Below are positions 1-52,405 of a DNA stretch of 52,405 nt, one piece after another. The position numbers and the translations under genes are program-made. Within the stretch, counting starts at the first letter, position 1; each line of letters begins with the position of its first letter. The notes under the pieces are model-generated. The model was not told the DNA's origin, did no database searches, and worked only from the letters and a program-made list of their open reading frames with translations. The stretch lies in IMG/VR virus record IMGVR_UViG_3300034101_004390, positions 1 through 52,405 of that record. The stretch is one strand, 5' to 3'. The DNA comes from a virus. Taxonomy: Duplodnaviria; Caudoviricetes.

Positions 1-120
1 GCACAGGGTACTCACCCCTACACCAAGCACGCACCTGACGCGCATGTACGCCCAGAAGCCACCCAGCATCGATTTGCCGTAATTCACAGCGCAAAAGCAG
101 ATCGCGAAAGTCAGACGGAC

Positions 121-402
121 TCACGATAACTCTCCCAAATGCCGTAGGAGATCCTCCGCATCCCGCACCCACTTAGACTGCCCCTCCTCAGGAAGGTCAT
201 ACACCTCCCAGTAGGCACTACGGACAACGGCTAACAGGGAAGGCGCACAGGCAATCAACGTCGCATTCGCCTCACCCAAAGAGCCAGAGCCACAGTTGGC
301 AACGGGGGATTCATCCACATCCACAACGACAGTCACGGGTACGTCAGAGACGCCTTTTCGCTTCACAGGCGATACGTACCAAGGACCTCTACTTCTGTTC
401 AC
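121..402 (-). CDS. Small phage early protein of the 'GPW...EANAxLIAxAPxLL' type
   Basis: GTG start preceded by GGAGG; motifs RGPWY and EANATLIACAPSLL typical of this widespread phage family. Confidence 0.75.
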   Translation of the reverse strand: MNRSRGPWYVSPVKRKGVSDVPVTVVVDVDESPVANCGSGSLGEANATLIACAPSLLAVVRSAYWEVYDLPEEGQSKWVRDAEDLLRHLGELS

Positions 403-427
403 TTCAACCTCCTGCCCCTCTGGGGCG

Positions 428-727
428 TTAATGGATCGTCACTCTCTGCTGCTCAAGCCGGGAGAGGCCCCGCTCGATCGTGCTCGCGAGCCACGCATTG
501 GCGTAGTCGGTCATGGCCTGCCTCGAACCGAATCGGCGCCTACGTTGCGTCTGCGCGGTATGCCCGATGGTCAGCACCCAGAAGCCGCCGCCCTCCTCCC
601 AGACTCCGAGGTAGTACCGGGTGCGGATACGGCCCTGCTCGACCCTCCCTGCCTTCAGCCCTTCGAGCGGCCCGCCCGGGCGCGTCAGCCAGACCTCAAA
701 GGGCAGCGGGGTGTCCGGTGTGATCAC
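428..727 (-). CDS. Hypothetical early protein
   Basis: Start overlaps stop of 724..915 (4-nt overlap); part of tightly packed leftward operon. Confidence 0.65.
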   Translation of the reverse strand: MITPDTPLPFEVWLTRPGGPLEGLKAGRVEQGRIRTRYYLGVWEEGGGFWVLTIGHTAQTQRRRRFGSRQAMTDYANAWLASTIERGLSRLEQQRVTIH

Positions 728-915
728 GGCGTCACCTTCGACATGGTCAGGATGCCCTCGGTCCGCCCGTCGCTTTTTCCCAACAGATAGGCGTAGCGGG
801 TGTAGGACTGAGCCAGCCTCTGGATGTGCTCATCCGTCTGGGTGGGCATACCCTGCCTAAGCAGGGCAGCCAGTTGCTCGGTCAGTTGATCGAGCGCCTT
901 GTTGTTCCAGTTCAT
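724..915 (-). CDS. Hypothetical protein, paralog of 1282..1479
   Basis: GAGGAGG RBS; shares MNxNN...RLAxS...YxYxLGKxDG...MxKV with 1282..1479. Confidence 0.75.
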   Translation of the reverse strand: MNWNNKALDQLTEQLAALLRQGMPTQTDEHIQRLAQSYTRYAYLLGKSDGRTEGILTMSKVTP

Positions 916-1091
916 CGCAATACCTCCTCAAGTCGTCGTTGGGCCTCGGCCAGCGCGTCCTCTGCCGTCTTGAACAGACCCCCTCGCCAAACCGTCTTGT
1001 AGGTCGCATCGACCAATGACGGGCGCCAGCGGGTGGCTCCATTGCCCATGCGTGTCTCGATGACCGCGGGGTTCATAGCAGGGGCGCTCAT
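912..1091 (-). CDS. Hypothetical protein (59 aa, MSAPAMNPAV...EEVLR; absent from ORF track)
   Basis: Translated by hand; ATGA overlaps with both neighbours fill the operon gap exactly. Confidence 0.65.
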   Translation of the reverse strand: MSAPAMNPAVIETRMGNGATRWRPSLVDATYKTVWRGGLFKTAEDALAEAQRRLEEVLR

Positions 1092-1285
1092 CGCGATACT
1101 CCCGGTGCGAACTCGATGGTGAACACCCGGTCGCGCTTGTTGTCGACGATGGCGTACCGACCCGGCTGGGACTCGATGATCTTCCCGAAGTCAGCCATCA
1201 GGAAGTCGAGGTCCGCGTAGACCGCGACCACCTCAAGGATGTTGGACTTCAGTACGACCTCGTACCGGAACCCTGAGCCGCTCAT
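1088..1285 (-). CDS. Hypothetical protein
   Basis: ATGA overlap with 1282..1479; AGGTG RBS. Confidence 0.65.
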   Translation of the reverse strand: MSGSGFRYEVVLKSNILEVVAVYADLDFLMADFGKIIESQPGRYAIVDNKRDRVFTIEFAPGVSR

Positions 1286-1479
1286 TGCACACCTACCTTG
1301 GCCATCATGGTCGCGCCGTCGATCTTGCCCAGCGAATAGGTGTACTCAAGGAAGGACGCAGCCAGTCGCCGGTTGGCCTCCCAGTCAGCCTTCTCGACCG
1401 ACGTGGCTTCGTCTGCGTCATTGAGGATGCGCGTGAGTTCATCCACCACGCGCTCCAGTTCTTCGTTATTCGGGTTCAT
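1282..1479 (-). CDS. Hypothetical protein, paralog of 724..915 (start moved to MNPNNEE)
   Basis: ATGA overlap with 1476..1784; paralogy supports this start. Confidence 0.75.
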   Translation of the reverse strand: MNPNNEELERVVDELTRILNDADEATSVEKADWEANRRLAASFLEYTYSLGKIDGATMMAKVGVQ

Positions 1480-1784
1480 CGCGCACCCACCTTGACCGCG
1501 GCCTTGCGGACGCTGATCTTGACGTTGCCATCGATCCACGACTGGGCGACACCGACTTCGAGCAATTTGGCCTTGGCGGCCTTCGTGTCGAAGGTCTGGA
1601 CCAGCGTCTCATCGCTGACCGTGACGGCGAACATGGAACCCTCGAAGCGACCCTGACCGCGGGTGCGGAAGGCATCAGCGATCGAATCGTACTGAGCCTG
1701 CAGGTCGGCGATCTGGGCAGCCAACTGGCCGAGACGATCGGCATCAGAGGCGGGGAACTGGATGACTTGTGCAACTGCGTTCAT
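1476..1784 (-). CDS. Conserved phage hypothetical protein with N-terminal coiled coil (DRLGQLAAQIADL...EGSMFAVTV)
   Basis: Start moved to MNAVAQ, preceded by CGGAG RBS and a sigma70-like promoter. Confidence 0.8.
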   Translation of the reverse strand: MNAVAQVIQFPASDADRLGQLAAQIADLQAQYDSIADAFRTRGQGRFEGSMFAVTVSDETLVQTFDTKAAKAKLLEVGVAQSWIDGNVKISVRKAAVKVGAR

Positions 1785-1822
1785 AACGATCTCCGATATC
1801 AGATAAGTGAAACTACAAGCGC

Positions 1823-1850
1823 AGTTTAAGGCAGAAACCACCGGTGTCAA
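1823..1850 (-). promoter_or_regulatory. Sigma70-like promoter TTGACA-N16-TAAACT with type-A operator-like site in the spacer
   Basis: Read directly; spacer contains CGGTGG-TTT-CTGCCT. Confidence 0.75.
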
Positions 1851-1910
1851 CAACTTTCGCACCGAAAGATAGTAGGCTCCAACGCCATGCATCTTGTGTC
1901 ACGAAAGTGC

Positions 1911-1938
1911 TTGACGGATATGTTTACTCAGGTAAACT
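1911..1938 (+). promoter_or_regulatory. Sigma70-like promoter TTGACG-N16-TAAACT overlapped by palindrome GTTTAC-N4-GTAAAC (1922-1937)
   Basis: Read directly; divergent from the 1823-1850 promoter. Confidence 0.75.
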
Positions 1939-1971
1939 CGCGCTATACCTGATCTGTTATCGGAGATTCAC

Positions 1972-2202
1972 ATGACTGCTCAATACCTCGACATCATTGC
2001 TAAGGTCCGCGCCGGCACGCACCGCATCCGTTCGTACAAGGGCGCCCGCGGCCGCACTCGCTTCGATTTCGAGTACCTCAGCCAGCGCCGCAACGAGTGG
2101 ATGCCTGCGACGGCCGAGCACAAGGCCCTGCTGCGCGCCTCGAAGGAATTGCCGTACCGCTATGACATGACCCTCGGCGTCGTCTACGAGGTGGCAGCAT
2201 GA
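1972..2202 (+). CDS. Hypothetical early protein
   Basis: CGGAG RBS with shared ATCTG leader; own promoter. Confidence 0.8.
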   Translation: MTAQYLDIIAKVRAGTHRIRSYKGARGRTRFDFEYLSQRRNEWMPATAEHKALLRASKELPYRYDMTLGVVYEVAA

Positions 2203-2447
2203 TCACGATGTCCGTCAGCCAGCGCATCTACCGCTCGTGCCAACTCGACGAACTCGCCGGCCACTACGGCTTGACTCGCGTCCCGTCGAACCGCAAGGGC
2301 ATCTGGTTCGCTGGCCCTGAGAGCGCATGGCGACGCCTTGCCGACGACGTAGAGTTCCGCGGGCAGGGTGGCTGGGACGAGTCAGCCCTGCGCCCGTCAG
2401 AGGGCCTGCATGGTCGCATCACCAAGGCCGCGGCTAAGGCGGCATAA
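2199..2447 (+). CDS. Hypothetical protein
   Basis: ATGA overlap, GAGGTGG RBS. Confidence 0.7.
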   Translation: MITMSVSQRIYRSCQLDELAGHYGLTRVPSNRKGIWFAGPESAWRRLADDVEFRGQGGWDESALRPSEGLHGRITKAAAKAA

Positions 2448-2542
2448 TAGATACCGCGGGCACCACCTCACCGCCCGCACCCGATGCGCCCGGTCACCCA
2501 CTTACCTCACGCCGGCTGGGGAGGCGCAAGCCGGCACTCTCG

Positions 2543-2740
2543 ATGACGACTCGCACCTGCCGATCCTGTAAGCAACCCTTCGCGACCGCGGAGTCCATCC
2601 GCACCCATAAGCGCGACATGCTCTGCCGCCCCGTCGACGTCCTGCTCGCGATCGGATGGCGCAAGACACCTAAGGGCTGGATACCGCCCACTACGCCCAG
2701 CGCACCCTACGCCAGCCGTAAGGCCCAGCGCCGCTCCTAG
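2543..2740 (+). CDS. Small putative zinc-binding protein (CxxC...F...H...C)
   Basis: CRSCKQPF...THKRDMLC pattern resembles small phage Zn-finger proteins; weak RBS. Confidence 0.55.
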   Translation: MTTRTCRSCKQPFATAESIRTHKRDMLCRPVDVLLAIGWRKTPKGWIPPTTPSAPYASRKAQRRS

Positions 2741-2764
2741 ACCGTCTCCGCGCGTCTCGCGCCC

Positions 2765-2829
2765 TGTGCACAACTCTGTGGATGGCCTGTGAATAACGTG
2801 TGGGCATCCTGTGGATAACCTGTGGATAA
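2765..2829 (+). repeat. Array of six co-oriented DnaA-box-like 9-mers spaced 11-12 bp
   Basis: TGTGCACAA 2765, TGTGGATGG 2777, TGTGAATAA 2788, TGTGGGCAT 2799, TGTGGATAA 2810, TGTGGATAA 2821; TGTGGATAA is the reverse complement of consensus TTATCCACA. Confidence 0.8.
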
Positions 2830-2848
2830 CCCCCGGCGGGCTGGGGGA

Positions 2849-2955
2849 GGGGTACCCCCCTCTGTATTAGGGCGAGGGACCCATGGGGTGTGTTAATGCC
2901 CCGCTCCGGCATATATCCAGAATTTCTTTAAAAAAAGACCCCCCCGGGGGTACCC
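2849..2955. other. G/C-run palindromes flanking an AT-rich tract; candidate packaging-initiation/terminus or origin region
   Basis: GGGGTACCCC 2849-2858, AT-rich 2910-2937, CCCCCGGGGG 2941-2950, GGGTACCC 2948-2955; non-coding, just upstream of the terminase operon. Confidence 0.45.
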
Positions 2956-3001
2956 TATCCCCCTACGGCATGTTATTTACTTAGGTAACTGCGGAGGGTG
3001 T

Positions 3002-3181
3002 ATGGCAAAATCGAAAGTGAACGCGGCTGGTAATTACACCAAGCCTGAGATGCGTAAGTCCTTGTTCCAACAGATCAAGGGGCAAGCGACGCAGGGTACG
3101 AAGGCCGGTCAGTGGAGTGCGCGCAAGGCGCAGTTGCTGGCCAAGAAGTACAAGGAAAAGGGTGGAGGCTATAGAGACTGA
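3002..3181 (+). CDS. Small basic protein, N-terminal half of DUF5872-like family (YTKP...GQWSARKAQ...GGGY); absent from ORF track
   Basis: Hand translation MAKSKVNAAGNYTKPEMRK...GQWSARKAQLLAKKYKEKGGGYRD; GGAGG RBS; TGATG coupling to next gene. Confidence 0.85.
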   Translation: MAKSKVNAAGNYTKPEMRKSLFQQIKGQATQGTKAGQWSARKAQLLAKKYKEKGGGYRD

Positions 3182-3414
3182 TGCGTAAGCCACAAAAGTC
3201 GTTGAGGGATTGGACCGAGCAGGAGTGGACCACCAAGAGTGGGAAGCGATCCTCGGATACCGGTGAGCGTTATTTACCGAAGGCGGCCATTCGCGCGCTG
3301 TCTCCTCAGGAGTATGCGTCGACGACGCGTGCCAAGCGTGAGGGTAAGGCGAAGGGTCAGCAATTTGTTGCGCAGCCTAAGCGCATTGCGCGCAAGACAT
3401 CTGGGTATCGGTGA
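3181..3414 (+). CDS. Small basic protein, DUF5872-like (QKSLxDWTxQxWxT...ERYLP)
   Basis: Motif recognition; TGATG coupling on both sides. Confidence 0.85.
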   Translation: MRKPQKSLRDWTEQEWTTKSGKRSSDTGERYLPKAAIRALSPQEYASTTRAKREGKAKGQQFVAQPKRIARKTSGYR

Positions 3415-3911
3415 TGCCTAAGAAGAAGAACACCGCGGGCCGCAAGCCTTTTGTCCCGACCATGGCCAACCGCCTGTTGGTGCGCAAGTTAGCGCGTGCG
3501 GGTTGGAGTCAGGATGAGATTGCCGAGGGCATGGGCGTATCGGATGAGACCTTGCGCAAGTATTTCCGGTACGAACTCGACATGGGGAATATCGAGATGT
3601 GCTCCACGATCGAGGAGACGCTGTACCAGATTGCGACCGACAAGGATCACAAGGCTGTGGTGGCTGCGGCGACTGTGCTGCTGAAGGCCAAGGGCGGTGA
3701 TGAGTACCGCGAGACCAAGCGCACCGAGATCACGGGTGCCGATGGCGGGCCGTTGGAGCAGCGAATACAGAATGTGGATGTCATTGACGCAAGCAAACTC
3801 AGTTTTGAGGAGCGAGATGCGCTGACAAAGATCTTGGAATCCGCGACAGAGATATCTGAAGAGCAACGCGAAGCATTCGAGGCGGAAGAAGAGGGTGACG
3901 AAGAAGAATGA
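3414..3911 (+). CDS. terS: Terminase small subunit
   Basis: N-terminal HTH (SQDEIAEGMGVSDETLRKY), EITGADGGPL motif, directly upstream of TerL. Confidence 0.85.
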   Translation: MPKKKNTAGRKPFVPTMANRLLVRKLARAGWSQDEIAEGMGVSDETLRKYFRYELDMGNIEMCSTIEETLYQIATDKDHKAVVAAATVLLKAKGGDEYRETKRTEITGADGGPLEQRIQNVDVIDASKLSFEERDALTKILESATEISEEQREAFEAEEEGDEEE

Positions 3912-5529
3912 TCTGGTGCGCATTGGTCCGAAGGTCATCAGCAAAAAGAAGCAGTTGCTGGAGATTGACCGGGCTAATTGCGAAGACAGCCTGTATTTGT
4001 TCCTTCGAGGGGCGTGGAGATATCTAGACTCCTCGCCGTGGAAGGATGGCTGGCCTGTTGAGGCTGTGGCCGAACACCTGCAGGCGGTGGTCGATGGTGA
4101 GATCAAGCGTCTTATCATCAACATCCCGCCTCGTATGGGTAAGTCGTCTATTACCTCGGTTGCCTTACCGGCGTGGACATGGGCACAGCGAGATAGCGGG
4201 CCTACCTGCGGACCCGGTGTGCAGTTCCTGCATGCTTCCTACGCTAACCAGTTGTCGTTGCGCGACTCCGTTAAGTGCCGCCGGTTGATCGAATCGTCTT
4301 GGTATCAAGAGAGATGGGGCGAGCGCTTCTCGCTCAACTCCGACCAGAACACAAAGAGCCGCTTCTCGAACGACAAGGGCGGTGAACGCCTGATTACCTC
4401 CATCGGTGCCGCGGTAACCGGTGAAGGTGGATCGATCATCGTCGTCGACGACCCTAATGCCGCGAACGAAGCCTTCTCCGAGGCAACCATCCAGACCACG
4501 ATCGACTGGTGGGATGGGACGATGTCGACGCGTTTGAACGACCCGAAGACCGGTGCCTACATCGTTATTCAGCAGAGATTGGCGGAAAACGACCTGACCG
4601 GGCATATCCTCTCCAAAGACGTCGGTGAGTGGACTCACCTCTGCCTGCCGATGCGCTACGAGCCTGAGCGCGCCTTTGTCACCTCGATTGGCTGGAAAGA
4701 TCCGCGCACCGAACCCGGTGATTTGCTCTGGCCTGATCGGTTTGGCGACACCGAGACCGAGTTACTAGAGAAGCAACTCGGCCCCTACGCGACTGCCGGA
4801 CAGTTACAACAGCGCCCAGAACCCGCAGGCGGTGGTGTCATCAAGCGCGACTGGTGGCAGTTGTGGCCCGAACAAGTTTTCCCGCCGATGGATTACATCG
4901 TGGCATCGCTCGATACCGCCTATACGACCAAAACGATGAACGACATGTCCGCGATCACGATCTGGGGCATCTTCACCGAAGACACCGTCGCCCGAGCCAG
5001 CCGCGTCATGGACTCCGATGGCCGCCCGATGTACATCGATCGCTCCTACTCGGAGAGCGCACCGAAGGTCATGCTCATGCATGCATGGCAAGCGCGCCTC
5101 GAACTGCATGAATTAGTCGAGAAAGTCGCTAATACCTGCCGATCATTAAAGGTCGACAAACTATTAATCGAAAATAAAGCGGCAGGAATCTCCGTCGCAC
5201 AAGAAATTCGGCGCTTGTATAGCAACGAGAATTTCACCGTGCAATTACAAGATCCGAAATCACAAGACAAATTGTCGCGCCTGTACTCCGTACAGCACCT
5301 TTTTGCCGAAGGGATCATCTACGCGCCGGACCGTACGTGGGCCGACATGGTCATCACGCAGGTCGGTCAGTTCCCCAAGGGCAAACACGACGACCTCGTC
5401 GACACCGTTTCGCAGGCGTTGCGTCACATGCGCGAGTTGGGCCTATTAGTGCGCGCACCGGAGCGAATTGCCGAGATCGAATCGATGAAAGGCTATACCA
5501 ACAAGCAACCACCCCTGTATCCATCCTGA
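3895..5529 (+). CDS. terL: Terminase large subunit
   Basis: Walker A IPPRMGKS, Walker B IIVVDDP, RNase H-like nuclease motifs SLDTA and HDDLVD. Confidence 0.97.
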   Translation: MTKKNDLVRIGPKVISKKKQLLEIDRANCEDSLYLFLRGAWRYLDSSPWKDGWPVEAVAEHLQAVVDGEIKRLIINIPPRMGKSSITSVALPAWTWAQRDSGPTCGPGVQFLHASYANQLSLRDSVKCRRLIESSWYQERWGERFSLNSDQNTKSRFSNDKGGERLITSIGAAVTGEGGSIIVVDDPNAANEAFSEATIQTTIDWWDGTMSTRLNDPKTGAYIVIQQRLAENDLTGHILSKDVGEWTHLCLPMRYEPERAFVTSIGWKDPRTEPGDLLWPDRFGDTETELLEKQLGPYATAGQLQQRPEPAGGGVIKRDWWQLWPEQVFPPMDYIVASLDTAYTTKTMNDMSAITIWGIFTEDTVARASRVMDSDGRPMYIDRSYSESAPKVMLMHAWQARLELHELVEKVANTCRSLKVDKLLIENKAAGISVAQEIRRLYSNENFTVQLQDPKSQDKLSRLYSVQHLFAEGIIYAPDRTWADMVITQVGQFPKGKHDDLVDTVSQALRHMRELGLLVRAPERIAEIESMKGYTNKQPPLYPS

Positions 5530-5536
5530 GGAACTT

Positions 5537-5743
5537 ATGTCTTCTGTACGAGCAAGCGCCATCGTAGACAAAATCGACAACGGTCCCGTGCCAACGTGGG
5601 AGGTAACTACGTGGGGGGAACCACCGCACGATCACCGCCGAACGTATACTTTGCAGGCCAAAACTGATACTTTGGCTGCACAAGAGGGAATCCGTCTTTT
5701 CGTGGAAGAGATGGAAAACTTGGATTCTTTAGACAAGGGTTAA
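5537..5743 (+). CDS. Hypothetical protein between terL and portal
   Basis: GAGG RBS, fills gap in operon. Confidence 0.7.
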   Translation: MSSVRASAIVDKIDNGPVPTWEVTTWGEPPHDHRRTYTLQAKTDTLAAQEGIRLFVEEMENLDSLDKG

Positions 5744-5747
5744 ACCT

Positions 5748-8087
5748 ATGGCGCTCACGCCCGGCCTCGTTCCAAACATCCGACAGGTTCCTGAATCGCC
5801 TGTGGGTGAGGTTGACCCTGCTGATGTCATTGTTGAAATGGCAGAAGAAGGCGGTGACATGCCGGACATCGACGATGCCGGCAACATTGTCCGCATCGAA
5901 CACGGCGATGGGAGTGTCACTGTTTCCTTGGACGGCCGTCCTATCGAAGAAGCGGAGCGCGGCACTCGCGGTGGTTGGTTCGATAACCTTGTCGATGAGA
6001 TCGACGAATTTGAAGTAAACCGCATTTCGAGCGATTTGCTCCGCGGTATTGAAGACGATCTGCAGTCACGAAAAGACTGGGTTGAAGATCGCGCCATGGG
6101 TATCAAACTCATGGGCCTCAAGGTTGAGATTCCGGGGCTGCAAGGCGCCTCGGATGGCGCGCCCGTCGAAGGTATGAGCAAGGTCCGGCATCCATTGTTG
6201 CTAGAAGCCGTGCTCCGATTCCAAGCCAACGCTCGCAGCGAGTTGCTGCCGACCGATGGCCCCGTGAAGGTCCGAAACGACACCCTAACGGGTGGTTTGG
6301 AGACCGATCAGCAGGCTGATGCCCTCGAAAAAGACCTCAACCACTACCTCACGGCAGTGGCAACCGAATACTACCCCGATTCCGATCGCATGCTTTTGAT
6401 GCTTGGATTCGGCGGAACATCGTTCAAAAAGGTCTACAACTGCCCGTTGCGTAATCGTCCGGTGTCCGAAACGGTCGATGCTGATGATCTGATCGTCAAC
6501 AACGCCGCGACCGACCTTGCGAACGCCAAGCGCGTCACGCAGCGCGTCTTCATGCGTCCTTCGACGGTCAAACGCCTGCAGATCTTGGGTGTCTACAAAG
6601 ACATCAGCCTGCAGACGCCGAACGCACCGAAGTTGGATTCGCTGCAGCGCGAAGAAAAGGCCCAGCAAGGCCTGATGCCAGAGACGCAGAACCCGGAAGA
6701 TCGCGATCGCGAGATCTACGAGTGTTACTGCGAACTCGACATTCTCGGTTTCGAGCACAAGCACAACGGCAAAATCACCGGTCTTGAGATCCCGTACGTG
6801 GTGACGATTGACCTGTCATCGCGTCAGGTGCTCTCCATCGTCCGTAACTACGACGAAAAGACCAAGAAACTGCCTGTCGCGCGCAAACGATTCGTCAAGT
6901 ACACGTTCGTGCCGGGTCTGGGCTTCTACGACATCGGTCTCTTGCACATTCTCGGCAACACAACGAACGCGATCACCGCTGCGTGGCGCGAGTTGCTCGA
7001 CGCCGGCATGTACTCAAACTTCCCGGGCTTCCTGATGGCCGATACCGGTGCCCGGCAGAACACAAATATCTTCCGCGTGCCTCCGGGCGGCGGAGCGTTG
7101 GTGAAGACGGGGGGTCTTCCGATCAATCAGGCCATCATGCCGCTGCCTTATCAGCCGCCCTCACAGGCCCTGATGATGCTCGTCGACAACATGGCCAACA
7201 CCGGTCAGCGTATCGGTGGCACGTCCGAGTCGATGGTGGGCGAAGGCAAGCAAGAACTGCCTGTCGGCACCGCCCTCGCGATGATTGAACAGGCTGCCAA
7301 GGTGATGAACGCCGTGCATAAACGCTTGCATGCGGCTCAGGCAGAAGAATTTAAACTGTTGGTCGAGTGTTTCCGCGAGAACCCGGAATCGTTTATCGAT
7401 CAAAAGTGCCCGTCGCGTCAGCCGTGGAACGAGCAAATGTTCCTGCAGGCCTTGCAAAACTGTGAACTCGTCCCGCAAGCCGACCCGAACACCGCCTCGC
7501 ACGCTCAGCGCCTCGTCAAAATTATGGCGCTTAAGGAGTTGCAGGCTGCAAACCCGTCGATGTACGACCCGATCGCGATCGACACCGCTGCGTTGAAGGC
7601 TATTGGCTGGAGCAACCCGCAGCAGTTCCTCGCACCGCCGTCCGCTCAGGGCAAGCCGCCGCCGGAACTGCAGAAGGTCATCGCCGAGATGCAGATCAAG
7701 AAGCAGGACGCCGATGCGCGCATGATCGACGCCAAGTCTCGCGAGGCGAAGACCATGGCCGAGATCCAGCACATGGGCCTCGAAGCGCAACATATGGCCG
7801 CTGGCGGTCTCGCCGCGGGTGGCGATGGCAGCAAGCAGGTCGACACGCCAGTCGATCAGATGCTCGCACAGGCCGATATCATGGATGCGCAGACCCGACA
7901 GGCAGATGTGCAGTTGAAGGCGCAGTACCATGCCGCCGAAGACCGCAATCGCGACCTCGACCGTCAGAGCCGCGAGCGCATCCAACTGCTGAATTTGGCC
8001 AAGGACGTCATGTTGCACCCGGGAGCCGGCCCCGAAGCCGCTCGCGATGTTGCACAGGTCCAGCGTGAAATTGCGCCGAAGCAATGA
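5748..8087 (+). CDS. Portal protein (P22-like, with long C-terminal helical barrel)
   Basis: Position after terL; 779 aa; motifs HPLLLEAVLRFQA, GxSFKKVY, GFYDIGLLH; Gln/Ala-rich helical C-terminus. Confidence 0.9.
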   Translation: MALTPGLVPNIRQVPESPVGEVDPADVIVEMAEEGGDMPDIDDAGNIVRIEHGDGSVTVSLDGRPIEEAERGTRGGWFDNLVDEIDEFEVNRISSDLLRGIEDDLQSRKDWVEDRAMGIKLMGLKVEIPGLQGASDGAPVEGMSKVRHPLLLEAVLRFQANARSELLPTDGPVKVRNDTLTGGLETDQQADALEKDLNHYLTAVATEYYPDSDRMLLMLGFGGTSFKKVYNCPLRNRPVSETVDADDLIVNNAATDLANAKRVTQRVFMRPSTVKRLQILGVYKDISLQTPNAPKLDSLQREEKAQQGLMPETQNPEDRDREIYECYCELDILGFEHKHNGKITGLEIPYVVTIDLSSRQVLSIVRNYDEKTKKLPVARKRFVKYTFVPGLGFYDIGLLHILGNTTNAITAAWRELLDAGMYSNFPGFLMADTGARQNTNIFRVPPGGGALVKTGGLPINQAIMPLPYQPPSQALMMLVDNMANTGQRIGGTSESMVGEGKQELPVGTALAMIEQAAKVMNAVHKRLHAAQAEEFKLLVECFRENPESFIDQKCPSRQPWNEQMFLQALQNCELVPQADPNTASHAQRLVKIMALKELQAANPSMYDPIAIDTAALKAIGWSNPQQFLAPPSAQGKPPPELQKVIAEMQIKKQDADARMIDAKSREAKTMAEIQHMGLEAQHMAAGGLAAGGDGSKQVDTPVDQMLAQADIMDAQTRQADVQLKAQYHAAEDRNRDLDRQSRERIQLLNLAKDVMLHPGAGPEAARDVAQVQREIAPKQ

Positions 8088-11000
8088 ACTTCGACCCGAA
8101 AGCCGTTCGACGGGCCTTGATGGTAGCGAAGGATCTCGCTACCTCGATTGACCCCGGCTTTGCCAATATCAACGTCCCGATGCCCCCTGAGGGCGTGCCG
8201 TTAGAGCGCGCCAAGGGCGGCCCGATCAAGACCGTTCAAGGTCCTGAGCGAGACCAAAACCTTAAAGATTGGTTGGGCGACAGTTTCCTGCACGTCGATG
8301 GCGTGCCGCGAACGTATTACCACGGCACGTCTAAAGACACGCTGTTCTCGTCATTTAAAGTCGGCCGTCATGGCGCATGGTTTGCGTCAGATCCCAAAGA
8401 AGCGTCGATGTATGCGTCGCAAAACGACAGCATGTCGTCGCGTTACGAAGGCGGCAGGTTTGTTCCAACTAATACCGCCAGCCGTGTGATGCCGGTGTAC
8501 CTCAAGGCAAGCAACCCGTACATGGGCGAATTTCCTGAGAAGTACAAAAACGTCGATAACTACAAAAAAGCAAATTCTGACTGGTTTGATGAACTACGTG
8601 CCGCCGGGTATGACAGTTGGGTGCCGCGTTCGCAGCAGGGCAATTTGGCCGTCATGCTTGAAGGTCCGCATCAGGTAAAGTCTGCGGTTGGCAACGACGG
8701 CACATTTGATCATCCGACGGACATTGCCAAAGCCGAAGGTGGCGCTGTTGACGACGACGAGATCCAACCGCGCAACTTGAACCCCATGGGTCTCTACAGC
8801 GCCGCGGCCGAGGCTGCGCGCGCTATCCCGCAAGAGCGTGGAACGCCGCAGCAGATGCTGGCGACCATGAAGGGCGTTAAGCCCGACGAACTCAATTGGT
8901 CTGGTGCGCAGAACAAGTTTGCCAACCAGAAGACAATCACCCGCGATGACTTGGCGCAGCACTTTGAAGACAGCCTGCCGCCGATTAGCGAACAAATCAG
9001 CGATAGATTTAGCGATTACACAGTTCCGGGTGGCGATAACTACCGCGCAACGTTGCTGACACTGCCACCTGATCTGTCTAAGCAGGCATATGGCACTGAT
9101 TTTAATCAGTACAGGAAAGAGTCGCACTGGTCAGAGCCAAACGTTATTGCGCATCTTCGCCTGAAAGATCGCGAGTATTCCGAGCGCAAGCGCACGCCGA
9201 AGCCGGATACAACGACGAACATTTCGGTAAACACGCCGCTGACCCCGTCTGGCGTGGGAACGCGCGCCATTGATGCATGGTCATCGCCGACGCCGGGCTT
9301 GGTGGTTACCAAGTCGCTGGAGCCTGACGAGCGCGGCTTGTTCCGTGTAACTCATGTCGGCACCGGTTTGAATGCCAGCGCTAACAAAGCGTTTTCATTC
9401 CCGCAGGCCATGGATGCCGCACGGCGCCTTGGTGAACTGTGGGACGGATGGGAAAAAGACGCTGATGCCGTTAAGGCATGGGCTAAGGAGAACGGTAAAG
9501 CCGCTCGCGATACGCTGAGTCAGGCGGCAAATCCGCTAGGCAAAAAAGCCTTGCATCTTGAGGAACTACAAAGCGATTGGGCGCAGGAAGGTCGCGAGAA
9601 AGGCTTTGTTGGGCCAAAAGACGTTCAGAAGGCCCAGCAAGACTTTGAGAATTTGAAGAAAGAAATTTCTGATAAATACGCAAAGTATTACGATGATTTG
9701 TTGTCTGCCGGAAATATAGATTCAAACCTTTCTTACTCATTTTTGAGTAATCACTACAACAACGTCGACGAAACGCGAACTCATTTCAACAAAAATACAC
9801 CGTATAAAATGTTCAAACTTCCGCTAGAAGATGACAAAAGCGGATTGTTTTTGTATCACAAGTTTCCAGAAGAGCCTGTAGATGAAGATCGTTTGCCGCC
9901 GGATGTGGCTGACAGGCTGATGAAGGCGCGCGAGAGCCATAACATCATTCAGAACTTTGATGAAAAAATCAAAGACCCTGAATATAGAAAACAAATTATT
10001 GATCAGCGAATGCAGGCTTTAAGCCCGCATACGTTTGCGCTTGAAATTGGCGATCCTTACTTGATTGCCAGATATCTTGAATTGGCTGGCGCAGAAAAAA
10101 GATTAAAAAAAGAAAAACTTCAAGAAGCGCCGTTTGTCACCAACACAAACCAGTGGACTGACCTTGGTCTGAAGCGCGCGCTTACCGAAGCGGCCCGCGG
10201 TGACTATGACAAATTGATATGGACTCCGGGCGCCGAGCAGGCTGATCGGTATAAGTTATCGAAGTACATCGATGAACTGAAATACCTGCAATCACATTCG
10301 GAAGGCCCAATCGCGCTAAAAGGATTTAAAAAGGGCAGGGAAATTTTTAACAAACAAGTTTCTTCTGAAGAATTAAATTCTTACGTCGGCAAAGACGTTG
10401 CAAAACAAATTTTGGAATCGCCAGAAGGCCGCGGGTCAATAAAAGGCGACAACTTGGCGATTGGCGGTCAGGGCATGCTGGAGTATTACGATCGCATCTT
10501 GCCGCGGCGCCTGTTAGCGCTAGCCCAAGAGCATGATCCCGAGGCCAAAATCGAGCCGCACAAAGAGGCCCGAGACCAAACCAAGAACTTTCCGTCGCTT
10601 CGTATCACGCCACGCATGCGTAAAAGCATCTTGAATCGCGGATTTAAGGCTTTTGCCCGTGGAGGTGCGGTGCAAAAACATTTGTTTAACGAAGAGCATG
10701 AAAGCCCATCGGTAAAGGTACCCGTCATGGATCACGATAAAGCGGTTCGGCGCGCGCTGATGATCGCCAGAGCCACTGGCGGCAAAGTATCTACGTTCCA
10801 GCAGATGGCAGATGCTCCGCCGGCAGATCCGTCAATCACGCCGACCGCCAATCCAAAGCGTTTGTTGTTTTCTGCAGAGGGCAAAGGCGGCGTAAAAGGC
10901 ATTGTTGTTCCCAAACATATGTGGGAAGGCGCCGAAAAGACTACCGGCATGCGCGATATCAACAAGGCTCGCGCAGAAGTGTACGGCGCAGAGAATCGCG

Positions 11001-12667
11001 ACCCGCTGACGCTCGGTCAGATCAGCAAAATTCACAAGCAAACGCTTGAAGATCACTTTGCTAAGCCCGTAGCGCAGCAAATTGCGGACGAAAAAGCAGC
11101 GTTGCAGCGCCTGCGTGCGGCAAAACACATCGCAAAAGACGCAAATACGCTGGATGAAAGCGAAAAATTAGACACCGTTCGGCATGAACGCGACGATCAA
11201 GGCCGAACTTACGTCGCATATGCCTCAAAAGGCATCGCCGGACACGCTTTGTACACGTCGGGATACGGCGATAACGAAAAAAAGATGGTGCTAAACACTT
11301 GCCCGGGCCAAACAACCGGCTGCGGTGGCGGAATTAGCCCGGATGGCGTCGTCGATACCAGCAAAGGCACCTGTTTTGCGCCAAATGCGGAGTCGCAATA
11401 CCCCGGCGCCGCGGTTCGACGCGCCTGTCACGCTCAGGCGAAGCATGATCCCGCGATGACGCAGGATTGGATTCTTGCGCACACCGGTTCACTGCGTAAC
11501 GCAGCAAAAAATGCCGATCGCAGCAATCAGGTGGTTCTGTTCCGCCCGAACGTGGTCGATGAAACAGACACAACGTCGCGATACGTCATCCAAAACCTGA
11601 ACAAACAGCGCCAAGAAGATGGCAAGCCCGGGATTGTTGCCAATTCGTACGGCAAGACAAACGAGTTGCATGACCCGGAGAACGGGTATTTTGTGACGCA
11701 CTCCAACGTTGGCCCAAAGACCAAGTTGGGGTCATCAATTGCCGAAAACATTAGCCGCGACAACCAGCGTGTTCGGTCGACGATTGATGCCGCAGACGCC
11801 AGAGGCAAGGATTTCACCAACGACAACGGTAATCTGACGCCGCCGAAAAACTCGTACATGGTGACCGACGTCAAGCGCTACTCACCGCTTGATCAGGCAA
11901 TGCAGCAGGCGATTACGCATGCTAAGTATTGGTCGACCGGTCGCGAGCAAAATCAATTGTCGGATGCTGAGTTGGCAGAAGGGCCGGAAGGCCACTTTGA
12001 CGGCAGCGGCGCCCCGACAACGCCAGACATGGCGCACTACGGTCACACCACGCTAAACGGCCGCCGTTACGACTATCAAAAGCAGCACATTTTGCATCCG
12101 CGCATGGTGCAGGTCGGCAACAACGACGACGGCACCCCGCACATGATCCCAACCGACTCCCGGTTCAAAGATAACGAGTTTTTGCCGGAAGATCGTTTTA
12201 TGACAAAGAACGGCAAGCAGGCCGGTGCAATCCTGATGACGACGCCGACGACGTCAACCAGCGCCATCCTGCATCAATCCCCGTTCACGCATCACGTTGA
12301 CGACAGTCACGTCCAGTACGCGCTGCAAAACAACGGCGAGTATCAGATTGATTCGCCGGATCAGCAGGAAGCCAGCCGCGGCAAAGAATACGTGCAGCCG
12401 CAGCCGGTGTTTTTCCGCGCCGAGGGCGGCCGTGTCGACAACATCCATGTTGACCGGCAGTCCGACGATCCGCATGCGTTCCCAGAGCAAAACTTTGTCA
12501 CGCAAATGCACATGGCAAAGCGTCTGGGCGACGACGAGAGCCATTTGCACGAAGTTCGCAAAGGCAAAAAGCCCCTGCCCGTAGACGCGGCAAATGTCGA
12601 AAAGGCCTTGCAAGTTGCGCGTAAATTCAGTCCAGTACCCGGTATGATGGTCACCATCAAGAAATAG
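8084..12667 (+). CDS. Large polyvalent (probable virion cargo) protein: ART-PolyVal-like domain + EELQSDW domain + GP88-like Cys domain
   Basis: YYHGT...GAWFAS...PVYL...GYD...QVKS (ADP-ribosyltransferase-like); LEELQSDWAQ; TCPGQTTGC...TCFA; domains separated by xAxGG sites. Confidence 0.75.
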   Translation: MNFDPKAVRRALMVAKDLATSIDPGFANINVPMPPEGVPLERAKGGPIKTVQGPERDQNLKDWLGDSFLHVDGVPRTYYHGTSKDTLFSSFKVGRHGAWFASDPKEASMYASQNDSMSSRYEGGRFVPTNTASRVMPVYLKASNPYMGEFPEKYKNVDNYKKANSDWFDELRAAGYDSWVPRSQQGNLAVMLEGPHQVKSAVGNDGTFDHPTDIAKAEGGAVDDDEIQPRNLNPMGLYSAAAEAARAIPQERGTPQQMLATMKGVKPDELNWSGAQNKFANQKTITRDDLAQHFEDSLPPISEQISDRFSDYTVPGGDNYRATLLTLPPDLSKQAYGTDFNQYRKESHWSEPNVIAHLRLKDREYSERKRTPKPDTTTNISVNTPLTPSGVGTRAIDAWSSPTPGLVVTKSLEPDERGLFRVTHVGTGLNASANKAFSFPQAMDAARRLGELWDGWEKDADAVKAWAKENGKAARDTLSQAANPLGKKALHLEELQSDWAQEGREKGFVGPKDVQKAQQDFENLKKEISDKYAKYYDDLLSAGNIDSNLSYSFLSNHYNNVDETRTHFNKNTPYKMFKLPLEDDKSGLFLYHKFPEEPVDEDRLPPDVADRLMKARESHNIIQNFDEKIKDPEYRKQIIDQRMQALSPHTFALEIGDPYLIARYLELAGAEKRLKKEKLQEAPFVTNTNQWTDLGLKRALTEAARGDYDKLIWTPGAEQADRYKLSKYIDELKYLQSHSEGPIALKGFKKGREIFNKQVSSEELNSYVGKDVAKQILESPEGRGSIKGDNLAIGGQGMLEYYDRILPRRLLALAQEHDPEAKIEPHKEARDQTKNFPSLRITPRMRKSILNRGFKAFARGGAVQKHLFNEEHESPSVKVPVMDHDKAVRRALMIARATGGKVSTFQQMADAPPADPSITPTANPKRLLFSAEGKGGVKGIVVPKHMWEGAEKTTGMRDINKARAEVYGAENRDPLTLGQISKIHKQTLEDHFAKPVAQQIADEKAALQRLRAAKHIAKDANTLDESEKLDTVRHERDDQGRTYVAYASKGIAGHALYTSGYGDNEKKMVLNTCPGQTTGCGGGISPDGVVDTSKGTCFAPNAESQYPGAAVRRACHAQAKHDPAMTQDWILAHTGSLRNAAKNADRSNQVVLFRPNVVDETDTTSRYVIQNLNKQRQEDGKPGIVANSYGKTNELHDPENGYFVTHSNVGPKTKLGSSIAENISRDNQRVRSTIDAADARGKDFTNDNGNLTPPKNSYMVTDVKRYSPLDQAMQQAITHAKYWSTGREQNQLSDAELAEGPEGHFDGSGAPTTPDMAHYGHTTLNGRRYDYQKQHILHPRMVQVGNNDDGTPHMIPTDSRFKDNEFLPEDRFMTKNGKQAGAILMTTPTTSTSAILHQSPFTHHVDDSHVQYALQNNGEYQIDSPDQQEASRGKEYVQPQPVFFRAEGGRVDNIHVDRQSDDPHAFPEQNFVTQMHMAKRLGDDESHLHEVRKGKKPLPVDAANVEKALQVARKFSPVPGMMVTIKK

Positions 12668-12675
12668 GTGTCGCT

Positions 12676-13686
12676 ATGGGCGGTTCAGTCAATCTTAAAG
12701 GCGGTGGCCAATACCAGATGCCGACGACCGGCACTGGCGAGAGTTATTCGCCTTCATATACGCCATCTGGCTATGGCGCTCGCTACGGCGGCTACGGCCA
12801 GCAGTACGGTGGTTTTGGCCAGCAATATGGCTCCGGCATGGGACTGGGGCAGGGCCTTGAAGGTATCGATCTGAACAACATTCCGAACGTATCGACGGGC
12901 GGAAAAGGTTTCCAGCAACAGCCGCAATATAACTATCAACCCGCTCCGGTAATGCGCCCATACGTCGATCAAGTGTCGACCGGTGGTAAAGGATTTCAGC
13001 CTCGCCAAACTCCTTCGCAATCAGTGGCTTACGCGCCAATGAACATTCCGGGCATGTCGTTTGCGCAGCCGCGTTACTTCTACCCCAACATATCCCAGCA
13101 GATGCTGGGCCTCGGCGGCATGGGTGGCCTCGGCGCGACGATGCCGATGTATCAGCGTCCCGGCATCAGCGGCTCTGGCATTACGTATCCGGCGCTGCAG
13201 CCCCCGGCGCCACCGCCGCCACCGCCGACATCGACTGGCGGTAAAGGATTTCAACCAAGTCCGGTAATGCCGAATACTCCTCCGATCAATCCGAGTTTGC
13301 GACCGGTGATGCCGAACAATCCAAGTCTGGCACCTGTATCGCCGCGCAATCCGTTTGAGCCGACGGTGCAGCCGATACGGTACGAAGACCGCGAGTTGCC
13401 GCGCGCTGACCAGCGAATTCCGCAGTTAGAAGACTCGATTTATCGCGATATGCCGCTGTTTGTGGACGGCTACTCAAATGAGCCGCTGGTTAAGCCGCAG
13501 CCGTCGCCGTACATCTCTGATCAGCCGTATGTCTCTGAGGAATACGATCGGCCATACGTGCCAGCGGATGTGCAAACCGCCACATCTCCGGCGCCAGAGG
13601 AGCCGCCGTCCCCAACCACTTCAATTGATCGCTTTGAAGAGCCAATGTACGACACGTACGATCGCGGCGTCATGGACATCGATTGA
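12676..13686 (+). CDS. Low-complexity G/Y/Q/P-rich disordered protein with three STGGKGFQ repeats
   Basis: AGGTG RBS; composition and repeats read from translation. Confidence 0.75.
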   Translation: MGGSVNLKGGGQYQMPTTGTGESYSPSYTPSGYGARYGGYGQQYGGFGQQYGSGMGLGQGLEGIDLNNIPNVSTGGKGFQQQPQYNYQPAPVMRPYVDQVSTGGKGFQPRQTPSQSVAYAPMNIPGMSFAQPRYFYPNISQQMLGLGGMGGLGATMPMYQRPGISGSGITYPALQPPAPPPPPPTSTGGKGFQPSPVMPNTPPINPSLRPVMPNNPSLAPVSPRNPFEPTVQPIRYEDRELPRADQRIPQLEDSIYRDMPLFVDGYSNEPLVKPQPSPYISDQPYVSEEYDRPYVPADVQTATSPAPEEPPSPTTSIDRFEEPMYDTYDRGVMDID

Positions 13687-13761
13687 CCCCAGCACGAAAT
13701 TGGAGAAGAATCAACCCCGTGAATTTCCCGCATAGCGTTGATTCGTACTAGGAGCACGAAC

Positions 13762-14901
13762 ATGTCAGAACTTGCAAAGAAGGCGCGCAGTGCCATGCGG
13801 GATAAAATTTCCCGTCTGATGCGCACCGACCCGAAAGCCAAGGTTGACGGGTCCAGTTATATCCCGCCTGAGCCGCTGGACGCCGACGTCAAGACGGGCC
13901 TACGCCCGGTATCGCGTCGCCAGTTCAAGCGCGGCGGCAAGGTTGCCAAGATGGAAGGTGGTGCGTGCAAGCCGCGCGCTGACCGTATGGCCCGCAAGAA
14001 TGGCGGCTCGACGCCTGCAACGCCGGACAACATCATTAATCGCGACGTGAAAGAAGCCAACCAAAAGCGTGATGGCAAGAAGCACATTGGCGGTATGAAG
14101 AAAGGCGGCGCTGCAAAGCACGGCGACGTCAAGATGGACAAAGCGCTCATCAAGAAGATGGTGCACAAGCATGAGGCTGCCAAGCATCCCGGCAAGCCCA
14201 TGACGAAACTCAAGCGTGGCGGTTATGCCCATAAGGCTGCCGGCGGTTATCAGGCTGGCGGAACCCCTCCGCAGCCCCCGATGCCCCCGCAGATGCCGGA
14301 GGACGTTCAAAATGACTACAACGCGTGGAAAATTTCTCAGGAGGTCAAGAAAGAAGCCTCTGCCAGTAAGGGTCCCCCCACCCGCAATTCCCCCGCTAAA
14401 AAGAACCGCGGTGGAGCGTTGGATGGCACATTGCAAGGGACTCGCCCGACGGGTGGCCGGCTGGCTCGTAACACTGGCGGCCGCAATATGGGCAAAGGTG
14501 GCCGCAATAAGGGCAAAGGCAAAATGAATGTGAACATCGTCATTGGTACTGGCCGTGATGGTCAGCAGCCGATGCCGATGCCGCGTCCGCCGATGCCGCC
14601 GGCAGGTATCCCGATTCCGGTAGGCGCTCCGCCGCCGGCTGGTGGTCCTCCGATGGGCGGCATGCCTCCGATGGGCCCACCCCCGGGCGGTATGGCTCCG
14701 CCTCCGATGCCGATGGGCGGTATGCCTGCTCCGGGCGGCATGCCTCCGATGCCCCGCAAAACCGGTGGTCGCGCGATTGGCGTCGACAAGCCGGGTCGCG
14801 TGGGTCATCGCAAGTACCGTTCTGCCGAGGACATGGACGCTGGTTCCGGCGGCGCTCTGGGACGTCTCGAAAAGGTCGAGATCCAGAAGCACAAGAAATA
14901 A
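13762..14901 (+). CDS. Basic, Pro/Met/Gly-rich probable internal head protein with about 9 xxxGG motifs
   Basis: AGGAG RBS before MSELAKK; FKRGG, RKNGG, MKKGG, LKRGG, KAAGG, YQAGG, KNRGG, RNTGG, RKTGG. Confidence 0.8.
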   Translation: MSELAKKARSAMRDKISRLMRTDPKAKVDGSSYIPPEPLDADVKTGLRPVSRRQFKRGGKVAKMEGGACKPRADRMARKNGGSTPATPDNIINRDVKEANQKRDGKKHIGGMKKGGAAKHGDVKMDKALIKKMVHKHEAAKHPGKPMTKLKRGGYAHKAAGGYQAGGTPPQPPMPPQMPEDVQNDYNAWKISQEVKKEASASKGPPTRNSPAKKNRGGALDGTLQGTRPTGGRLARNTGGRNMGKGGRNKGKGKMNVNIVIGTGRDGQQPMPMPRPPMPPAGIPIPVGAPPPAGGPPMGGMPPMGPPPGGMAPPPMPMGGMPAPGGMPPMPRKTGGRAIGVDKPGRVGHRKYRSAEDMDAGSGGALGRLEKVEIQKHKK

Positions 14902-14912
14902 TCTCCCTAGAT

Positions 14913-14942
14913 CGGGCGGTGACCTCTACCGCCCGTTTTTTT
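14913..14942 (+). terminator. Intrinsic terminator
   Basis: CGGGCGGT/ACCGCCCG stem followed by T7. Confidence 0.85.
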
Positions 14943-14951
14943 GCCCTAAAT

Positions 14952-14967
14952 ATTTACCGGCGTAAAC
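14952..14967. promoter_or_regulatory. Type-B palindrome ATTTAC-N4-GTAAAC abutting the ATG of 14968
   Basis: Matches sites at 1922, 50494, 50825. Confidence 0.6.
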
Positions 14968-15171
14968 ATGTACAACTTGAATTTGGCATTTGAGGGAGAA
15001 CTAAGAAGGCTAATAGAGGAGGAAATCGGGAGGCTTAAAGACAATCTTGCGAATGGATTGAGTACGCCTGACTTCGAGTCATACAAGAACCAAGTCGGAA
15101 AGATAGCCGGACTGATGATGGCTCTTGATCTGTGCGAAGAGGCTAGAACTATCGTGTCGAAAAAATATTGA
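14968..15171 (+). CDS. Small conserved helical protein upstream of GroES-like gene
   Basis: L.NG...DFESYK.QVGKI.GL pattern and position typical of this phage head module. Confidence 0.8.
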   Translation: MYNLNLAFEGELRRLIEEEIGRLKDNLANGLSTPDFESYKNQVGKIAGLMMALDLCEEARTIVSKKY

Positions 15172-15184
15172 TGGAGCGTTTGTA

Positions 15185-15574
15185 ATGCAAATTGCAATGG
15201 AACATGACGTAGATCCGAAAACAGAATTGCTAAAAAAACTGGGAAATATCAAAGATATCGAGATCTTTAACAATCAAATCCTATGTGCAGTGTATGTGCG
15301 GCCTGAGAAAACCAAGGGCGGTATCGTGCTTCCCGATCAGCACCGCTCCGAAGACAGAATCCAAGGCAAAGTTGGCCTTGTTGTAAAGAAGGGTTCAGCC
15401 GCTTTCGTCGATGAAACCAATACTTGGTTTGTTGATGGTGCGATCGAGTTGAACGAATGGGTAATTTTCCGGCCTAGCGACGGTTGGAGCATCACAATTA
15501 ATGGCGTTTTGTGCCGTATTTTGGATGACATCAACGTCCGCGGCCGCATTCAGCATCCCGATCAAGTCTGGTAA
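15185..15574 (+). CDS. GroES/Cpn10-like co-chaperonin
   Basis: Mobile-loop motif EKTKGGIVLPD, GLVVKKG, C-terminal RILDDxxV; GGAG RBS. Confidence 0.85.
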   Translation: MQIAMEHDVDPKTELLKKLGNIKDIEIFNNQILCAVYVRPEKTKGGIVLPDQHRSEDRIQGKVGLVVKKGSAAFVDETNTWFVDGAIELNEWVIFRPSDGWSITINGVLCRILDDINVRGRIQHPDQVW

Positions 15575-15585
15575 CGGAGAAAACC

Positions 15586-16479
15586 ATGGCAGACAACGAC
15601 GAACAAATTGAAATTCAGTTGGAAGACACTGAAAAAACCGCTGCACAGCCTGATGTAAGGGTTGTAAAGGCAGAAGATACGGCTGCTGGACGCGATATTG
15701 ACCCCGAACAAGGGTTAGAAGCACTGCGTTCGCAGTTAGAAAAGGAGCGCTTGACTCGAATTGAGATGGAGCGCCGTGCTCGCGAGTTTGCAGCGTCGGC
15801 GATGCATGCAAAAAACGAGGCGCAAGACAGCAATTTGCATCTTGTGACTAACGCAATCGAGTCTGTAAAGCAAAACACCGAAGTTTTGAAGAGCAATTAC
15901 GCTCAAGCAATGTCTTCGGGCGATTACGATCGCGCTGCAGAGTACCAACAGGCGATGTCCAACAACGCCGCCAAACTTTTGCAGTTGGAACAGGGCAAAC
16001 AAGCGCTTGAAGCCATGCCAAGACAGCAGGCTCCGGCGCCTGTTGGCGTATCTGACCCTGTTGAAGCCCTCGCATCGCAGTTGTCACCGCGTTCTGCGGC
16101 GTGGATTCGCAAAAATCCGCACTTTGCAACCGATCCGCGTCAGTACCAGAAGATGCTGGCTGCACATAACCTTGCTGTGGCCGATGGAATTGCACCGGAT
16201 ACCGACGAATATTTCGATACAGTCGAGTCAACCCTGCGCATGCGTCGTTCGGAGCCTGTTCAGAACGACGATCCCATGGCAGATGCGGCCAAACCGACGC
16301 AGAGGCGCACTCCGCCCCCTTCTGCTCCGGTAAGCCGCAGTAGCGGAGGCCCGGGCACACGTCCCAATACGGTTCGTCTGACGTCCGCAGAGCGTGAGAT
16401 GGCGGGAATGATGGGCATGACCGTCGAGGAGTACGCCAAAAACAAGTTGGCGCTCCAGAAAGAAGGCAAATTGAACTAA
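15586..16479 (+). CDS. Putative capsid scaffolding protein
   Basis: Acidic N-terminus, coiled coil, C-terminal VRLTxAERxMAxMMGMTVEEYAK; upstream of capsid genes. Confidence 0.75.
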   Translation: MADNDEQIEIQLEDTEKTAAQPDVRVVKAEDTAAGRDIDPEQGLEALRSQLEKERLTRIEMERRAREFAASAMHAKNEAQDSNLHLVTNAIESVKQNTEVLKSNYAQAMSSGDYDRAAEYQQAMSNNAAKLLQLEQGKQALEAMPRQQAPAPVGVSDPVEALASQLSPRSAAWIRKNPHFATDPRQYQKMLAAHNLAVADGIAPDTDEYFDTVESTLRMRRSEPVQNDDPMADAAKPTQRRTPPPSAPVSRSSGGPGTRPNTVRLTSAEREMAGMMGMTVEEYAKNKLALQKEGKLN

Positions 16480-16493
16480 TAGGAGATCGATAA

Positions 16494-17114
16494 ATGAATG
16501 CCGAAGCCCCCAAGAAGCGCGGTCGACCCAAGGTCAACAAGTTCCAAGCCGCTGCGCAGGAAGTTGCCGCCGAAAAAGCAAATAAACAGATCGTCGACGA
16601 GCCTGTTGTAGAAATGCGACAGGAAATGAGGCGCCCTATGCGTGAAGAAGATCCTCGTACGCGTGCCGCTCGCCGTGCCGCAGAGATTCGCAACCACATT
16701 GGCAACATGGACGAAGGAACCGACGAGTTTTACGTTCCGCCGCACGAAATTCCTGACGGCTGGACGTATGAATGGAAGCGCAAGTCGGTTTTGGGTCAGG
16801 AAGACGCTGCCCACCAGATTGCCCTTGCTCGAAAGGGCTGGGAGCCAGTCCCGGCGTCACGTCACCCGTCGTTTATGCCCGATGGCGGCACGTTCAACAC
16901 CATCGAGCGTAAGGGCATGATCCTGATGGAGCGTCCTGCGGAAGTCACCGCAGAGGCTCGCCAGATCGAGATGCGCCGCGCGCGCCTGCAGGTTCGGCAG
17001 AAGGAAGAGCAGTTAAATGCCGCTCCGTCTGGCCAGTTCGAGCGCCAGAACAAGGAGAACAGCCTTGTGAAGGTGAAGAAGTCCTACGAGGCCGTGCCGA
17101 TCCCTGAAAAATAA
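16494..17114 (+). CDS. Conserved head-module protein (PDGWxYxWxR...GWEPV)
   Basis: AGGAG RBS; motif and position between scaffold and capsid. Confidence 0.8.
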   Translation: MNAEAPKKRGRPKVNKFQAAAQEVAAEKANKQIVDEPVVEMRQEMRRPMREEDPRTRAARRAAEIRNHIGNMDEGTDEFYVPPHEIPDGWTYEWKRKSVLGQEDAAHQIALARKGWEPVPASRHPSFMPDGGTFNTIERKGMILMERPAEVTAEARQIEMRRARLQVRQKEEQLNAAPSGQFERQNKENSLVKVKKSYEAVPIPEK

Positions 17115-17130
17115 GGGAATTTGACTAAAT

Positions 17131-17169
17131 AAGCCCCGGGGTCTATACAGTAGGCTCCGGGGTTTTTTT
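17131..17169 (+). terminator. Intrinsic terminator overlapping a probable promoter (TTGACT 17121-N17-TATACA 17144)
   Basis: CCCCGGGGTCTA/TAGGCTCCGGGG stem (2 GU pairs) followed by T7. Confidence 0.75.
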
Positions 17170-17228
17170 ATGGGCGCGTCAGACTGACCCGGCAGACGGC
17201 ATGTAGACGGGCGCGCCTACTTACATGC
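17157..17228 (+). ncRNA. Structured pseudoknot leader RNA, Mu-gpT-DE-like candidate
   Basis: Pairings 17157-61/17188-92, 17171-80/17210-19, 17199-206/17221-28; core GACTGACCCGGCAGAC; abuts the RBS of 17241. Confidence 0.55.
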
Positions 17229-17240
17229 GAGGTAATTCTC

Positions 17241-17816
17241 ATGGGTCAAACTACATTTACAGGTCCGGTTCAGTCGCTCAACGGCTTTATTTCGGGCACC
17301 GCAAACGATCCGATCGTTGTTGATACCGCTGGCAACATTTCCAGCGCTTACGCAACGGCGGAAAACACCACTGGCGACGTTCGTCTTCAGTATCAGCGTC
17401 TGACGGTTGCCAGCACGGGTTCGGGTGAAACCGGCCGTTGGCTGACCCGCGTCACGGGCGTTGGCGCTGCTACGGGCGGCACTGTGAACGGCGGCCACAT
17501 TTCGCTGTCGATCAACAGCCCGGGCACGGTTTCGGGCGCCGGCAACGCGCTCCGCGTGACCCTTGGCGGCACGTCGACCAACCCGGGCGGCACCCTTGCT
17601 GCGCTGCAGTTGGATTCGGACTTTGCTTCGGGCGGTACGTGGACGAATGCTTCGTACATCCGTTGCACCAACAGCGGCACGGGCACGATCGACACGTTCG
17701 CCGTGTTGCCGAACGCCATGATTGCCGTTGAGTCGGCTGCTGCCGTGTCGCACGTCATCCCGATCAAGAATGCTTCGGGCACGCCGTACTACATCATGGT
17801 GTCCAACGCTGCCTAA
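17241..17816 (+). CDS. Probable capsid decoration/spike protein (MxxTTFxGPV family)
   Basis: N-terminus MGQTTFTGPVQSLNGF; G/T/S/A-rich beta structure; GAGGT RBS. Confidence 0.7.
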   Translation: MGQTTFTGPVQSLNGFISGTANDPIVVDTAGNISSAYATAENTTGDVRLQYQRLTVASTGSGETGRWLTRVTGVGAATGGTVNGGHISLSINSPGTVSGAGNALRVTLGGTSTNPGGTLAALQLDSDFASGGTWTNASYIRCTNSGTGTIDTFAVLPNAMIAVESAAAVSHVIPIKNASGTPYYIMVSNAA

Positions 17817-18025
17817 TGGAAATCACTAAAGATTTTCTACAGGCAGAAATTGCGAAATTTGAGAGGCAGCGCGACCACGCACACGAAGTGGCCGTTGCCT
17901 CTCAAGCCGCAGTTGATGTCTTGAAGGCATTGGTCGAGAGGCTGAATCTTCCTCCGCCGACAGATTTGAAGTTCTCAGATCTGGGTTTGGAAGATCCAAT
18001 ACCCATCGAATCAATAAAAAATTAA
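17816..18025 (+). CDS. Small coiled-coil protein (possible chaperone of the preceding fibre-like protein)
   Basis: TAATG coupling; heptad pattern. Confidence 0.7.
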   Translation: MEITKDFLQAEIAKFERQRDHAHEVAVASQAAVDVLKALVERLNLPPPTDLKFSDLGLEDPIPIESIKN

Positions 18026-18034
18026 GTATCACTG

Positions 18035-18062
18035 TTGACATTAATTGTCAGCGGTATACAGT
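18035..18062 (+). promoter_or_regulatory. Sigma70-like promoter TTGACA-N16-TACAGT for capsid operon, with TGACA-N5-TGTCA inverted repeat
   Basis: Read directly in AT-rich intergenic DNA. Confidence 0.65.
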
Positions 18063-18157
18063 GGAAACAACCCCTCCCCCGGTGGGAGGGTAGTTTTATA
18101 CCGGTCTAAGTCGCCCCGGCGTGCGATGATGGCCTCCTCTGAAAAGGAGAACCCGTC

Positions 18158-18754
18158 ATGGCGAACAATAATGCGCCTTTCGGATTTCGTCAGTACAGGG
18201 GCACCGGTTCTGCGCCTACGTATGAACAGGTTGCTACCTTTTGCGCTTATGACACGGCTGCCATGTATTACGGAGACCCGGTCTTCCGCAATACGACCAC
18301 TGGCGGCATTTACCCGACCACTCCCGGTGCTGGCATCCTCGCTGGCGTCTTCTACGGTTGCAAATACCTGAGCGTTTCGCAGAAGCGCACTGTGTGGAGC
18401 AACTTCTGGGGCGCTGCGGACGTTGCTTCCGGTAACCTTGTTGAGTGCTACGTCGTCAACGACCCCAACGCGCAGTTCCTCGCGCAGGTTGGCGGTTCGA
18501 CGTCCGTTGGCGCTGTTGTTGGTCAGATCGGTGCGAACGTTCAGTTTGCGTACGGCACCCCGTCGACTGCCTCTGGCATCTCGGGCGCGTATGTGGACAT
18601 CAGCGTCACGCCGACCACCACGGCTACGCTCCCGTTCAAGTTGGTTGCTCTCGTTACTCAGCCCCCGGGTGCTAACGGCACCGAGGCTGGTGCGTACAAC
18701 CAAGTGATCGTGGCGTTCAACAACGTCGAAACCAAGACCCTCACGGGCGTTTGA
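18158..18754 (+). CDS. Capsid cement/minor capsid protein
   Basis: MANxNAPFGF N-terminus, AGVFxGCxY, VxDP motifs; immediately upstream of MCP. Confidence 0.75.
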   Translation: MANNNAPFGFRQYRGTGSAPTYEQVATFCAYDTAAMYYGDPVFRNTTTGGIYPTTPGAGILAGVFYGCKYLSVSQKRTVWSNFWGAADVASGNLVECYVVNDPNAQFLAQVGGSTSVGAVVGQIGANVQFAYGTPSTASGISGAYVDISVTPTTTATLPFKLVALVTQPPGANGTEAGAYNQVIVAFNNVETKTLTGV

Positions 18755-18769
18755 TAGGAGTAAGGTAAA

Positions 18770-19681
18770 ATGGCTGTCAATCTTTCAGCGATTAAAGACC
18801 TTCTCCTCCCCGGACTCCGTGGGGTAGAAGGCAAGTACGAGATGATCCCATCTCAGTACGACAAGATCTTCACTAAGCATGATTCGAAACTCGCCCTTGA
18901 GCGTACCGCCGAAATGCGTTACCTCGGGTTGGCGCAGTTGAAGACGGAAGGCGGTCAAACGTCTTTCGACAACAATGCTGGTGAGCGTTATGTGTACAAC
19001 CAAGAGCACAACGAAATTGCGCTCGGTTACGCGATCACCCGCAAGGCGATCGACGATAACCTGTACAAGACGCAGTTCCATCCGTCGAACCTCGGTCTGA
19101 TCGAGTCTTTCCAGCAGACCAAGGAAATCTACGGCGCGAACATCCTGAACACTGCTACCACCTACAATGCCAACATTGGCGGTGACGGCGTGTCCTTGAT
19201 CTCAACCCTGCACCCGATTGACGGTGGCACGGTTGCGAACCGTCCGGCGGTCGACGTTGAACTCAACGAAGCGACCCTGCTGAACGCGATGATCGCGATT
19301 CGTACTAACTTCAAGGATCAGGCTGGCCTTAAGGTCTTTGCCCGTGGTCGCAAGTTGGTCGTTCCGCCGGCTCTTGAGCCGACGGCCATTCGCCTCACGA
19401 AGACTGAACTCCGTCCGGGTTCCGCTGACAACGATGTCAACGCGATCCTCACGACGGCTGGCGGTCTGCCGGAAGGCTACATGGTCAACGACTTCTTGAC
19501 CTCCGCTTCGGCGTGGTTCCTTTTGACCAACATCGACGGTCTGTCGTACATGGAACGCGTTAAGTTCGAGACCGACATGCAGGTTGACTTCGTCACTGAC
19601 AACCTGCTCGTCAAGGGTTACGAGCGCTACTCGTTCGGGTACTACAACTGGCGTTCGATCTTCGGATCGTTCCCGTCCTAA
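18770..19681 (+). CDS. Major capsid protein (Mu gpT-like, HK97 fold)
   Basis: 303 aa; LLPGL, ALGYAITRKAIDDNLY, GGDGVSLxSTxHP, ERYSFG motifs; strongly biased codons. Confidence 0.92.
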   Translation: MAVNLSAIKDLLLPGLRGVEGKYEMIPSQYDKIFTKHDSKLALERTAEMRYLGLAQLKTEGGQTSFDNNAGERYVYNQEHNEIALGYAITRKAIDDNLYKTQFHPSNLGLIESFQQTKEIYGANILNTATTYNANIGGDGVSLISTLHPIDGGTVANRPAVDVELNEATLLNAMIAIRTNFKDQAGLKVFARGRKLVVPPALEPTAIRLTKTELRPGSADNDVNAILTTAGGLPEGYMVNDFLTSASAWFLLTNIDGLSYMERVKFETDMQVDFVTDNLLVKGYERYSFGYYNWRSIFGSFPS

Positions 19682-19698
19682 TCCTAGGAGTACACGAA

Positions 19699-19992
19699 AT
19701 GAAAGGCAGAAAGCATCGCGCCACTGGTGGCGTGAATCAGGCCGCAGAGGATCTTGACCGCAAGAACCTGCGCTATACGTATCAGAGCAACGTCAATGAC
19801 GAAGCCGAAGAGCGTAAGCGTGGTGGTAAGGTTGCCAAGAAGCACGTCGGCAAAATGCATGGCGGAATGTCCAAAATGCATGCCGGCCGCAAGCCTCGCA
19901 AGTCGGGCGGCAGTTGCGAAAGCAGCCCGTTCTCGTCTGCCCGCCGCGGAACGACCCCCAAAGGTCGCACCGTCGACGGCAGCCTTGACTGA
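19699..19992 (+). CDS. Small basic protein with three RxxGG motifs
   Basis: AGGAG RBS; RATGG, RKRGG, RKSGG. Confidence 0.8.
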   Translation: MKGRKHRATGGVNQAAEDLDRKNLRYTYQSNVNDEAEERKRGGKVAKKHVGKMHGGMSKMHAGRKPRKSGGSCESSPFSSARRGTTPKGRTVDGSLD

Positions 19993-20008
19993 TCTCGGCT
20001 GATACGGC

Positions 20009-20042
20009 AAAAAAAGACGGGGGCCTCTGTGCCCCCGTTTTT
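20009..20042. terminator. Bidirectional intrinsic terminator
   Basis: A7, ACGGGGGC/GCCCCCGT stem, T-run. Confidence 0.85.
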
Positions 20043-20057
20043 CCTTGAGGAACCTGT

Positions 20058-20327
20058 ATGACGGCAGCGTGGCAAAAGAAAGAGGGTAAATCCCCCTCTG
20101 GCGGCCTGAACGAAAAGGGGCGCGCGTCGCTCCGTGCTGAAGGTCAAAACATTAAGCGTCCTGTAACGGCTGGCGAGGCAAAGAAAAGCCCTGCTGCCGC
20201 AGCCCGACGCGACAATTTTAGGAGTCGGATGTGCGGCATGAAGGAAAAACTCACTTCAGCCAAAACTGCGCACGATCCGAATAGCAGAATCAATTTGGCG
20301 CTAAAACGTTGGGACGTGAAGTGCTAA
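20058..20327 (+). CDS. Small basic conserved phage protein (AWQxKEGKxPxGGLNxKGR...SRINxAL..W.C)
   Basis: Motif common in aquatic phage structural modules; GAGG RBS. Confidence 0.8.
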   Translation: MTAAWQKKEGKSPSGGLNEKGRASLRAEGQNIKRPVTAGEAKKSPAAAARRDNFRSRMCGMKEKLTSAKTAHDPNSRINLALKRWDVKC

Positions 20328-20363
20328 CATCAAAATAGCGCGTAACCGAAAGGGATAAATGTC

Positions 20364-21014
20364 ATGCAGACAAAACAAGTTACAGTGGGGCCGATTGCTG
20401 CAGCCGATGCTGACGGCATTTGCGCTTCGCAGACGCCAACCGCTGGCGCTCTTTTGATCAACGGCGCGCTCGCTTCGGGCGGCTCCGTCACTCTCGATGT
20501 TCAGCGCCGAGTGCTTATCACGGCCGCGGGCGACGAGAGCGCCACGTCGTTTACGATCACTGGCACGAACTGGCAGGGCAATTCGATCAGCGAAGTTGTC
20601 CCGGGTCCGAACGCAACGACCGCTTCGACCGTCATTAGTTTCAAGACTGTCACCTCCGTTACGATCGCCAACAACGCTGTTGGCGCAGTGACCGTGGGCA
20701 CGAATGGCGTGGCTGACTCGCCGTGGGTCCGCTTTGATGACTGGGCGCCGAACTACATTTCGGTCAATTGCTCGACTGACGGCACGGTGAACTACAGCGT
20801 GCAGACGTCGCTCGACGACCCGAACAACATCGCAAGCCCGGTTCCGGCCGGGCAGATGACGTGGCTCGATGCTCTGGATGCAAACTTGGTATCCGAGAGC
20901 GCCGATAAGAGCGGCGGCATCCAATATGCTCCGACTTTTGCGCGTGTAGTGCTGAATAGCGGTACGGGTTCCGTTCGCGGAGTGTTCCTGCAATCGAGCA
21001 ACGTGCCGAAGTAA
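20364..21014 (+). CDS. Virion structural protein (beta-rich)
   Basis: T/A/G/S/V-rich; FTITGT...SEVV.GPNA.T motif; structural module. Confidence 0.7.
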   Translation: MQTKQVTVGPIAAADADGICASQTPTAGALLINGALASGGSVTLDVQRRVLITAAGDESATSFTITGTNWQGNSISEVVPGPNATTASTVISFKTVTSVTIANNAVGAVTVGTNGVADSPWVRFDDWAPNYISVNCSTDGTVNYSVQTSLDDPNNIASPVPAGQMTWLDALDANLVSESADKSGGIQYAPTFARVVLNSGTGSVRGVFLQSSNVPK

Positions 21015-21035
21015 AACGCCCGACGGGGGAATTTT

Positions 21036-21725
21036 ATGGCGACAAGCGGAACGTACGCGTACAACCCGTCGCTGGGCGAGATTACGCTTTACGCCTTCAA
21101 TCTGTGCGGTATTCGCAATACCGCGCTGCTGCAAGAGCACATGGAGTCGGCACGCATGTCGGCAAACATGCTGCTTGGCCGTTGGAGCAGTCAGGGCGTC
21201 AATCTCTGGTGCGTGGATCTTGAGACGATTCCGCTTGTTCAGGGCACTGCTACGTACTCTGTCCCGTCAAATACGGTTGTTATGCTTGATGCATACATCG
21301 TGCAAAACACGGGTGGCGCGGCTATTAATAGGCTGATACTGCCTATTTCTCGCTCAGAATATGCGTCATATCCGAACCCGGAGCAGCAGGGATTCCCGAC
21401 AACGTACTGGTTTGACCGCCTGCTGTCGCCAACCGTAACCCTTTGGCCGGTGCCAGATGGTGGCGAAACGTCGCTCAATTACTATCGCGTCCGGCAAATT
21501 CAAGACAGCAATTTTACGAACGGCCAGCAGGTTGAGATCCCGTATTACTTCATGGAGGCCTTTGCTTTTGGCCTTGCGCAGCGCCTTGCGATGATCTGGG
21601 CGCCGGATAAAGTGGCCATGCTCAAGCCGCTGGCAGATGAGTCGTATGACATTGCCTCTCGCCAGAACGTCGAGACTGCGCAGCAATACATTTCGCCCAT
21701 GGTATCGAGTTACTTTAGGCCGTAA
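21036..21725 (+). CDS. Head-tail adaptor-like protein
   Basis: MATSGTY N-terminus; W..QGVNLW, ISRSEY..YPN, GxPxxYWFDR, LWPVPD motifs. Confidence 0.75.
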   Translation: MATSGTYAYNPSLGEITLYAFNLCGIRNTALLQEHMESARMSANMLLGRWSSQGVNLWCVDLETIPLVQGTATYSVPSNTVVMLDAYIVQNTGGAAINRLILPISRSEYASYPNPEQQGFPTTYWFDRLLSPTVTLWPVPDGGETSLNYYRVRQIQDSNFTNGQQVEIPYYFMEAFAFGLAQRLAMIWAPDKVAMLKPLADESYDIASRQNVETAQQYISPMVSSYFRP

Positions 21726-21728
21726 TGC

Positions 21729-22463
21729 ATGTCCTACGCATCGCAGTCCGGCCGGGCCAAAACTAGCGCAACAAACCCGCAGGCACATGCGATATGTGAT
21801 CGGTGTGGTTTTCGCTATAACCATGCCGAACTGAAATGGCAGTACGACTGGCGCGGCGCCATGATCCAGAACATCAGGATTCTGGTTTGCGACACCTGCC
21901 TCGACACCCCGCAAGAGCAGTTGCGCTCGATCGTGGTTCCCGCGGACCCGACCCCGATCGTTAACGCTCGCGTGCAGGACTTTGAGACTGCCGAAACGAA
22001 CTATCAGACTGTATCTGCGCCACCCACGATCGACCCGCAAACCGGCATTCCAATTCCGGGGAATACGACGCTAGTCACGCAGAACGGCCAGCAACTTACT
22101 ACGCAGCCGTACGGGCCGCCTGTGGGCCTTACTCAACCGGCAGTGATGCCGCTGAAGGGTACGACGCAGTACGCTGTAAAACTGCCTGCGTTGTCCGTAT
22201 CGGCCAACGGAACTACCGTCATTACGGTGACGTGCTCGTCGCCTCACGGTTTAACGACAAACGATCAAATTTCTGTTGAGGGCGTGACGAGTGTCAAAGC
22301 GTGTGGTTTCTATAGCGTCACAGTGACGACAGCCACAGCATTTACGTATGAGACGGCACAGGTTATTCCTGCGGGCGCCCTTTTAACGCCCACAACCCGT
22401 ATTATCACGGCATCGGTTGGTCTGCCCTACGGGTACACCCAGATACCTCAAGTTGGAACTTAG
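21729..22463 (+). CDS. Zn-ribbon protein (CDRCG...VCxxCxD) with C-terminal beta domain (HGL..ND.I.V)
   Basis: Four-Cys motif; C-terminal segment resembles beta-barrel repeats also inserted in 28916..30997. Confidence 0.75.
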   Translation: MSYASQSGRAKTSATNPQAHAICDRCGFRYNHAELKWQYDWRGAMIQNIRILVCDTCLDTPQEQLRSIVVPADPTPIVNARVQDFETAETNYQTVSAPPTIDPQTGIPIPGNTTLVTQNGQQLTTQPYGPPVGLTQPAVMPLKGTTQYAVKLPALSVSANGTTVITVTCSSPHGLTTNDQISVEGVTSVKACGFYSVTVTTATAFTYETAQVIPAGALLTPTTRIITASVGLPYGYTQIPQVGT

Positions 22464-22466
22464 GCG

Positions 22467-25400
22467 ATGGCAAATACAACGATCCCAAATCTTCCGGCAG
22501 CAACCAGTCTCGACGGCACCGAGCAACTTGAGGTCGTCCAAAATGGCACGTCTAAGCGTGTCACGGCCGATCAGATTGCTGCTCTTGCTGAGAACACGCA
22601 GGGTACTGTTACCCAAATCGATACTGGCGGCGCCCTTGTTGGCGGCCCGATTACGACGACTGGCACGATTAGCCTGCCACCAGATGCCGTTACGAACGTG
22701 TATCTGGCCGAAATGCCGGCTAACACGCTCAAGGCAAACATTACTGGGTTGACGGCGAACCCGACTGACGTGACCCCTAGTCAGTTGCTGGATACCTTCA
22801 GTTCGGCTGAAGGCGCGATGCTGTATCGCGGAGTTTCTGGTTGGCAGGAGTTGGCTCCCGGCTCCAACAACCAGTACATGTACACGAACGGCAACAATCC
22901 GCAGTGGGTTACGTTGGCAATCAGCCCGGGCGATATTGGCCCTAGCGGCGTCACCCCGGGATCATACGGAAGCCCGTCAGAAACCATCACTTTTACAGTT
23001 ATTTCTGGCGGCCTGCTGACTACAGCGGCTGCTGTTCCGATTGCGATTTCCACATCTCAGATTACCGGTCTCGGCACGATGGCGACGCAAAACGCCAACA
23101 ACGTTGCCATTACTGGTGGAAACATCAATGGAACGATCATTGGTGCATCGACCCCGGCACAGGCCTATTTCACGACCATTTCTGGCGGTGCGTGGCAGGG
23201 AACCACGATTGGAATTGCGTATGGCGGCACTGGAGCCACGACCGCGGCAGGCGCTCGCACCAATCTCGGGCTTGGCACGATGGCAACGCAAGATGCCAAC
23301 AACGTTGCCATCACTGGCGGCTCAATCAATAACACTTCGATTGGCGCTACCACCCCGCAGGGCGGCTCGTTTACGACGCTCAGCGCAAGCAGCACCGCAT
23401 CGTTTGGAACGATTACGTCTGGCACATGGAACGGTAGTGCTATTGGCGTTGCATATGGTGGCACTGGCGCGACTGACGCGGCCACCGCGCGCACGAATTT
23501 AGGCGCTGCGGCCAGTGGTGCAAACTCAGATATCACTAGCCTTACTGGTTTGACGACGCCTCTTTCGGCCCCGCAAGGCGGCACCGGGTTCTCGTCATAC
23601 ACAACCGGTGACTTGGTTTACGCCCCAACATCAAACTCGCTTGGCAGATTGAACGACGTTGCAACTGGCAACGCTTTGCTGTCTGGCGGCGTTGGTGTCG
23701 CGCCTTTCTACGGCAAAGTCGGCCTGACTACGCACGTCACCGGCACTCTGCCTGTTGATAACGGCGGTACGGGCGCTACGTCTTTAACGGGTTACGTTAA
23801 AGGAAACGGCACTAGCGCATTCACTGCGGTAACAACGATTCCAAATTCTGATCTGCAAAACAGCAGCGTCACGATTGGTTCGACGACAGTTGCCCTAGGT
23901 GCATCAACCTCAACGCTGGCTGGGCTGACGACCGTTACGTTGACGCAAGATCCGTCTACGGCGCTTGAAGCATCAACCAAGCAGTACGTCGACAATCAGG
24001 TCGCTTCTGTTTCCAACCTGACGTATCACACGCAGGTTACGTCGGCGACGACTGCGAACCTCAACGCCACGTACAGCAACGGTGTTGGCGGTGTCGGGGC
24101 GACGCTTACAAATGCCGGCGCGTTTGCTCAGTTCCAAATCGACTCTTACACCCCGGGTTCACTCGCTCGCGTTCTTGTCAAAAACCAGACGAACGCATAC
24201 GAGAACGGAATTTATGAGGTAACGACTCAGGGTGACGGCGTCTCTGTACTGTGGGTCCTGACTCGTACTTCAGACTTCAACACCGTTGGATCTGGTCCGA
24301 CCAGAATTCAAACCGGCGCCTCTGTGTTTGTTCAGTTTGGAACGAACAATGGCTCCACTAGTTGGGTGATGACGTCGGTGCCGCCGATTACGGTTGGCTC
24401 GACAAACCTCAACTGGACCCAGACATCTTCGTCGGGAAACATCCTTGTTGACGCGCCTCTCATAAAGACGGGCAACACGCTCAGCCTTGGCACCGTCAAT
24501 GTGCCGTTTGGTGGAACAGGAATTACGTCCTACACAATCGGCGATCTTTTGTATGCCGATAGTTCAACGTCGCTCGCAAAACTGGCAGACGTTGCGACTG
24601 GAAATGTGCTGCGCTCTGGCGGAGTTGGCGTTGCCCCGGCTTGGGGTAAGGTTGATCTAACCACTGATGTTAGCGGCACTCTTCCTGTCGCTAACGGAGG
24701 CTCAGGAACATCAACGGCCTTTACGCAAGGCTCGGTGTTGTTTGCCGGCGCTTCAGGCGTTTACTCGCAAAACAATTCCAAGTTCTTTTGGAATAACACT
24801 GATTTCAGGCTTGGATTAAATACGGCATCTCCGACGACCGTATTGACCATTCTTTCTCCGACCCAAACTGCGCTGCCGCCCGGCGTGCTGCCATCGGGAA
24901 CGGATATTCATATTGTTGGCGCCAACAATGCGGAAACCCGCATTACGCAAGACTCATTTGGTACTGGCAATTACCCCGTCTATACCGGTCGAGCCGCTCG
25001 CGGGACTGCCGCATCGCCGACAGCGCTTCAGTCTGGCGACATCCTCACTCAGTACACTGGTCGCGGATATGGTGCTACAGGCTACAACAGCGCCTCGACT
25101 GGCGTATTTGAGTTCATCGCCGCTGAGAATTTTTCAGATACCGCTCAAGGCACGTATGCCTCTGTGCGCCTTACGGCAACTGGCGGCGCATCGCCTGCTG
25201 AGGTTTTCCGTATTGGGCCTATTGGTCAGGTCGGCGTAGGCGGATCTAACTACGGCACCGCAAACCAACTGTTGACGTCAAACGGAATTAACGCCGCTCC
25301 GTCATGGCAGTCCGGTATTTCGGTCACGACGATAACTGCGTCTAGCACCGTTACGTTGACGGCACTGACGGCGTCTAAAGTTGTCTTCACTGACGCGTCA

Positions 25401-26078
25401 GACAATTTGACTTCAACAGGAACGGTAGCGACCGATCAGGGCGGTACTGGTCTGACGTCTTATACGGCCGGCGATTTGCCTTATTACGCGACCGGCACGG
25501 CCTTATCCAAACTGGGTATTGGCGCCAACGACACCATCCTGACGTCGACCGGCTCAGCACCTCAGTGGAGCACTGCCAGCACAATTTCTGTTGGCACGGC
25601 GACTAACATTGCCGGTGGCGCAGGCGGCTCTGTTCCTTATCAGTCTGCATCGTCAACCACGACTTTCCTGTCGATTGGCGCAGCCAACACGGTAATGACG
25701 TCAAGCGGATCTGCGCCTCAGTGGGTCACGTCTTTGACCGGACTGACCGGGGTGTCGTCGTCCAGCATCACAAATACCAGCCTGACTGCGACCCGCGTGG
25801 TTTTCAGCACTACGGGGGGTGCGCAGACTGATTCAGCAGATTTGACGTTTAGCAGTAATATTCTCACTTTGAAGAGTACGCTGAGGCTTTCAGGCTCTAC
25901 TTCTGGCTATGTCGGATTGTCGCCCGCGGCAGCAGCCGGATCGACCACGTATACATTACCTTCGGCGGATGGAACAACCGGCCAGTTCCTTTCAACTAAT
26001 GGAAGCGGTACATTATCGTGGTCATCGGCCGGCGGCGGCGCACAGGACTACATCGTTCAGTCTTACGGAATTGTTTGA
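22467..26078 (+). CDS. Long tail fibre protein with internal repeats
   Basis: G/T/S/A-rich; duplicated GLGTMATQxANNVAITGG, AYGGTGATxAxxARTNLG and YTxGDLxYA...DVATGN...GGVGVAP...TLPVxNGG blocks. Confidence 0.88.
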   Translation: MANTTIPNLPAATSLDGTEQLEVVQNGTSKRVTADQIAALAENTQGTVTQIDTGGALVGGPITTTGTISLPPDAVTNVYLAEMPANTLKANITGLTANPTDVTPSQLLDTFSSAEGAMLYRGVSGWQELAPGSNNQYMYTNGNNPQWVTLAISPGDIGPSGVTPGSYGSPSETITFTVISGGLLTTAAAVPIAISTSQITGLGTMATQNANNVAITGGNINGTIIGASTPAQAYFTTISGGAWQGTTIGIAYGGTGATTAAGARTNLGLGTMATQDANNVAITGGSINNTSIGATTPQGGSFTTLSASSTASFGTITSGTWNGSAIGVAYGGTGATDAATARTNLGAAASGANSDITSLTGLTTPLSAPQGGTGFSSYTTGDLVYAPTSNSLGRLNDVATGNALLSGGVGVAPFYGKVGLTTHVTGTLPVDNGGTGATSLTGYVKGNGTSAFTAVTTIPNSDLQNSSVTIGSTTVALGASTSTLAGLTTVTLTQDPSTALEASTKQYVDNQVASVSNLTYHTQVTSATTANLNATYSNGVGGVGATLTNAGAFAQFQIDSYTPGSLARVLVKNQTNAYENGIYEVTTQGDGVSVLWVLTRTSDFNTVGSGPTRIQTGASVFVQFGTNNGSTSWVMTSVPPITVGSTNLNWTQTSSSGNILVDAPLIKTGNTLSLGTVNVPFGGTGITSYTIGDLLYADSSTSLAKLADVATGNVLRSGGVGVAPAWGKVDLTTDVSGTLPVANGGSGTSTAFTQGSVLFAGASGVYSQNNSKFFWNNTDFRLGLNTASPTTVLTILSPTQTALPPGVLPSGTDIHIVGANNAETRITQDSFGTGNYPVYTGRAARGTAASPTALQSGDILTQYTGRGYGATGYNSASTGVFEFIAAENFSDTAQGTYASVRLTATGGASPAEVFRIGPIGQVGVGGSNYGTANQLLTSNGINAAPSWQSGISVTTITASSTVTLTALTASKVVFTDASDNLTSTGTVATDQGGTGLTSYTAGDLPYYATGTALSKLGIGANDTILTSTGSAPQWSTASTISVGTATNIAGGAGGSVPYQSASSTTTFLSIGAANTVMTSSGSAPQWVTSLTGLTGVSSSSITNTSLTATRVVFSTTGGAQTDSADLTFSSNILTLKSTLRLSGSTSGYVGLSPAAAAGSTTYTLPSADGTTGQFLSTNGSGTLSWSSAGGGAQDYIVQSYGIV

Positions 26079-26089
26079 GGTAATTACAC

Positions 26090-26473
26090 ATGGCTACTAC
26101 AGCACAATACGCATCAACCGTCCAAAATGCCTCGGCGCAAGTTACGACGGCTAACACCAACCGAAACGGCACCGGCACGATTGTTAGCGTCATCACCGGA
26201 GCCACAAACGGCACCCGTGTAGACGATATTTACATCGTCGCAACTGGAACCACTACGGCAGGCGTTGTTCGTCTTTTTATTAGCGACGGCAGTAACATCC
26301 GCTTGTGGCAGGAAATTCTAGTATCGGCCGTGACGCCTAGCACCACGGTGCAGGTATGGTCATACACGCTCCTCAATCAGGCTCTGCTGCTTGAGAACGG
26401 CTGGTCGTTGCAGGCGTCAACCAACAATGCCGAAACGTTCAACATTCTCGTAACTCGCGCGGGTGACTTCTAA
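26090..26473 (+). CDS. Small beta-sandwich tail-fibre tip adaptor
   Basis: Between fibre and Gly-rich protein; GAGGT RBS; beta-strand pattern resembling 30997..31425. Confidence 0.65.
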   Translation: MATTAQYASTVQNASAQVTTANTNRNGTGTIVSVITGATNGTRVDDIYIVATGTTTAGVVRLFISDGSNIRLWQEILVSAVTPSTTVQVWSYTLLNQALLLENGWSLQASTNNAETFNILVTRAGDF

Positions 26474-27519
26474 TGAATCCGGGCACATTTCAAGGGCCGG
26501 GTTCTGGCGTACCCGCAGGAACTATTAGTCGTTATATTCAAACGCCGATTATCGCAACGTCGCAGACGATTGCTGTCCCGCTCGGTACGCAGCGCATTGA
26601 AGCGTTGTTATGCGGCGGTGGCGGCGGCGGAAGCGGTTACGTTGGTGGCGGTGGTGGATTTGGCGGTGCCGCAATCATAGAAATTCCTGTTACGGGTTCG
26701 CCATTGCAGATAGTTGTCGGCGCTGGCGGCGCTGGTAGTACGTCGGCAACACCCACTGTCAGCGGAAATGGTGCAAATGGATCACCAACCTACGTAGTGT
26801 CGGCTGGTACTCGCTACGCTGAAGTCGGTGGCGGTGGCGGTGGTGCATCGCAAGGAAGTAATTATTCAGGTGGCGCTGGCCGCAGCGGCGGGGGCGGTGG
26901 TGGTGGTAGTGGTAGTTTCGGCGGTGGTATTGGAGGTAATGCGCCAATAGGTAATGTGTTGTGGTCTATATATCCGCAACAGCACGGTCAAATATATAAC
27001 ACTGCTTTCACTTCTATTTTCAATGCTTTCGCCGGTAACTATTCGTATTACCCGGGAGGAACCGGGGGGGCGGGCGGCACGTATGGCAGCACTGCTGGTG
27101 GCGCTGCATGGCCGCTTCCGGCGGTCGCAGGTTCGCTTGGTGGCGGTGGCGGTGGGGCGACTGGCAGAAATGATAGCAATCAACCCACAACCGATTTGGC
27201 CGCTTACGGCGGCGGTGGCGGCGGCGGCAACGGTTATGCTGGTAGTGATGGGAATTGGGGTGGCGGCGGTGGTAGAGAAGCCGTTGGCGGCTCTTTAGCG
27301 TCGGTTTCTATCTGGGGATTGACGGGGTTTGCCGCAGGAGCCCGGTTAGGGAACCTTGGAGGTAGCGGTGGCGGTGGCTTACTCGGCGCTGGGGCAAACA
27401 ACACAGGCCCCGGTGGGTCTGCTGGCGGCAACGGCGGTGGCGGCGGTGGCTCTGCTTATACCAGCGGTAATGGCGGCAACGGCGGCAACGGTTTTGCCAT
27501 CATTCGCTTTTATCTTTGA
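26473..27519 (+). CDS. Glycine-rich putative receptor-binding protein (polyglycine-II bundle)
   Basis: Many GGGGGG runs separated by variable loops; C-terminal GNGFAIIRFY strand. Confidence 0.75.
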   Translation: MNPGTFQGPGSGVPAGTISRYIQTPIIATSQTIAVPLGTQRIEALLCGGGGGGSGYVGGGGGFGGAAIIEIPVTGSPLQIVVGAGGAGSTSATPTVSGNGANGSPTYVVSAGTRYAEVGGGGGGASQGSNYSGGAGRSGGGGGGGSGSFGGGIGGNAPIGNVLWSIYPQQHGQIYNTAFTSIFNAFAGNYSYYPGGTGGAGGTYGSTAGGAAWPLPAVAGSLGGGGGGATGRNDSNQPTTDLAAYGGGGGGGNGYAGSDGNWGGGGGREAVGGSLASVSIWGLTGFAAGARLGNLGGSGGGGLLGAGANNTGPGGSAGGNGGGGGGSAYTSGNGGNGGNGFAIIRFYL

Positions 27520-27529
27520 GGATTAAATT

Positions 27530-27967
27530 ATGTCGCGTTATGCAGTAGTTTTTGGTGATGTAGTTGATGGAATTGCCATCGCGGACTCTCCTTTGGAAGA
27601 GGCGGGTGGCATTTGGGTGCTTATTGATGGCATGAATCCCGAGCCACGACCGGGTTGGAAGTATGAAAACGGCGTGTTTTCTCCGCCTCCTGCCCCACCT
27701 CCTTTGCCTCCGCTTCCAAACATTATCACTAAAGTTGCCTTCCGCTTCCGCATGACGGATGCCGAATATGTCGGCGTCATTAATGCTGCCAAGAGTGATG
27801 CGGAAGTCGCCGCTTGGCTTGAAACTTTCAACATGGTGTCAAGGATTGATCTTGATAATCAGCGCACAAAGGACGGCGTGGCAAACCTTGTCAGCAAGAA
27901 TCTTCTGACACAGGCCCGTGCGGATGAAATTTTGACTGCGCCCGTTCAGCCCGGCGAGAGAGCATAA
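27530..27967 (+). CDS. Tail-fibre-associated/assembly protein
   Basis: MSRYAVV...GWKYENGVFSPP then ITKVAFRFRMTDAE...ARADEIL; follows RBP. Confidence 0.7.
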   Translation: MSRYAVVFGDVVDGIAIADSPLEEAGGIWVLIDGMNPEPRPGWKYENGVFSPPPAPPPLPPLPNIITKVAFRFRMTDAEYVGVINAAKSDAEVAAWLETFNMVSRIDLDNQRTKDGVANLVSKNLLTQARADEILTAPVQPGERA

Positions 27968-27969
27968 CG

Positions 27970-28137
27970 ATGGAACTTGCCATTAAATTAACCGTTGAAG
28001 AGGTTAATTTATTGCTCGGCGTGTTAAGCCAATTGCCTAACTCGTCCGGCACTTTCCCGCTGATGATGAAGATCAAAGAGCAAGGTTCTGCGCAATTAAA
28101 GTTGCCAGAGCCTCTGCCCGAGATTCCGGCAAACTAA
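27970..28137 (+). CDS. Small protein (55 aa, LTVEEVNLLLGVLSQLP...LMMKIKEQG); absent from ORF track
   Basis: Hand translation; pattern typical of small tail-fibre-linked helical proteins; fills gap. Confidence 0.75.
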   Translation: MELAIKLTVEEVNLLLGVLSQLPNSSGTFPLMMKIKEQGSAQLKLPEPLPEIPAN

Positions 28138-28141
28138 GATC

Positions 28142-28912
28142 ATGGCTGCAGCAACAAACCCGCTGACTTACAACGATTATGTGACTCAAGTCGCGACGTT
28201 GGCTGTCGTCAATACGACGACGTCATCGGGTGTTATTGTGGGCGTCGATACTGAGTTCAACAACCTGATTCCACAGATGTTGAACTATGCCGAGTTGCGC
28301 ATTCAGCGCGATATTGACTTGCTGCCATCCCAGACGTCTGCTAACTATGTGCTAAACGTAGGCAGCAATCTCTTGCAAGTGCCGGTAGATGACTTTGTCA
28401 CGATCCAGACGGTTAGCGTGGTCAGCGGCACCGCCCAATTACCGCTGTTGCCGGCGACTAAAGAGTTCCTGCAGAACGTCTACAACGATTCGTCGTCGAC
28501 GGGCCAGCCTAAATACTTCGCCATGTTTGGCGGTGACCAAGCGAGTGGCGGCAATACGTGGAACAACCTTGTTTTTGGTCCATATGCCAACAATGCTTAT
28601 GCAATCGTGATTACGGGCACGCAGCGCTTGCCGAGCCTGTATAAGTTTGGTGTCCCGGCTACGGCAGCCACGGCAACCACGTTCATTAGCGCAAACCTGC
28701 CTGATCTTTTGATTCAGGCATCCATGATTTACATCAGCCAGTTCCAGCGCAACTTTGGCCCGGCGGCCAACGATCCCAACATGGGACCGACATTCGAGTT
28801 GCAGTATCAGAACTTGTTGAAATCCGCATTTGTTGAGGAGGCGAGAAAGAAGTTTGCAGCATCGGCGTGGTCGTCGATGTCACCCCCGATGGCCGCTACC
28901 CCGACGAGGTAG
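28142..28912 (+). CDS. Tail adaptor/gatekeeper-like protein
   Basis: IPQMLNYAELRIQRD, GQPKYFA, PDLLIxASM motifs; directly upstream of nozzle. Confidence 0.7.
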   Translation: MAAATNPLTYNDYVTQVATLAVVNTTTSSGVIVGVDTEFNNLIPQMLNYAELRIQRDIDLLPSQTSANYVLNVGSNLLQVPVDDFVTIQTVSVVSGTAQLPLLPATKEFLQNVYNDSSSTGQPKYFAMFGGDQASGGNTWNNLVFGPYANNAYAIVITGTQRLPSLYKFGVPATAATATTFISANLPDLLIQASMIYISQFQRNFGPAANDPNMGPTFELQYQNLLKSAFVEEARKKFAASAWSSMSPPMAATPTR

Positions 28913-28915
28913 CGC

Positions 28916-30997
28916 ATGCCTCACGCCTCAGTCAAACTCAAACCGGGTATTGACCAGAACGAAACGCCAGCCCTTAACGAGGCTGGTATTTCGTTTTCTA
29001 ACCTCATCCGTTTTATCTACGACCGCGACGGTCTGGGCCTTATCCAGAAGTTGGGCGGTTGGACTAAGTTCTATCCCAACACGATTGAATCAATTGTTCG
29101 TGCCTTGTGGGCATGGGAAGACACTAACTCCAATTCGCACTTGGCTGTCGGCACGCAGAACAACGCTATCACTGGCGTTGCAAACCTTAGCGTCATTACA
29201 AACGGCCTACGCGACAACATTACGCCGCAGACGCTAACAGACAACCTTGCTTTGCAGTTCTCGACGACCGCGGGTAGCCCCGTTGTCACCGTTACCGACA
29301 CCACAAACACCGATATCTCTGACTTTGACTCTGTTTACATACAGGTTCAGGTTGCTATCGGCGGACTAATCCTGTTTGGCAACTATCGAACTTTTGCGAT
29401 CAGCAGCACGACGTACAACATTATTGCGACAGATTTATTGGGCGCACCGCAGGCCGCAGCCACTTCATCAACAACCGAAGTGCTGCCTGAGATTGACGTT
29501 ACGTCAGGATCTGCAATCGTCAGTATTACGTTGCCCAATCACGGTTACGTCGTAGGCGATACGTTCCCAATTTTGGCATCCACGGTCGTTGGTGGCGCCA
29601 CGTTTTTTGGTAACTACATTGTTCAAGATGTTCTAAACGCGAATGAGTTTACGATTATCTCGACGGTTCTTCCTACATCGTCGACGACTGGATTCGTTAA
29701 CGGAAACGATGTTCGAGTGACCTACAACTTCGGCGCAGCGCCGGGCGCCGTAGGTTACGGATATGGCGGCAACGGATATGGCTTAGGCGGATATGGCAAT
29801 GGCGTCTCGCCTGCCTCTCTGTCCGGCAGCGAAATAACCGCATTCGACTGGACCCTTGATAACTGGGGTGAAGTTCTCATCGCCTGCCCGCGTAACGACA
29901 CGCTGTATCAGCCAATTTACGAATGGAATCCAACATCAGGCATTCCTATCGCAAGCGTTATCCCTGAAGCCCCGATGGTCAACGATGGCGTGTTTGTGGC
30001 TATGCCTCAGCGCCAGATCATCGCGTGGGGATCTACGTTCAGCGGCGTGCAAGATCCGTTGTTAATTCGCTGGTGCGACGTCAACAACTACAATTCTTGG
30101 ATCGGCACAGTCACTAATCAGGCCGGTTCGTATCGCATCCCGAAAGGCTCTAAGATTGTCGGCTGCTTGCAGGGTCCGCAGCAGGCGCTGGTATGGACCG
30201 ACCTCGGCGTCTGGGCCATGCAGTACGTGGGTCCGCCGTTTGTGTACTCGTTCAACGAGATCGGCACGGGCTGCGGATTGATCGCCAAGAAAGCCGCGGC
30301 ATCAATCTCGGGTTCGGTGTATTGGATGGGCCCCTCGCAGTTCTTCAAACTGTCGGGAGAGGGCGTGGCTCCGGTCGCGTGTCCGATTTGGGACGTGATC
30401 TTCCAAGATCTCGATCAAACCCAACTTGACAAGATTCGTGTCGCCGTGAACTCGCGATTCGGCGAAATTACGTGGTACTACCCGACCGAAAGCAATGGCG
30501 GCGAAGTCAACGCCTACGCGAAGTACAACGTGTATCTGCAACAGTGGGACTACGGCACGCTGGCTCGATCGGCATGGATTGACCAATCAGTGCTGGGTCC
30601 GCCGATTGGCGCAGACCCGGATTCGCTGTACATCTATCAGCATGAGACCTCGACCGACGCTGACGGTCAGCCGTTGCTGGCCAGTTTCCAGACCGGTTAC
30701 TTCACGATGTCGAATGCCGACGTGAAGATGTTTGTCGACCAAGTGTGGCCCGATATGAAGTGGGGCTACTTTGGCGGCACGCAGAATGCGACGGTTAACC
30801 TGACGTTCTTCACGACGGATTACCCGGGCCAGACGCCCCAGCAGTTTGGCCCATATCCGCTTACGCAGAGCACCACGTTTATATCGCCTCGATTCCGCGG
30901 GCGCCTCGTATCGATTAAGTTGGACAGCACTGATGTCGGTAGTTTCTGGCGTATCGGTAATATCCGATATCGAACCAAAGAAGACGGTAAATTCTGA
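28916..30997 (+). CDS. Tail nozzle/stabilisation protein (P22 gp10/T7 gp12-like)
   Basis: KLKPGI N-terminus, QKLGGW, WTLDNWGE, LIRWCD, VWTD, YWMG, RxRGR C-terminal motifs. Confidence 0.75.
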   Translation: MPHASVKLKPGIDQNETPALNEAGISFSNLIRFIYDRDGLGLIQKLGGWTKFYPNTIESIVRALWAWEDTNSNSHLAVGTQNNAITGVANLSVITNGLRDNITPQTLTDNLALQFSTTAGSPVVTVTDTTNTDISDFDSVYIQVQVAIGGLILFGNYRTFAISSTTYNIIATDLLGAPQAAATSSTTEVLPEIDVTSGSAIVSITLPNHGYVVGDTFPILASTVVGGATFFGNYIVQDVLNANEFTIISTVLPTSSTTGFVNGNDVRVTYNFGAAPGAVGYGYGGNGYGLGGYGNGVSPASLSGSEITAFDWTLDNWGEVLIACPRNDTLYQPIYEWNPTSGIPIASVIPEAPMVNDGVFVAMPQRQIIAWGSTFSGVQDPLLIRWCDVNNYNSWIGTVTNQAGSYRIPKGSKIVGCLQGPQQALVWTDLGVWAMQYVGPPFVYSFNEIGTGCGLIAKKAAASISGSVYWMGPSQFFKLSGEGVAPVACPIWDVIFQDLDQTQLDKIRVAVNSRFGEITWYYPTESNGGEVNAYAKYNVYLQQWDYGTLARSAWIDQSVLGPPIGADPDSLYIYQHETSTDADGQPLLASFQTGYFTMSNADVKMFVDQVWPDMKWGYFGGTQNATVNLTFFTTDYPGQTPQQFGPYPLTQSTTFISPRFRGRLVSIKLDSTDVGSFWRIGNIRYRTKEDGKF

Positions 30998-31425
30998 TGA
31001 CGACGTCACTAACAGACATCCTAACAACTCAAAAGAATGGCGTGATCGCCATCAACAATCTTGCGAGTTATACCCAGACGATTGCGAGTTATACGACCGT
31101 GCTCGCTGGGACCGATCAGTTGGCTCCGCCCACGGGTGGCACGACGAGTTATGCGACGATTTACACGGCGCCTGCCGGAGTGATTGGCCGGATCTCTGAG
31201 ATTGATATCTGCAACGGCAACGCTACGGCTGCGAGTTTCTACATCCATTTGATTCCGGCGGGCGGAACGGCAAGCACCTCAAACGCGCTGTTCTTCAACG
31301 CACCGATCAATGGCAACACGACGGTTCAGTGGACGGGCGGTCTTGCGCTTAACGCAGGCGACTTTGTTCAAGTTAAGGCATCCGTAACGGGCATCACGTT
31401 CAACGTCAGCGGTGGAATCGTATGA
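30997..31425 (+). CDS. Tail-associated beta-sandwich protein
   Basis: TGATG coupling; TIYTAP...IxEIDICN...LALNAGDFVQ. Confidence 0.7.
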   Translation: MTTSLTDILTTQKNGVIAINNLASYTQTIASYTTVLAGTDQLAPPTGGTTSYATIYTAPAGVIGRISEIDICNGNATAASFYIHLIPAGGTASTSNALFFNAPINGNTTVQWTGGLALNAGDFVQVKASVTGITFNVSGGIV

Positions 31426-32684
31426 CGATTAACGTATATCCGCCGTACGGATCGGGTCCAAACAACCCGGTCAACATCGCGTTTCCGCCGACTGCGCTCG
31501 ATGCGTTTGGGCGATTGCAGGTTTCTGAGCCTTATACGCTGTTCGACAGTCAGAATCGTTACGCTACGGACAATCAATTTGACACGGCACTAACGGGAAC
31601 CGGAACGACGTCGTTTCTGACTAACGAAGCCGCCGTGAACATGGAAGTGACGAGCGGAGGAGTTGGCTCCGTTGTTCGTCAATCTTATCGATCCCTGCCT
31701 TATCAGCCCGGCAAGGGGCTTTTAGTGTTGGCGACATTTGTAATGTCGAGCAGCACTAGCGCAAACTTAACCCAACGCGCAGGGTATTTTAATTCCGAAA
31801 ACGGCGTGTTTTTTCAAAAAGTAGGAAGCACGCTTTCGTTTGTTTTGCGTTCTTTTGTGACTGGCGTTTCAAGTGACGCTCGAACCGTCAACCAGTCCTC
31901 ATGGAACGGTGACAAGTTAGACGGCACCGGGCCTAGTGGTATTACGCTTGATGTCAGTAAAGCGCAAATTTTATGGATGGATTTTGAATGGCTCGGCGTA
32001 GGTTCCGTGCGATGCGGATTTGTCATCAACGGTATCTTTTACCTTTGCCATACATTCAATAACGCAAATATCATCTCGAATGTGTACATGACGACGGCAA
32101 CTTTGCCGGTGCGTTATGAAATCACTTCTGTAACAGCGGCCGTAGCCGCATCAATGAAGCAGATTTGTTCGACGGTGATATCGGAAGGTGGTTACGAACA
32201 AGCGTCAATTGACCACATAGCAAGACGAACAACGGTACTTGGAACAATCAACACGGCCGCAAATTTTCTTCCGGTAGTGTCGATTCGATTGGCGGCGGGC
32301 CGCACAGGCGCTGTTGTCATTCCAAATAGAATTCAGTTTCAACCGACATCTTTGCAAAACTACGAACTTGCATTGATTAAAAATCCAACGTTGACTGGCG
32401 CTACATGGGCGGCAACCGTTCCATCAGACTCCAATGTTGAATTTGACGTAGCGGCTACAGCGATTTCTGCGGCCGGCACGATTGTGCAAACCGGGTATAT
32501 CGCAAGTAGCGGTGGCGGCGGTCAGGCAAGCACGTTGGCCCCAACGGGTTATAACTGGGACTTGCAACTTGGCGCGACGATTGCTGACGTCAGTGACATT
32601 TATACTTTAGGCGTGCGAACTATTTCGGGCGCCACAACGGGCGACGGCGTCGGTTCCATCTCGTTCTACGATCTGACTCAATAA
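31422..32684 (+). CDS. Virion structural protein (DAFGRLxVSEPxTLFD family, lectin-like beta folds)
   Basis: DAFGRLQVSEPYTLFDS, YQPGK, WNGDKLDGTG, DFEWLGVGSVRCG motifs. Confidence 0.75.
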   Translation: MTINVYPPYGSGPNNPVNIAFPPTALDAFGRLQVSEPYTLFDSQNRYATDNQFDTALTGTGTTSFLTNEAAVNMEVTSGGVGSVVRQSYRSLPYQPGKGLLVLATFVMSSSTSANLTQRAGYFNSENGVFFQKVGSTLSFVLRSFVTGVSSDARTVNQSSWNGDKLDGTGPSGITLDVSKAQILWMDFEWLGVGSVRCGFVINGIFYLCHTFNNANIISNVYMTTATLPVRYEITSVTAAVAASMKQICSTVISEGGYEQASIDHIARRTTVLGTINTAANFLPVVSIRLAAGRTGAVVIPNRIQFQPTSLQNYELALIKNPTLTGATWAATVPSDSNVEFDVAATAISAAGTIVQTGYIASSGGGGQASTLAPTGYNWDLQLGATIADVSDIYTLGVRTISGATTGDGVGSISFYDLTQ

Positions 32685-32693
32685 GGGGCGATC

Positions 32694-33347
32694 ATGCCGC
32701 TGCAAAAAGGAAAGTCTCAGGAAACCATCAGCAGCAACATCAGCGAGATGGTTCATGCCGGTCACCCGCAGAAGCAGGCGATTGCCGCAGCACTGCAGAC
32801 GGCTCGCGAGTCTGCCAAGGGCGGCTTGCGCATGCCTAAGCCCAAAATGCCAAGCCTCGGCAAGCCGATGAAGTTGCACACCGGCCCGATCCACAGCGCC
32901 GTGGCTGGTCGCACCGATCACCTTCCTATGCACGTTCCGTCGGGGTCATACGTGATCCCGGCCGACATCATTTCAGCCATGGGCGAAGGCAACACCATGG
33001 CTGGCTTCAAGCAGATGAAGCGCATCTTTGGCGGCACTCCGTATGGCGGTAAAAAGCAGCCGTACAACGTCGCAGGCGGCCCTTACGGCATGTCGAGTGA
33101 TATGCCTTATGGTCAAGGCGCTGGCCCGTATGGCGGTGAGTTGCCGGGCAAGGCCGAGGGCGGCGAAACTGATTCGGTGCCGATTGTGGCTGCCGGCGGT
33201 GAATACGTCCTATCGCCCGAAGAAGTTCGTATGGTTGGAGAAGGAGATTTAGAAGTCGGACACAAAGTCCTTGATGAATTCGTAAAGCGATTCCGTAAAG
33301 AAACTATCAAAACGTTACAGAAACTACCCGGACCAAAGAAGGATTAA
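32694..33347 (+). CDS. Small internal-virion-module protein: MPLxKGKS...QAIAAAL helix plus two D-x-[LV]-P...G[ES]YV modules (candidate GG-site processing factor)
   Basis: GRTDHLPMHVPSGSYVIPADII and ETDSVPIVAAGGEYVLSPEEV, preceded by SAKGG and KAEGG respectively. Confidence 0.7.
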   Translation: MPLQKGKSQETISSNISEMVHAGHPQKQAIAAALQTARESAKGGLRMPKPKMPSLGKPMKLHTGPIHSAVAGRTDHLPMHVPSGSYVIPADIISAMGEGNTMAGFKQMKRIFGGTPYGGKKQPYNVAGGPYGMSSDMPYGQGAGPYGGELPGKAEGGETDSVPIVAAGGEYVLSPEEVRMVGEGDLEVGHKVLDEFVKRFRKETIKTLQKLPGPKKD

Positions 33348-33349
33348 TT

Positions 33350-33841
33350 ATGGCTGACGATATCAAGATCAGAGTTGCGACCGCCGAAGACCTCGACGAG
33401 ATTATGAAAATCGCGTTGGCGGCATGTGAAGAGAACGGATTCCTGAACCCAAACCCGCAGAAACTGGCCGCTGAGATTTGGCCGGCTCTGCATCAAGACC
33501 ACGGTATTTGTGGCGTTATCGGCAAACCGGGCGGCCCAATTGAGGGCGTCGTCCTGCTGCGCATCGGTAGCATGTGGTATTCCGACGCTCAGGTTGTCGA
33601 AGAGAAGGCTATTTTCATTCACCCAGAATTTCGTAGCGCCAAAGGCGGACGCGCTAAGCGCCTGTGCGAATTCAGCAAGAAGGTTGCTGATACTCTTGGA
33701 ATTCCGCTGATTATCGGCGTACTATCCAATAGCCGCACAGAAGCCAAAGTTCGCATGTACGAGCGCCAGTTTGGCAAACCAAGCGGTGCTTTCTTCCTCT
33801 ACGGCGCAAAAACCGGAGAGTTCCAGAGAATGGAGCAGTAA
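33350..33841 (+). CDS. GNAT-fold protein preceding ejection proteins
   Basis: IRVATAEDL, WYSD...EKAIFIHPEFRS, YERQ motifs; conserved position before internal virion genes in podoviruses. Confidence 0.75.
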   Translation: MADDIKIRVATAEDLDEIMKIALAACEENGFLNPNPQKLAAEIWPALHQDHGICGVIGKPGGPIEGVVLLRIGSMWYSDAQVVEEKAIFIHPEFRSAKGGRAKRLCEFSKKVADTLGIPLIIGVLSNSRTEAKVRMYERQFGKPSGAFFLYGAKTGEFQRMEQ

Positions 33842-36800
33842 ATGGGCGGCAAAACAAGTAAGAGTACCCAAACAGTATCCATTCCACCGGAGGTACTGGC
33901 GCGGTACAACGCAGTTAACGCGCGTGCTGAGGACGTCGCCAGCCGGCCGTTTCAGCCGTACTCTTACAACCCCGCCGACTTTGTCGCCCAACTGACTCCG
34001 ACCCAGTTGGCGGGTATTCAAAACGTCAACTACGCCGCCGGACAGGCTCAGCCGTACTTCGACGAAGCCACCAATCAGTTGATGGGCGCCCAAATGGCCG
34101 CCACGCCGTATTACGCTCAAGCAGAGCAGGATGTCGGTTACGGCCAGCAGTACGGCATGGCCGGCACTCAGGCTGCCCAGAATCTAATGTACGGCGGTAT
34201 CAATGCCGCTTACCCGCTGAACTATCAGTCTTTGCAGACGATGGGCGCTGCTCAAGATGTCGGCGCGCAGTTGGCGCGACAAGCATATGCTCAGCAGGCC
34301 CGTGCAGGCGCAACTGCAGATCCGTTCAATTACGCAGCATCTGGTGCATATCAGCAGGGTTATGGGCAGGGACAGGAACTGCTCGGTCGCGGAGTTGAAC
34401 AGTTTTATGGCGCATTAGGCGCTGCTCAGCCACTGCAATACGAAGCAGCCGGCGGCATTCGAGATGCGCTGGGTGTGGGTCGTCAGTTAGGCGCTCAGTC
34501 GTATGCAACGACGCAGCGAGCCGGCGAAACGACCATGCCGATCAACTATCAGTCGCTGGCAGGTTTGCAGCAGGCTCTTGCAGCCGCGCAGCCTTATACG
34601 CAAGAAGCGACCCAGCGATACGGTGTTGGTTTAGAAAAAGCCGATCCTCTGCAGCAGTATGCTTTGCAGACGTTAGGTCGAGCCGGTATGACCGGCGAAT
34701 CGATCTCTGGCGAAGCACTAGGAAGCCTTGCTCGCGCTGGATACGCCGCACAGCCTTTGCAGCAGTTGGCTCAGGGCATTTACGGCGAAGCCTATCAAGG
34801 CGCGCAGCCCTACAACGTTGCCGCTCTCCAGCAGTATTACGGCGGCCTCGGCGCCGCTGGCCCAATAAGCCAGCAAGCCCTACAAAACGTCGCTGCCGCT
34901 CAGGCTGGCGCGCAACCGTATCAGCAGTATGCAACTGAACTCGGTCTTGCTGCGGCTCGCCCGGTAGCGCCGGGTCAATTGACTGGATTCGAGATCGGTC
35001 AGTATATGAGCCCGTACATGTCGACCGTGGTCGGCCAGACGCAGGCTCTGCTCAATCAGCAAGCGCAGCAGGCTCAGGCCGAACAGACTGGTAATGCGAT
35101 TCGTGCGGGCGCCTTCGGTGGCGACCGTGCTCGTATCGCTGCCGCAAACCTTCAGCAACAACAGCAGTTGGCGCAGGGTAAAGTCCTTGGAGATCTTCTG
35201 CAGTCTGGTTACGGTCAGGCGCTGCAAACCGCTCAGCAACAGCAGCAGATCAATCTTTCTGCCGAGCAAGCCAACCGCGCCGCTCAACAGGCCGCTGCAG
35301 GTCAGTTGCTTGGCGTTGGTCAGACCGGATTCGGTCAGGGCATTTCTGCCGCTCAACAGCAGGCCGCGTTGGCTCAGCAGTTATTCGGCCAGCAAATGGC
35401 CGCCGGTCAAGGCATCGCAGGCCTCGGTCAGCAAACGTTTGCTCAAGGTCTATCGGCTGGTCAAGCGCAGCAGGCTCTCGCGCAACAGTTGTTCGGCCAA
35501 GGCGCCACGACCGCTCAGCAGCAGGCTGCGATCGCTCAGTCGCTGTTTGGTCAGGGCGCAACGTCGGCAGCCCAACAGGCCGCTCTCGCTCAACAGATGT
35601 TCGGCCAGCAGGCTACGACCGCTCAGGGTCTTGCCGCCCTTGGTCAGCAGTTGTACTCGCAGGGCACCGGCACCGCACAGGCTCAGGCTGCAATCGGCCA
35701 GCAGATGTTTGCGCAGCAGATGGCGCAGGCACAGCAAGAGGCCGCTCTCAGTCAGATGCTATACGGGCAGGGCCTTGGCGCTTCACAAGCGCAAGCCGCT
35801 CTTGCTCAACAACAATTTGCTCAGCAACAAGGTGTTGGGCAAAACCTGCTCGCCGCTGGCCAGCAAGGCTTTCAGCAGGGCTTAGGTCTCGGTCAAGCCC
35901 AGCAGGGCCTTGGTCAGCAGTTATTTAGCCAAAACATGCAGCAGGCTCAGCAGCAGGCTGCACTGAGTCAGTTGTTGTTTGGCCAAGGCACGACCGCCGC
36001 ACAACAGCAAGCCGCAATCGGCCAGCAGTTGTTTGGTCAGGGCCTCAGCGCCTCGCAGCAGCAAGCCGCACTGGGTCAGCAGGGTTTTGCTCAGCAGTTA
36101 GCCGCCGCTCAGGCTCGTCAGCAGTTGGGTCAAGGCCTATACGGTATGGGCACAGGTACGGCCCAGCAGTTGGCAGCCCTTGGCACAGGCGCTCAGGGCG
36201 CTGCTCTGCAGGGTGCTCAGGCTCAGTTGGCTGCGGGTCAAGCCCAGCAGCAGACCGCTCAGGCTGGCCTACAGGCGCTTTACAACCAGTTCCTGCAGCA
36301 GCAGGCGTATCCGTTCCAAGTCGCGCAGTTCCTCGGAAACATCGCGATGGGTACGGGCGCGCTTTCTGGATCAACCACGACGACGGTACAACCGGGCAGC
36401 ATTTTCCAAACGTCTGACATCCGCGCAAAAGAGAACGTACGCGAGGTTGGTAAGACGCTCGATGGGCAGCCGATTTATGCTTACAACTACAAGGGCGACC
36501 CGAAAACCCAGATGGGTCTTATCGCTCAGGAAGTTGAAGAGCGACATCCTGATGCAGTAGCAAAAATTGGCGGCTTGAAGGCCGTTAACTACGAGCGCGC
36601 CACTCGCGATGCGGCTCGTCGCGGTGATGCTATCGACGCGGAATTTTCGCCGATTAGCGAAGGCGGCTCCGTAACACGCGAGCGCGCCGGTCTCGGCTTT
36701 GCCGACGGCGGAATGCCTGATACGAATGATGCAGCAAATCGCGCTGAAGAAGAGATGAAGCAGCGTCAACAAGAGCAGGCTGCTCAAAATGAACAGCGTG

Positions 36801-39772
36801 CAGCGCAGGCGGCAGTACAGACTGCAAAGCAACAGGCTCCCGCCGCCAAACAGGCACCTGCTCCGCAAGTTGATCTCAAGCCGAATTTGAGCGTCAAACC
36901 GGAAGTTGGTGGTGCTGCTCTTGCAAAAATAGATATTCCAACAGCGCCACCGTCAATTCCTCAGTTGGCTGTTGCTGGTCCTGCTCCCGCTGCGGATCAA
37001 GGATCAAAAGACGCTCAGGCGATTGCCGCGTTGATGATGGCTTTTTCAGATCGCCGTATGAAAGAAGACGTGAAGCACATCGGTTTCACGCATGACGGTC
37101 AGAAAATTTACAGTTATCGCATTAAAGGTCAGCCGCACACTCAGATTGGCCTGATGGCTGACGAGGTGCAAGAGCACAAGCCTGAGGCGGTCGGCTCGAT
37201 GAACGGCCTGAAAATGGTCGATTACGATCGCGCCACTGAAGATGCAGCGCGTAAGTCGCGCGGCGGTTATGCCGATGGCGGTAGCCCGGGTCTTGCAAGC
37301 CCGACTGACATGGCTGCGTTACTTGCGGCGCAAGCGCAGATGTTTGGGCCGTTCGGCGACTACGCTCGTACGTTGACTGGCAATCCGGGTGCGCCGGGAT
37401 ATGTCCCGGGCGCCAATTTACCTATTAGTAATTTAGTAACAGCCGGTGCTTTGCCAACTCAGCGTTCTACGGCGGATGACGTTGAGTCTGCTGTGAATAT
37501 CGGTAAAGGCATTAAAGAGTTACGCACGCCGAAGGAAGCGCCAAAACCGGCGGAATCAAAGACGGAAACAGAAGTTCCGGGTGCCGTAGCAAGCGGAGAG
37601 CCTGTTTCAGAAACGGAATATTCAATTGAACCTGCCAACCGATATCGTGGCGGCCTTGCATATGCTGATGGCGGGCAAGTCATTCCGTATGCCGCTCAAA
37701 CTGGGCTTAATATTCCGGTAGAAATGAAGACGCCGGAGTTGATGAAGCCGGGTTCATCACCGAAACAGCGCAGCACTATGGATGATGTTGCGCAAGCCTT
37801 AGGAATCGCATCAGATGTTAAGAATTTGATGCCGAAGGCTTATGGCGGATCGATTGGCCGCAACGGTTATGACGCCGGCGGTAATCCAACGTTTGCAGAG
37901 CGCTTTATTCCGGGTATTCAAACGCAAGAAGGCGTTGACGAAAATCGTCGCGCAATGATGGATTTCATTGAGAAGCGGGTTCTTAAAAATCCGTACCTAA
38001 ATACGGCCGAAGCCGCGCGTTTGCGTGATGAGCGTTTGCGCATGCAGCCGACGTCTGCTGCTCCGGCAACTACCGGAACGCCTCCTGCGCCTCCCGCAGC
38101 ACCTGCTACGACGCGTCCGCAGGCTCCTCGCCCAGTCGCCGATCTGACTGCCGCAAACAAGCCGCTGCCGTCTTCCATGTTTGCCAACTTGCCTGAATCT
38201 TTGGAACCGGGCTTGGCTACTGTGGTTCAAAGTCCTGCCGTTGGCGCTGGGCCGATGATTACGCCACCGGCCCCAGCCGCTGCTCCAACTGGTGGATTGG
38301 TTCCGCCTTCTGCCGCTGCGCCTGTTACGACTCCTGCTGCGGCTACGGCGCCGGCTGCTCCGACTGGTTTGCAGCCGCCTGCGGCACCTGCTGCAACGAC
38401 TCCGGCAACGCAGAAAAAGCCCGGCATATTGGACTGGCTGCGTAAGGAAGAGAATTACATTCCGCTTCTTCGTGGCGCTGCTGCCGCTGTGGCTGCTCCG
38501 ACGCAATACACGTTACCTGCGCTACTTGTTGGCGCTGGCGCTTACGGTAAAGCCAAGGGAGATGTTCTGCAGCAGTTGGCGGACATCGAGGCTATTAAGG
38601 CCGGAACAGAAGCAACACGGGCCGATATCAAGTTGTCTCTGGCAAATCTCCCAAGGCAGGCAATCGTTACGGATGCTCAAGGCAGAACGTTAGGCGTTCG
38701 AGTCTTCGGTCCGAACAACGAGATCATAATGATCCCGCCGGGTGAGTTCTTCCGCCGTCAAAAAGCGGGAGAGAAATTCAATTTTGCTTTTGCAACCGAG
38801 AGCGGACTCGGGCAAGTTCAGCCGGGCGCGCCAGCAACGCCTGCCGGAGCGCCAACGGCGACCCCAGCAGCGCCGACTGCGGCTCCTGCAACGGGCCAAC
38901 CCCAAAAGCCGGTTTATCAGCAAATCCCTCAGGATATGATGCCCGGCGTAATTCAAAGGGCTGACGCTGTTCAGGAAACGGGAATTCCGGCTCTTTCGGC
39001 TCAGAAAGAAAACAATCCGTTTACAGGGCAGGCATCACTGGCTCAGGCTGAGCGTGAAAACCGCTTCACCCGCAATACGCTTGCGAAGGCTTTCGTTGAA
39101 TTGCCCGCAAGTCAAAGCGGTGTGTTTTCTGCCGAAGTTGCCAATCCGCTGTTTAACTATGTAAGCAGCGCGCTGACGTTCTTTGGCGTATCGCCAGAGT
39201 TCTTAAAGCAATATGTGCGCGACCCGAAAGACATTGCCAATCAAGAAGTGGTGAACAAGATCACCACTCAACTTGCCCAGCAGATGCAGACCGAAGGCGG
39301 TGGCGTGGCTCTTGGCAAGTTTATGGCTTTGCTTGAGTCAATTCCGCGCTTATACAACACGAAGACAGGTCAAGCAGATCTTGTTGCAAGCATGTTTGTA
39401 AACTCGCAGCGCAACCTTGACGTAGATCGATTCAACAACTTGTATCGAAATGCTCTGCAAGATGCTGGCGGTTTGAACTCTGCACAGTCTGGATACGCTG
39501 GCCGCGGATTAGAAGCCGAATTTTCTCAGCGCCAAGATCCGTACTATCCAATTGAAAAATCAATTATTTCGGACATGTTCTTAAGTAAGGTAAAAATCAC
39601 GTCAAACGGACAACAAAAGGAAGTGCCTTTGCTGAAGTTCGTTATCGACTCCGGCGGAGAAATTCCGCCCGCGTTGAAAAAAGTGATTGTTGATAAATAC
39701 TCCAAGAAAAACCCAGACGGGTCGATCGCATACGACGCATCGAACGTTCTTCGTTACTTCGGGGGTGGTTGA
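33842..39772 (+). CDS. Giant DNA-ejection/internal virion protein with 18-aa repeats and two peptidase S74 (intramolecular chaperone) domains
   Basis: MGGK N-terminus; YMSPY...AGAFGGDR core; SDIRAKENV...GLIAQEVE...VNY and SDRRMKEDV...GLMADEVQ...VDY. Confidence 0.85.
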   Translation: MGGKTSKSTQTVSIPPEVLARYNAVNARAEDVASRPFQPYSYNPADFVAQLTPTQLAGIQNVNYAAGQAQPYFDEATNQLMGAQMAATPYYAQAEQDVGYGQQYGMAGTQAAQNLMYGGINAAYPLNYQSLQTMGAAQDVGAQLARQAYAQQARAGATADPFNYAASGAYQQGYGQGQELLGRGVEQFYGALGAAQPLQYEAAGGIRDALGVGRQLGAQSYATTQRAGETTMPINYQSLAGLQQALAAAQPYTQEATQRYGVGLEKADPLQQYALQTLGRAGMTGESISGEALGSLARAGYAAQPLQQLAQGIYGEAYQGAQPYNVAALQQYYGGLGAAGPISQQALQNVAAAQAGAQPYQQYATELGLAAARPVAPGQLTGFEIGQYMSPYMSTVVGQTQALLNQQAQQAQAEQTGNAIRAGAFGGDRARIAAANLQQQQQLAQGKVLGDLLQSGYGQALQTAQQQQQINLSAEQANRAAQQAAAGQLLGVGQTGFGQGISAAQQQAALAQQLFGQQMAAGQGIAGLGQQTFAQGLSAGQAQQALAQQLFGQGATTAQQQAAIAQSLFGQGATSAAQQAALAQQMFGQQATTAQGLAALGQQLYSQGTGTAQAQAAIGQQMFAQQMAQAQQEAALSQMLYGQGLGASQAQAALAQQQFAQQQGVGQNLLAAGQQGFQQGLGLGQAQQGLGQQLFSQNMQQAQQQAALSQLLFGQGTTAAQQQAAIGQQLFGQGLSASQQQAALGQQGFAQQLAAAQARQQLGQGLYGMGTGTAQQLAALGTGAQGAALQGAQAQLAAGQAQQQTAQAGLQALYNQFLQQQAYPFQVAQFLGNIAMGTGALSGSTTTTVQPGSIFQTSDIRAKENVREVGKTLDGQPIYAYNYKGDPKTQMGLIAQEVEERHPDAVAKIGGLKAVNYERATRDAARRGDAIDAEFSPISEGGSVTRERAGLGFADGGMPDTNDAANRAEEEMKQRQQEQAAQNEQRAAQAAVQTAKQQAPAAKQAPAPQVDLKPNLSVKPEVGGAALAKIDIPTAPPSIPQLAVAGPAPAADQGSKDAQAIAALMMAFSDRRMKEDVKHIGFTHDGQKIYSYRIKGQPHTQIGLMADEVQEHKPEAVGSMNGLKMVDYDRATEDAARKSRGGYADGGSPGLASPTDMAALLAAQAQMFGPFGDYARTLTGNPGAPGYVPGANLPISNLVTAGALPTQRSTADDVESAVNIGKGIKELRTPKEAPKPAESKTETEVPGAVASGEPVSETEYSIEPANRYRGGLAYADGGQVIPYAAQTGLNIPVEMKTPELMKPGSSPKQRSTMDDVAQALGIASDVKNLMPKAYGGSIGRNGYDAGGNPTFAERFIPGIQTQEGVDENRRAMMDFIEKRVLKNPYLNTAEAARLRDERLRMQPTSAAPATTGTPPAPPAAPATTRPQAPRPVADLTAANKPLPSSMFANLPESLEPGLATVVQSPAVGAGPMITPPAPAAAPTGGLVPPSAAAPVTTPAAATAPAAPTGLQPPAAPAATTPATQKKPGILDWLRKEENYIPLLRGAAAAVAAPTQYTLPALLVGAGAYGKAKGDVLQQLADIEAIKAGTEATRADIKLSLANLPRQAIVTDAQGRTLGVRVFGPNNEIIMIPPGEFFRRQKAGEKFNFAFATESGLGQVQPGAPATPAGAPTATPAAPTAAPATGQPQKPVYQQIPQDMMPGVIQRADAVQETGIPALSAQKENNPFTGQASLAQAERENRFTRNTLAKAFVELPASQSGVFSAEVANPLFNYVSSALTFFGVSPEFLKQYVRDPKDIANQEVVNKITTQLAQQMQTEGGGVALGKFMALLESIPRLYNTKTGQADLVASMFVNSQRNLDVDRFNNLYRNALQDAGGLNSAQSGYAGRGLEAEFSQRQDPYYPIEKSIISDMFLSKVKITSNGQQKEVPLLKFVIDSGGEIPPALKKVIVDKYSKKNPDGSIAYDASNVLRYFGGG
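34046..34963 (+). repeat. 17 degenerate 18-aa (54-nt) repeats, arm 1 (AQP[YL]xxxA...)
   Basis: Counted by hand in translation; register holds from AQPYFDEA to AQPYQQYA. Confidence 0.75.
35321..36184 (+). repeat. 16 tandem 18-aa (54-nt) repeats, arm 2 (QQLFGQGxxxAQQQAAL[AG])
   Basis: Aromatic residue every 18 aa without indels. Confidence 0.9.
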
Positions 39773-42099
39773 TGGCTCTTCCAGAGGACGAAACGCAATT
39801 TGAGATTGTTAGCGGCGCACCTGCAGTTTCCGGTGTTCCTGCCAACAACGCTGAGCGTGAAACATTTGAAATAGTTCCAATGGAAGCGGAGGCAAGAAAG
39901 CCTCCTCCTCAGCAGCCGACTCCAGATCGATCCGGCGTTCGCGTTGGCGCAACTCGTTTTCAGCAGGCCCGTGCTCCAGCGGCACCCAGCGAAAAAGAAC
40001 TTTCGTGGGAAGAAACCGCTCGCGGGTTTGGCAGAACAATTGTTCCAAGCACTATCGAGGCTGGCCGCGCCACATTGCAGGCATTAAATCCTGCAAACTT
40101 GGATGAAACATATGCGGGCCTAAAGCAATTAGGTGTTGGCGCCGTATCGAAAGGCCAGCGTGCCTTAGGCATTTCTCAAAATAAATCAGAAGCCGCAGAA
40201 GATGAGCGCGCCCTAAATGCATTCATCGAAGGGTATAAAAATACATACGGTTCGATGGCCGGGTTCAAACGCGCTTTAGCGGAAGACCCTGCAAGTGTAT
40301 TGCTAGATTTATCAACTTTTCTTACCGGCGGCGCAGGCGCCCTTGGAAAGGCTGGTCTTGCGTCTGAAAAAGCGGTCAGGATTGCACAACGCGCCGGAAC
40401 CGCTATAGATCCGTTGCAAACCGCTTTGAAGGTGGCAAAAGCCCCGGTCGTAGGCGTCAAAGTTCCTTTTACACAGAAGAGGATTCCCGGCGCCGCTCAG
40501 ATGTCCACGCTTGCATTTGGTTTGACGACTGGCCGGTCGCCTGAATTAATACAGCAGGCAGCGCGAACTGCAATGGAAGGAACCCCAGAGCAAAGAGATG
40601 CGTTCCTTAAATTTTCTAGCAAAAACGCTGACGACATGGAAATTGTCGACGTGGCCGCCAACGCATTGCAGAAAGCAAAGAAAGCGCAGCGAGATGCGTA
40701 TGAGAAGTCGATGGCAGCATCGAATGCCCGTGCGCCAAGCGTAGACTTTAATCCTGTGTTATCAGCAATCGATAACGAATTAAATTCTTATCAAACAGTG
40801 ACCTCAACCGGCAAAAAACTACCTAAGAACAAAGGCGCTGTAGAGTTGTTAGAAGAGATTGGTCAAGAGGCTCTTGAATATGCAACCGGGCCGGTTGGTT
40901 CTGTTGAGCGAAGTATTTTTAGTGCCGATGCTCTTAAGCAACGAATCGGCGAATTAATGAATACTTATAAGAACAACCCTCAAGCGTATCGAGCGGGCGT
41001 TGCTGCGTATAACGCTGTCAAAACCGCAATTGGCAAGTCTGACCCCGAATACATGCGAATCATGCGTGAATACGAAGATGCGCAGGAAATAATCAACGAT
41101 ATTCGCATGGGTCTCGGCGTTGGCCGCGCATCGCCTGAAACAGTTCTTAGTCGTTTAATGCCGAAGAAGAAACCGTCAACTCGAAAAATGTTGATTGAAG
41201 ATCTTGCTAAATTTGACGACCGAATCCCGCACATGATTGCGGGCGCATCTTTGCGCGAGACGGTGCCGGGCGGATTGCAGGCACTGCTTAGCGGCGTAAC
41301 TGGGTTTGCAGTCCATCCTGTTGCATTCGCTGGCCAACTGGCGGCTTCCTCGCCTAAGGTTGTTGGCCGAGGCGCATATGCCGCAGGAAGACTTGGGGCT
41401 GCTGGCCGTGCGATTACTCAGCCCGGTGTTGTGCTTCCCGCTTACTACGCCGGACGCGCGCGAGAAGAAGTGGTTAATCAAGCAGCCGCATCGCCAGAGC
41501 AAGAAGAAGTTTTTAATAAGATGCTTGGCATCGAAAGCAGCAATCGTCAATTTGATGCAAAAGGAAACACGATTCTTGGCCCAGAAGTTCAAACTGAATT
41601 CGGGCGTCATCGCGCTGTAGGTATTGGGCAGGTCATGCCATACACCGGCCCCGAGGCAGCAGAGGCTGCTGGCGTCGAGTGGAATGAAGAAAGGCTGTAC
41701 AACGATGCGGAGTACAACAAGACATTAGCCCGCGCGTACTTTGACAAACAAGTTCAAGAGTTTGGAAGCGTTGTTACCGCTGCCGCGGCATATAACGCTG
41801 GTCCTGAGCGCGTCCGACAAGCAATCAGAAAGGCTGAAGAGACGGGCCAATCGTTCATTGAGTTTTTGCCTCAAGAAACTAAAAACTACTTGCAAAAAAT
41901 ATTTGGCGAATCTGGCGGTGAATTTCGTATTGAGCGCAAGTCTGGCGGCCGCGTCGACAGCGTCGAGCGCCTTGTTAGCCAGTTGATGCTGCGCACGAAG
42001 CAGGCCAAGCGCGAGACAACGAAAGCGACGGAACCTTTACTTGACCAGCCTGACGAATCGATCGTAAAAGCCCTCGACGTGGCTCAGCAGGCGATCTAG
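39772..42099 (+). CDS. Internal virion protein with C-terminal lytic transglycosylase (SLT) domain
   Basis: IESS, AVGIGQVMP, AAYNAGP, ETKNY motifs; TGATG coupling. Confidence 0.88.
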   Translation: MALPEDETQFEIVSGAPAVSGVPANNAERETFEIVPMEAEARKPPPQQPTPDRSGVRVGATRFQQARAPAAPSEKELSWEETARGFGRTIVPSTIEAGRATLQALNPANLDETYAGLKQLGVGAVSKGQRALGISQNKSEAAEDERALNAFIEGYKNTYGSMAGFKRALAEDPASVLLDLSTFLTGGAGALGKAGLASEKAVRIAQRAGTAIDPLQTALKVAKAPVVGVKVPFTQKRIPGAAQMSTLAFGLTTGRSPELIQQAARTAMEGTPEQRDAFLKFSSKNADDMEIVDVAANALQKAKKAQRDAYEKSMAASNARAPSVDFNPVLSAIDNELNSYQTVTSTGKKLPKNKGAVELLEEIGQEALEYATGPVGSVERSIFSADALKQRIGELMNTYKNNPQAYRAGVAAYNAVKTAIGKSDPEYMRIMREYEDAQEIINDIRMGLGVGRASPETVLSRLMPKKKPSTRKMLIEDLAKFDDRIPHMIAGASLRETVPGGLQALLSGVTGFAVHPVAFAGQLAASSPKVVGRGAYAAGRLGAAGRAITQPGVVLPAYYAGRAREEVVNQAAASPEQEEVFNKMLGIESSNRQFDAKGNTILGPEVQTEFGRHRAVGIGQVMPYTGPEAAEAAGVEWNEERLYNDAEYNKTLARAYFDKQVQEFGSVVTAAAAYNAGPERVRQAIRKAEETGQSFIEFLPQETKNYLQKIFGESGGEFRIERKSGGRVDSVERLVSQLMLRTKQAKRETTKATEPLLDQPDESIVKALDVAQQAI

Positions 42100-42108
42100 G
42101 AGTAACGA

Positions 42109-43116
42109 ATGGCCAGCACATTTACAACCAACAAGTCGATCGAAAAGCCGGGTAATGGCGACTACGTCAATACGTGGTCGACGCCTGTCAACGACGACTG
42201 GGACATCATCGATGCCTCGCTGGGCGGCACTACGACGCTAAACGCCACTGGCGCATCGGGCACGGTCACTTTGACGGTTGGCCAGTATCGTCCGCCGACC
42301 ATCATCGTCTCGGGCGTACTCACGGCAAACGTGACGTACTCGTTGCCGTCTGGTGTTGGTGGTCAATGGGTTGTCTACAACATCACGACCGGTTCGTTCA
42401 CGGTAACGCTGGCAAGCGCAGGCGGCGGCACATCGGTTGTCATCACGCAGGGCAAATCAACGCTGCTGTTCTCTGACGGCACGAACGTTCGCTCTGGCGT
42501 GTCGGATATCCCGGCTCTGGCTGGTGGCTCGACTGGCCAAGTTCAGTTTAATAACGCTGGCAACCTTGCTGGATCTGCCAATTTTACGTACGACGGATCT
42601 GCGATTGTGGTGCTTGGCGCTACAGCGACTGCCGAACTTCGAGTTCGCAATACGATTCGTATCTACGGCTCGACTTCTGGCTTTACCGGCATCACGGTTC
42701 CAGCGGCGGCAGGCTCGACCACATATTCGTTACCGCCTGCAGACGGCACTAGCGGCCAAGTGCTGACGACCAACGGCGGCGGTGGATTATCGTGGACCAC
42801 GGTTTCCGGTAGCGGCACGGCCGGCGTCACATCGTTCAACGCAGGCACCACCGGCTTAACTCCGGCGCTCGCAACAACTGGCGCTGTGACACTCGGTGGC
42901 ACCCTTGCCGTTGCTAACGGCGGTACGGGTCAAACGACTTACGCTGACGGTGAATTGCTAATTGGTAACAGCACTGGCAACACGCTCACGAAGGCAACGT
43001 TGACGGCTGGAGTTGGCGTCACGATTACCAACAGCGCGGGCGCCATTACGATTTCGTTTGCTGGCGGAACGCAGAGCGCGCAGGACTACATCGTTCAGTC
43101 CTACGGCATCGTGTAA
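42109..43116 (+). CDS. Second (short) tail fibre/needle-like protein
   Basis: MASTFT...TWSTPVN.DW.IID N-terminal anchor; fibre repeats; C-terminus identical to 22467..26078. Confidence 0.8.
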   Translation: MASTFTTNKSIEKPGNGDYVNTWSTPVNDDWDIIDASLGGTTTLNATGASGTVTLTVGQYRPPTIIVSGVLTANVTYSLPSGVGGQWVVYNITTGSFTVTLASAGGGTSVVITQGKSTLLFSDGTNVRSGVSDIPALAGGSTGQVQFNNAGNLAGSANFTYDGSAIVVLGATATAELRVRNTIRIYGSTSGFTGITVPAAAGSTTYSLPPADGTSGQVLTTNGGGGLSWTTVSGSGTAGVTSFNAGTTGLTPALATTGAVTLGGTLAVANGGTGQTTYADGELLIGNSTGNTLTKATLTAGVGVTITNSAGAITISFAGGTQSAQDYIVQSYGIV

Positions 43117-43295
43117 TGACGCTTGAGGCAAAAGACCTCAAGTTACTCAAAACCGATCTGGCCCATCGCGTCAGAGAGGTAAACGGCAAAGTCGCGCGCT
43201 TAGAGAAGCGTATCGACTGGTTGGAAAAGTTGTTGTGGTTGTCTGCCGGCGCGGTCATTAGTTGGCTTGCCGGAGTTGTACTGAGGAATGTGTGA
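43116..43295 (+). CDS. Small coiled-coil + C-terminal TM protein (59 aa; absent from ORF track)
   Basis: Hand translation MTLEAKDL...RLEKRIDWLEKLLWLSAGAVISWLAGVVLRNV; TAATG/TGATG coupling. Confidence 0.75.
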   Translation: MTLEAKDLKLLKTDLAHRVREVNGKVARLEKRIDWLEKLLWLSAGAVISWLAGVVLRNV

Positions 43296-43483
43296 TGCCG
43301 ACGATTCAGGATGTGGAGGCTAAAGTGGATAGCCATATCGACGTTTGCGCCGTTCGATACGAAGGAATTGCCACAGAAATGAAAGGCGTTAACGCTCGCC
43401 TGAAGCGCATCGAGCAGATCTTCATTACGGCCGCCGGTTTCATCATTGCATTGCTTTTGGGTTTAGTCCTCAAGGGGTTGTGA
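43295..43483 (+). CDS. XhlA-like small membrane protein (lysis module)
   Basis: HxDVCAVRY...RLKRIE + C-terminal TM helix. Confidence 0.75.
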   Translation: MPTIQDVEAKVDSHIDVCAVRYEGIATEMKGVNARLKRIEQIFITAAGFIIALLLGLVLKGL

Positions 43484-43484
43484 C

Positions 43485-43892
43485 ATGAGCGAAGACATCG
43501 AAATGCTGCGAGAGCAAGCGCGCGCAGAACTGCAGCGCCTCGAAGCCAATAGCAGCGCCAAGGATGTTGCTGGCAAAGCCATCGGTAAGGACGGTCTCAA
43601 GTACATTACGGCCATCGTTGTCATCGGTGTGCTCTCTAGCCTCGCGCTCGATACCGACAAGATCGCTGCGGTAATGGGTTTGCTCGGTGCATCTCTTACG
43701 GCGCTGATCTCGATGCTTGCGAGCATTGCAGGCGCGACCGAGAAGGAAGAGAAGCCTGAGTTCGCCGTGATCAAGGAACTCATTGCTAAACTCGACAGGC
43801 TCGATCGTAAGGAGATGCCGATGCGCGTCGACGTCGAGGGCAGCCATGTCACTGTCACTAAAGGTGACGACGTAGTGAGGGCGTCCAAGTGA
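43485..43892 (+). CDS. Two-TM membrane protein (holin-like/unknown)
   Basis: Hydrophobic YITAIVVIGVLSSLAL and IAAVMGLLGASLTALISMLASI. Confidence 0.7.
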   Translation: MSEDIEMLREQARAELQRLEANSSAKDVAGKAIGKDGLKYITAIVVIGVLSSLALDTDKIAAVMGLLGASLTALISMLASIAGATEKEEKPEFAVIKELIAKLDRLDRKEMPMRVDVEGSHVTVTKGDDVVRASK

Positions 43893-44146
43893 ACATGCAA
43901 AAGATCATAGACATGCTATTTCCTGTTCTGCTGGCCGCTGTCGGCTGGCTGCTTGCGGAAATCGCATCGTTCAACAATCGCCTGATTGCGATTGAGTCCA
44001 AAATCCCCATTTTGATTACTGAGGATGGGGTGCCGACTGACAGTCCGTTAAGCGCGTCGCGTCGTCAGGAATTGAAGGACGACATCATGGAAGACATCCA
44101 TGATCTGCAGGTGCGAGTTAAGTTGATAGAGGAGCGCAACAAATGA
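43889..44146 (+). CDS. N-terminal TM + coiled-coil protein (lysis module)
   Basis: MLFPVLLAAVGWLL; C-terminal DLQVRVKLIEE; start may be 43895. Confidence 0.7.
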   Translation: MNMQKIIDMLFPVLLAAVGWLLAEIASFNNRLIAIESKIPILITEDGVPTDSPLSASRRQELKDDIMEDIHDLQVRVKLIEERNK

Positions 44147-44631
44147 TGACGATGGTTTCAACCTTCCTGTCGTTTCTTGCGGGCGGTTTGCCCAAACTCC
44201 TGCAGATCTTCCAAGACCGACAGGACAAAAAGCATGAGTTGGCTCTTGTTGCCGCGCAGAAGGAGCGCGAACTAGCGTTGGCTGAGCGCGGCTTTCTCGC
44301 ACAGGCACGCGTTGAAGAAATCAAGTTAGAGCAGATTCAGACGCAGACTTCAGGCGAAGAGCGTCAAGCGCTGTATCAGCACGACATCGAGATTGGCAAA
44401 GGCGCCTCGCAGTGGATGATTAATCTGCGCGCGTCGGTGCGTCCGGTAGTGACGTATATCTTTGTACTTGAACTTGTTGCCATCAACATCGCGGGCGTTT
44501 GGTATGCCTACAACACTGGCGTTCCGTTTGCTGCGGCGATGGCAGAAGTTTTCTCTGACGACGAGATGCTCATACTGTCGTCAATCATAGCCTTTTGGTT
44601 CGGCACGCAGGCGTTCCAAAAGAAAGGTTGA
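44143..44631 (+). CDS. Holin, 3-TM gene-transfer-release type
   Basis: LRASVRPVVTY and IIAFWFG motifs; adjacent to endolysin. Confidence 0.8.
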   Translation: MMTMVSTFLSFLAGGLPKLLQIFQDRQDKKHELALVAAQKERELALAERGFLAQARVEEIKLEQIQTQTSGEERQALYQHDIEIGKGASQWMINLRASVRPVVTYIFVLELVAINIAGVWYAYNTGVPFAAAMAEVFSDDEMLILSSIIAFWFGTQAFQKKG

Positions 44632-44633
44632 TC

Positions 44634-45122
44634 GTGAAGGTTAGCGCTGAAGCGATCGAGATGATTAAGCACCATGAGGGCGTCAGACTGAGGCCCTACA
44701 GGTGCCCGGCGTTACTTTGGACGATTGCGGTGGGCCATGTAATTGATCCAACCCATGCGACAGTGAAGTATGAGGAACGGCGCGCCTTACCGATACCCGC
44801 AGGCTGGGATCGCACTCTCACGATGGACGAGGTGGACCAGATACTTGGTCAGGACCTTCGTCGGTTTGAGCGTGGTGTGGTTCGACTTTGCCCTGCTGCT
44901 GTTGGTAATCAGGGAATCTTCGATTCTTGCGTCAGTTTTGCCTTCAACGTGGGTCTCGGCAATTTCCAGCGTTCTACCCTTCGGATGAAGACGAACCGCG
45001 GTGATTTCGAGGAGGCGGCCGAAGAGTTTATGAAATGGACGAAGGCCGGTGGTCGCGTCCTGCCCGGCCTTGTGAAGCGTCGTCAAGACGAGCGTGCGCT
45101 TTACCTATCAGGGTTATCTTGA
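44634..45122 (+). CDS. Endolysin, GH24 phage lysozyme
   Basis: Catalytic E-x8-C-x5-T (HEGVRLRPYRCPALLWT), FNVG, STL, W.KAGG.VLPGLVKRR..E; GTG start inferred. Confidence 0.93.
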   Translation: MKVSAEAIEMIKHHEGVRLRPYRCPALLWTIAVGHVIDPTHATVKYEERRALPIPAGWDRTLTMDEVDQILGQDLRRFERGVVRLCPAAVGNQGIFDSCVSFAFNVGLGNFQRSTLRMKTNRGDFEEAAEEFMKWTKAGGRVLPGLVKRRQDERALYLSGLS

Positions 45123-45637
45123 ACAATACCCTGAAATACTTTAGATAGCGGAATCGGCGATATTTTGGTCCCGCTAGCATACTCGCCGTTCAACGGTGGC
45201 CGTAAGAGATGGATGTACAGTGATTCAAGCCTATCCAGAAGGCTTTGATCGCAAGGCACAAAAGCAAACGAATCAAACTCTTTGTAAACATGAGTTCCGA
45301 TTCGCCTTAGGACGCTAACGGATTGGCCGACGTATACGACCTTTTTGTCTTTCACCAAAAAGTAGATACCAGATATTTCATACTGCTTGGCCGACTGAAC
45401 GATCTCATGTTCGCGCAGAAACGTATCCTGCGATAGCGACGCCACTTCGGAATACAAAAGCGATTCTGCTTTCAGAGCATTTAATTGCGCTTTAAGCGCG
45501 ACCAATTCTTGATATACGGAATTACGCTCTAACTCTAATTGCGCCTGCTTTTCTTTCCGTAGCGCAATGTTTCGACGTCTGGTTTCTTTGCCCTTTTGTG
45601 CCGCAACCCGGCGCTGCTCTGGCGTCAGAGTCTTCAT
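45101..45637 (-). CDS. Coiled-coil + GIY-YIG nuclease-like protein
   Basis: SGIYFL...VVYVGQS...RIGTH...E..YI....P.LN; more AT-rich than flanks. Confidence 0.75.
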   Translation of the reverse strand: MKTLTPEQRRVAAQKGKETRRRNIALRKEKQAQLELERNSVYQELVALKAQLNALKAESLLYSEVASLSQDTFLREHEIVQSAKQYEISGIYFLVKDKKVVYVGQSVSVLRRIGTHVYKEFDSFAFVPCDQSLLDRLESLYIHLLRPPLNGEYASGTKISPIPLSKVFQGIVQDNPDR

Positions 45638-45641
45638 GCGA

Positions 45642-45872
45642 TCAGGTAAAAACCTTGACCTTGCCGACCCAGCGCGAATTAACCGCGACCTCGCCGACTT
45701 GGTAATACTGGCCCGACTCGCCGTCTTTGTAGATCTCGCGCACGACCATGATCCCCGACTCCTGCAGGTCGTCGACGAACTCCGCTAATCCTTCCGCATC
45801 GTAGTCGCAGATGATCTGGTGCACCGGGTTCCCGGCCCGGCTTGGCATGTTCATAGTGATCTGAAAACGCAT
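45642..45872 (-). CDS. Hypothetical protein (MRFxITMNMPSR family)
   Basis: GAGG RBS; coherent leftward operon. Confidence 0.75.
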   Translation of the reverse strand: MRFQITMNMPSRAGNPVHQIICDYDAEGLAEFVDDLQESGIMVVREIYKDGESGQYYQVGEVAVNSRWVGKVKVFT

Positions 45873-45902
45873 ATAAGCCTCTATTAGCGATAAAGCGACG
45901 GA

Positions 45903-46370
45903 TTATAGGGTAGAGCCGTACTTGGCGATTAGCGCGGCGTCTGAGCGGCCGTCGTCCTTTTTACGCGAGAACATGGTCGAGTATTGGGGAAACAACTGCA
46001 TGGCACGCTCCCGGGAGCCATCTTTGCCCGCCCGGATGCCCATGGCCTTCATCCATGCCTGCGGGGTGACATGGGTTACCGGGATCTCATAGGCGGCCAG
46101 CACGCCCTCGATAACGCCGACCGATCGGCCAAACGAGAACATGCTGGAGACGCCCTGCCCGGGCATCGCTGAGACGCGTTCCATGTAGGCCTTCTTGATG
46201 CCTCGGCCAGCGATCAGATCGGCGAGCAGCGCAGGGCTGACCTCGCGTTTGTTTTTGCCGTTGCGGGTGACCTCGACCGTCGGCATGTCCATAACGACCA
46301 GCACGTCGATGTCGGTTTCGTAGTACGCCATGGCCCCATTGAGGCCCGGATCAATGCCTAGTATCACCAT
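45903..46370 (-). CDS. RuvC-like Holliday junction resolvase
   Basis: ILGIDPG, E.V..MPGQGVSSMFSFG, PxxW, DGRSDAALIA. Confidence 0.88.
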   Translation of the reverse strand: MVILGIDPGLNGAMAYYETDIDVLVVMDMPTVEVTRNGKNKREVSPALLADLIAGRGIKKAYMERVSAMPGQGVSSMFSFGRSVGVIEGVLAAYEIPVTHVTPQAWMKAMGIRAGKDGSRERAMQLFPQYSTMFSRKKDDGRSDAALIAKYGSTL

Positions 46371-46578
46371 AACTTGATTCCATATCCTCGATAGTTTGTT
46401 TCATAAATTCCAGATGTCGGATACATGCCGCGGCGATGCTACCGATGTGCAGGTAGTTTCCTTCGTCGACGGCCATCACCATATCGTGCGATATCAATTG
46501 CAGCGCAGCGATGATCTCTCGATATTCGTCATCGTCGTAGGAGGCTGGCAATTTGTTCTCTGAGCATTTGGATTTCAT
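46351..46578 (-). CDS. Hypothetical protein
   Basis: Start moved to MKSKCSE; fills operon; start uncertain. Confidence 0.55.
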   Translation of the reverse strand: MKSKCSENKLPASYDDDEYREIIAALQLISHDMVMAVDEGNYLHIGSIAAACIRHLEFMKQTIEDMESSYGDTRH

Positions 46579-46750
46579 CTTGTGCCTTAATCCAGTCCGC
46601 GGCGATCGAATGCTTTTCCGTTTTGAGCGCATCAATCTCTCGTAAGTATTCAGCAATTCGACTACGCAGCGACCGGATCTCCTCCCGATATTCGCTAGAT
46701 GTATGGGACATGCTATCCCAATACTCGTCCATGTCATCCTTCGTGATCAT
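46529..46750 (-). CDS. Coiled-coil hypothetical protein
   Basis: ATGA overlap; heptad pattern. Confidence 0.7.
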   Translation of the reverse strand: MITKDDMDEYWDSMSHTSSEYREEIRSLRSRIAEYLREIDALKTEKHSIAADWIKAQDEIQMLREQIASLLRR

Positions 46751-46959
46751 GCGATCTTTCTCCGGCGAAAATTAACCACCGTTCGAGGCGTCATCGCGCG
46801 CAGGAAGGGCGGCACCCAGTTCTCGTCGTTACGCTGCGGCGGGCAAACTCCGCGCTGCAGATCACCGAGTTCTTTATTCACGCGACCAACCTTCTGCATG
46901 AGTATGCGAAGTTCGGCATAAAGTTCGCGCTGGCGACGCTTAATTTCATCTTCTGACAT
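46747..46959 (-). CDS. Hypothetical protein
   Basis: TGATG coupling. Confidence 0.65.
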   Translation of the reverse strand: MSEDEIKRRQRELYAELRILMQKVGRVNKELGDLQRGVCPPQRNDENWVPPFLRAMTPRTVVNFRRRKIA

Positions 46960-47171
46960 CAGAACAGACTCCCCTGTTTGTCTCTCAACCTATAGCGCGC
47001 ATACGACTTGCCGTTGCGGCGCTCTTTTACAGTTTCAATGTCAAGCCCCTCTTGGCGCAAATCGTCTATGCGCGCGGCAAGGCGGAAGCAGCCAAACCTC
47101 TCAAGGGCATCGATCGGAGTTAGGGAGTTACCTTCGAGGAGGAATGATCGAATAGCATCAACTTGTCTCAT
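46959..47171 (-). CDS. Winged-helix DNA-binding protein
   Basis: L..G.SLTPIDAL..FGCFRLAARI.DLR..G..I...YARY pattern. Confidence 0.85.
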   Translation of the reverse strand: MRQVDAIRSFLLEGNSLTPIDALERFGCFRLAARIDDLRQEGLDIETVKERRNGKSYARYRLRDKQGSLF

Positions 47172-47299
47172 AGAATTACCTCATCGGTTCCGGGTTCATA
47201 CACAAAATTGCCGCAGCGTCTGTCTGCCGCACTGTCCCAAAACAGGCAGTGCAGTTTCTTGTCTTTCGACACAGACCAGCGGCAACTACGACAGGTCAA
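47168..47299 (-). CDS. Small Cys-rich protein (43 aa, TCRSCRW...C...C); absent from ORF track
   Basis: Hand translation from TTG; 4-nt overlaps with both neighbours. Confidence 0.6.
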   Translation of the reverse strand: MTCRSCRWSVSKDKKLHCLFWDSAADRRCGNFVYEPGTDEVIL

Positions 47300-47589
47300 A
47301 TCTTTCCCTCTTTAGCGAGTTGAGCGATCGTACGAGCCATGCCCTCGAAGTGGGCTAGGCGCACGTAGTCGCGTTCCAGATTCATATGCGCGCGGCGATC
47401 GATAGCGTCATGGCATGAGGAGCACGCCCACGCTCCAATCAGATCCGAGGCAGCCTTGATTCCCATGCCACTCACCCCGGGCAGGCGGACGTGCGCAAGC
47501 ACTACGGTCTCGGAATTGTGGTTGCACACGTTCGGCAGGCGCACCATGCAGCCTCTGCCCTTTGCCTCTTTGCGCAGATCGATTCGCAT
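47296..47589 (-). CDS. YbcO/DUF1364-family putative nuclease
   Basis: LRKxAxGxxCxVRLPxVCNxNxETVVLAH...G.G.K...AWACSSCHDAID. Confidence 0.9.
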   Translation of the reverse strand: MRIDLRKEAKGRGCMVRLPNVCNHNSETVVLAHVRLPGVSGMGIKAASDLIGAWACSSCHDAIDRRAHMNLERDYVRLAHFEGMARTIAQLAKEGKI

Positions 47590-47915
47590 CAGTACACCGG
47601 CTGGTTGCGATTCTTGTACCACTCGTTGAACGCAGGCGTGAAGACAACCATGCCCACGTCGTACGAGTACACGTCACCGTCGGACCAGCGCACGATCACA
47701 TCGCTGTCGATCATCTTCCAGCAGCCGGTCAGTGACAGTTTGCCGCCATCGTCTTTAACGAACACAAAGCGCTCGTCTGTCGATCCCTTGCACGTCTCGC
47801 TGGTCAAAGTAATCTGGCCGGCAGCGCGATTTGGGATAAAGCCAATCACGGTCGGCACCGACTGCGCGACGGCTACCGAACAAAATGCAGCGAACAATAC
47901 AAATAACTTACGCAT
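47589..47915 (-). CDS. Secreted/periplasmic small protein with Sec signal peptide
   Basis: MRKLFVLFAAFCSVAVA-QS; two further Cys. Confidence 0.7.
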   Translation of the reverse strand: MRKLFVLFAAFCSVAVAQSVPTVIGFIPNRAAGQITLTSETCKGSTDERFVFVKDDGGKLSLTGCWKMIDSDVIVRWSDGDVYSYDVGMVVFTPAFNEWYKNRNQPVY

Positions 47916-47916
47916 T

Positions 47917-48342
47917 TCACTCTCCAATGGATAACGGTTCAGGGATCACAATCCCCATATCTAAAGCCCTTTGCTCTATAAAAGAAATGTAGTCAGCGAA
48001 TTCTGTTTTTGTCATAGTCGAGGACCGCCGTACGGGGCGCATACGCTTGCGGCCAAAGCCCTCGATGGTCTCCCAGCCCCACATTTCGCCGAGCATGAAC
48101 TCATGGATATCGGCCGCCTGAAATCCACGCAGGGCCTCTCCTGCCTGCTCGATGAGCGTTGGGTACACCACACCCCACAGGAATGAGTTCTGCGCCGTAC
48201 TGCGCGTCGAACTCAACTCCTCGACGGTCAACCGCCAAGCCTTCTCCGCGTCGATCTCCTCGACGAACTTGGCGATCGCCGTCTGCATCTCCTTCGGACC
48301 CATGCCCTTATGGAGAATGCGCTGCTTACGTACGCGTGCCAT
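47917..48342 (-). CDS. NinB/Orf-like recombination protein
   Basis: RSxAQNSFLWG, H, SSTMTKTEFxDYI..I...A...G motifs. Confidence 0.8.
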   Translation of the reverse strand: MARVRKQRILHKGMGPKEMQTAIAKFVEEIDAEKAWRLTVEELSSTRSTAQNSFLWGVVYPTLIEQAGEALRGFQAADIHEFMLGEMWGWETIEGFGRKRMRPVRRSSTMTKTEFADYISFIEQRALDMGIVIPEPLSIGE

Positions 48343-48644
48343 TAGAACGGGATTTCGTCGTTGAATTCAGGATCGTCGTCCCGCTGCGGGGCTGCCTTCT
48401 TCGGGGCAGGACGCGCAGATCTTTCGCCATTCGGCTGCCACAAAGACACCGACAGGTACGTGTTGCCGGCCTTCGACTTTTTCTTCCACAGCGAGATCTT
48501 GACGCGGCCAGTCATGCCCTCGGGAATCTCGATCTCGCCCATGTAATGGGGCGACTTTTCACTTGTCGGGTTCTTGCTCTCGAACAACATCCCGTCGCCT
48601 GCCTTCAGTTCAAGCGGCTTGTACTCTTTCTTTTGAAAACTCAC
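48342..48644 (-). CDS. Putative single-stranded DNA-binding protein
   Basis: G.LF..K....PHY.G...SLW......YLS; acidic C-terminal tip FNDEIPF. Confidence 0.75.
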   Translation of the reverse strand: MSFQKKEYKPLELKAGDGMLFESKNPTSEKSPHYMGEIEIPEGMTGRVKISLWKKKSKAGNTYLSVSLWQPNGERSARPAPKKAAPQRDDDPEFNDEIPF

Positions 48645-49258
48645 AGCGATACCTCCTTCAGGAATTTAACTTTCGCATCACGCTCTTCGAGGAACTTAAT
48701 GATCTCGCGCTCCATCTCGGCGATGTACTTGTCGTCACGCTCGACCGGGATGATGAGCAGTTGCAGGTGCTCCGGCACGCGATCGTCAAACGACACAAAG
48801 TCCGCGCGCTTGCGACCGGTGCAGGCCAGTTGGAACTGGATCTGCGCCATGTACCGGGCCGGTACGGTGCGCGACTCGATGTAGTCGAAATGGGTGTGCG
48901 TCTCAGGCGCCTTGAATTCCACGATCATGTCGTCGTCGATCAAGCCGTCCGGGCTGCAGCCTGCGTTCGCGATCGTCGGGTGATCCACAAAGTCGATCTG
49001 GTCGACGAGGTTGCCCGTCTTCGCGCTGTAGCGATCACGGGCGAGCGGCTCGATCTCCGTACCGCGTCTCATCGCGTCCGTCTCAAATCCCCGCGGCTTC
49101 GGCTTGCCGGTCATGGCCTCGACAACGAGGTCAGCCATGTACGAGGCTCGGGACGCCGAGTAGCCGGTCTTTGTCTTGGCCATCACGTCAGCCACGCGAC
49201 TCGCCGTCACTTTTCCGACGCGCTTAGCGAACCATTCCGGTGTGCGTTGGTCAGTCAT
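48641..49258 (-). CDS. YqaJ/lambda-type exonuclease
   Basis: QRTPEWFxxRxGKVTAS, G..EP.AR, SPDGL, EFK, QIQFQL; start moved to MTDQRT. Confidence 0.93.
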   Translation of the reverse strand: MTDQRTPEWFAKRVGKVTASRVADVMAKTKTGYSASRASYMADLVVEAMTGKPKPRGFETDAMRRGTEIEPLARDRYSAKTGNLVDQIDFVDHPTIANAGCSPDGLIDDDMIVEFKAPETHTHFDYIESRTVPARYMAQIQFQLACTGRKRADFVSFDDRVPEHLQLLIIPVERDDKYIAEMEREIIKFLEERDAKVKFLKEVSL

Positions 49259-49578
49259 TTTTCCCCTCTTGCGCGAATGACTGCAACGCAATCTTCGGCA
49301 TGCCAATTCTTCAAAACAGCCTCTTCACACGCCTGAGCGCATGCTTCTCGTTCGGCTGCTACTGCCAGTTCCAGCAGTCCGCAGTACTGGGTCGTAGTCT
49401 GCCCATCAGCGCACTGCCGCCAGCCACGCTCGACAAGCCGACCTTCGTAAAGAGCAATGAAGCGTTCAAGTTCTTCGATCGGGGCTACTGTAGTTGTGAC
49501 TGCTCCGCCTTCTTCGATAGCAACCACACGAATAAACCCCGCCTCTCGCGCCAGTCGGATGATGTCGTCGCGGGTCAC
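49255..49578 (-). CDS. Hypothetical protein (MTRDDIIRLAREAG...AEREACA...IRARG family)
   Basis: Motif common in freshwater proteobacterial phages; overlapping starts/stops. Confidence 0.8.
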   Translation of the reverse strand: MTRDDIIRLAREAGFIRVVAIEEGGAVTTTVAPIEELERFIALYEGRLVERGWRQCADGQTTTQYCGLLELAVAAEREACAQACEEAVLKNWHAEDCVAVIRARGEK

Positions 49579-50141
49579 GCGTCTAACTCCTTGCGGCGAG
49601 CGGCGAACGCGTCAAGACACGCGGTGCGCTGGGCCTCGCTCAGGCCTTTGTACAGCGCCTGCAGGTCCGTGATGTTGTCGACGGCCTTGATCAGATCCAG
49701 AACCTCGGGATCGGGCTTGACGGCCCTAGGCGCCTTCTGCGGCGGTTTGGCAGCGGCTTCGTTGCCGTCGTCGTCTTCGTCGCCCACGATCGCAGCGACT
49801 GACTGCAGGCTGTAGCGCTTGCAGTACGTGCTCGCGCTGCCGAAGCCCTGCGCGTCCGACTTCGAGACGGGCATAACGAACGGGCCGAACTCCAGCCACT
49901 GACCGGATTCGTGCTGCACGATCGTCAGGCAGGCCACGCCATCCTCGACCGACGTCAGTTCCTGCATGACCGACAGACCATGCTTAGCGAACACCGGGAC
50001 GACGGCGTTACGGATCGCGGCGAGGCTCGCGAACTTGTTGCGGAAGTGCGGGTTGGTCGAGTCGAAAGACGGGTTCTTCATTTCGGCCTGTGCAGCCGCG
50101 AGGGCCTTGCTGATCGCATCACACTGTTCAGATCGTTTCAT
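49575..50141 (-). CDS. erf: ERF-family single-strand annealing protein
   Basis: NPHFxNKFASL, HESGQW, GSAxTYxKRYSL, EDDDGN. Confidence 0.93.
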   Translation of the reverse strand: MKRSEQCDAISKALAAAQAEMKNPSFDSTNPHFRNKFASLAAIRNAVVPVFAKHGLSVMQELTSVEDGVACLTIVQHESGQWLEFGPFVMPVSKSDAQGFGSASTYCKRYSLQSVAAIVGDEDDDGNEAAAKPPQKAPRAVKPDPEVLDLIKAVDNITDLQALYKGLSEAQRTACLDAFAARRKELDA

Positions 50142-50142
50142 G

Positions 50143-50286
50143 TCACCACTCCCAGTTGGGTTTCAGTTCGATTGGTTTCGGGATTTCGTTTGCCGGCTCA
50201 TCGAGCGCGGCAGCCATGGCGTCTTCCCACTGCTGCTGCTCGCACTCCATCTGCTGGCGCCAGCCATCGTCGTATTCGTCGTTCAT
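50143..50286 (-). CDS. Small acidic protein (47 aa); absent from ORF track
   Basis: Hand translation MNDEYDDGWRQQMECEQQQW...; ATGA overlap. Confidence 0.6.
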   Translation of the reverse strand: MNDEYDDGWRQQMECEQQQWEDAMAAALDEPANEIPKPIELKPNWEW

Positions 50287-50462
50287 AGCGCTTTCTTCGC
50301 GAGTCGGAGCCAGCCGATGGCCATGCGGTTGTAGTCGCGGGCCAATCTCGCGTGCCGGCGGCGCTCATCAACGACCAGAGACGCTCGCGCTTTGTAGAGG
50401 TGTTCGTCGCGGCACTCGAAGCAGCGGCCGGACTTGATGGCGAATTCGATGACGTTCTTCAT
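50283..50462 (-). CDS. Small basic protein (59 aa); absent from ORF track
   Basis: Hand translation MKNVIEFAIK...; GAGGT RBS with ATCTGATATCG leader. Confidence 0.7.
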   Translation of the reverse strand: MKNVIEFAIKSGRCFECRDEHLYKARASLVVDERRRHARLARDYNRMAIGWLRLAKKAL

Positions 50463-50493
50463 AGCGTTACCTCGATATCAGATATGCAGGAAA

Positions 50494-50509
50494 GTTTACC
50501 ACGGTAAAT
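50494..50509. promoter_or_regulatory. Type-B palindrome GTTTAC-N4-GTAAAT overlapping leftward -10 TAAACT of the recombination operon
   Basis: Read directly. Confidence 0.65.
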
Positions 50510-50539
50510 ACAAAAGGGAAGAGGCAGGTCTCCGTTGTC

Positions 50540-50749
50540 TCAGCGATAAAAGTGAACGCTTCTACCGCGGGCCTTTAGCAGCGGCTCAACTTCAGCGACG
50601 GTTGTGCGTACGGCGGCGGTGCGAAACCCGGCGTCGTCGTACAAGTACACGGTGGCCCCTAGTTTTAAGTAACTCGTATCCCAAGACGCGGGACGATCCA
50701 TGCGGGTCAGTGCGTAACGCGGGGAATCAAGTGCTTCGATGAGGTTCAT
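50540..50749 (-). CDS. Hypothetical early protein
   Basis: AGGAG RBS and own promoter. Confidence 0.75.
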   Translation of the reverse strand: MNLIEALDSPRYALTRMDRPASWDTSYLKLGATVYLYDDAGFRTAAVRTTVAEVEPLLKARGRSVHFYR

Positions 50750-50788
50750 GCGATATCTCCTGATTACTGATTGATACTCGATGTGCGC

Positions 50789-50818
50789 ATTCTAAGCGGC
50801 AGTTTCCGCCTCTGTCAA
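50789..50818 (-). promoter_or_regulatory. Promoter TTGACA-N18-TAGAAT with type-A operator-like site
   Basis: Spacer AGGCGG-AAA-CTGCCG. Confidence 0.8.
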
Positions 50819-50824
50819 CACCCA

Positions 50825-50840
50825 GTTTACTGGGGTAAAC
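50825..50840. promoter_or_regulatory. Type-B perfect palindrome GTTTAC-N4-GTAAAC upstream of Cro-like gene
   Basis: Overlaps TAAACT -10, 9 nt before ATG 50850. Confidence 0.7.
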
Positions 50841-50849
50841 TCTGCACCC

Positions 50850-51056
50850 ATGACCCCGGAGATACAGGCACTTTTCGACAGGTATGGCTCGCAGGCGAAC
50901 ATCGCCCGAGCCTTCAACGTCACGCCTGCATCTGTGATCAAGTGGATTCGCTCCGGTCGCTTGCCGCCCCTCAGGCGGTACCAATGGCGGGACATGTGCG
51001 GCGGTGCCCCTAAAGCCGCCGGAGAGCCTATTACAGCGTCTCCGACGGCCCGGTAA
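50850..51056 (+). CDS. Cro/YdaS-like HTH regulator
   Basis: YGSQANIARAFNVTPASVIKW...GRLPP.R; no RBS, possibly leaderless. Confidence 0.85.
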   Translation: MTPEIQALFDRYGSQANIARAFNVTPASVIKWIRSGRLPPLRRYQWRDMCGGAPKAAGEPITASPTAR

Positions 51057-51066
51057 GGGGTCAGCC

Positions 51067-51495
51067 TCAGAACTCGGGGTTCCAGCGCTGGATGTGGCCC
51101 GGCACCAGATACCACATCTTGCCCTGCAGCCACGTACCCGTCAGACGGTTGCGGAAGTAGCGGCGGCCGCTCGACGTGGTGATGATGCGGTGATCCTTGC
51201 CCGTGATCTTCGTCACCTCGCCGTCGGGGTAGTAGTCGCCGTTGAACGCGTACGAGACCTTGTCGCCGACCTTCGGCAGGGCCTGCACGTCGAACCGTGG
51301 CCAGCGCGAGGTGCCGTTGTCGATCGCGACGAACGTCTCGCCGTACACGGCAGTCGCTTGCTCGGCCATCTTCTGGGCCTGCTCGTATGACGCGATGTCA
51401 TGGCGGGTGGTCCACGTCGGGTCCTGATGTTGATCGTCGGTCAGTTCGTTAGCGACGGCGGTGAGTTGGTCGTTGATGATGTGGAAGTAGAGCAT
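51067..51495 (-). CDS. Hypothetical early protein (PKVGDKVSYAFNGDYYP.G.V)
   Basis: CGGAG RBS with ATCTG leader; good codon bias. Confidence 0.8.
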   Translation of the reverse strand: MLYFHIINDQLTAVANELTDDQHQDPTWTTRHDIASYEQAQKMAEQATAVYGETFVAIDNGTSRWPRFDVQALPKVGDKVSYAFNGDYYPDGEVTKITGKDHRIITTSSGRRYFRNRLTGTWLQGKMWYLVPGHIQRWNPEF

Positions 51496-51521
51496 TTGAA
51501 TTCTCCGATTGCAGATAGTGA

Positions 51522-51779
51522 TTAGGCCACGCTGCGAGCGTGATCTTCGGGGTGGATGTACGACATTCGGCCGTAGGCGCCCCAGTAGACGTGGGACAGG
51601 CGGGCCTTAACGGCGCGCAGGGTGTTGCTGTGGTACCCGGTAACACCGACCCAGCGGTGGAACGACTGGCCTTGGCTGTCGGTGCAGAGGATGCGCTCCT
51701 GCAGCGGTGCGTACTTGCAGTCGTACAGCGCGTACTGGCCGGCGCGGATCTTGGCGATGATTTGGTCGATGTCGTTCAT
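51522..51779 (-). CDS. Hypothetical early protein
   Basis: CGGAG RBS, own promoter. Confidence 0.78.
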   Translation of the reverse strand: MNDIDQIIAKIRAGQYALYDCKYAPLQERILCTDSQGQSFHRWVGVTGYHSNTLRAVKARLSHVYWGAYGRMSYIHPEDHARSVA

Positions 51780-51816
51780 GTCAGATCTCCGTAGCAGATA
51801 ATCAATCGATGGGTAG

Positions 51817-51846
51817 ATCTTAAGCGGCAGTTCCTGCCGGTGTCAA
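51817..51846 (-). promoter_or_regulatory. Promoter TTGACA-N18-TAAGAT with perfect type-A palindrome CGGCAG-N3-CTGCCG (51825-51839)
   Basis: Read directly. Confidence 0.8.
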
Positions 51847-52071
51847 CACTTTTGTTGATTCGGTCTTCAGGGCCTTTAGGACCTTTTTGGCGATCCGGCC
51901 ATTCATGGACAGTTTGAAGAAAACCTCGGTGTAGATCCGGTCTCTGCCAGAGCGCCAACCCCATGTGCAAACGATCTCACGGGAACCTTCGATGCTCACG
52001 CATTCCCCGTCGATCAACATCGCTGTGTACCCGCGTCCGTTGACCATGACCGTTTTCTTCGTGACTTTCAT
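51820..52071 (-). CDS. Hypothetical early protein
   Basis: CGGAG RBS, own promoter; 3' end runs through next promoter. Confidence 0.75.
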   Translation of the reverse strand: MKVTKKTVMVNGRGYTAMLIDGECVSIEGSREIVCTWGWRSGRDRIYTEVFFKLSMNGRIAKKVLKALKTESTKVLTPAGTAA

Positions 52072-52107
52072 AGCGTTCTCCGTAACAGATAACTAATCGA
52101 TGTGCGC

Positions 52108-52137
52108 ATACTAACCGGCAGGAACTTCCGGTTGCAA
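52108..52137 (-). promoter_or_regulatory. Promoter TTGCAA-N18-TAGTAT with type-A palindrome AACCGGCAG-N3-CTTCCGGTT
   Basis: Read directly. Confidence 0.75.
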
Positions 52138-52253
52138 TACCCCTGACGAAAATAAATAGGTACACACAACGCTATGCATATTGCGTTGCATTTCGTTCGA
52201 TAGCCGTTGATGGACTTAGATGGGCGTTGCTGGATTTGCAGGGTCCATAACGC

Positions 52254-52283
52254 AAAAGCCCCCGGGGGTGGGTCCGGGGGCTT
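52254..52283 (-). terminator. Intrinsic terminator (leftward)
   Basis: AAGCCCCCGG/CCGGGGGCTT stem; T4 on minus strand. Confidence 0.65.
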
Positions 52284-52330
52284 GCGGCGCGTAGTTGGGG
52301 GCGCTACTCTTGGTTTGCTGTCAAAGAGTG
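52254..52330 (-). ncRNA. Candidate small RNA of about 77 nt
   Basis: Bounded by promoter at 52337-52365 and terminator at 52254-52283; no ORF with RBS seen inside. Confidence 0.45.
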
Positions 52331-52336
52331 ATGCGG

Positions 52337-52365
52337 ACTGTAGTTGGTCCCTTTACTCACGTCAA
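52337..52365 (-). promoter_or_regulatory. Promoter TTGACG-N17-TACAGT overlapped by degenerate type-B site (CTTTAC-N4-GTCAAC)
   Basis: Read directly. Confidence 0.65.
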
Positions 52366-52405
52366 CTCCCGTTGCATTTCTCTACGGCAGCAACACCCTC
52401 AACAC

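Follow-up and report, generated by a model that had tools for sequence, protein, structure and literature searches.

GG-specific proteases leave the P3 and P1' positions of their substrates free; adenain recognises the consensus (M/L/I)-x-G-G-x, in which the hydrophobic residue is located two positions before the Gly-Gly pair, and the basic DNA-bound core proteins of adenoviruses are cut into small peptides. Encapsulins have a shell with the HK97 fold and targeting peptides that are short, contain Gly and are located in flexible Pro/Gly/Ala-rich linkers. For tailed phages, the available text of PMC5694885 and PMC3012670 describes cutting at L/I-x-E by T4 gp21 and at S/A/G-x-E by gp175 and gp245 of phages phiKZ and SPN3US, respectively. 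Iyer et al. (2017) proposed, in the available text of PMC5512222, that polyvalent proteins are processed into units by a zincin-like MPTase domain.

Genome and head module of the phage

The window, i.e., the whole stretch of 52,405 nucleotides of the IMG/VR record IMGVR_UViG_3300034101_004390, is, as judged from its genes, a nearly complete genome of an HTVC023P-type podophage. The capsid protein is of the Mu gpT/HK97 kind and shows 42% identity to the capsid protein of HTVC023P over 99% of the length; the portal protein, terminase, GroES-like protein, scaffold-like protein p297 and a 693-aa tail protein also match, and the order of the capsid, portal, terminase, GroES-like and scaffold-like genes is shared. 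Relatives were reached via the capsid protein, which gave at least 594 of them in IMG/VR, and via a genome search. Phages of the HTVC023P type occur in very large numbers, and so do their relatives in fresh water.

Protein p297, encoded as a separate gene of the head module, resembles a coiled-coil scaffold ending in a pair of C-terminal helices; its single RSSGG is not conserved in the alignment. The head module also encodes a GroES-like protein (Cpn10, 24.5 bits), which is also present in relatives and is treated as a core gene in the available text of PMC9599517. A GNAT gene is located among the cargo genes and is kept in 5/5 relatives. The head-internal or ejected set comprises the polyvalent protein pv1527, p387, p97, p217, the 1976-aa ejection protein and the ejection protein p776 with its SLT domain.

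A Gly-Gly motif in the head-internal and ejected proteins

The six proteins of this set share a motif that is real and apparently undescribed in the literature; searches with pentapeptide motif strings gave no phage paper among the matches listed, and no publication pairing "prohead protease" with "Gly-Gly" was found. These proteins (4980 aa) contain 36 matches to [RKFYM]xxGG, whereas composition-preserving shuffles (500 per protein) gave 10.4 ± 3.1 and never reached 36 (0/500). In 22 further proteins (5725 aa; Gly content under 12%, six Gly-rich proteins being left out), 9 matches were found against 5.6 ± 2.3, a number reached by 57/500 shuffles; the enrichment over other ORFs, which the original prediction had put forward as a check, is borne out. 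Residues of the class [RKFYM] occupy position −3 in 35/63 GG runs of the six proteins (background 0.199, binomial p 4.5e-10) and in 9/47 runs of the other proteins (p 0.49). The longer form [RKFYM]xxGGx[VI] was found 10 times against 0.9 ± 0.9 (0/500 shuffles) in the six proteins and once against 0.7 in the others. For p217 (2 vs. 0.9) and p776 (2 vs. 1.1) taken alone, the enrichment is not significant. Since both the motif and the set of six proteins were picked after inspecting the data, it is the relatives that provide independent support.

The relatives sharpened the consensus to [K/M/Y/F/R]-A-x-G-G-x-[V/I]. Ala is found at −2 in 41% of 1233 unique GG contexts, next to K/M/Y/F/R at −3; V or I makes up 77% two residues past GG, and a hydrophobic residue is located 5–6 positions before it. 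The nine-residue core is devoid of Pro and embedded in Pro/Gly-rich disordered linkers, the share of Pro being 0–3.7% at −4 to +4 and 17–19% at −9, −7, −6 and +5; immediately past GG it is halved (3.2% vs. 6.5%), and Pro is present there in the conserved N-terminal RAKGGPIK. The residues flanking the invariant GG are free, being acidic in polyvalent proteins and basic in p387 and p97. Seven codon pairs encode Gly-Gly over 21 sites (GGC GGC in 10/21), and the Ala codon is mostly GCC; the codons differ between copies, as had been stated, and the signal acts at the protein level.

The coordinates of the proteins and sites are listed in Table 1. All 15 sites named individually in the original prediction are located where it placed them. 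Its counts for two proteins were too low: nine sites had been given for 13762..14901 (p387), where 13 [RKFYM]xxGG sites were counted in 13738..14901, and three for p97, where there are 4; SAKGG of p217 had been listed as a member of the class [R/K/F/Y/M] and falls outside it. RYEGG at 8441, absent from the earlier list, falls within the ART domain rather than in a linker. Two ordinary fold motifs outside the six proteins also fit the loose pattern, namely KTKGGIVL at 15308 (the GroES mobile loop) and SAKGGRAKR at 33635 (the GNAT CoA loop).

Table 1. Motif-bearing proteins of the window and the positions of their sites, modules and terminal elements.
Feature	Position	Strand	Remarks
Polyvalent head protein pv1527, 1527 aa	8084..12667	+	Directly 3' of portal gene; ART-PolyVal (residues 72–208), 640-aa module, GP88-like 530-aa module (residues ~913–1443), C-terminal tail
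pv1527 N-terminal amphipathic helix motif DPKAVRRALMVAKDLA	8093..8140	+	Residues 4–19
pv1527 RAKGGPI	8207..8227	+	Residues 42–48; past N-terminal helix module; RA[KE]GG at 42 in many homologues
pv1527 KAEGGAV	8729..8749	+	Residues 216–222; just past ART domain
pv1527 FARGGAV	10652..10672	+	Residues 857–863; end of 640-aa module
pv1527 RATGGKV	10769..10789	+	Residues 896–902; past internal helix, just before GP88-like module
pv1527 RAEGGRV	12416..12436	+	Residues 1445–1451; directly past GP88-like module
p387, basic disordered Pro/Met/Gly-rich head protein, 387 aa	13738..14901	+	TTG 13738 start
p387 C-terminal signal ALGRLEKVEIQKHKK	14854–14898	+	Common to some polyvalent proteins
p97, small basic protein, 97 aa	19699..19992	+	Just downstream of major capsid gene
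p97 sites	RATGG 19717, RKRGG 19813, KMHGG 19852, RKSGG 19897	+	
p217, gp14-like ejection-module protein, 217 aa	32694..33347	+	
p217 SAKGG	32811	+	End of N-terminal helical hairpin
p217 KAEGG	33150	+	Ahead of C-terminal module
Large ejection protein, 1976 aa	33842..39772	+	
1976-aa protein, sites with Ala at −2	FADGGMP 36698, YADGGSP 37268, YADGGQV 37661, KAYGGSI 37835	+	
1976-aa protein, looser sites	KSRGG 37253, RYRGG 37640, YDAGG 37868, RYFGGG 39752	+	RYFGGG is C-terminal
Peptidase_S74 module 1	36413..36600	+	Starts at S858 in SDIRAKENV; FADGG ~95 residues later
Peptidase_S74 module 2	37046..37240	+	Starts at S1069 in SDRRMKEDV; KSRGG-YADGG ~70 residues later
p776, ejection protein	39769..42099	+	C-terminal SLT transglycosylase, residues 613–693
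p776 RKSGGRV	41935..41955	+	Residues 723–729; between SLT domain and C-terminal tail
p776 C-terminal helix SIVKALDVAQQAI	42058..42096	+	Residues 764–776

Architecture of the motif-bearing proteins

Protein pv1527 belongs to the polyvalent proteins: it has a PolyVal domain (ART-PolyVal, 56.1 bits vs. the Pfam cut-off of 31.2), its gene lies 3' of the portal gene, and many of the best 120 of its 364 homologues carry other effector domains. The Pfam range of the ART domain falls between the motif sites at 42 and 216; the domain is missing from many polyvalent homologues that keep the motif. Pseudomonas phage F116, the only named phage that matched the N-terminal ART part, was also considered and is devoid of the motif system. 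RAEGGRV at 12416 is strongly conserved in 139 unique homologues (A and GG at least 90%, V 80%). AlphaFold modelling of residues 901–1449 gave a mean pLDDT of 89.5, with values below 50 at both ends (residues 1–12 of the model, i.e., 901–912 of the protein, and the last 6). A Foldseek search with the GP88-like module found no PDB match at E up to 0.001, and the best PDB match in VIA-align, to radical-SAM enzymes, had a Z-score of 5.4, which is under the noise mark of this tool; in BFVD, the module matched the GP88 family only, and the ESM Atlas returned for two pv1527 modules only unnamed viral clusters at 0.80–0.81, or nothing. The N-terminal helix DPKAVRRALMVAKDLA recurs at 10736–10771 (residues 885–896) and, in a weaker form, at 12596–12628 (residues 1505–1515), and is a candidate targeting or anchor element.

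Translation of p387 likely starts at ATG 13762 (MSELAKK), as in its homologues. In 37 homologues of p97 (41% mean column identity), GG is invariant at 3/4 sites (19717, 19813 and 19897), and at the remaining KMHGG (19852) the glycine G55 is nearly invariant (90% or more). The gp14-like protein p217 has 3667 database homologues; both its GG pairs are invariant in an alignment of 42 homologues and are located at the edges of the stretches with pLDDT below 50 (43–58 and 115–157) in its predicted structure, which has a pLDDT of 67 and gave no structural match in the fold search. Five orthologues of p776 possess an equivalent GG site approximately 45–65 residues ahead of the C-terminus, and the pattern x-x-x-A-L-x-[VI]-A-x-x-x-I-COOH of the terminal helix is kept in the window protein and these orthologues, with Lys before A-L in 5/6 and Asn in G001.

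The 1976-aa protein contains two matches to Peptidase_S74 (PF13884; 58.2 bits overall in two stretches vs. the cut-off of 22, and 31.1 bits for the second module alone). The sequence S-D-x-R-x-K, which is the Ser...Lys start of self-cleaving Peptidase_S74 modules, is kept in 6/6 orthologues. This pair, predicted to be self-cleaving, is the only recognisable proteolytic element; the cuts expected from the modules fall at S858 and S1069 rather than at the GG sites, and the modules cannot account for the motif in the other five proteins.

Motif sites are found between folded modules and putative anchor helices, in either order and with a spacing of 0 to about 55 residues: the helix precedes GG at the N-terminus of pv1527, internally in pv1527 and in p217, and follows it in the tails of pv1527 and p776. 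Head-internal proteins that are rich in a short motif, located at joints and beside terminal helices, are a trait shared with the T4/HK97-type prohead protease systems.

Distribution and conservation in relatives

In each of six near-complete genomes, the motif is carried by the same orthologous set of head-internal and ejected proteins, where it is 8-fold denser: the 28 cargo proteins, 23,311 aa in total, contain the strict motif 89 times (3.82 per 1000 aa), and 390 other ORFs with a total of 80,317 aa contain it 37 times (0.46 per 1000 aa). Longer polyvalent homologues have more motif clusters (120 homologues; Spearman 0.52, p 1.3e-9), and the median spacing is 162 aa. The motif coincides with the mosaic breakpoints of more than 100 polyvalent proteins; 17% of 2065 clusters of BLAST homology breakpoints are located within 5 aa of a motif, compared to 4% of random positions, and the median distance is 33 aa vs. 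102 aa. Both AlphaFold models place the sites within or bordering on stretches of low confidence (pLDDT below 50). The original placement of the sites at domain boundaries agrees with the Pfam ranges, these stretches and the breakpoints alike, and the conservation of sites in homologues, which it had put forward as a check, was found as well: the motif is kept at joints, GG is invariant in p217 and at 3/4 sites of p97, and the invariance of motif positions extends over hundreds of homologues.

Searches for a protease

Apart from the S74 modules, Pfam searches revealed no protease in 48 window ORFs, and PHROGs searches revealed none in 18. Six-frame searches of five genomes found S78, ClpP and S49 in 0/5, with their controls matched; C39 in 0/5; C48 in 0/5, with the control matched in one genome; S77 in 0/5, with nothing over the cut-off in its controls; and C5 in 0/5, with no match over the cut-off in its control either; a divergent fold of clan CE could escape sequence searches of this kind. 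The earlier statement that no HK97-type or ClpP-type prohead protease is recognisable holds in all three kinds of search. No peptidase family was detected in the whole pv1527 or its two modules at E up to 1, and these searches (Pfam, and the modules at E up to 1) did not reveal the zincin-like MPTase domain in pv1527 either. The structural models of the GP88-like module and p217 do not look like recognisable proteases. Proteins p297, p206 and p198 were considered as hidden proteases and rejected, their alignments containing no convincing catalytic set; profile searches of PDB sequences with these three proteins gave nothing below E 0.02. Virion proteomics is not part of the main text of the HTVC023P and CRP-901 papers; the available text of PMC10149686 contains no mass spectrometry or SDS-PAGE, and that of PMC9599517 does not mention proteomics or a protease.

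Possible function of the motif

The explanation that we prefer, tentatively and short of calling it probable, is that the motif is a maturation cleavage site. The modules are joined by Pro/Gly-rich disordered linkers, and the one Pro-free nine-residue signal per linker would work as a cleavage site like L/I-x-E in T4 or S/A/G-x-E in phiKZ and SPN3US. Cargo may be recruited to the procapsid by short helices and tails at the protein termini (V-R-R-A-L-M-I-A-K, V-x-K-A-L-x-I-A and G-R-L-E-K-x-E-I-Q-K-H-K-K) and then cut at the GG signals. The cuts would separate the enzymatic modules from one another and from their anchors, and would break up the basic core proteins into small peptides associated with DNA. 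A host protease may do the cutting, or a conserved virion protein may have a protease fold that escaped recognition; the cutting, the position of the bond and the enzyme are what we infer from this arrangement.

Several observations favour cleavage. The cargo specificity of the motif is one of them, since the known motifs of prohead proteases (those of T4 and SPN3US in PMC5694885) were recognised by the same pattern. There is one signal per joint, at disordered domain edges and between modules and putative anchors, and the free residues beside the invariant GG resemble P3 and P1' of GG-specific proteases. The dense sites in the two basic disordered proteins parallel the T4 core proteins that are cut small, polyvalent proteins were predicted to need processing (available text of PMC5512222), and the 1976-aa protein already holds the self-cleaving S74 modules. 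Against cleavage, no protease was recognised in the 48 window ORFs, in the two modelled modules or, among the families with matched controls, in the five genomes, and Pro past GG is only halved and present in the conserved RAKGGPIK. Many GG-specific proteases refuse Pro directly past GG.

Another possibility, which we consider somewhat unlikely, is that the motif is a tag for the loading or retention of cargo, i.e., a docking peptide, probably a β-hairpin with a GG turn, that is not cut. Such a tag would bind a conserved procapsid component, which may be the portal, the scaffold or the inside of the HK97-fold shell, and would resemble an encapsulin targeting peptide in function, with its many copies providing avidity. 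The motif has the anatomy of a short linear motif, with a Pro-free region at −4 to +4 flanked by 17–19% Pro; it is multivalent in the basic proteins, and its conservation on both sides of GG, including 77% V/I after it, is no worse a fit to a docking hairpin than to a protease substrate. The failure to recognise a protease also favours docking, as do the capsid protein of the Mu gpT/HK97 kind and the head with a separate scaffold, an architecture that is usually protease-free. Heads of the P22 and T7 types have a separate scaffold and no protease, and the scaffold p297 without a conserved motif repeats this pattern, which argues against cleavage. In addition, other common terminal signals (helices and tails) indicate that these proteins do use short recognition elements. 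However, one tag per protein would suffice, whereas almost every joint has a motif and proteins with more modules have more motifs; the residues beside the motif glycines are acidic in one protein class and basic in another, and no binding partner was identified. Extreme C-terminal placement, where loading tags usually sit, was also considered as an argument for docking, with HARGGVAK*, FKKGGKVNW* and YMDGGRV* in relatives as examples; these turned out to be anecdotal, as 0/588 motifs of 120 polyvalent proteins are located within 8 aa of the C-terminus (4.2 expected) and one is near it in six genomes (3.1 expected), and the argument was dropped since counting revealed no enrichment near C-termini.

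It is also conceivable, rather than likely, that the motif represents a portable address and release code, where a motif-flanked module together with a terminal helix would be docked to the shell or scaffold and later delivered. If the motif is cut instead, the protease would belong to a type that has so far gone unrecognised in tailed phages, be it a host enzyme or a new fold in a conserved virion protein.

Readings other than cleavage or docking are, taken together, unlikely to hold the answer. The foremost of them, in itself quite improbable, is that the motif is a structural joint, either a tight-turn or hinge linker element, kept because very long multi-module proteins need compact storage and then unfolded threading through the tail channel, or a target for modification (ADP-ribosylation or acetylation by packaged ART or GNAT). 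The presence of the motif at each joint, in disordered linkers, fits this reading, and the ART domain and the conserved GNAT (5/5 relatives) among the cargo genes would fit a modification target, but a plain hinge leaves unexplained the 41% Ala at −2, the aromatic or basic residue at −3, the 77% V/I at +2 and the invariance over hundreds of homologues, while many polyvalent homologues keep the motif without the ART domain and the residue classes at −3 are too mixed for a single acceptor.

Mimicry of the GroES mobile loop, by which the motif would hold large cargo proteins on the host chaperonin GroEL, is very improbable: the GroES-like gene is conserved in the head module, and the loop KTKGGIVL of the phage GroES-like protein fits [RK]xxGGx[VI], but GroEL is bound through a run of three hydrophobic residues that follows GG, whereas the cargo motif has one, with neighbours that are mostly Ser, Ala or charged, and Caulobacter phage RW has a GroES-like gene but few motifs. 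The least probable reading, a by-product of composition or module shuffling (chance in Gly-rich linkers or recombination micro-homology), draws on the mostly GCC codons of Ala, GGC GGC in 10/21 sites and the coincidence with mosaic breakpoints, and is already largely refuted by the observed count, reached by 0/500 shuffles, by the invariance of the motif in p97 and p217 and by the conservation of residues around GG. The varying codons, the fixed positions of the motif in the non-mosaic p97, p217 and p776 orthologues and the nine fixed bases, presumably too few for homologous recombination, also speak against it.

Whichever mechanism holds, all injected proteins of HTVC023P-type phages share one conserved signal, and among them are proteins in which very diverse effector domains are attached to the same GP88-like core. 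With the motif as a simple rule, packaged cargo of metagenomic phages can be found from sequence. If the preferred reading of a cleavage site is true, the whole phage group would mature its heads by an undescribed specificity and enzyme, and the boundaries of hundreds of injected effectors could be read from the sequence. A docking tag would be a naturally occurring signal that could be transferred to foreign proteins to load them into phage heads, and would link phage capsids functionally with encapsulins, and an address code would mean encapsulin-like cargo loading in one of the most abundant aquatic phage groups.

Comparison with known systems

The adenain-type proteases of clan CE (also ASFV pS273R and Ulp1/SENP) share with the present motif the Gly-Gly pair with free adjoining residues. 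The analogy with the adenovirus protease drawn in the original prediction is nevertheless out of register: the motif has Ala two positions before GG, where adenain wants a hydrophobic residue, and the bulky residue is located three positions before it; the virus lineage here is also different, that of an HK97-fold tailed phage. The likeness to encapsulins consists in the HK97-fold shell and in short Gly-containing peptides that mark proteins for the interior, but the sequence is different, the copies are many and mostly internal rather than single and terminal, and docking to the shell is putative. The two Pfam S74 matches of the 1976-aa protein relate it to endosialidase and tail fibres, in which the module is located at the fibre end and not, as here, in the middle of an ejection protein.

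With the polyvalent proteins described in the available text of PMC5512222, pv1527 shares the ART-PolyVal domain, the location of the gene in the head module and the combination of the same core with varied effectors; the GG joint motif and the GP88-like core as a common anchor appear to be undescribed there, since the available main text does not contain the words "linker" or "glycine". The likeness to the prohead protease systems of T4, phiKZ and SPN3US, as far as the available text of PMC5694885 and PMC3012670 describes them, includes a short motif enriched in many head-internal or ejected proteins, sites between short targeting propeptides and mature parts, and core proteins with multiple sites. 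Unlike in those phages, the motif of the window is based on Gly-Gly and conserved on both sides, no prohead protease gene was recognised and the scaffold-like protein has no conserved site, and the sites are not mainly N-terminal but also internal and C-terminal.

Genome Organisation and Relatives

The window (52,405 bases) comprises an entire IMG/VR virus record and is approximately 90% complete, and its late genes are located on the plus strand. Its capsid protein shares 89% identity with the one in MW202675.1, 42% with the one in Pelagibacter phage HTVC023P and 39–40% with those of Roseobacter phages CRP-901 and CRP-902; a capsid search in IMG/VR confirmed at least 594 relatives, the best 80 of them at 90–98% identity. 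Judging from these capsid relationships, the window belongs to the HTVC023P-type podophages, as a freshwater representative. The early region encodes ERF, a YqaJ-like exonuclease and a protein with a weak NinB-like match, and no counterparts of the HTVC023P DNA polymerase and helicases were seen among the scanned window ORFs.

Several late genes have features of their own. The Pro-rich protein contains three copies of V/T-S-T-G-G-K-G-F-Q and has no homologue in the five compared relatives. In MW202675.1 (L003), three genes encoding proteins of 739, 847 and 898 aa (positions 8831–16328) replace the single polyvalent gene; each product carries the GG motif, and the first ends with HARGGVAK. The GroES-like protein, conserved across the phage group, has a 44-residue N-terminal extension, and its gene is part of the head module, with the basic core gene on one side and the scaffold-like gene on the other. 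The GNAT gene, located between the gp14-like and large ejection protein genes, is present in all five relatives and is also drawn on the CRP-901 genome maps; its product is possibly a packaged enzyme, in which the sequence SAKGGRAKR is the ordinary CoA-binding loop. Database homologues of the 217-aa protein number 3667, and it falls in no Pfam family; its N-terminal helical hairpin, which also occurs on its own as a 52-aa PHROG family, is followed by two β-β-α-α modules that resemble each other.

Table. Positions of late genes and selected features in the window.
Feature	Position	Strand	Remark
Small and large terminase	3411 / 3895	+	
Portal	5748–8087	+	SU10_portal
Polyvalent protein	8084–12667	+	1527 aa
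GP88-like core	10820–12410		530 aa, residues ~913–1443 of polyvalent protein
Pro-rich protein	12676–13686	+	336 aa
Basic disordered protein	13738–14901	+	likely true start ATG 13762
GroES-like protein	15125–15574	+	Cpn10, 24.5 bits
Coiled-coil scaffold-like protein	15586–16479	+	
Three small proteins	16494 to 18754	+	
Major capsid protein	18770–19681	+	Mu gpT-like
Basic protein	19699–19992	+	97 aa
Adaptors, Gly-rich fibres	downstream of 97-aa protein gene	+	
217-aa protein	32694–33347	+	
GNAT acetyltransferase	33350–33841	+	
Ejection protein	33842–39772	+	1976 aa
Degenerate repeats	35100–36400		residues ~430–850 of ejection protein
Peptidase_S74 module 1	36413–36600	+	start S858
Peptidase_S74 module 2	37046–37240	+	start S1069
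776-aa protein	39769–42099	+	SLT domain C-terminal
Lysozyme	44595	+	
Early region	45100–52100	−	
C-terminal tails	12596–12664, 14854–14898, 42058–42096		

Enrichment and Consensus of the GG Motif

Each site named in the original prediction is present at the position assigned to it. The six proteins contain 36 copies of the pattern [RKFYM]xxGG, against 10.4 ± 3.1 in 500 shuffles that kept the composition of each protein, none of which reached 36; the 22 other proteins with less than 12% Gly contain nine, compared to 5.6 ± 2.3 after shuffling. A residue of this class stands three positions before GG in 35 of 63 cases in the six proteins (p = 4.5e-10) and in 9 of 47 in the others (p = 0.49). The pattern was set after viewing the data, and the enrichment is not significant for the 217-aa and 776-aa proteins individually; therefore, the real test lies in the relatives. 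Codons vary between copies, so the sites are conserved at the protein level, as had been claimed.

Residues 901–1449 of the polyvalent protein form a highly conserved core, found at 65–77% identity in at least 364 database proteins of 855–2163 aa, the other domains of which differ (ART-PolyVal, PF14284, ASCH, NUDIX, others, or none). In 1233 unique GG contexts from the best 120 of these 364 homologues, Ala occurs two positions before GG in 41% (background 8.7%), K/M/Y/F/R/H three positions before it in 50% (background 26%) and V or I two positions after it in one third (background 9%). When only the left half was defined ([RKFYMH]-A-x-G-G; 537 unique contexts, 190 proteins) and the right side was left out of the definition, the second position after GG was still V in 61% and I in 16%; Pro made up 0–3.7% at positions −4 to +4, compared to 6.5%, and reached 17–19% at −9, −7, −6 and +5. 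Because of the V/I preference and this distribution of Pro, the signal can be written as [K/M/Y/F/R]-A-x-G-G-x-[V/I], a Pro-free core of nine residues lying within Pro/Gly-rich linkers.

Distribution of the Motif among Proteins and Genomes

When the window was compared with the whole genomes of five relatives, all six being near-complete, the strict motif was carried by the same orthologous set in each: the polyvalent, basic disordered, small basic, 217-aa, large ejection and SLT proteins. The 28 cargo proteins carry it at 3.82 per 1000 residues (89 in 23,311 aa) and the 390 other ORFs at 0.46 per 1000 (37 in 80,317 aa), several of these 37 being in cargo-like proteins without a BLAST link. 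Three of the four GG pairs of the 97-aa basic protein are invariant in 37 homologues with a mean column identity of 41%, the fourth, KMHGG, being outside the invariant list; in 42 homologues of the 217-aa protein both pairs are invariant, with Ala ahead of the second in at least 90%. The SLT-protein orthologues, sharing 33–42% identity, all keep an R/Y-x-x-G-G-R/K site about 45–65 residues ahead of the C-terminal helix, and the basic disordered protein, with a length anywhere between 340 and 769 residues, contains about 9 to 17 copies of the loose pattern. The motif is sparser in the more distant HTVC023P and Caulobacter phage RW, dense in MW202545.1, where the head gene order is different, and absent from Pseudomonas phage F116.

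Placement at Module Joints and Terminal Elements

In the mosaic polyvalent proteins, a motif is found within five residues of 17% of the 2065 homology-breakpoint clusters and of 4% of random positions, the median distances being 33 and 102 residues, respectively. Among 120 polyvalent homologues, the number of motif clusters rises with protein length (Spearman 0.52); their median spacing is 162 residues and the upper quartile is 540–570 residues, corresponding to the GP88-like core with a motif on both flanks. The AlphaFold model of residues 901–1449 (mean pLDDT 89.5) has low confidence only in the first 12 residues, which adjoin RATGG, and the last six, which contain RAEGG. In the site after this core, A and GG are each conserved in at least 90% of 139 unique homologues and V in 80%; over the next nine columns, conservation falls to 20–40%. 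The model of the 217-aa protein contains three folded parts, with pLDDT below 50 between them at residues 43–58, starting at the GG of SAKGG, and 115–157, finishing at KAEGG.

Short terminal elements are a further feature common to the cargo proteins. The polyvalent protein has an amphipathic helix, D-x-x-A-V-R-R-A-L-M-x-A-K, at its N-terminus, once internally and, in weaker form, at its C-terminus, and this helix forms the C-terminus of many homologues. The C-terminal helix of the SLT proteins, x-x-x-A-L-x-[VI]-A-x-x-x-I, has Lys ahead of A-L in five of six genomes and Asn in the sixth (G001). The tail G-R-L-E-K-x-E-I-Q-K-H-K-K closes the basic disordered protein and, as D-T-M-R-L-E-L-T-K-K-A-K, many polyvalent proteins; one polyvalent protein (P0082) ends in a fused copy of the module that forms the C-terminal part of the 217-aa protein. 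The GG motif always lies between a terminal element and the adjoining folded module, in either order, 0 to about 55 residues apart.

Otherwise unrelated cargo proteins of the window and the polyvalent homologues P0001–P0120 have a few alternative C-terminal tails in common: V-R-R-A-L-M-I-A-K-G-x-K-K-K, the two related R-L-E tails, V-P-G-M-I-P-P-Y-G-R-R and V-x-K-A-L-x-I-A-x-x-x-I. These tails are candidate packaging signals.

Search for Peptidases

Pfam searches of 48 window ORFs revealed no peptidase besides Peptidase_S74, and PHROGs searches of 18 ORFs revealed none. Six-frame searches of five genomes found no match to S78, ClpP, S49, C48 or C39; those for S77 and C5 were empty, with their controls also below the cut-off. 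The scaffold-like protein and two small conserved head proteins were rejected as proteases, having no catalytic set and no PDB relatives, and the model of the 217-aa protein had no fold match. The GP88-like core was not recognisable as a protease either: Foldseek found no PDB match, and BFVD returned the GP88 family. Its weak best PDB resemblances are almost all radical-SAM enzymes (best VIA-align rows, Z-score up to 5.4, rated by the tool itself as possibly only a common arrangement). The core contains three invariant Cys (C-x6-C-x16-C) and is labelled here as a packaged enzyme of unassigned function.

The 1976-aa ejection protein contains two mid-protein Peptidase_S74 modules, which are self-cleaving intramolecular chaperones. 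Since all six orthologues (the window and G001–G005) have one or two such modules, starting with F-F/x-S-D-x-R-x-K, it is very likely that this protein is a polyprotein that processes itself, being cut at S858 and S1069 and not at the GG sites; the modules predict that the Gln/Ala-rich N-terminal 857 residues would be cut free as a trimer. The first module is preceded by an extended tract of Gln-, Ala- and Gly-rich degenerate repeats (..AQQQAALAQQLFGQG..), each about 20 residues in length.

Possible Functions of the Motif

The signal shown by the data is specific to cargo and occurs once per joint, in disordered linkers that separate modules from putative anchors; we class the finding as motif-marked head cargo. 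Cleavage at the motif, as the original prediction proposed, is tentatively ranked first, because the number of motifs scales with the number of modules, which cleavage needs and docking does not. Against cleavage, the conserved genes yielded no protease, head modules of this kind usually lack one, both sides of GG are strongly conserved and Pro right after GG is tolerated in one conserved site. All four points would be accounted for by a tag that docks to the shell, scaffold or portal and functions much as encapsulin targeting peptides do; this possibility is ranked next, as somewhat less likely than cleavage. A structural hinge or modification site is unlikely. An explanation by resemblance to the mobile loop of the GroES-like protein, where KTKGGIVL fits the loose pattern, is very improbable, and a compositional or recombinational by-product is the least credible of all.

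No description of the GG motif was found in the open-access literature searched, which is not proof of absence; the matches listed there included no phage papers with the motif pentapeptides, and none of the open-access papers searched combined a prohead protease with Gly-Gly. Processing of polyvalent proteins was proposed earlier, in PMC5512222, via a metallopeptidase domain, which is absent here; the words "linker" and "glycine" do not occur in the main text of that paper. The main texts of the HTVC023P-type and CRP-901 papers mention neither proteases nor virion proteomics.

The comparison with adenovirus made in the original prediction holds only loosely, since, relative to the adenain consensus, the bulky residue is shifted by one position away from GG. 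The GG-marked cargo follows the same logic as that of T4 and phiKZ/SPN3US, in which, according to PMC3012670 and PMC5694885, proteins enter the scaffolding core by means of short targeting propeptides, after which a motif-specific protease cuts off the propeptides and fragments the core proteins.

What the first reader, a model, noticed from the sequence alone, without database searches (positions are those of the whole stretch)
32694..33347. Free-standing tandem 'TD-x-[LV]-P...G-[ES]-Y-V' protein: candidate trans-acting GG-site protease or reader
Seen: GRTDHLPMHVPSGSYVIPADII (32907) and KAEGG-ETDSVPIVAAGGEYVLSPEEV (33150) are two copies of one small module, behind a targeting-type helix and SAKGG; the gene sits at the head of the ejection-protein cluster. 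From recollection, in many siphophage tape-measure proteins, including lambda gpH (which is proteolytically processed), a similar ...D-x-[IV]-P-A...G-E-[FY]-V module directly follows an F-A-x-G-G motif. Inference: the module recognises or cleaves xxxGG, in cis in tape measures and in trans here, which would supply the missing maturation enzyme. Catalytic activity is not shown by the sequence.
Basis: inference. Interest (0 to 1): 0.75.

Follow-up and report, generated by a model that had tools for sequence, protein, structure and literature searches.

The report
Cargo-less phage ejection-protein carrier with hooks
This small phage gene encodes the empty version of a very common but undescribed carrier protein, whose two small hook modules are also found in phage tape-measure proteins and probably dock it inside the virus particle rather than cut other proteins.

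Summary
ORF 32694..33347 (+, 217 aa) carries two copies of one ~40-residue module (hhalign 90%, E 1.5e-6; 0 of 5000 shuffles reach the score). The recalled likeness to tape-measure proteins (TMPs), lambda gpH included, is real (profile-profile 96.7%, E 3.9e-10).

The protease/GG-reader reading is not supported. There is no cysteine and no His or Ser kept in distant relatives. No peptidase family or fold matched. The giant neighbouring protein has its own two self-cleaving S74 domains.

The protein is the cargo-less member of a large unnamed family (6102 cluster representatives). The frame is an N-terminal helical hairpin, hook 1, a linker, hook 2, a long helix and a C-terminal LPGPKKD. Of 188 longer relatives, 126 carry an insert after the hairpin and 31 between the hooks. 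Named inserts are ART-PolyVal, InPase, NUDIX, GNAT, methyltransferase and GP88.

Gene order is fixed: hub-like protein, this gene, GNAT (68 of 68 loci), giant S74 protein, SLT protein.

Each module is predicted as a beta-hairpin plus two helices. This is the "hook" that the JBD30 authors predicted for their TMP and proposed as a baseplate anchor.

Best reading (0.55): a non-catalytic docking carrier of the ejection-protein set. Self-processing at the AxGG flanks remains open.

The parts
32694..33347 (+). Whole gene, 217 aa plus stop: the cargo-less carrier ('chassis') protein
   Evidence: ORF list and sequence. 100% identical copies in IMG/VR loci L003 and L004. Single copy in the record.
32694..32825 (+). 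N-terminal helical hairpin (residues 1-44), ending in SAKGG (residues 40-44)
   Evidence: phrog_2423, E 5.8e-13, residues 1-43. AF2 helices 9-21 and 26-41, pLDDT 92-97. Kept at residues 1-44 of cargo-bearing relatives. Encoded alone as 58- and 59-aa ORFs in the head modules of phage BCSR129 and of a P22-like phage.
32826..32882 (+). Short basic/proline linker (residues 45-63): insertion site A, where relatives carry cargo domains
   Evidence: 126 of 188 relatives of 300 aa or more have an insert of more than 60 residues here. pLDDT 63-75.
32883..33029 (+). Hook module 1 (residues 64-112): GPIHS..GRTD beta-hairpin, PAD helix, GEGN turn, second helix
   Evidence: AF2 strands 76-82 and 86-88, helices 90-96 and 101-112. 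Nearly invariant in the family. TMP-derived HMM scores residues 59-107 at 18.1 bits. Weak hit to phrog_11341 positions 16-52.
33030..33149 (+). Disordered Gly/Pro/Tyr-rich linker (residues 113-152): insertion site B
   Evidence: pLDDT below 50 for residues 116-144. Length is variable in the alignments. 31 of 188 long relatives carry an insert here alone (23+2+6), and 1 more carries inserts at both sites.
33150..33323 (+). KAEGG flank and hook module 2 (residues 153-181), with the long C-terminal helix (residues 186-210)
   Evidence: AF2 strands 161-167 and 171-173, helices 175-181 and 186-210, pLDDT 92-96. hhalign with TMP modules 96.7%, E 3.9e-10. TMP HMM scores residues 157-204 at 33.0 bits, against a maximum of 4.7 in 1000 shuffles.
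33324..33344 (+). Conserved extreme C-terminus, LPGPKKD
   Evidence: A C-terminal LPxPxx motif is present in 356 of 373 family proteins. None of the 188 long relatives was classed as carrying a C-terminal extension beyond it.
33350..33841 (+). GNAT acetyltransferase gene, the invariable downstream neighbour (context)
   Evidence: phrog_1249, E 3.3e-9; weak Pfam GNAT. Present within 600 nt downstream in 68 of 68 loci that have room for it.
33842..39772 (+). 1976-aa Gln-rich internal/ejection protein with two Peptidase_S74 domains and three [FY]ADGG motifs (context)
   Evidence: PF13884 at residues 858-906 and about 1069-1117; phrog_6121 and phrog_4287. A homologue lies downstream in 48 of 48 loci with room.
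39769..42099 (+). 776-aa protein with an SLT lytic transglycosylase domain (context)
   Evidence: PF01464, E 9.1e-11, residues 613-693.
28916..30997 (+). 693-aa virion structural protein upstream; its homologue in MW202675.1 is annotated 'phage stabilization protein' (context)
   Evidence: phrog_3287, E 5.4e-61. Annotation in L001. Lies upstream in 65 of 65 loci with room.

Best explanation
The gene encodes a small non-enzymatic docking protein of the phage's internal (ejected) protein set. It is the cargo-less form of a widespread carrier family.

The constant frame has these parts, in order:
- an N-terminal helical hairpin;
- hook 1;
- a flexible linker;
- hook 2;
- a long helix;
- a C-terminal LPGPKKD tail.

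Relatives insert effector enzymes into this frame, either after the hairpin or between the hooks.

Each hook is a beta-hairpin plus two helices with an A-x-G-G flank. It is homologous to a module found in the C-terminal part of siphophage tape-measure proteins and in ejection-type proteins of other podophages.

By analogy with TMPs, the hooks and the C-terminal helix hold the protein in the portal/tail channel region of the particle. They may also tether it to the opened tail after ejection. Whatever is inserted in the frame is then packaged and delivered with the DNA.

Shown here: the repeat, the family architecture, the synteny, the predicted fold, and the sequence homology to TMP modules.

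Inferred: presence in the virion, docking as the function of the hooks, the partner, and delivery into the host.
For: (1) Architecture. Of 188 relatives of 300 aa or more, 126 have an insert between the hairpin and hook 1, 31 have one between the hooks, and 1 has both. 26 have another N-terminus. None was classed as carrying a C-terminal extension.

(2) Inserts are phage effector-type domains. In a random 92 of the 188: ART-PolyVal 11, InPase 3, GP88 3, NUDIX 1, methyltransferase 1, GNAT 1. ART-PolyVal and InPase are domains of polyvalent proteins that are predicted to be injected (PMC5512222, passages).

(3) Fixed position in the virion/ejection block. The hub-like protein lies upstream in 65 of 65 loci, GNAT downstream in 68 of 68, the giant S74 protein in 48 of 48, and the SLT protein in 19 of 28.

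(4) Homology of the hooks to TMP modules.
- hhalign 96.7%, E 3.9e-10.
- The TMP-only HMM gives 18.1 and 33.0 bits to the two hooks. No other of the 27 window proteins scores above 0.2 bits.
- 24 of 33 non-family tblastn hits fall in TMP genes.
- Tandem modules stand at the N-terminus of F116 gp58. Single modules stand at the C-terminus of GB2A gp065, the DSL-LC04 'TMP' and a MinM2 protein, all beside giant or ejection-type proteins.

(5) Fold. The AF2 model (pLDDT 82) gives each module a beta-hairpin plus two helices. The JBD30 authors predicted the same for TMP residues 1022-1066. My TMP profile places the module at residues 1019-1065 of that chain. They proposed it anchors the TMP in the baseplate, as a hook of T5 pb2* does (PMC11445458 section 16 and PMC10038345, passages).

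(6) The hairpin alone is encoded as a tiny ORF in the head modules of other phages.
Against: - No virion proteomics or structure exists for any member, so presence in the particle is inferred from gene order and from the relatives' domains.
- The docking partner is unknown.
- In the solved Douge, JBD30 and lambda tails the module region of the TMP is not modelled. Only the last 33-42 residues are (passages of PMC13033339, PMC11445458, PMC10721106).
- The T5 hook that was actually seen (pb2 residues 1085-1127) shows no sequence likeness to this module. The anchor role of this module therefore rests on the JBD30 authors' speculation.
- The TMP sequences used for the profile were picked by tblastn with module 2. 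That inflates the scores against the window protein. Lambda was picked independently of that tblastn.
- About 72 of the 92 scanned inserts have no Pfam name, so 'effector cargo' is shown only for a minority.
- Module 1 is nearly invariant over 45 residues. That would also suit an active site.
Confidence: 0.55

Rival explanations
1. One reading: the tandem module is a free-standing protease, or a binding 'reader', that acts in trans on xxxGG sites of other virion proteins (the giant protein's [FY]ADGG sites, the basic GG-rich 97-aa ORF at 19699..19992).
For: - A-x-G-G motifs are conserved next to the modules. A.GG lies within 16 residues before module 2 in 261 of 320 family proteins.
- The giant protein has three [FY]ADGG motifs.
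- Module 1 is almost invariant.
- No prohead protease was recognised among the window's genes by PHROGs.
- The enzyme that cleaves lambda gpH is unknown (PMC12617516, passages).
Against: - No Cys in the protein.
- His67, His76, His80 and all Ser positions vary in relatives at 35-47% identity.
- No Pfam family at E <= 1.
- No peptidase among the fold matches. The best Z was 5.4, for the N-terminal hairpin only, and 3.9 for the C-domain.
- A 40-residue hairpin-plus-helices unit is small for an enzyme.
- The GG flank belongs to the module unit itself, in TMPs too.
- The giant protein has two Peptidase_S74 self-cleaving domains.
- The architecture of relatives is that of a carrier.
Confidence: 0.05
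2. Self-processing cassette. The A-x-G-G flank plus hook is cut in cis, or by a host or phage protease that recognises the flank, on assembly or after ejection. This would release the hairpin, the cargo or the hooks. The same event would be the TMP cleavage known in lambda and T5.
For: - Cargo in relatives is bracketed by A-x-G-G on both sides (consensus of alignment A3). A.GG lies within 45 residues before module 1 in 273 of 340 proteins.
- T5 pb2 is cut after R1127 (PMC10038345, passages), and the next residues are AEGG. The window protein has KAEGG before hook 2.
- Lambda gpH is cut in the Gly-rich stretch just upstream of its module. The site and the enzyme are unknown (PMC12617516, passages).
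Against: - No conserved nucleophile.
- The T5 stretch after the cut is not recognised by either module HMM.
- One mapped site is an anecdote.
- The title of a reference cited in the T5 paper (Zweig and Cummings 1973; title seen only) speaks of host involvement in the tail-protein cleavage.
- Gly-rich flanks may simply be hinges.
Confidence: 0.1
3. Assembly factor rather than passenger: a chaperone or adaptor that helps fold or load the giant ejection protein or the adjacent GNAT during head assembly, and that is itself not ejected, or not even packaged.
For: - Very tight coupling to the GNAT gene. Gaps are mostly 3-45 nt, in 68 of 68 loci.
- Small size.
- The conserved hairpin is also found as a stand-alone head-module ORF.
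Against: - Relatives carry enzymes of the injected polyvalent type inside the same frame. That makes little sense for a factor left behind.
- The hooks are shared with TMPs and ejection-type proteins, which leave the particle.
- The window's GNAT shows no likeness to any insert in 373 family proteins, so there is no fusion evidence for a GNAT partnership.
Confidence: 0.12
4. Envelope-acting part of the ejectosome: after ejection the hooks bind peptidoglycan, membrane or the DNA end, and the protein forms part of the trans-envelope conduit.
For: - It sits with the SLT-bearing and giant ejection proteins.
- The C-terminal helix is basic and amphipathic (sequence).
- TMPs, which share the module, form the conduit (passages of PMC12617516, PMC10038345).
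Against: - No transmembrane stretch and no known peptidoglycan- or DNA-binding family matched.
- In TMPs the module lies outside the hydrophobic channel-forming parts.
- The variable enzymatic inserts fit a carrier better than a conduit subunit.
Confidence: 0.08

Closest known systems
Hook module of siphophage tape-measure proteins (JBD30 gp46 residues 1022-1066; also Douge gp16, lambda gpH about 741-790, and the TMPs of TripleJ, Thonko, Saguaro, DLP_3 and Nitrincola phage)
   Same: - Same sequence unit: an aromatic/A-x-G-G flank, a D-x-[VI]-P ... G-E-[FY]-V hairpin, a helix, a G-x-G turn and a second helix.
- Profile-profile match 96.7%, E 3.9e-10.
- Same predicted hairpin-plus-two-helices shape (PMC11445458, passage).
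- Often present twice per protein (TripleJ, Thonko, Douge).
- Carried by proteins that leave through the tail.
   Different: - Here the modules stand in a 217-aa protein of a podophage-type ejection block, not in a kilodalton-long helical TMP.
- Module 1 has its own nearly invariant signature (GPIHS..GRTDHLPMHV..SGSYVIPAD).
- The modules are followed directly by the C-terminus.
- No function has been shown for the TMP module either. The region is unmodelled in the Douge, JBD30 and lambda structures.
T5 pb2* C-terminal hook (residues 1085-1127), seen in the crevice of the opened baseplate hub
   Same: This is the proposed way of working: a short element near the TMP cleavage site that tethers the ejected protein to the tail tip (PMC10038345, passages). 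The JBD30 authors call their predicted hook similar to it (PMC11445458, passage).
   Different: No sequence likeness was detected. T5 pb2 is not among the 11 PDB hits of the TMP-module profile, and neither module HMM matches it. The likeness is to how it works, not membership of one family.
Polyvalent proteins and MuF-anchored effectors of phages (Iyer et al. 2017, PMC5512222)
   Same: Relatives combine a constant virion-associated part with variable ART-PolyVal, InPase, NUDIX, GNAT and methyltransferase domains. They are encoded among late/virion genes. The window's own 1527-aa ORF after the portal gene carries ART-PolyVal.
   Different: - The constant part is neither MuF nor any Pfam-listed family.
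- Cargo is inserted inside the frame at two defined sites, not appended.
- The window protein has no cargo at all, so it is not itself polyvalent.
Small ejection proteins of P22-like and T7-like podophages (P22 gp7, T7 gp14; named from recall)
   Same: Similar size and similar gene position, ahead of the large ejection proteins and after the tail hub genes.
   Different: No PHROG or Pfam link to those families was found. I did not compare their sequences directly.

Membership tests
Proteases acting at Gly-Gly sites (e.g. C39-type double-glycine peptidases; catalytic requirements recalled) or any known peptidase family | A conserved catalytic nucleophile and general base (Cys/His, Ser/His, or a metal-binding His/Glu set) | tested here: not met
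   The protein has no Cys. His67, His76, His80 and the Ser positions are replaced in relatives at 35-47% identity. Only R73, T74, D75, P89, A90, D91, G97, G99, N100, G169 and E170 persist.
Proteases acting at Gly-Gly sites or any known peptidase family | Match to a peptidase sequence family | tested here: not met
   Pfam gave 0 families at E <= 1 for the whole protein and for each module. The PDB sequence profile search gave only a chance ribosomal hit at E 0.68.
Proteases acting at Gly-Gly sites or any known peptidase family | Peptidase fold | tested here: inconclusive
   Foldseek against the PDB found nothing at E <= 1e-3 for either model. VIA-align best Z was 5.4 for the N-terminal hairpin only, and 3.9 for the C-domain's long helix only. 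The hook parts were barely tested.
Proteases acting at Gly-Gly sites or any known peptidase family | Cleavage or binding of GG-containing substrates | not testable with these tools
   This needs biochemistry.
TMP-type hook module (no database family; defined here from 11 TMP modules) | Sequence profile: D-x-[VI]-P ... G-E-[FYWH]-V hairpin, helix, G-x-G turn, second helix | tested here: met
   hhalign of A5 against A4: 96.7%, E 3.9e-10. The TMP-only HMM scores 18.1 and 33.0 bits, against a maximum of 4.7 in 1000 shuffles. Caveat: the TMPs were chosen by tblastn with module 2.
TMP-type hook module | A-x-G-G flank before the hairpin | tested here: met
   KAEGG stands before module 2. Module 1 has VAGR in that place, with SAKGG further upstream. 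In the family, A.GG precedes module 2 in 261 of 320 proteins. TMPs.
TMP-type hook module | Hairpin plus two helices | tested here: met
   AF2 gives E76-82, E86-88, H90-96, H101-112 and E161-167, E171-173, H175-181, H186-210. The JBD30 description is in a passage of PMC11445458. Its Appendix figure was not seen.
TMP-type hook module | Docking to the tail hub or channel | not testable with these tools
   The module is unmodelled in the solved tails (passages of PMC13033339, PMC11445458, PMC10721106, PMC12617516).
Polyvalent proteins (Iyer et al. 2017) | Two or more effector-type domains in one polypeptide | tested here: not met
   The window protein has no enzymatic domain. Some relatives have one or two: P0170 has ART-PolyVal plus GNAT.
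Polyvalent proteins (Iyer et al. 2017) | Encoded with virion or late genes and delivered with the DNA | tested here: inconclusive
   The gene context is met. Delivery was not tested.
MuF / SPP1 gp7 head-anchoring domain | Match to the MuF family | tested here: not met
   No Pfam family at E <= 1. The only PHROG matches are phrog_2423 and phrog_11341, both of unknown function.

The most novel reading that the evidence does not exclude
The A-x-G-G flank plus hook is a portable self-processing docking cassette shared by siphophage tape-measure proteins and podophage ejection proteins. It first docks the protein in the tail or portal channel. It is then cut at its Gly-Gly flank on assembly or ejection.

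This would explain the long-unexplained cleavage of lambda gpH to gpH* and of T5 pb2. In this family it would release the inserted effector enzymes inside the host.
Probability: 0.08. Interest if true: 0.85.

Novelty: new variant of a known kind. Interest (0 to 1): 0.6.

Why it matters
Phages are known to inject enzymes with their DNA, but for podophages outside T7, N4 and P22 it is mostly unknown how such passengers are loaded.

This family is large: 6102 representatives at 50% identity clustering. It has no name in Pfam or PHROGs. It shows a simple, repeated design: a constant hairpin and double-hook frame with two defined slots for variable enzymes. That gives a directly testable packaging and delivery signal, and a natural scaffold for putting a reporter or enzyme into a phage particle.

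It also ties a short conserved TMP element to ejection proteins of short-tailed phages. That element lies in the very regions left unmodelled in the lambda, JBD30 and Douge tail structures. A docking device may therefore be common to both tail types.

The element sits next to the TMP cleavage sites, whose mechanism is still unknown. Mutating it in lambda gpH is thus a cheap experiment on an old question.

Tried and rejected
- **Oligomer test.** Complex prediction with three copies of the C-domain (alignment A4) gave no verdict (score 0.00, controls not run). It says nothing either way about oligomers.
- **Fold searches.** Foldseek/PDB on both models, VIA-align wide on both, and BFVD gave no informative solved fold. 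BFVD returned only uncharacterised uncultured-phage proteins.
- **ESM Atlas.** It gave only unnamed viral clusters. The nearest named cluster (crAss_CARG1, score 0.85) is at chance level.
- **Third protein search.** I spent it on the lambda gpH module to collect diverse TMPs. It listed only near-identical E. coli TMPs and was useless for a profile.
- **Fusion test for GNAT.** I looked for evidence that the neighbouring GNAT binds the carrier. The window GNAT has no BLAST likeness (E <= 1e-3) to any of 373 family proteins, so the GNAT inserts in relatives are different genes.
- **Metal site.** I considered one in module 1 (H67, D75, H76, H80). Rejected, because the His vary in distant relatives.
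- **AbrB/SpoVT likeness.** I considered, from recall, a looped-hinge helix likeness of the hairpin-helix unit. No Pfam match supports it.
- **Literature.** Searches for the motif strings returned gastroenterology papers (GEFV is an acronym there) and no phage paper. SDSIPA, TSDSIP, SNGEFV and SDGEFV had no occurrence in the 20 of 469 papers listed. Two further searches on ejection or polyvalent proteins and on TMP cleavage motifs found nothing on this family. 'Not in print' rests on these three searches only.
Full report
**What is there.** The window is an IMG/VR virus record, linear and about 90% complete. It carries a phage structural block:
- large terminase, 3895..5529;
- portal, 5748..8087;
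- a 1527-aa protein with an ART-PolyVal domain, 8084..12667;
- major head protein, 18770..19681;
- virion and tail proteins;
- the block of interest.

The finding's ORF is real: 32694..33347, + strand, 217 aa, with AAGGGG six bases before the ATG.

**The repeat is real.**
- Family sub-alignments of residues 60-112 and 148-200 align with hhalign probability 90.3%, E 1.5e-6, over 40 columns.
- In the window protein alone the local alignment score is 66, against 20.9 +/- 4.1 for 5000 shuffles. None of the 5000 reached it.
- AlphaFold2 on a 52-sequence alignment gave mean pLDDT 82.1 and pTM 0.59.
- The model has a helical hairpin (helices 9-21 and 26-41), then two units of the same shape. The first is strands 76-82 and 86-88 with helices 90-96 and 101-112. 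The second is strands 161-167 and 171-173 with helices 175-181 and 186-210.
- The two units are joined by a disordered Gly/Pro/Tyr-rich linker, residues 116-144.
- The C-domain folded alone gave the same elements.

**No known family.**
- Pfam gave nothing at E <= 1, for the whole protein or for either module.
- PHROGs matched residues 1-43 to phrog_2423 (unknown function, E 5.8e-13), and matched module 1 weakly to the start of phrog_11341 (unknown function).
- A profile search of PDB sequences gave only a chance hit.
- Foldseek and VIA-align against solved structures gave no informative match. The best Z was 5.4 for the N-terminal hairpin only, and 3.9 for the long helix of the C-domain only.
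- BFVD and the ESM Atlas returned only unnamed phage proteins.

**A large family with a telling architecture.**
- The word-indexed search found 3667 proteins of similar length and 452 longer ones at E <= 1e-3.
- The exhaustive profile search found 6102 cluster representatives at E <= 1e-3, 2008 at <= 1e-10 and 856 at <= 1e-30.
- I mapped the window protein onto all 188 relatives of 300 aa or more that these calls returned:
  - 126 keep residues 1-44 at their N-terminus and residues about 60-217 at their C-terminus, with an insert between them;
  - 31 have the insert between the two modules;
  - 1 has both inserts;
  - 26 have a different N-terminus;
  - 2 have only an N-terminal extension;
  - 2 lack module 2;
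  - none was classed as carrying a C-terminal extension.
- A C-terminal LPxPxx tail is present in 356 of 373 family proteins.
- Pfam on a random 92 of the 188 named the insert in a minority: ART-PolyVal 11, InPase 3, GP88 3, NUDIX 1, methyltransferase 1, GNAT 1. The rest had no match (examples).
- ART-PolyVal and InPase were defined in 'polyvalent proteins', which are predicted to be packaged and injected with phage DNA (PMC5512222, passages).

The window protein is therefore the empty form of a frame that elsewhere carries enzymes.

**Distant relatives.** At 35-47% identity, including prophages in Rhizobium, Bosea-like and Acidisoma genomes, relatives keep the frame. Some lack the hairpin, and some are 874-968 aa long.

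**Gene order.** In 80 IMG/VR loci the order is constant:
- a homologue of the 693-aa upstream virion protein (annotated 'phage stabilization protein' in MW202675.1) in 65 of 65 loci with room;
- a GNAT gene within 600 nt downstream in 68 of 68, mostly 3-45 nt away;
- the giant protein in 48 of 48;
- a detectable SLT protein in 19 of 28.

The giant protein (33842..39772) has two Peptidase_S74 intramolecular-chaperone domains. It also matches PHROGs named virion structural protein and DNA ejection protein. The next protein has an SLT domain.

**The tape-measure link.** This is correct.
- Lambda gpH, read from J02459, has FATGG followed by the hairpin-like stretch with GEFV at about residues 741-771. 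The region lies outside both of its Pfam domains.
- A permissive tblastn of module 2 (52 aa, E <= 10) against 50,697 phage records hit 34 records. One is the family member. Of the other 33, 24 lie in genes annotated as TMP, and 3 more are homologues of the Caulobacter GB2A gene so annotated. Single E-values are weak (0.04-9). The enrichment is the point.
- In ten fetched TMP-type proteins the unit reads: A-x-G-G flank, G-x-G-T-x-x-D-[SE]-[VI]-P, G-E-[FYWH]-V, helix, G-G or G-x-G, a second helix, and often another aromatic-x-x-G-G. It occurs twice in TripleJ and Thonko.
- Profile-profile comparison of 11 such modules with the family's C-domain gave 96.7%, E 3.9e-10. It aligned to module 2 and the start of the long helix.
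- An HMM of the ten non-lambda modules scores the window protein at 18.1 bits (residues 59-107) and 33.0 bits (157-204), against a maximum of 4.7 in 1000 shuffles. It scores lambda gpH 740-777 at 12.0 bits, against a maximum of 4.5. No other of the window's 27 proteins exceeds 0.2 bits.
- Caveat: the TMPs were picked by their likeness to module 2, so the scores against the window protein are inflated. Lambda was picked independently of that tblastn.
- Module 1 finds a different set: the N-terminus of F116 gp58 and its relatives in 37 Pseudomonas phage records, where two modules stand in tandem before FFADGG and upstream of a 2129-aa 'methyltransferase' protein; three cyanophage records at E 2e-5, in a protein two genes before a giant RelA/SpoT protein; GB2A; and one Bacillus TMP.

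The module is thus a mark of proteins that lie in, or leave through, the tail channel.

**What the module does in TMPs.** The TMP profile finds three TMPs among PDB sequences: Douge gp16 (two modules), JBD30 gp46 (residues 1019-1065) and lambda gpH. In all three structures only the last 33-42 residues are modelled, so the module is unseen (passages of PMC13033339, PMC11445458, PMC10721106, PMC12617516).

[quoted passage not shown] They likened it to the hook that holds T5 pb2* in the opened baseplate. They speculated that after cleavage it anchors the TMP there (PMC11445458, section 16, passage; Appendix figure not seen). That shape is what AlphaFold2 gives for each module here.

The T5 hook that was actually observed (pb2 residues 1085-1127; PMC10038345, passages) has no detectable sequence likeness to the module. 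The T5 parallel is therefore about how the element works, not about membership.

**Against a protease or GG reader.**
- The protein has no cysteine.
- His67, His76, His80 and every serine are replaced in distant relatives. What persists is GRTD, PAD, G[EQ]GN and GGE[YF].
- No peptidase family or fold matched.
- The A-x-G-G motif is part of the unit, not a separate substrate.
- The giant neighbour has its own self-cleaving domains.

I put the trans-protease reading at 0.05.

**What stays open.**
- A-x-G-G brackets the cargo in relatives (consensus of A3; counts).
- The mapped T5 cut after R1127 is followed directly by AEGG. The window protein has KAEGG before hook 2.
- Lambda's cut lies in the Gly-rich stretch just before its module, with site and enzyme unknown (PMC12617516, passages).

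A processing role for the flank is therefore not excluded (0.1). It is the most novel reading.

**Best explanation (0.55).** The protein is a non-catalytic docking carrier of the ejection-protein set. The hairpin, the hooks and the C-terminal helix are the constant packaging and docking frame. The hooks are homologous to the TMP module. The window's copy carries no passenger.

Presence in the virion, the partner and delivery are all inferred. A trimer test of the C-domain gave no verdict. No fusion links the neighbouring GNAT to the frame.

**Limits.** One protein search was wasted. The literature searches found no paper on this family or motif.

Noticed in passing
window 8084..12667 (+): The 1527-aa ORF directly after the portal gene carries an ART-PolyVal domain (residues 72-208, E 8.8e-15) and a weak GP88 match. 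It looks like a polyvalent, probably injected protein of this phage. It has no hook module.
   Followed up: partly
window 33842..39772 (+): The 1976-aa Gln-rich protein has two internal Peptidase_S74 domains, whose SD.R.KE motifs begin at residues 858 and 1069. It also has three [FY]ADGG motifs, at residues 953, 1143 and 1274. Self-cleavage would give three pieces. Two S74 domains inside an ejection-type protein is unusual.
   Followed up: partly
window 26473..27519 (+): This 348-aa protein has an extreme Gly-Gly density (39 GG, 112 per 1000 residues), including a run of glycines. It matches a 'tail fiber assembly' PHROG weakly.
   Followed up: no
window 19699..19992 (+): A 97-aa very basic, GG-rich ORF lies right after the major head protein gene. 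No family match.
   Followed up: no
L093 6001..6183 (MW202867.1) and L092 5001..5177 (BCSR129): The N-terminal hairpin domain (phrog_2423) is encoded on its own as 58- and 59-aa ORFs in head modules. In the P22-like phage it lies right after the coat gene. In BCSR129 it lies after a minor capsid protein and a NUDIX gene.
   Followed up: partly
L134 5983..8010 (F116 gp58) and 7952.. (gp59): Pseudomonas phage F116 gp58 (675 aa) begins with two tandem hook modules followed by FFADGG. It probably corresponds to phrog_11341. The next gene is a 2129-aa protein annotated as methyltransferase.
   Followed up: partly
L135 14122..17781 (-) (T5 pb2): The published T5 pb2 cleavage site (after R1127) is followed directly by AEGG and by the stretch reported to hold the Zn-carboxypeptidase motif. 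Neither module HMM matches pb2 (PMC10038345, passages).
   Followed up: partly
alignment A1, columns about 65-125 (relatives P0019, P0042, P0096, P0103, P0110, P0112): 6 of 25 near-length relatives carry a conserved insert of about 45 residues at site A, rich in Lys, Arg and His and bracketed by GG motifs. It is a small, unnamed cargo or extension.
   Followed up: no
L133 8759.. (Synechococcus phage MinM2): A giant ORF (record 15886..24297) annotated RelA/SpoT lies two genes downstream of a 294-aa protein whose C-terminus carries a hook module after YAEGG.
   Followed up: no
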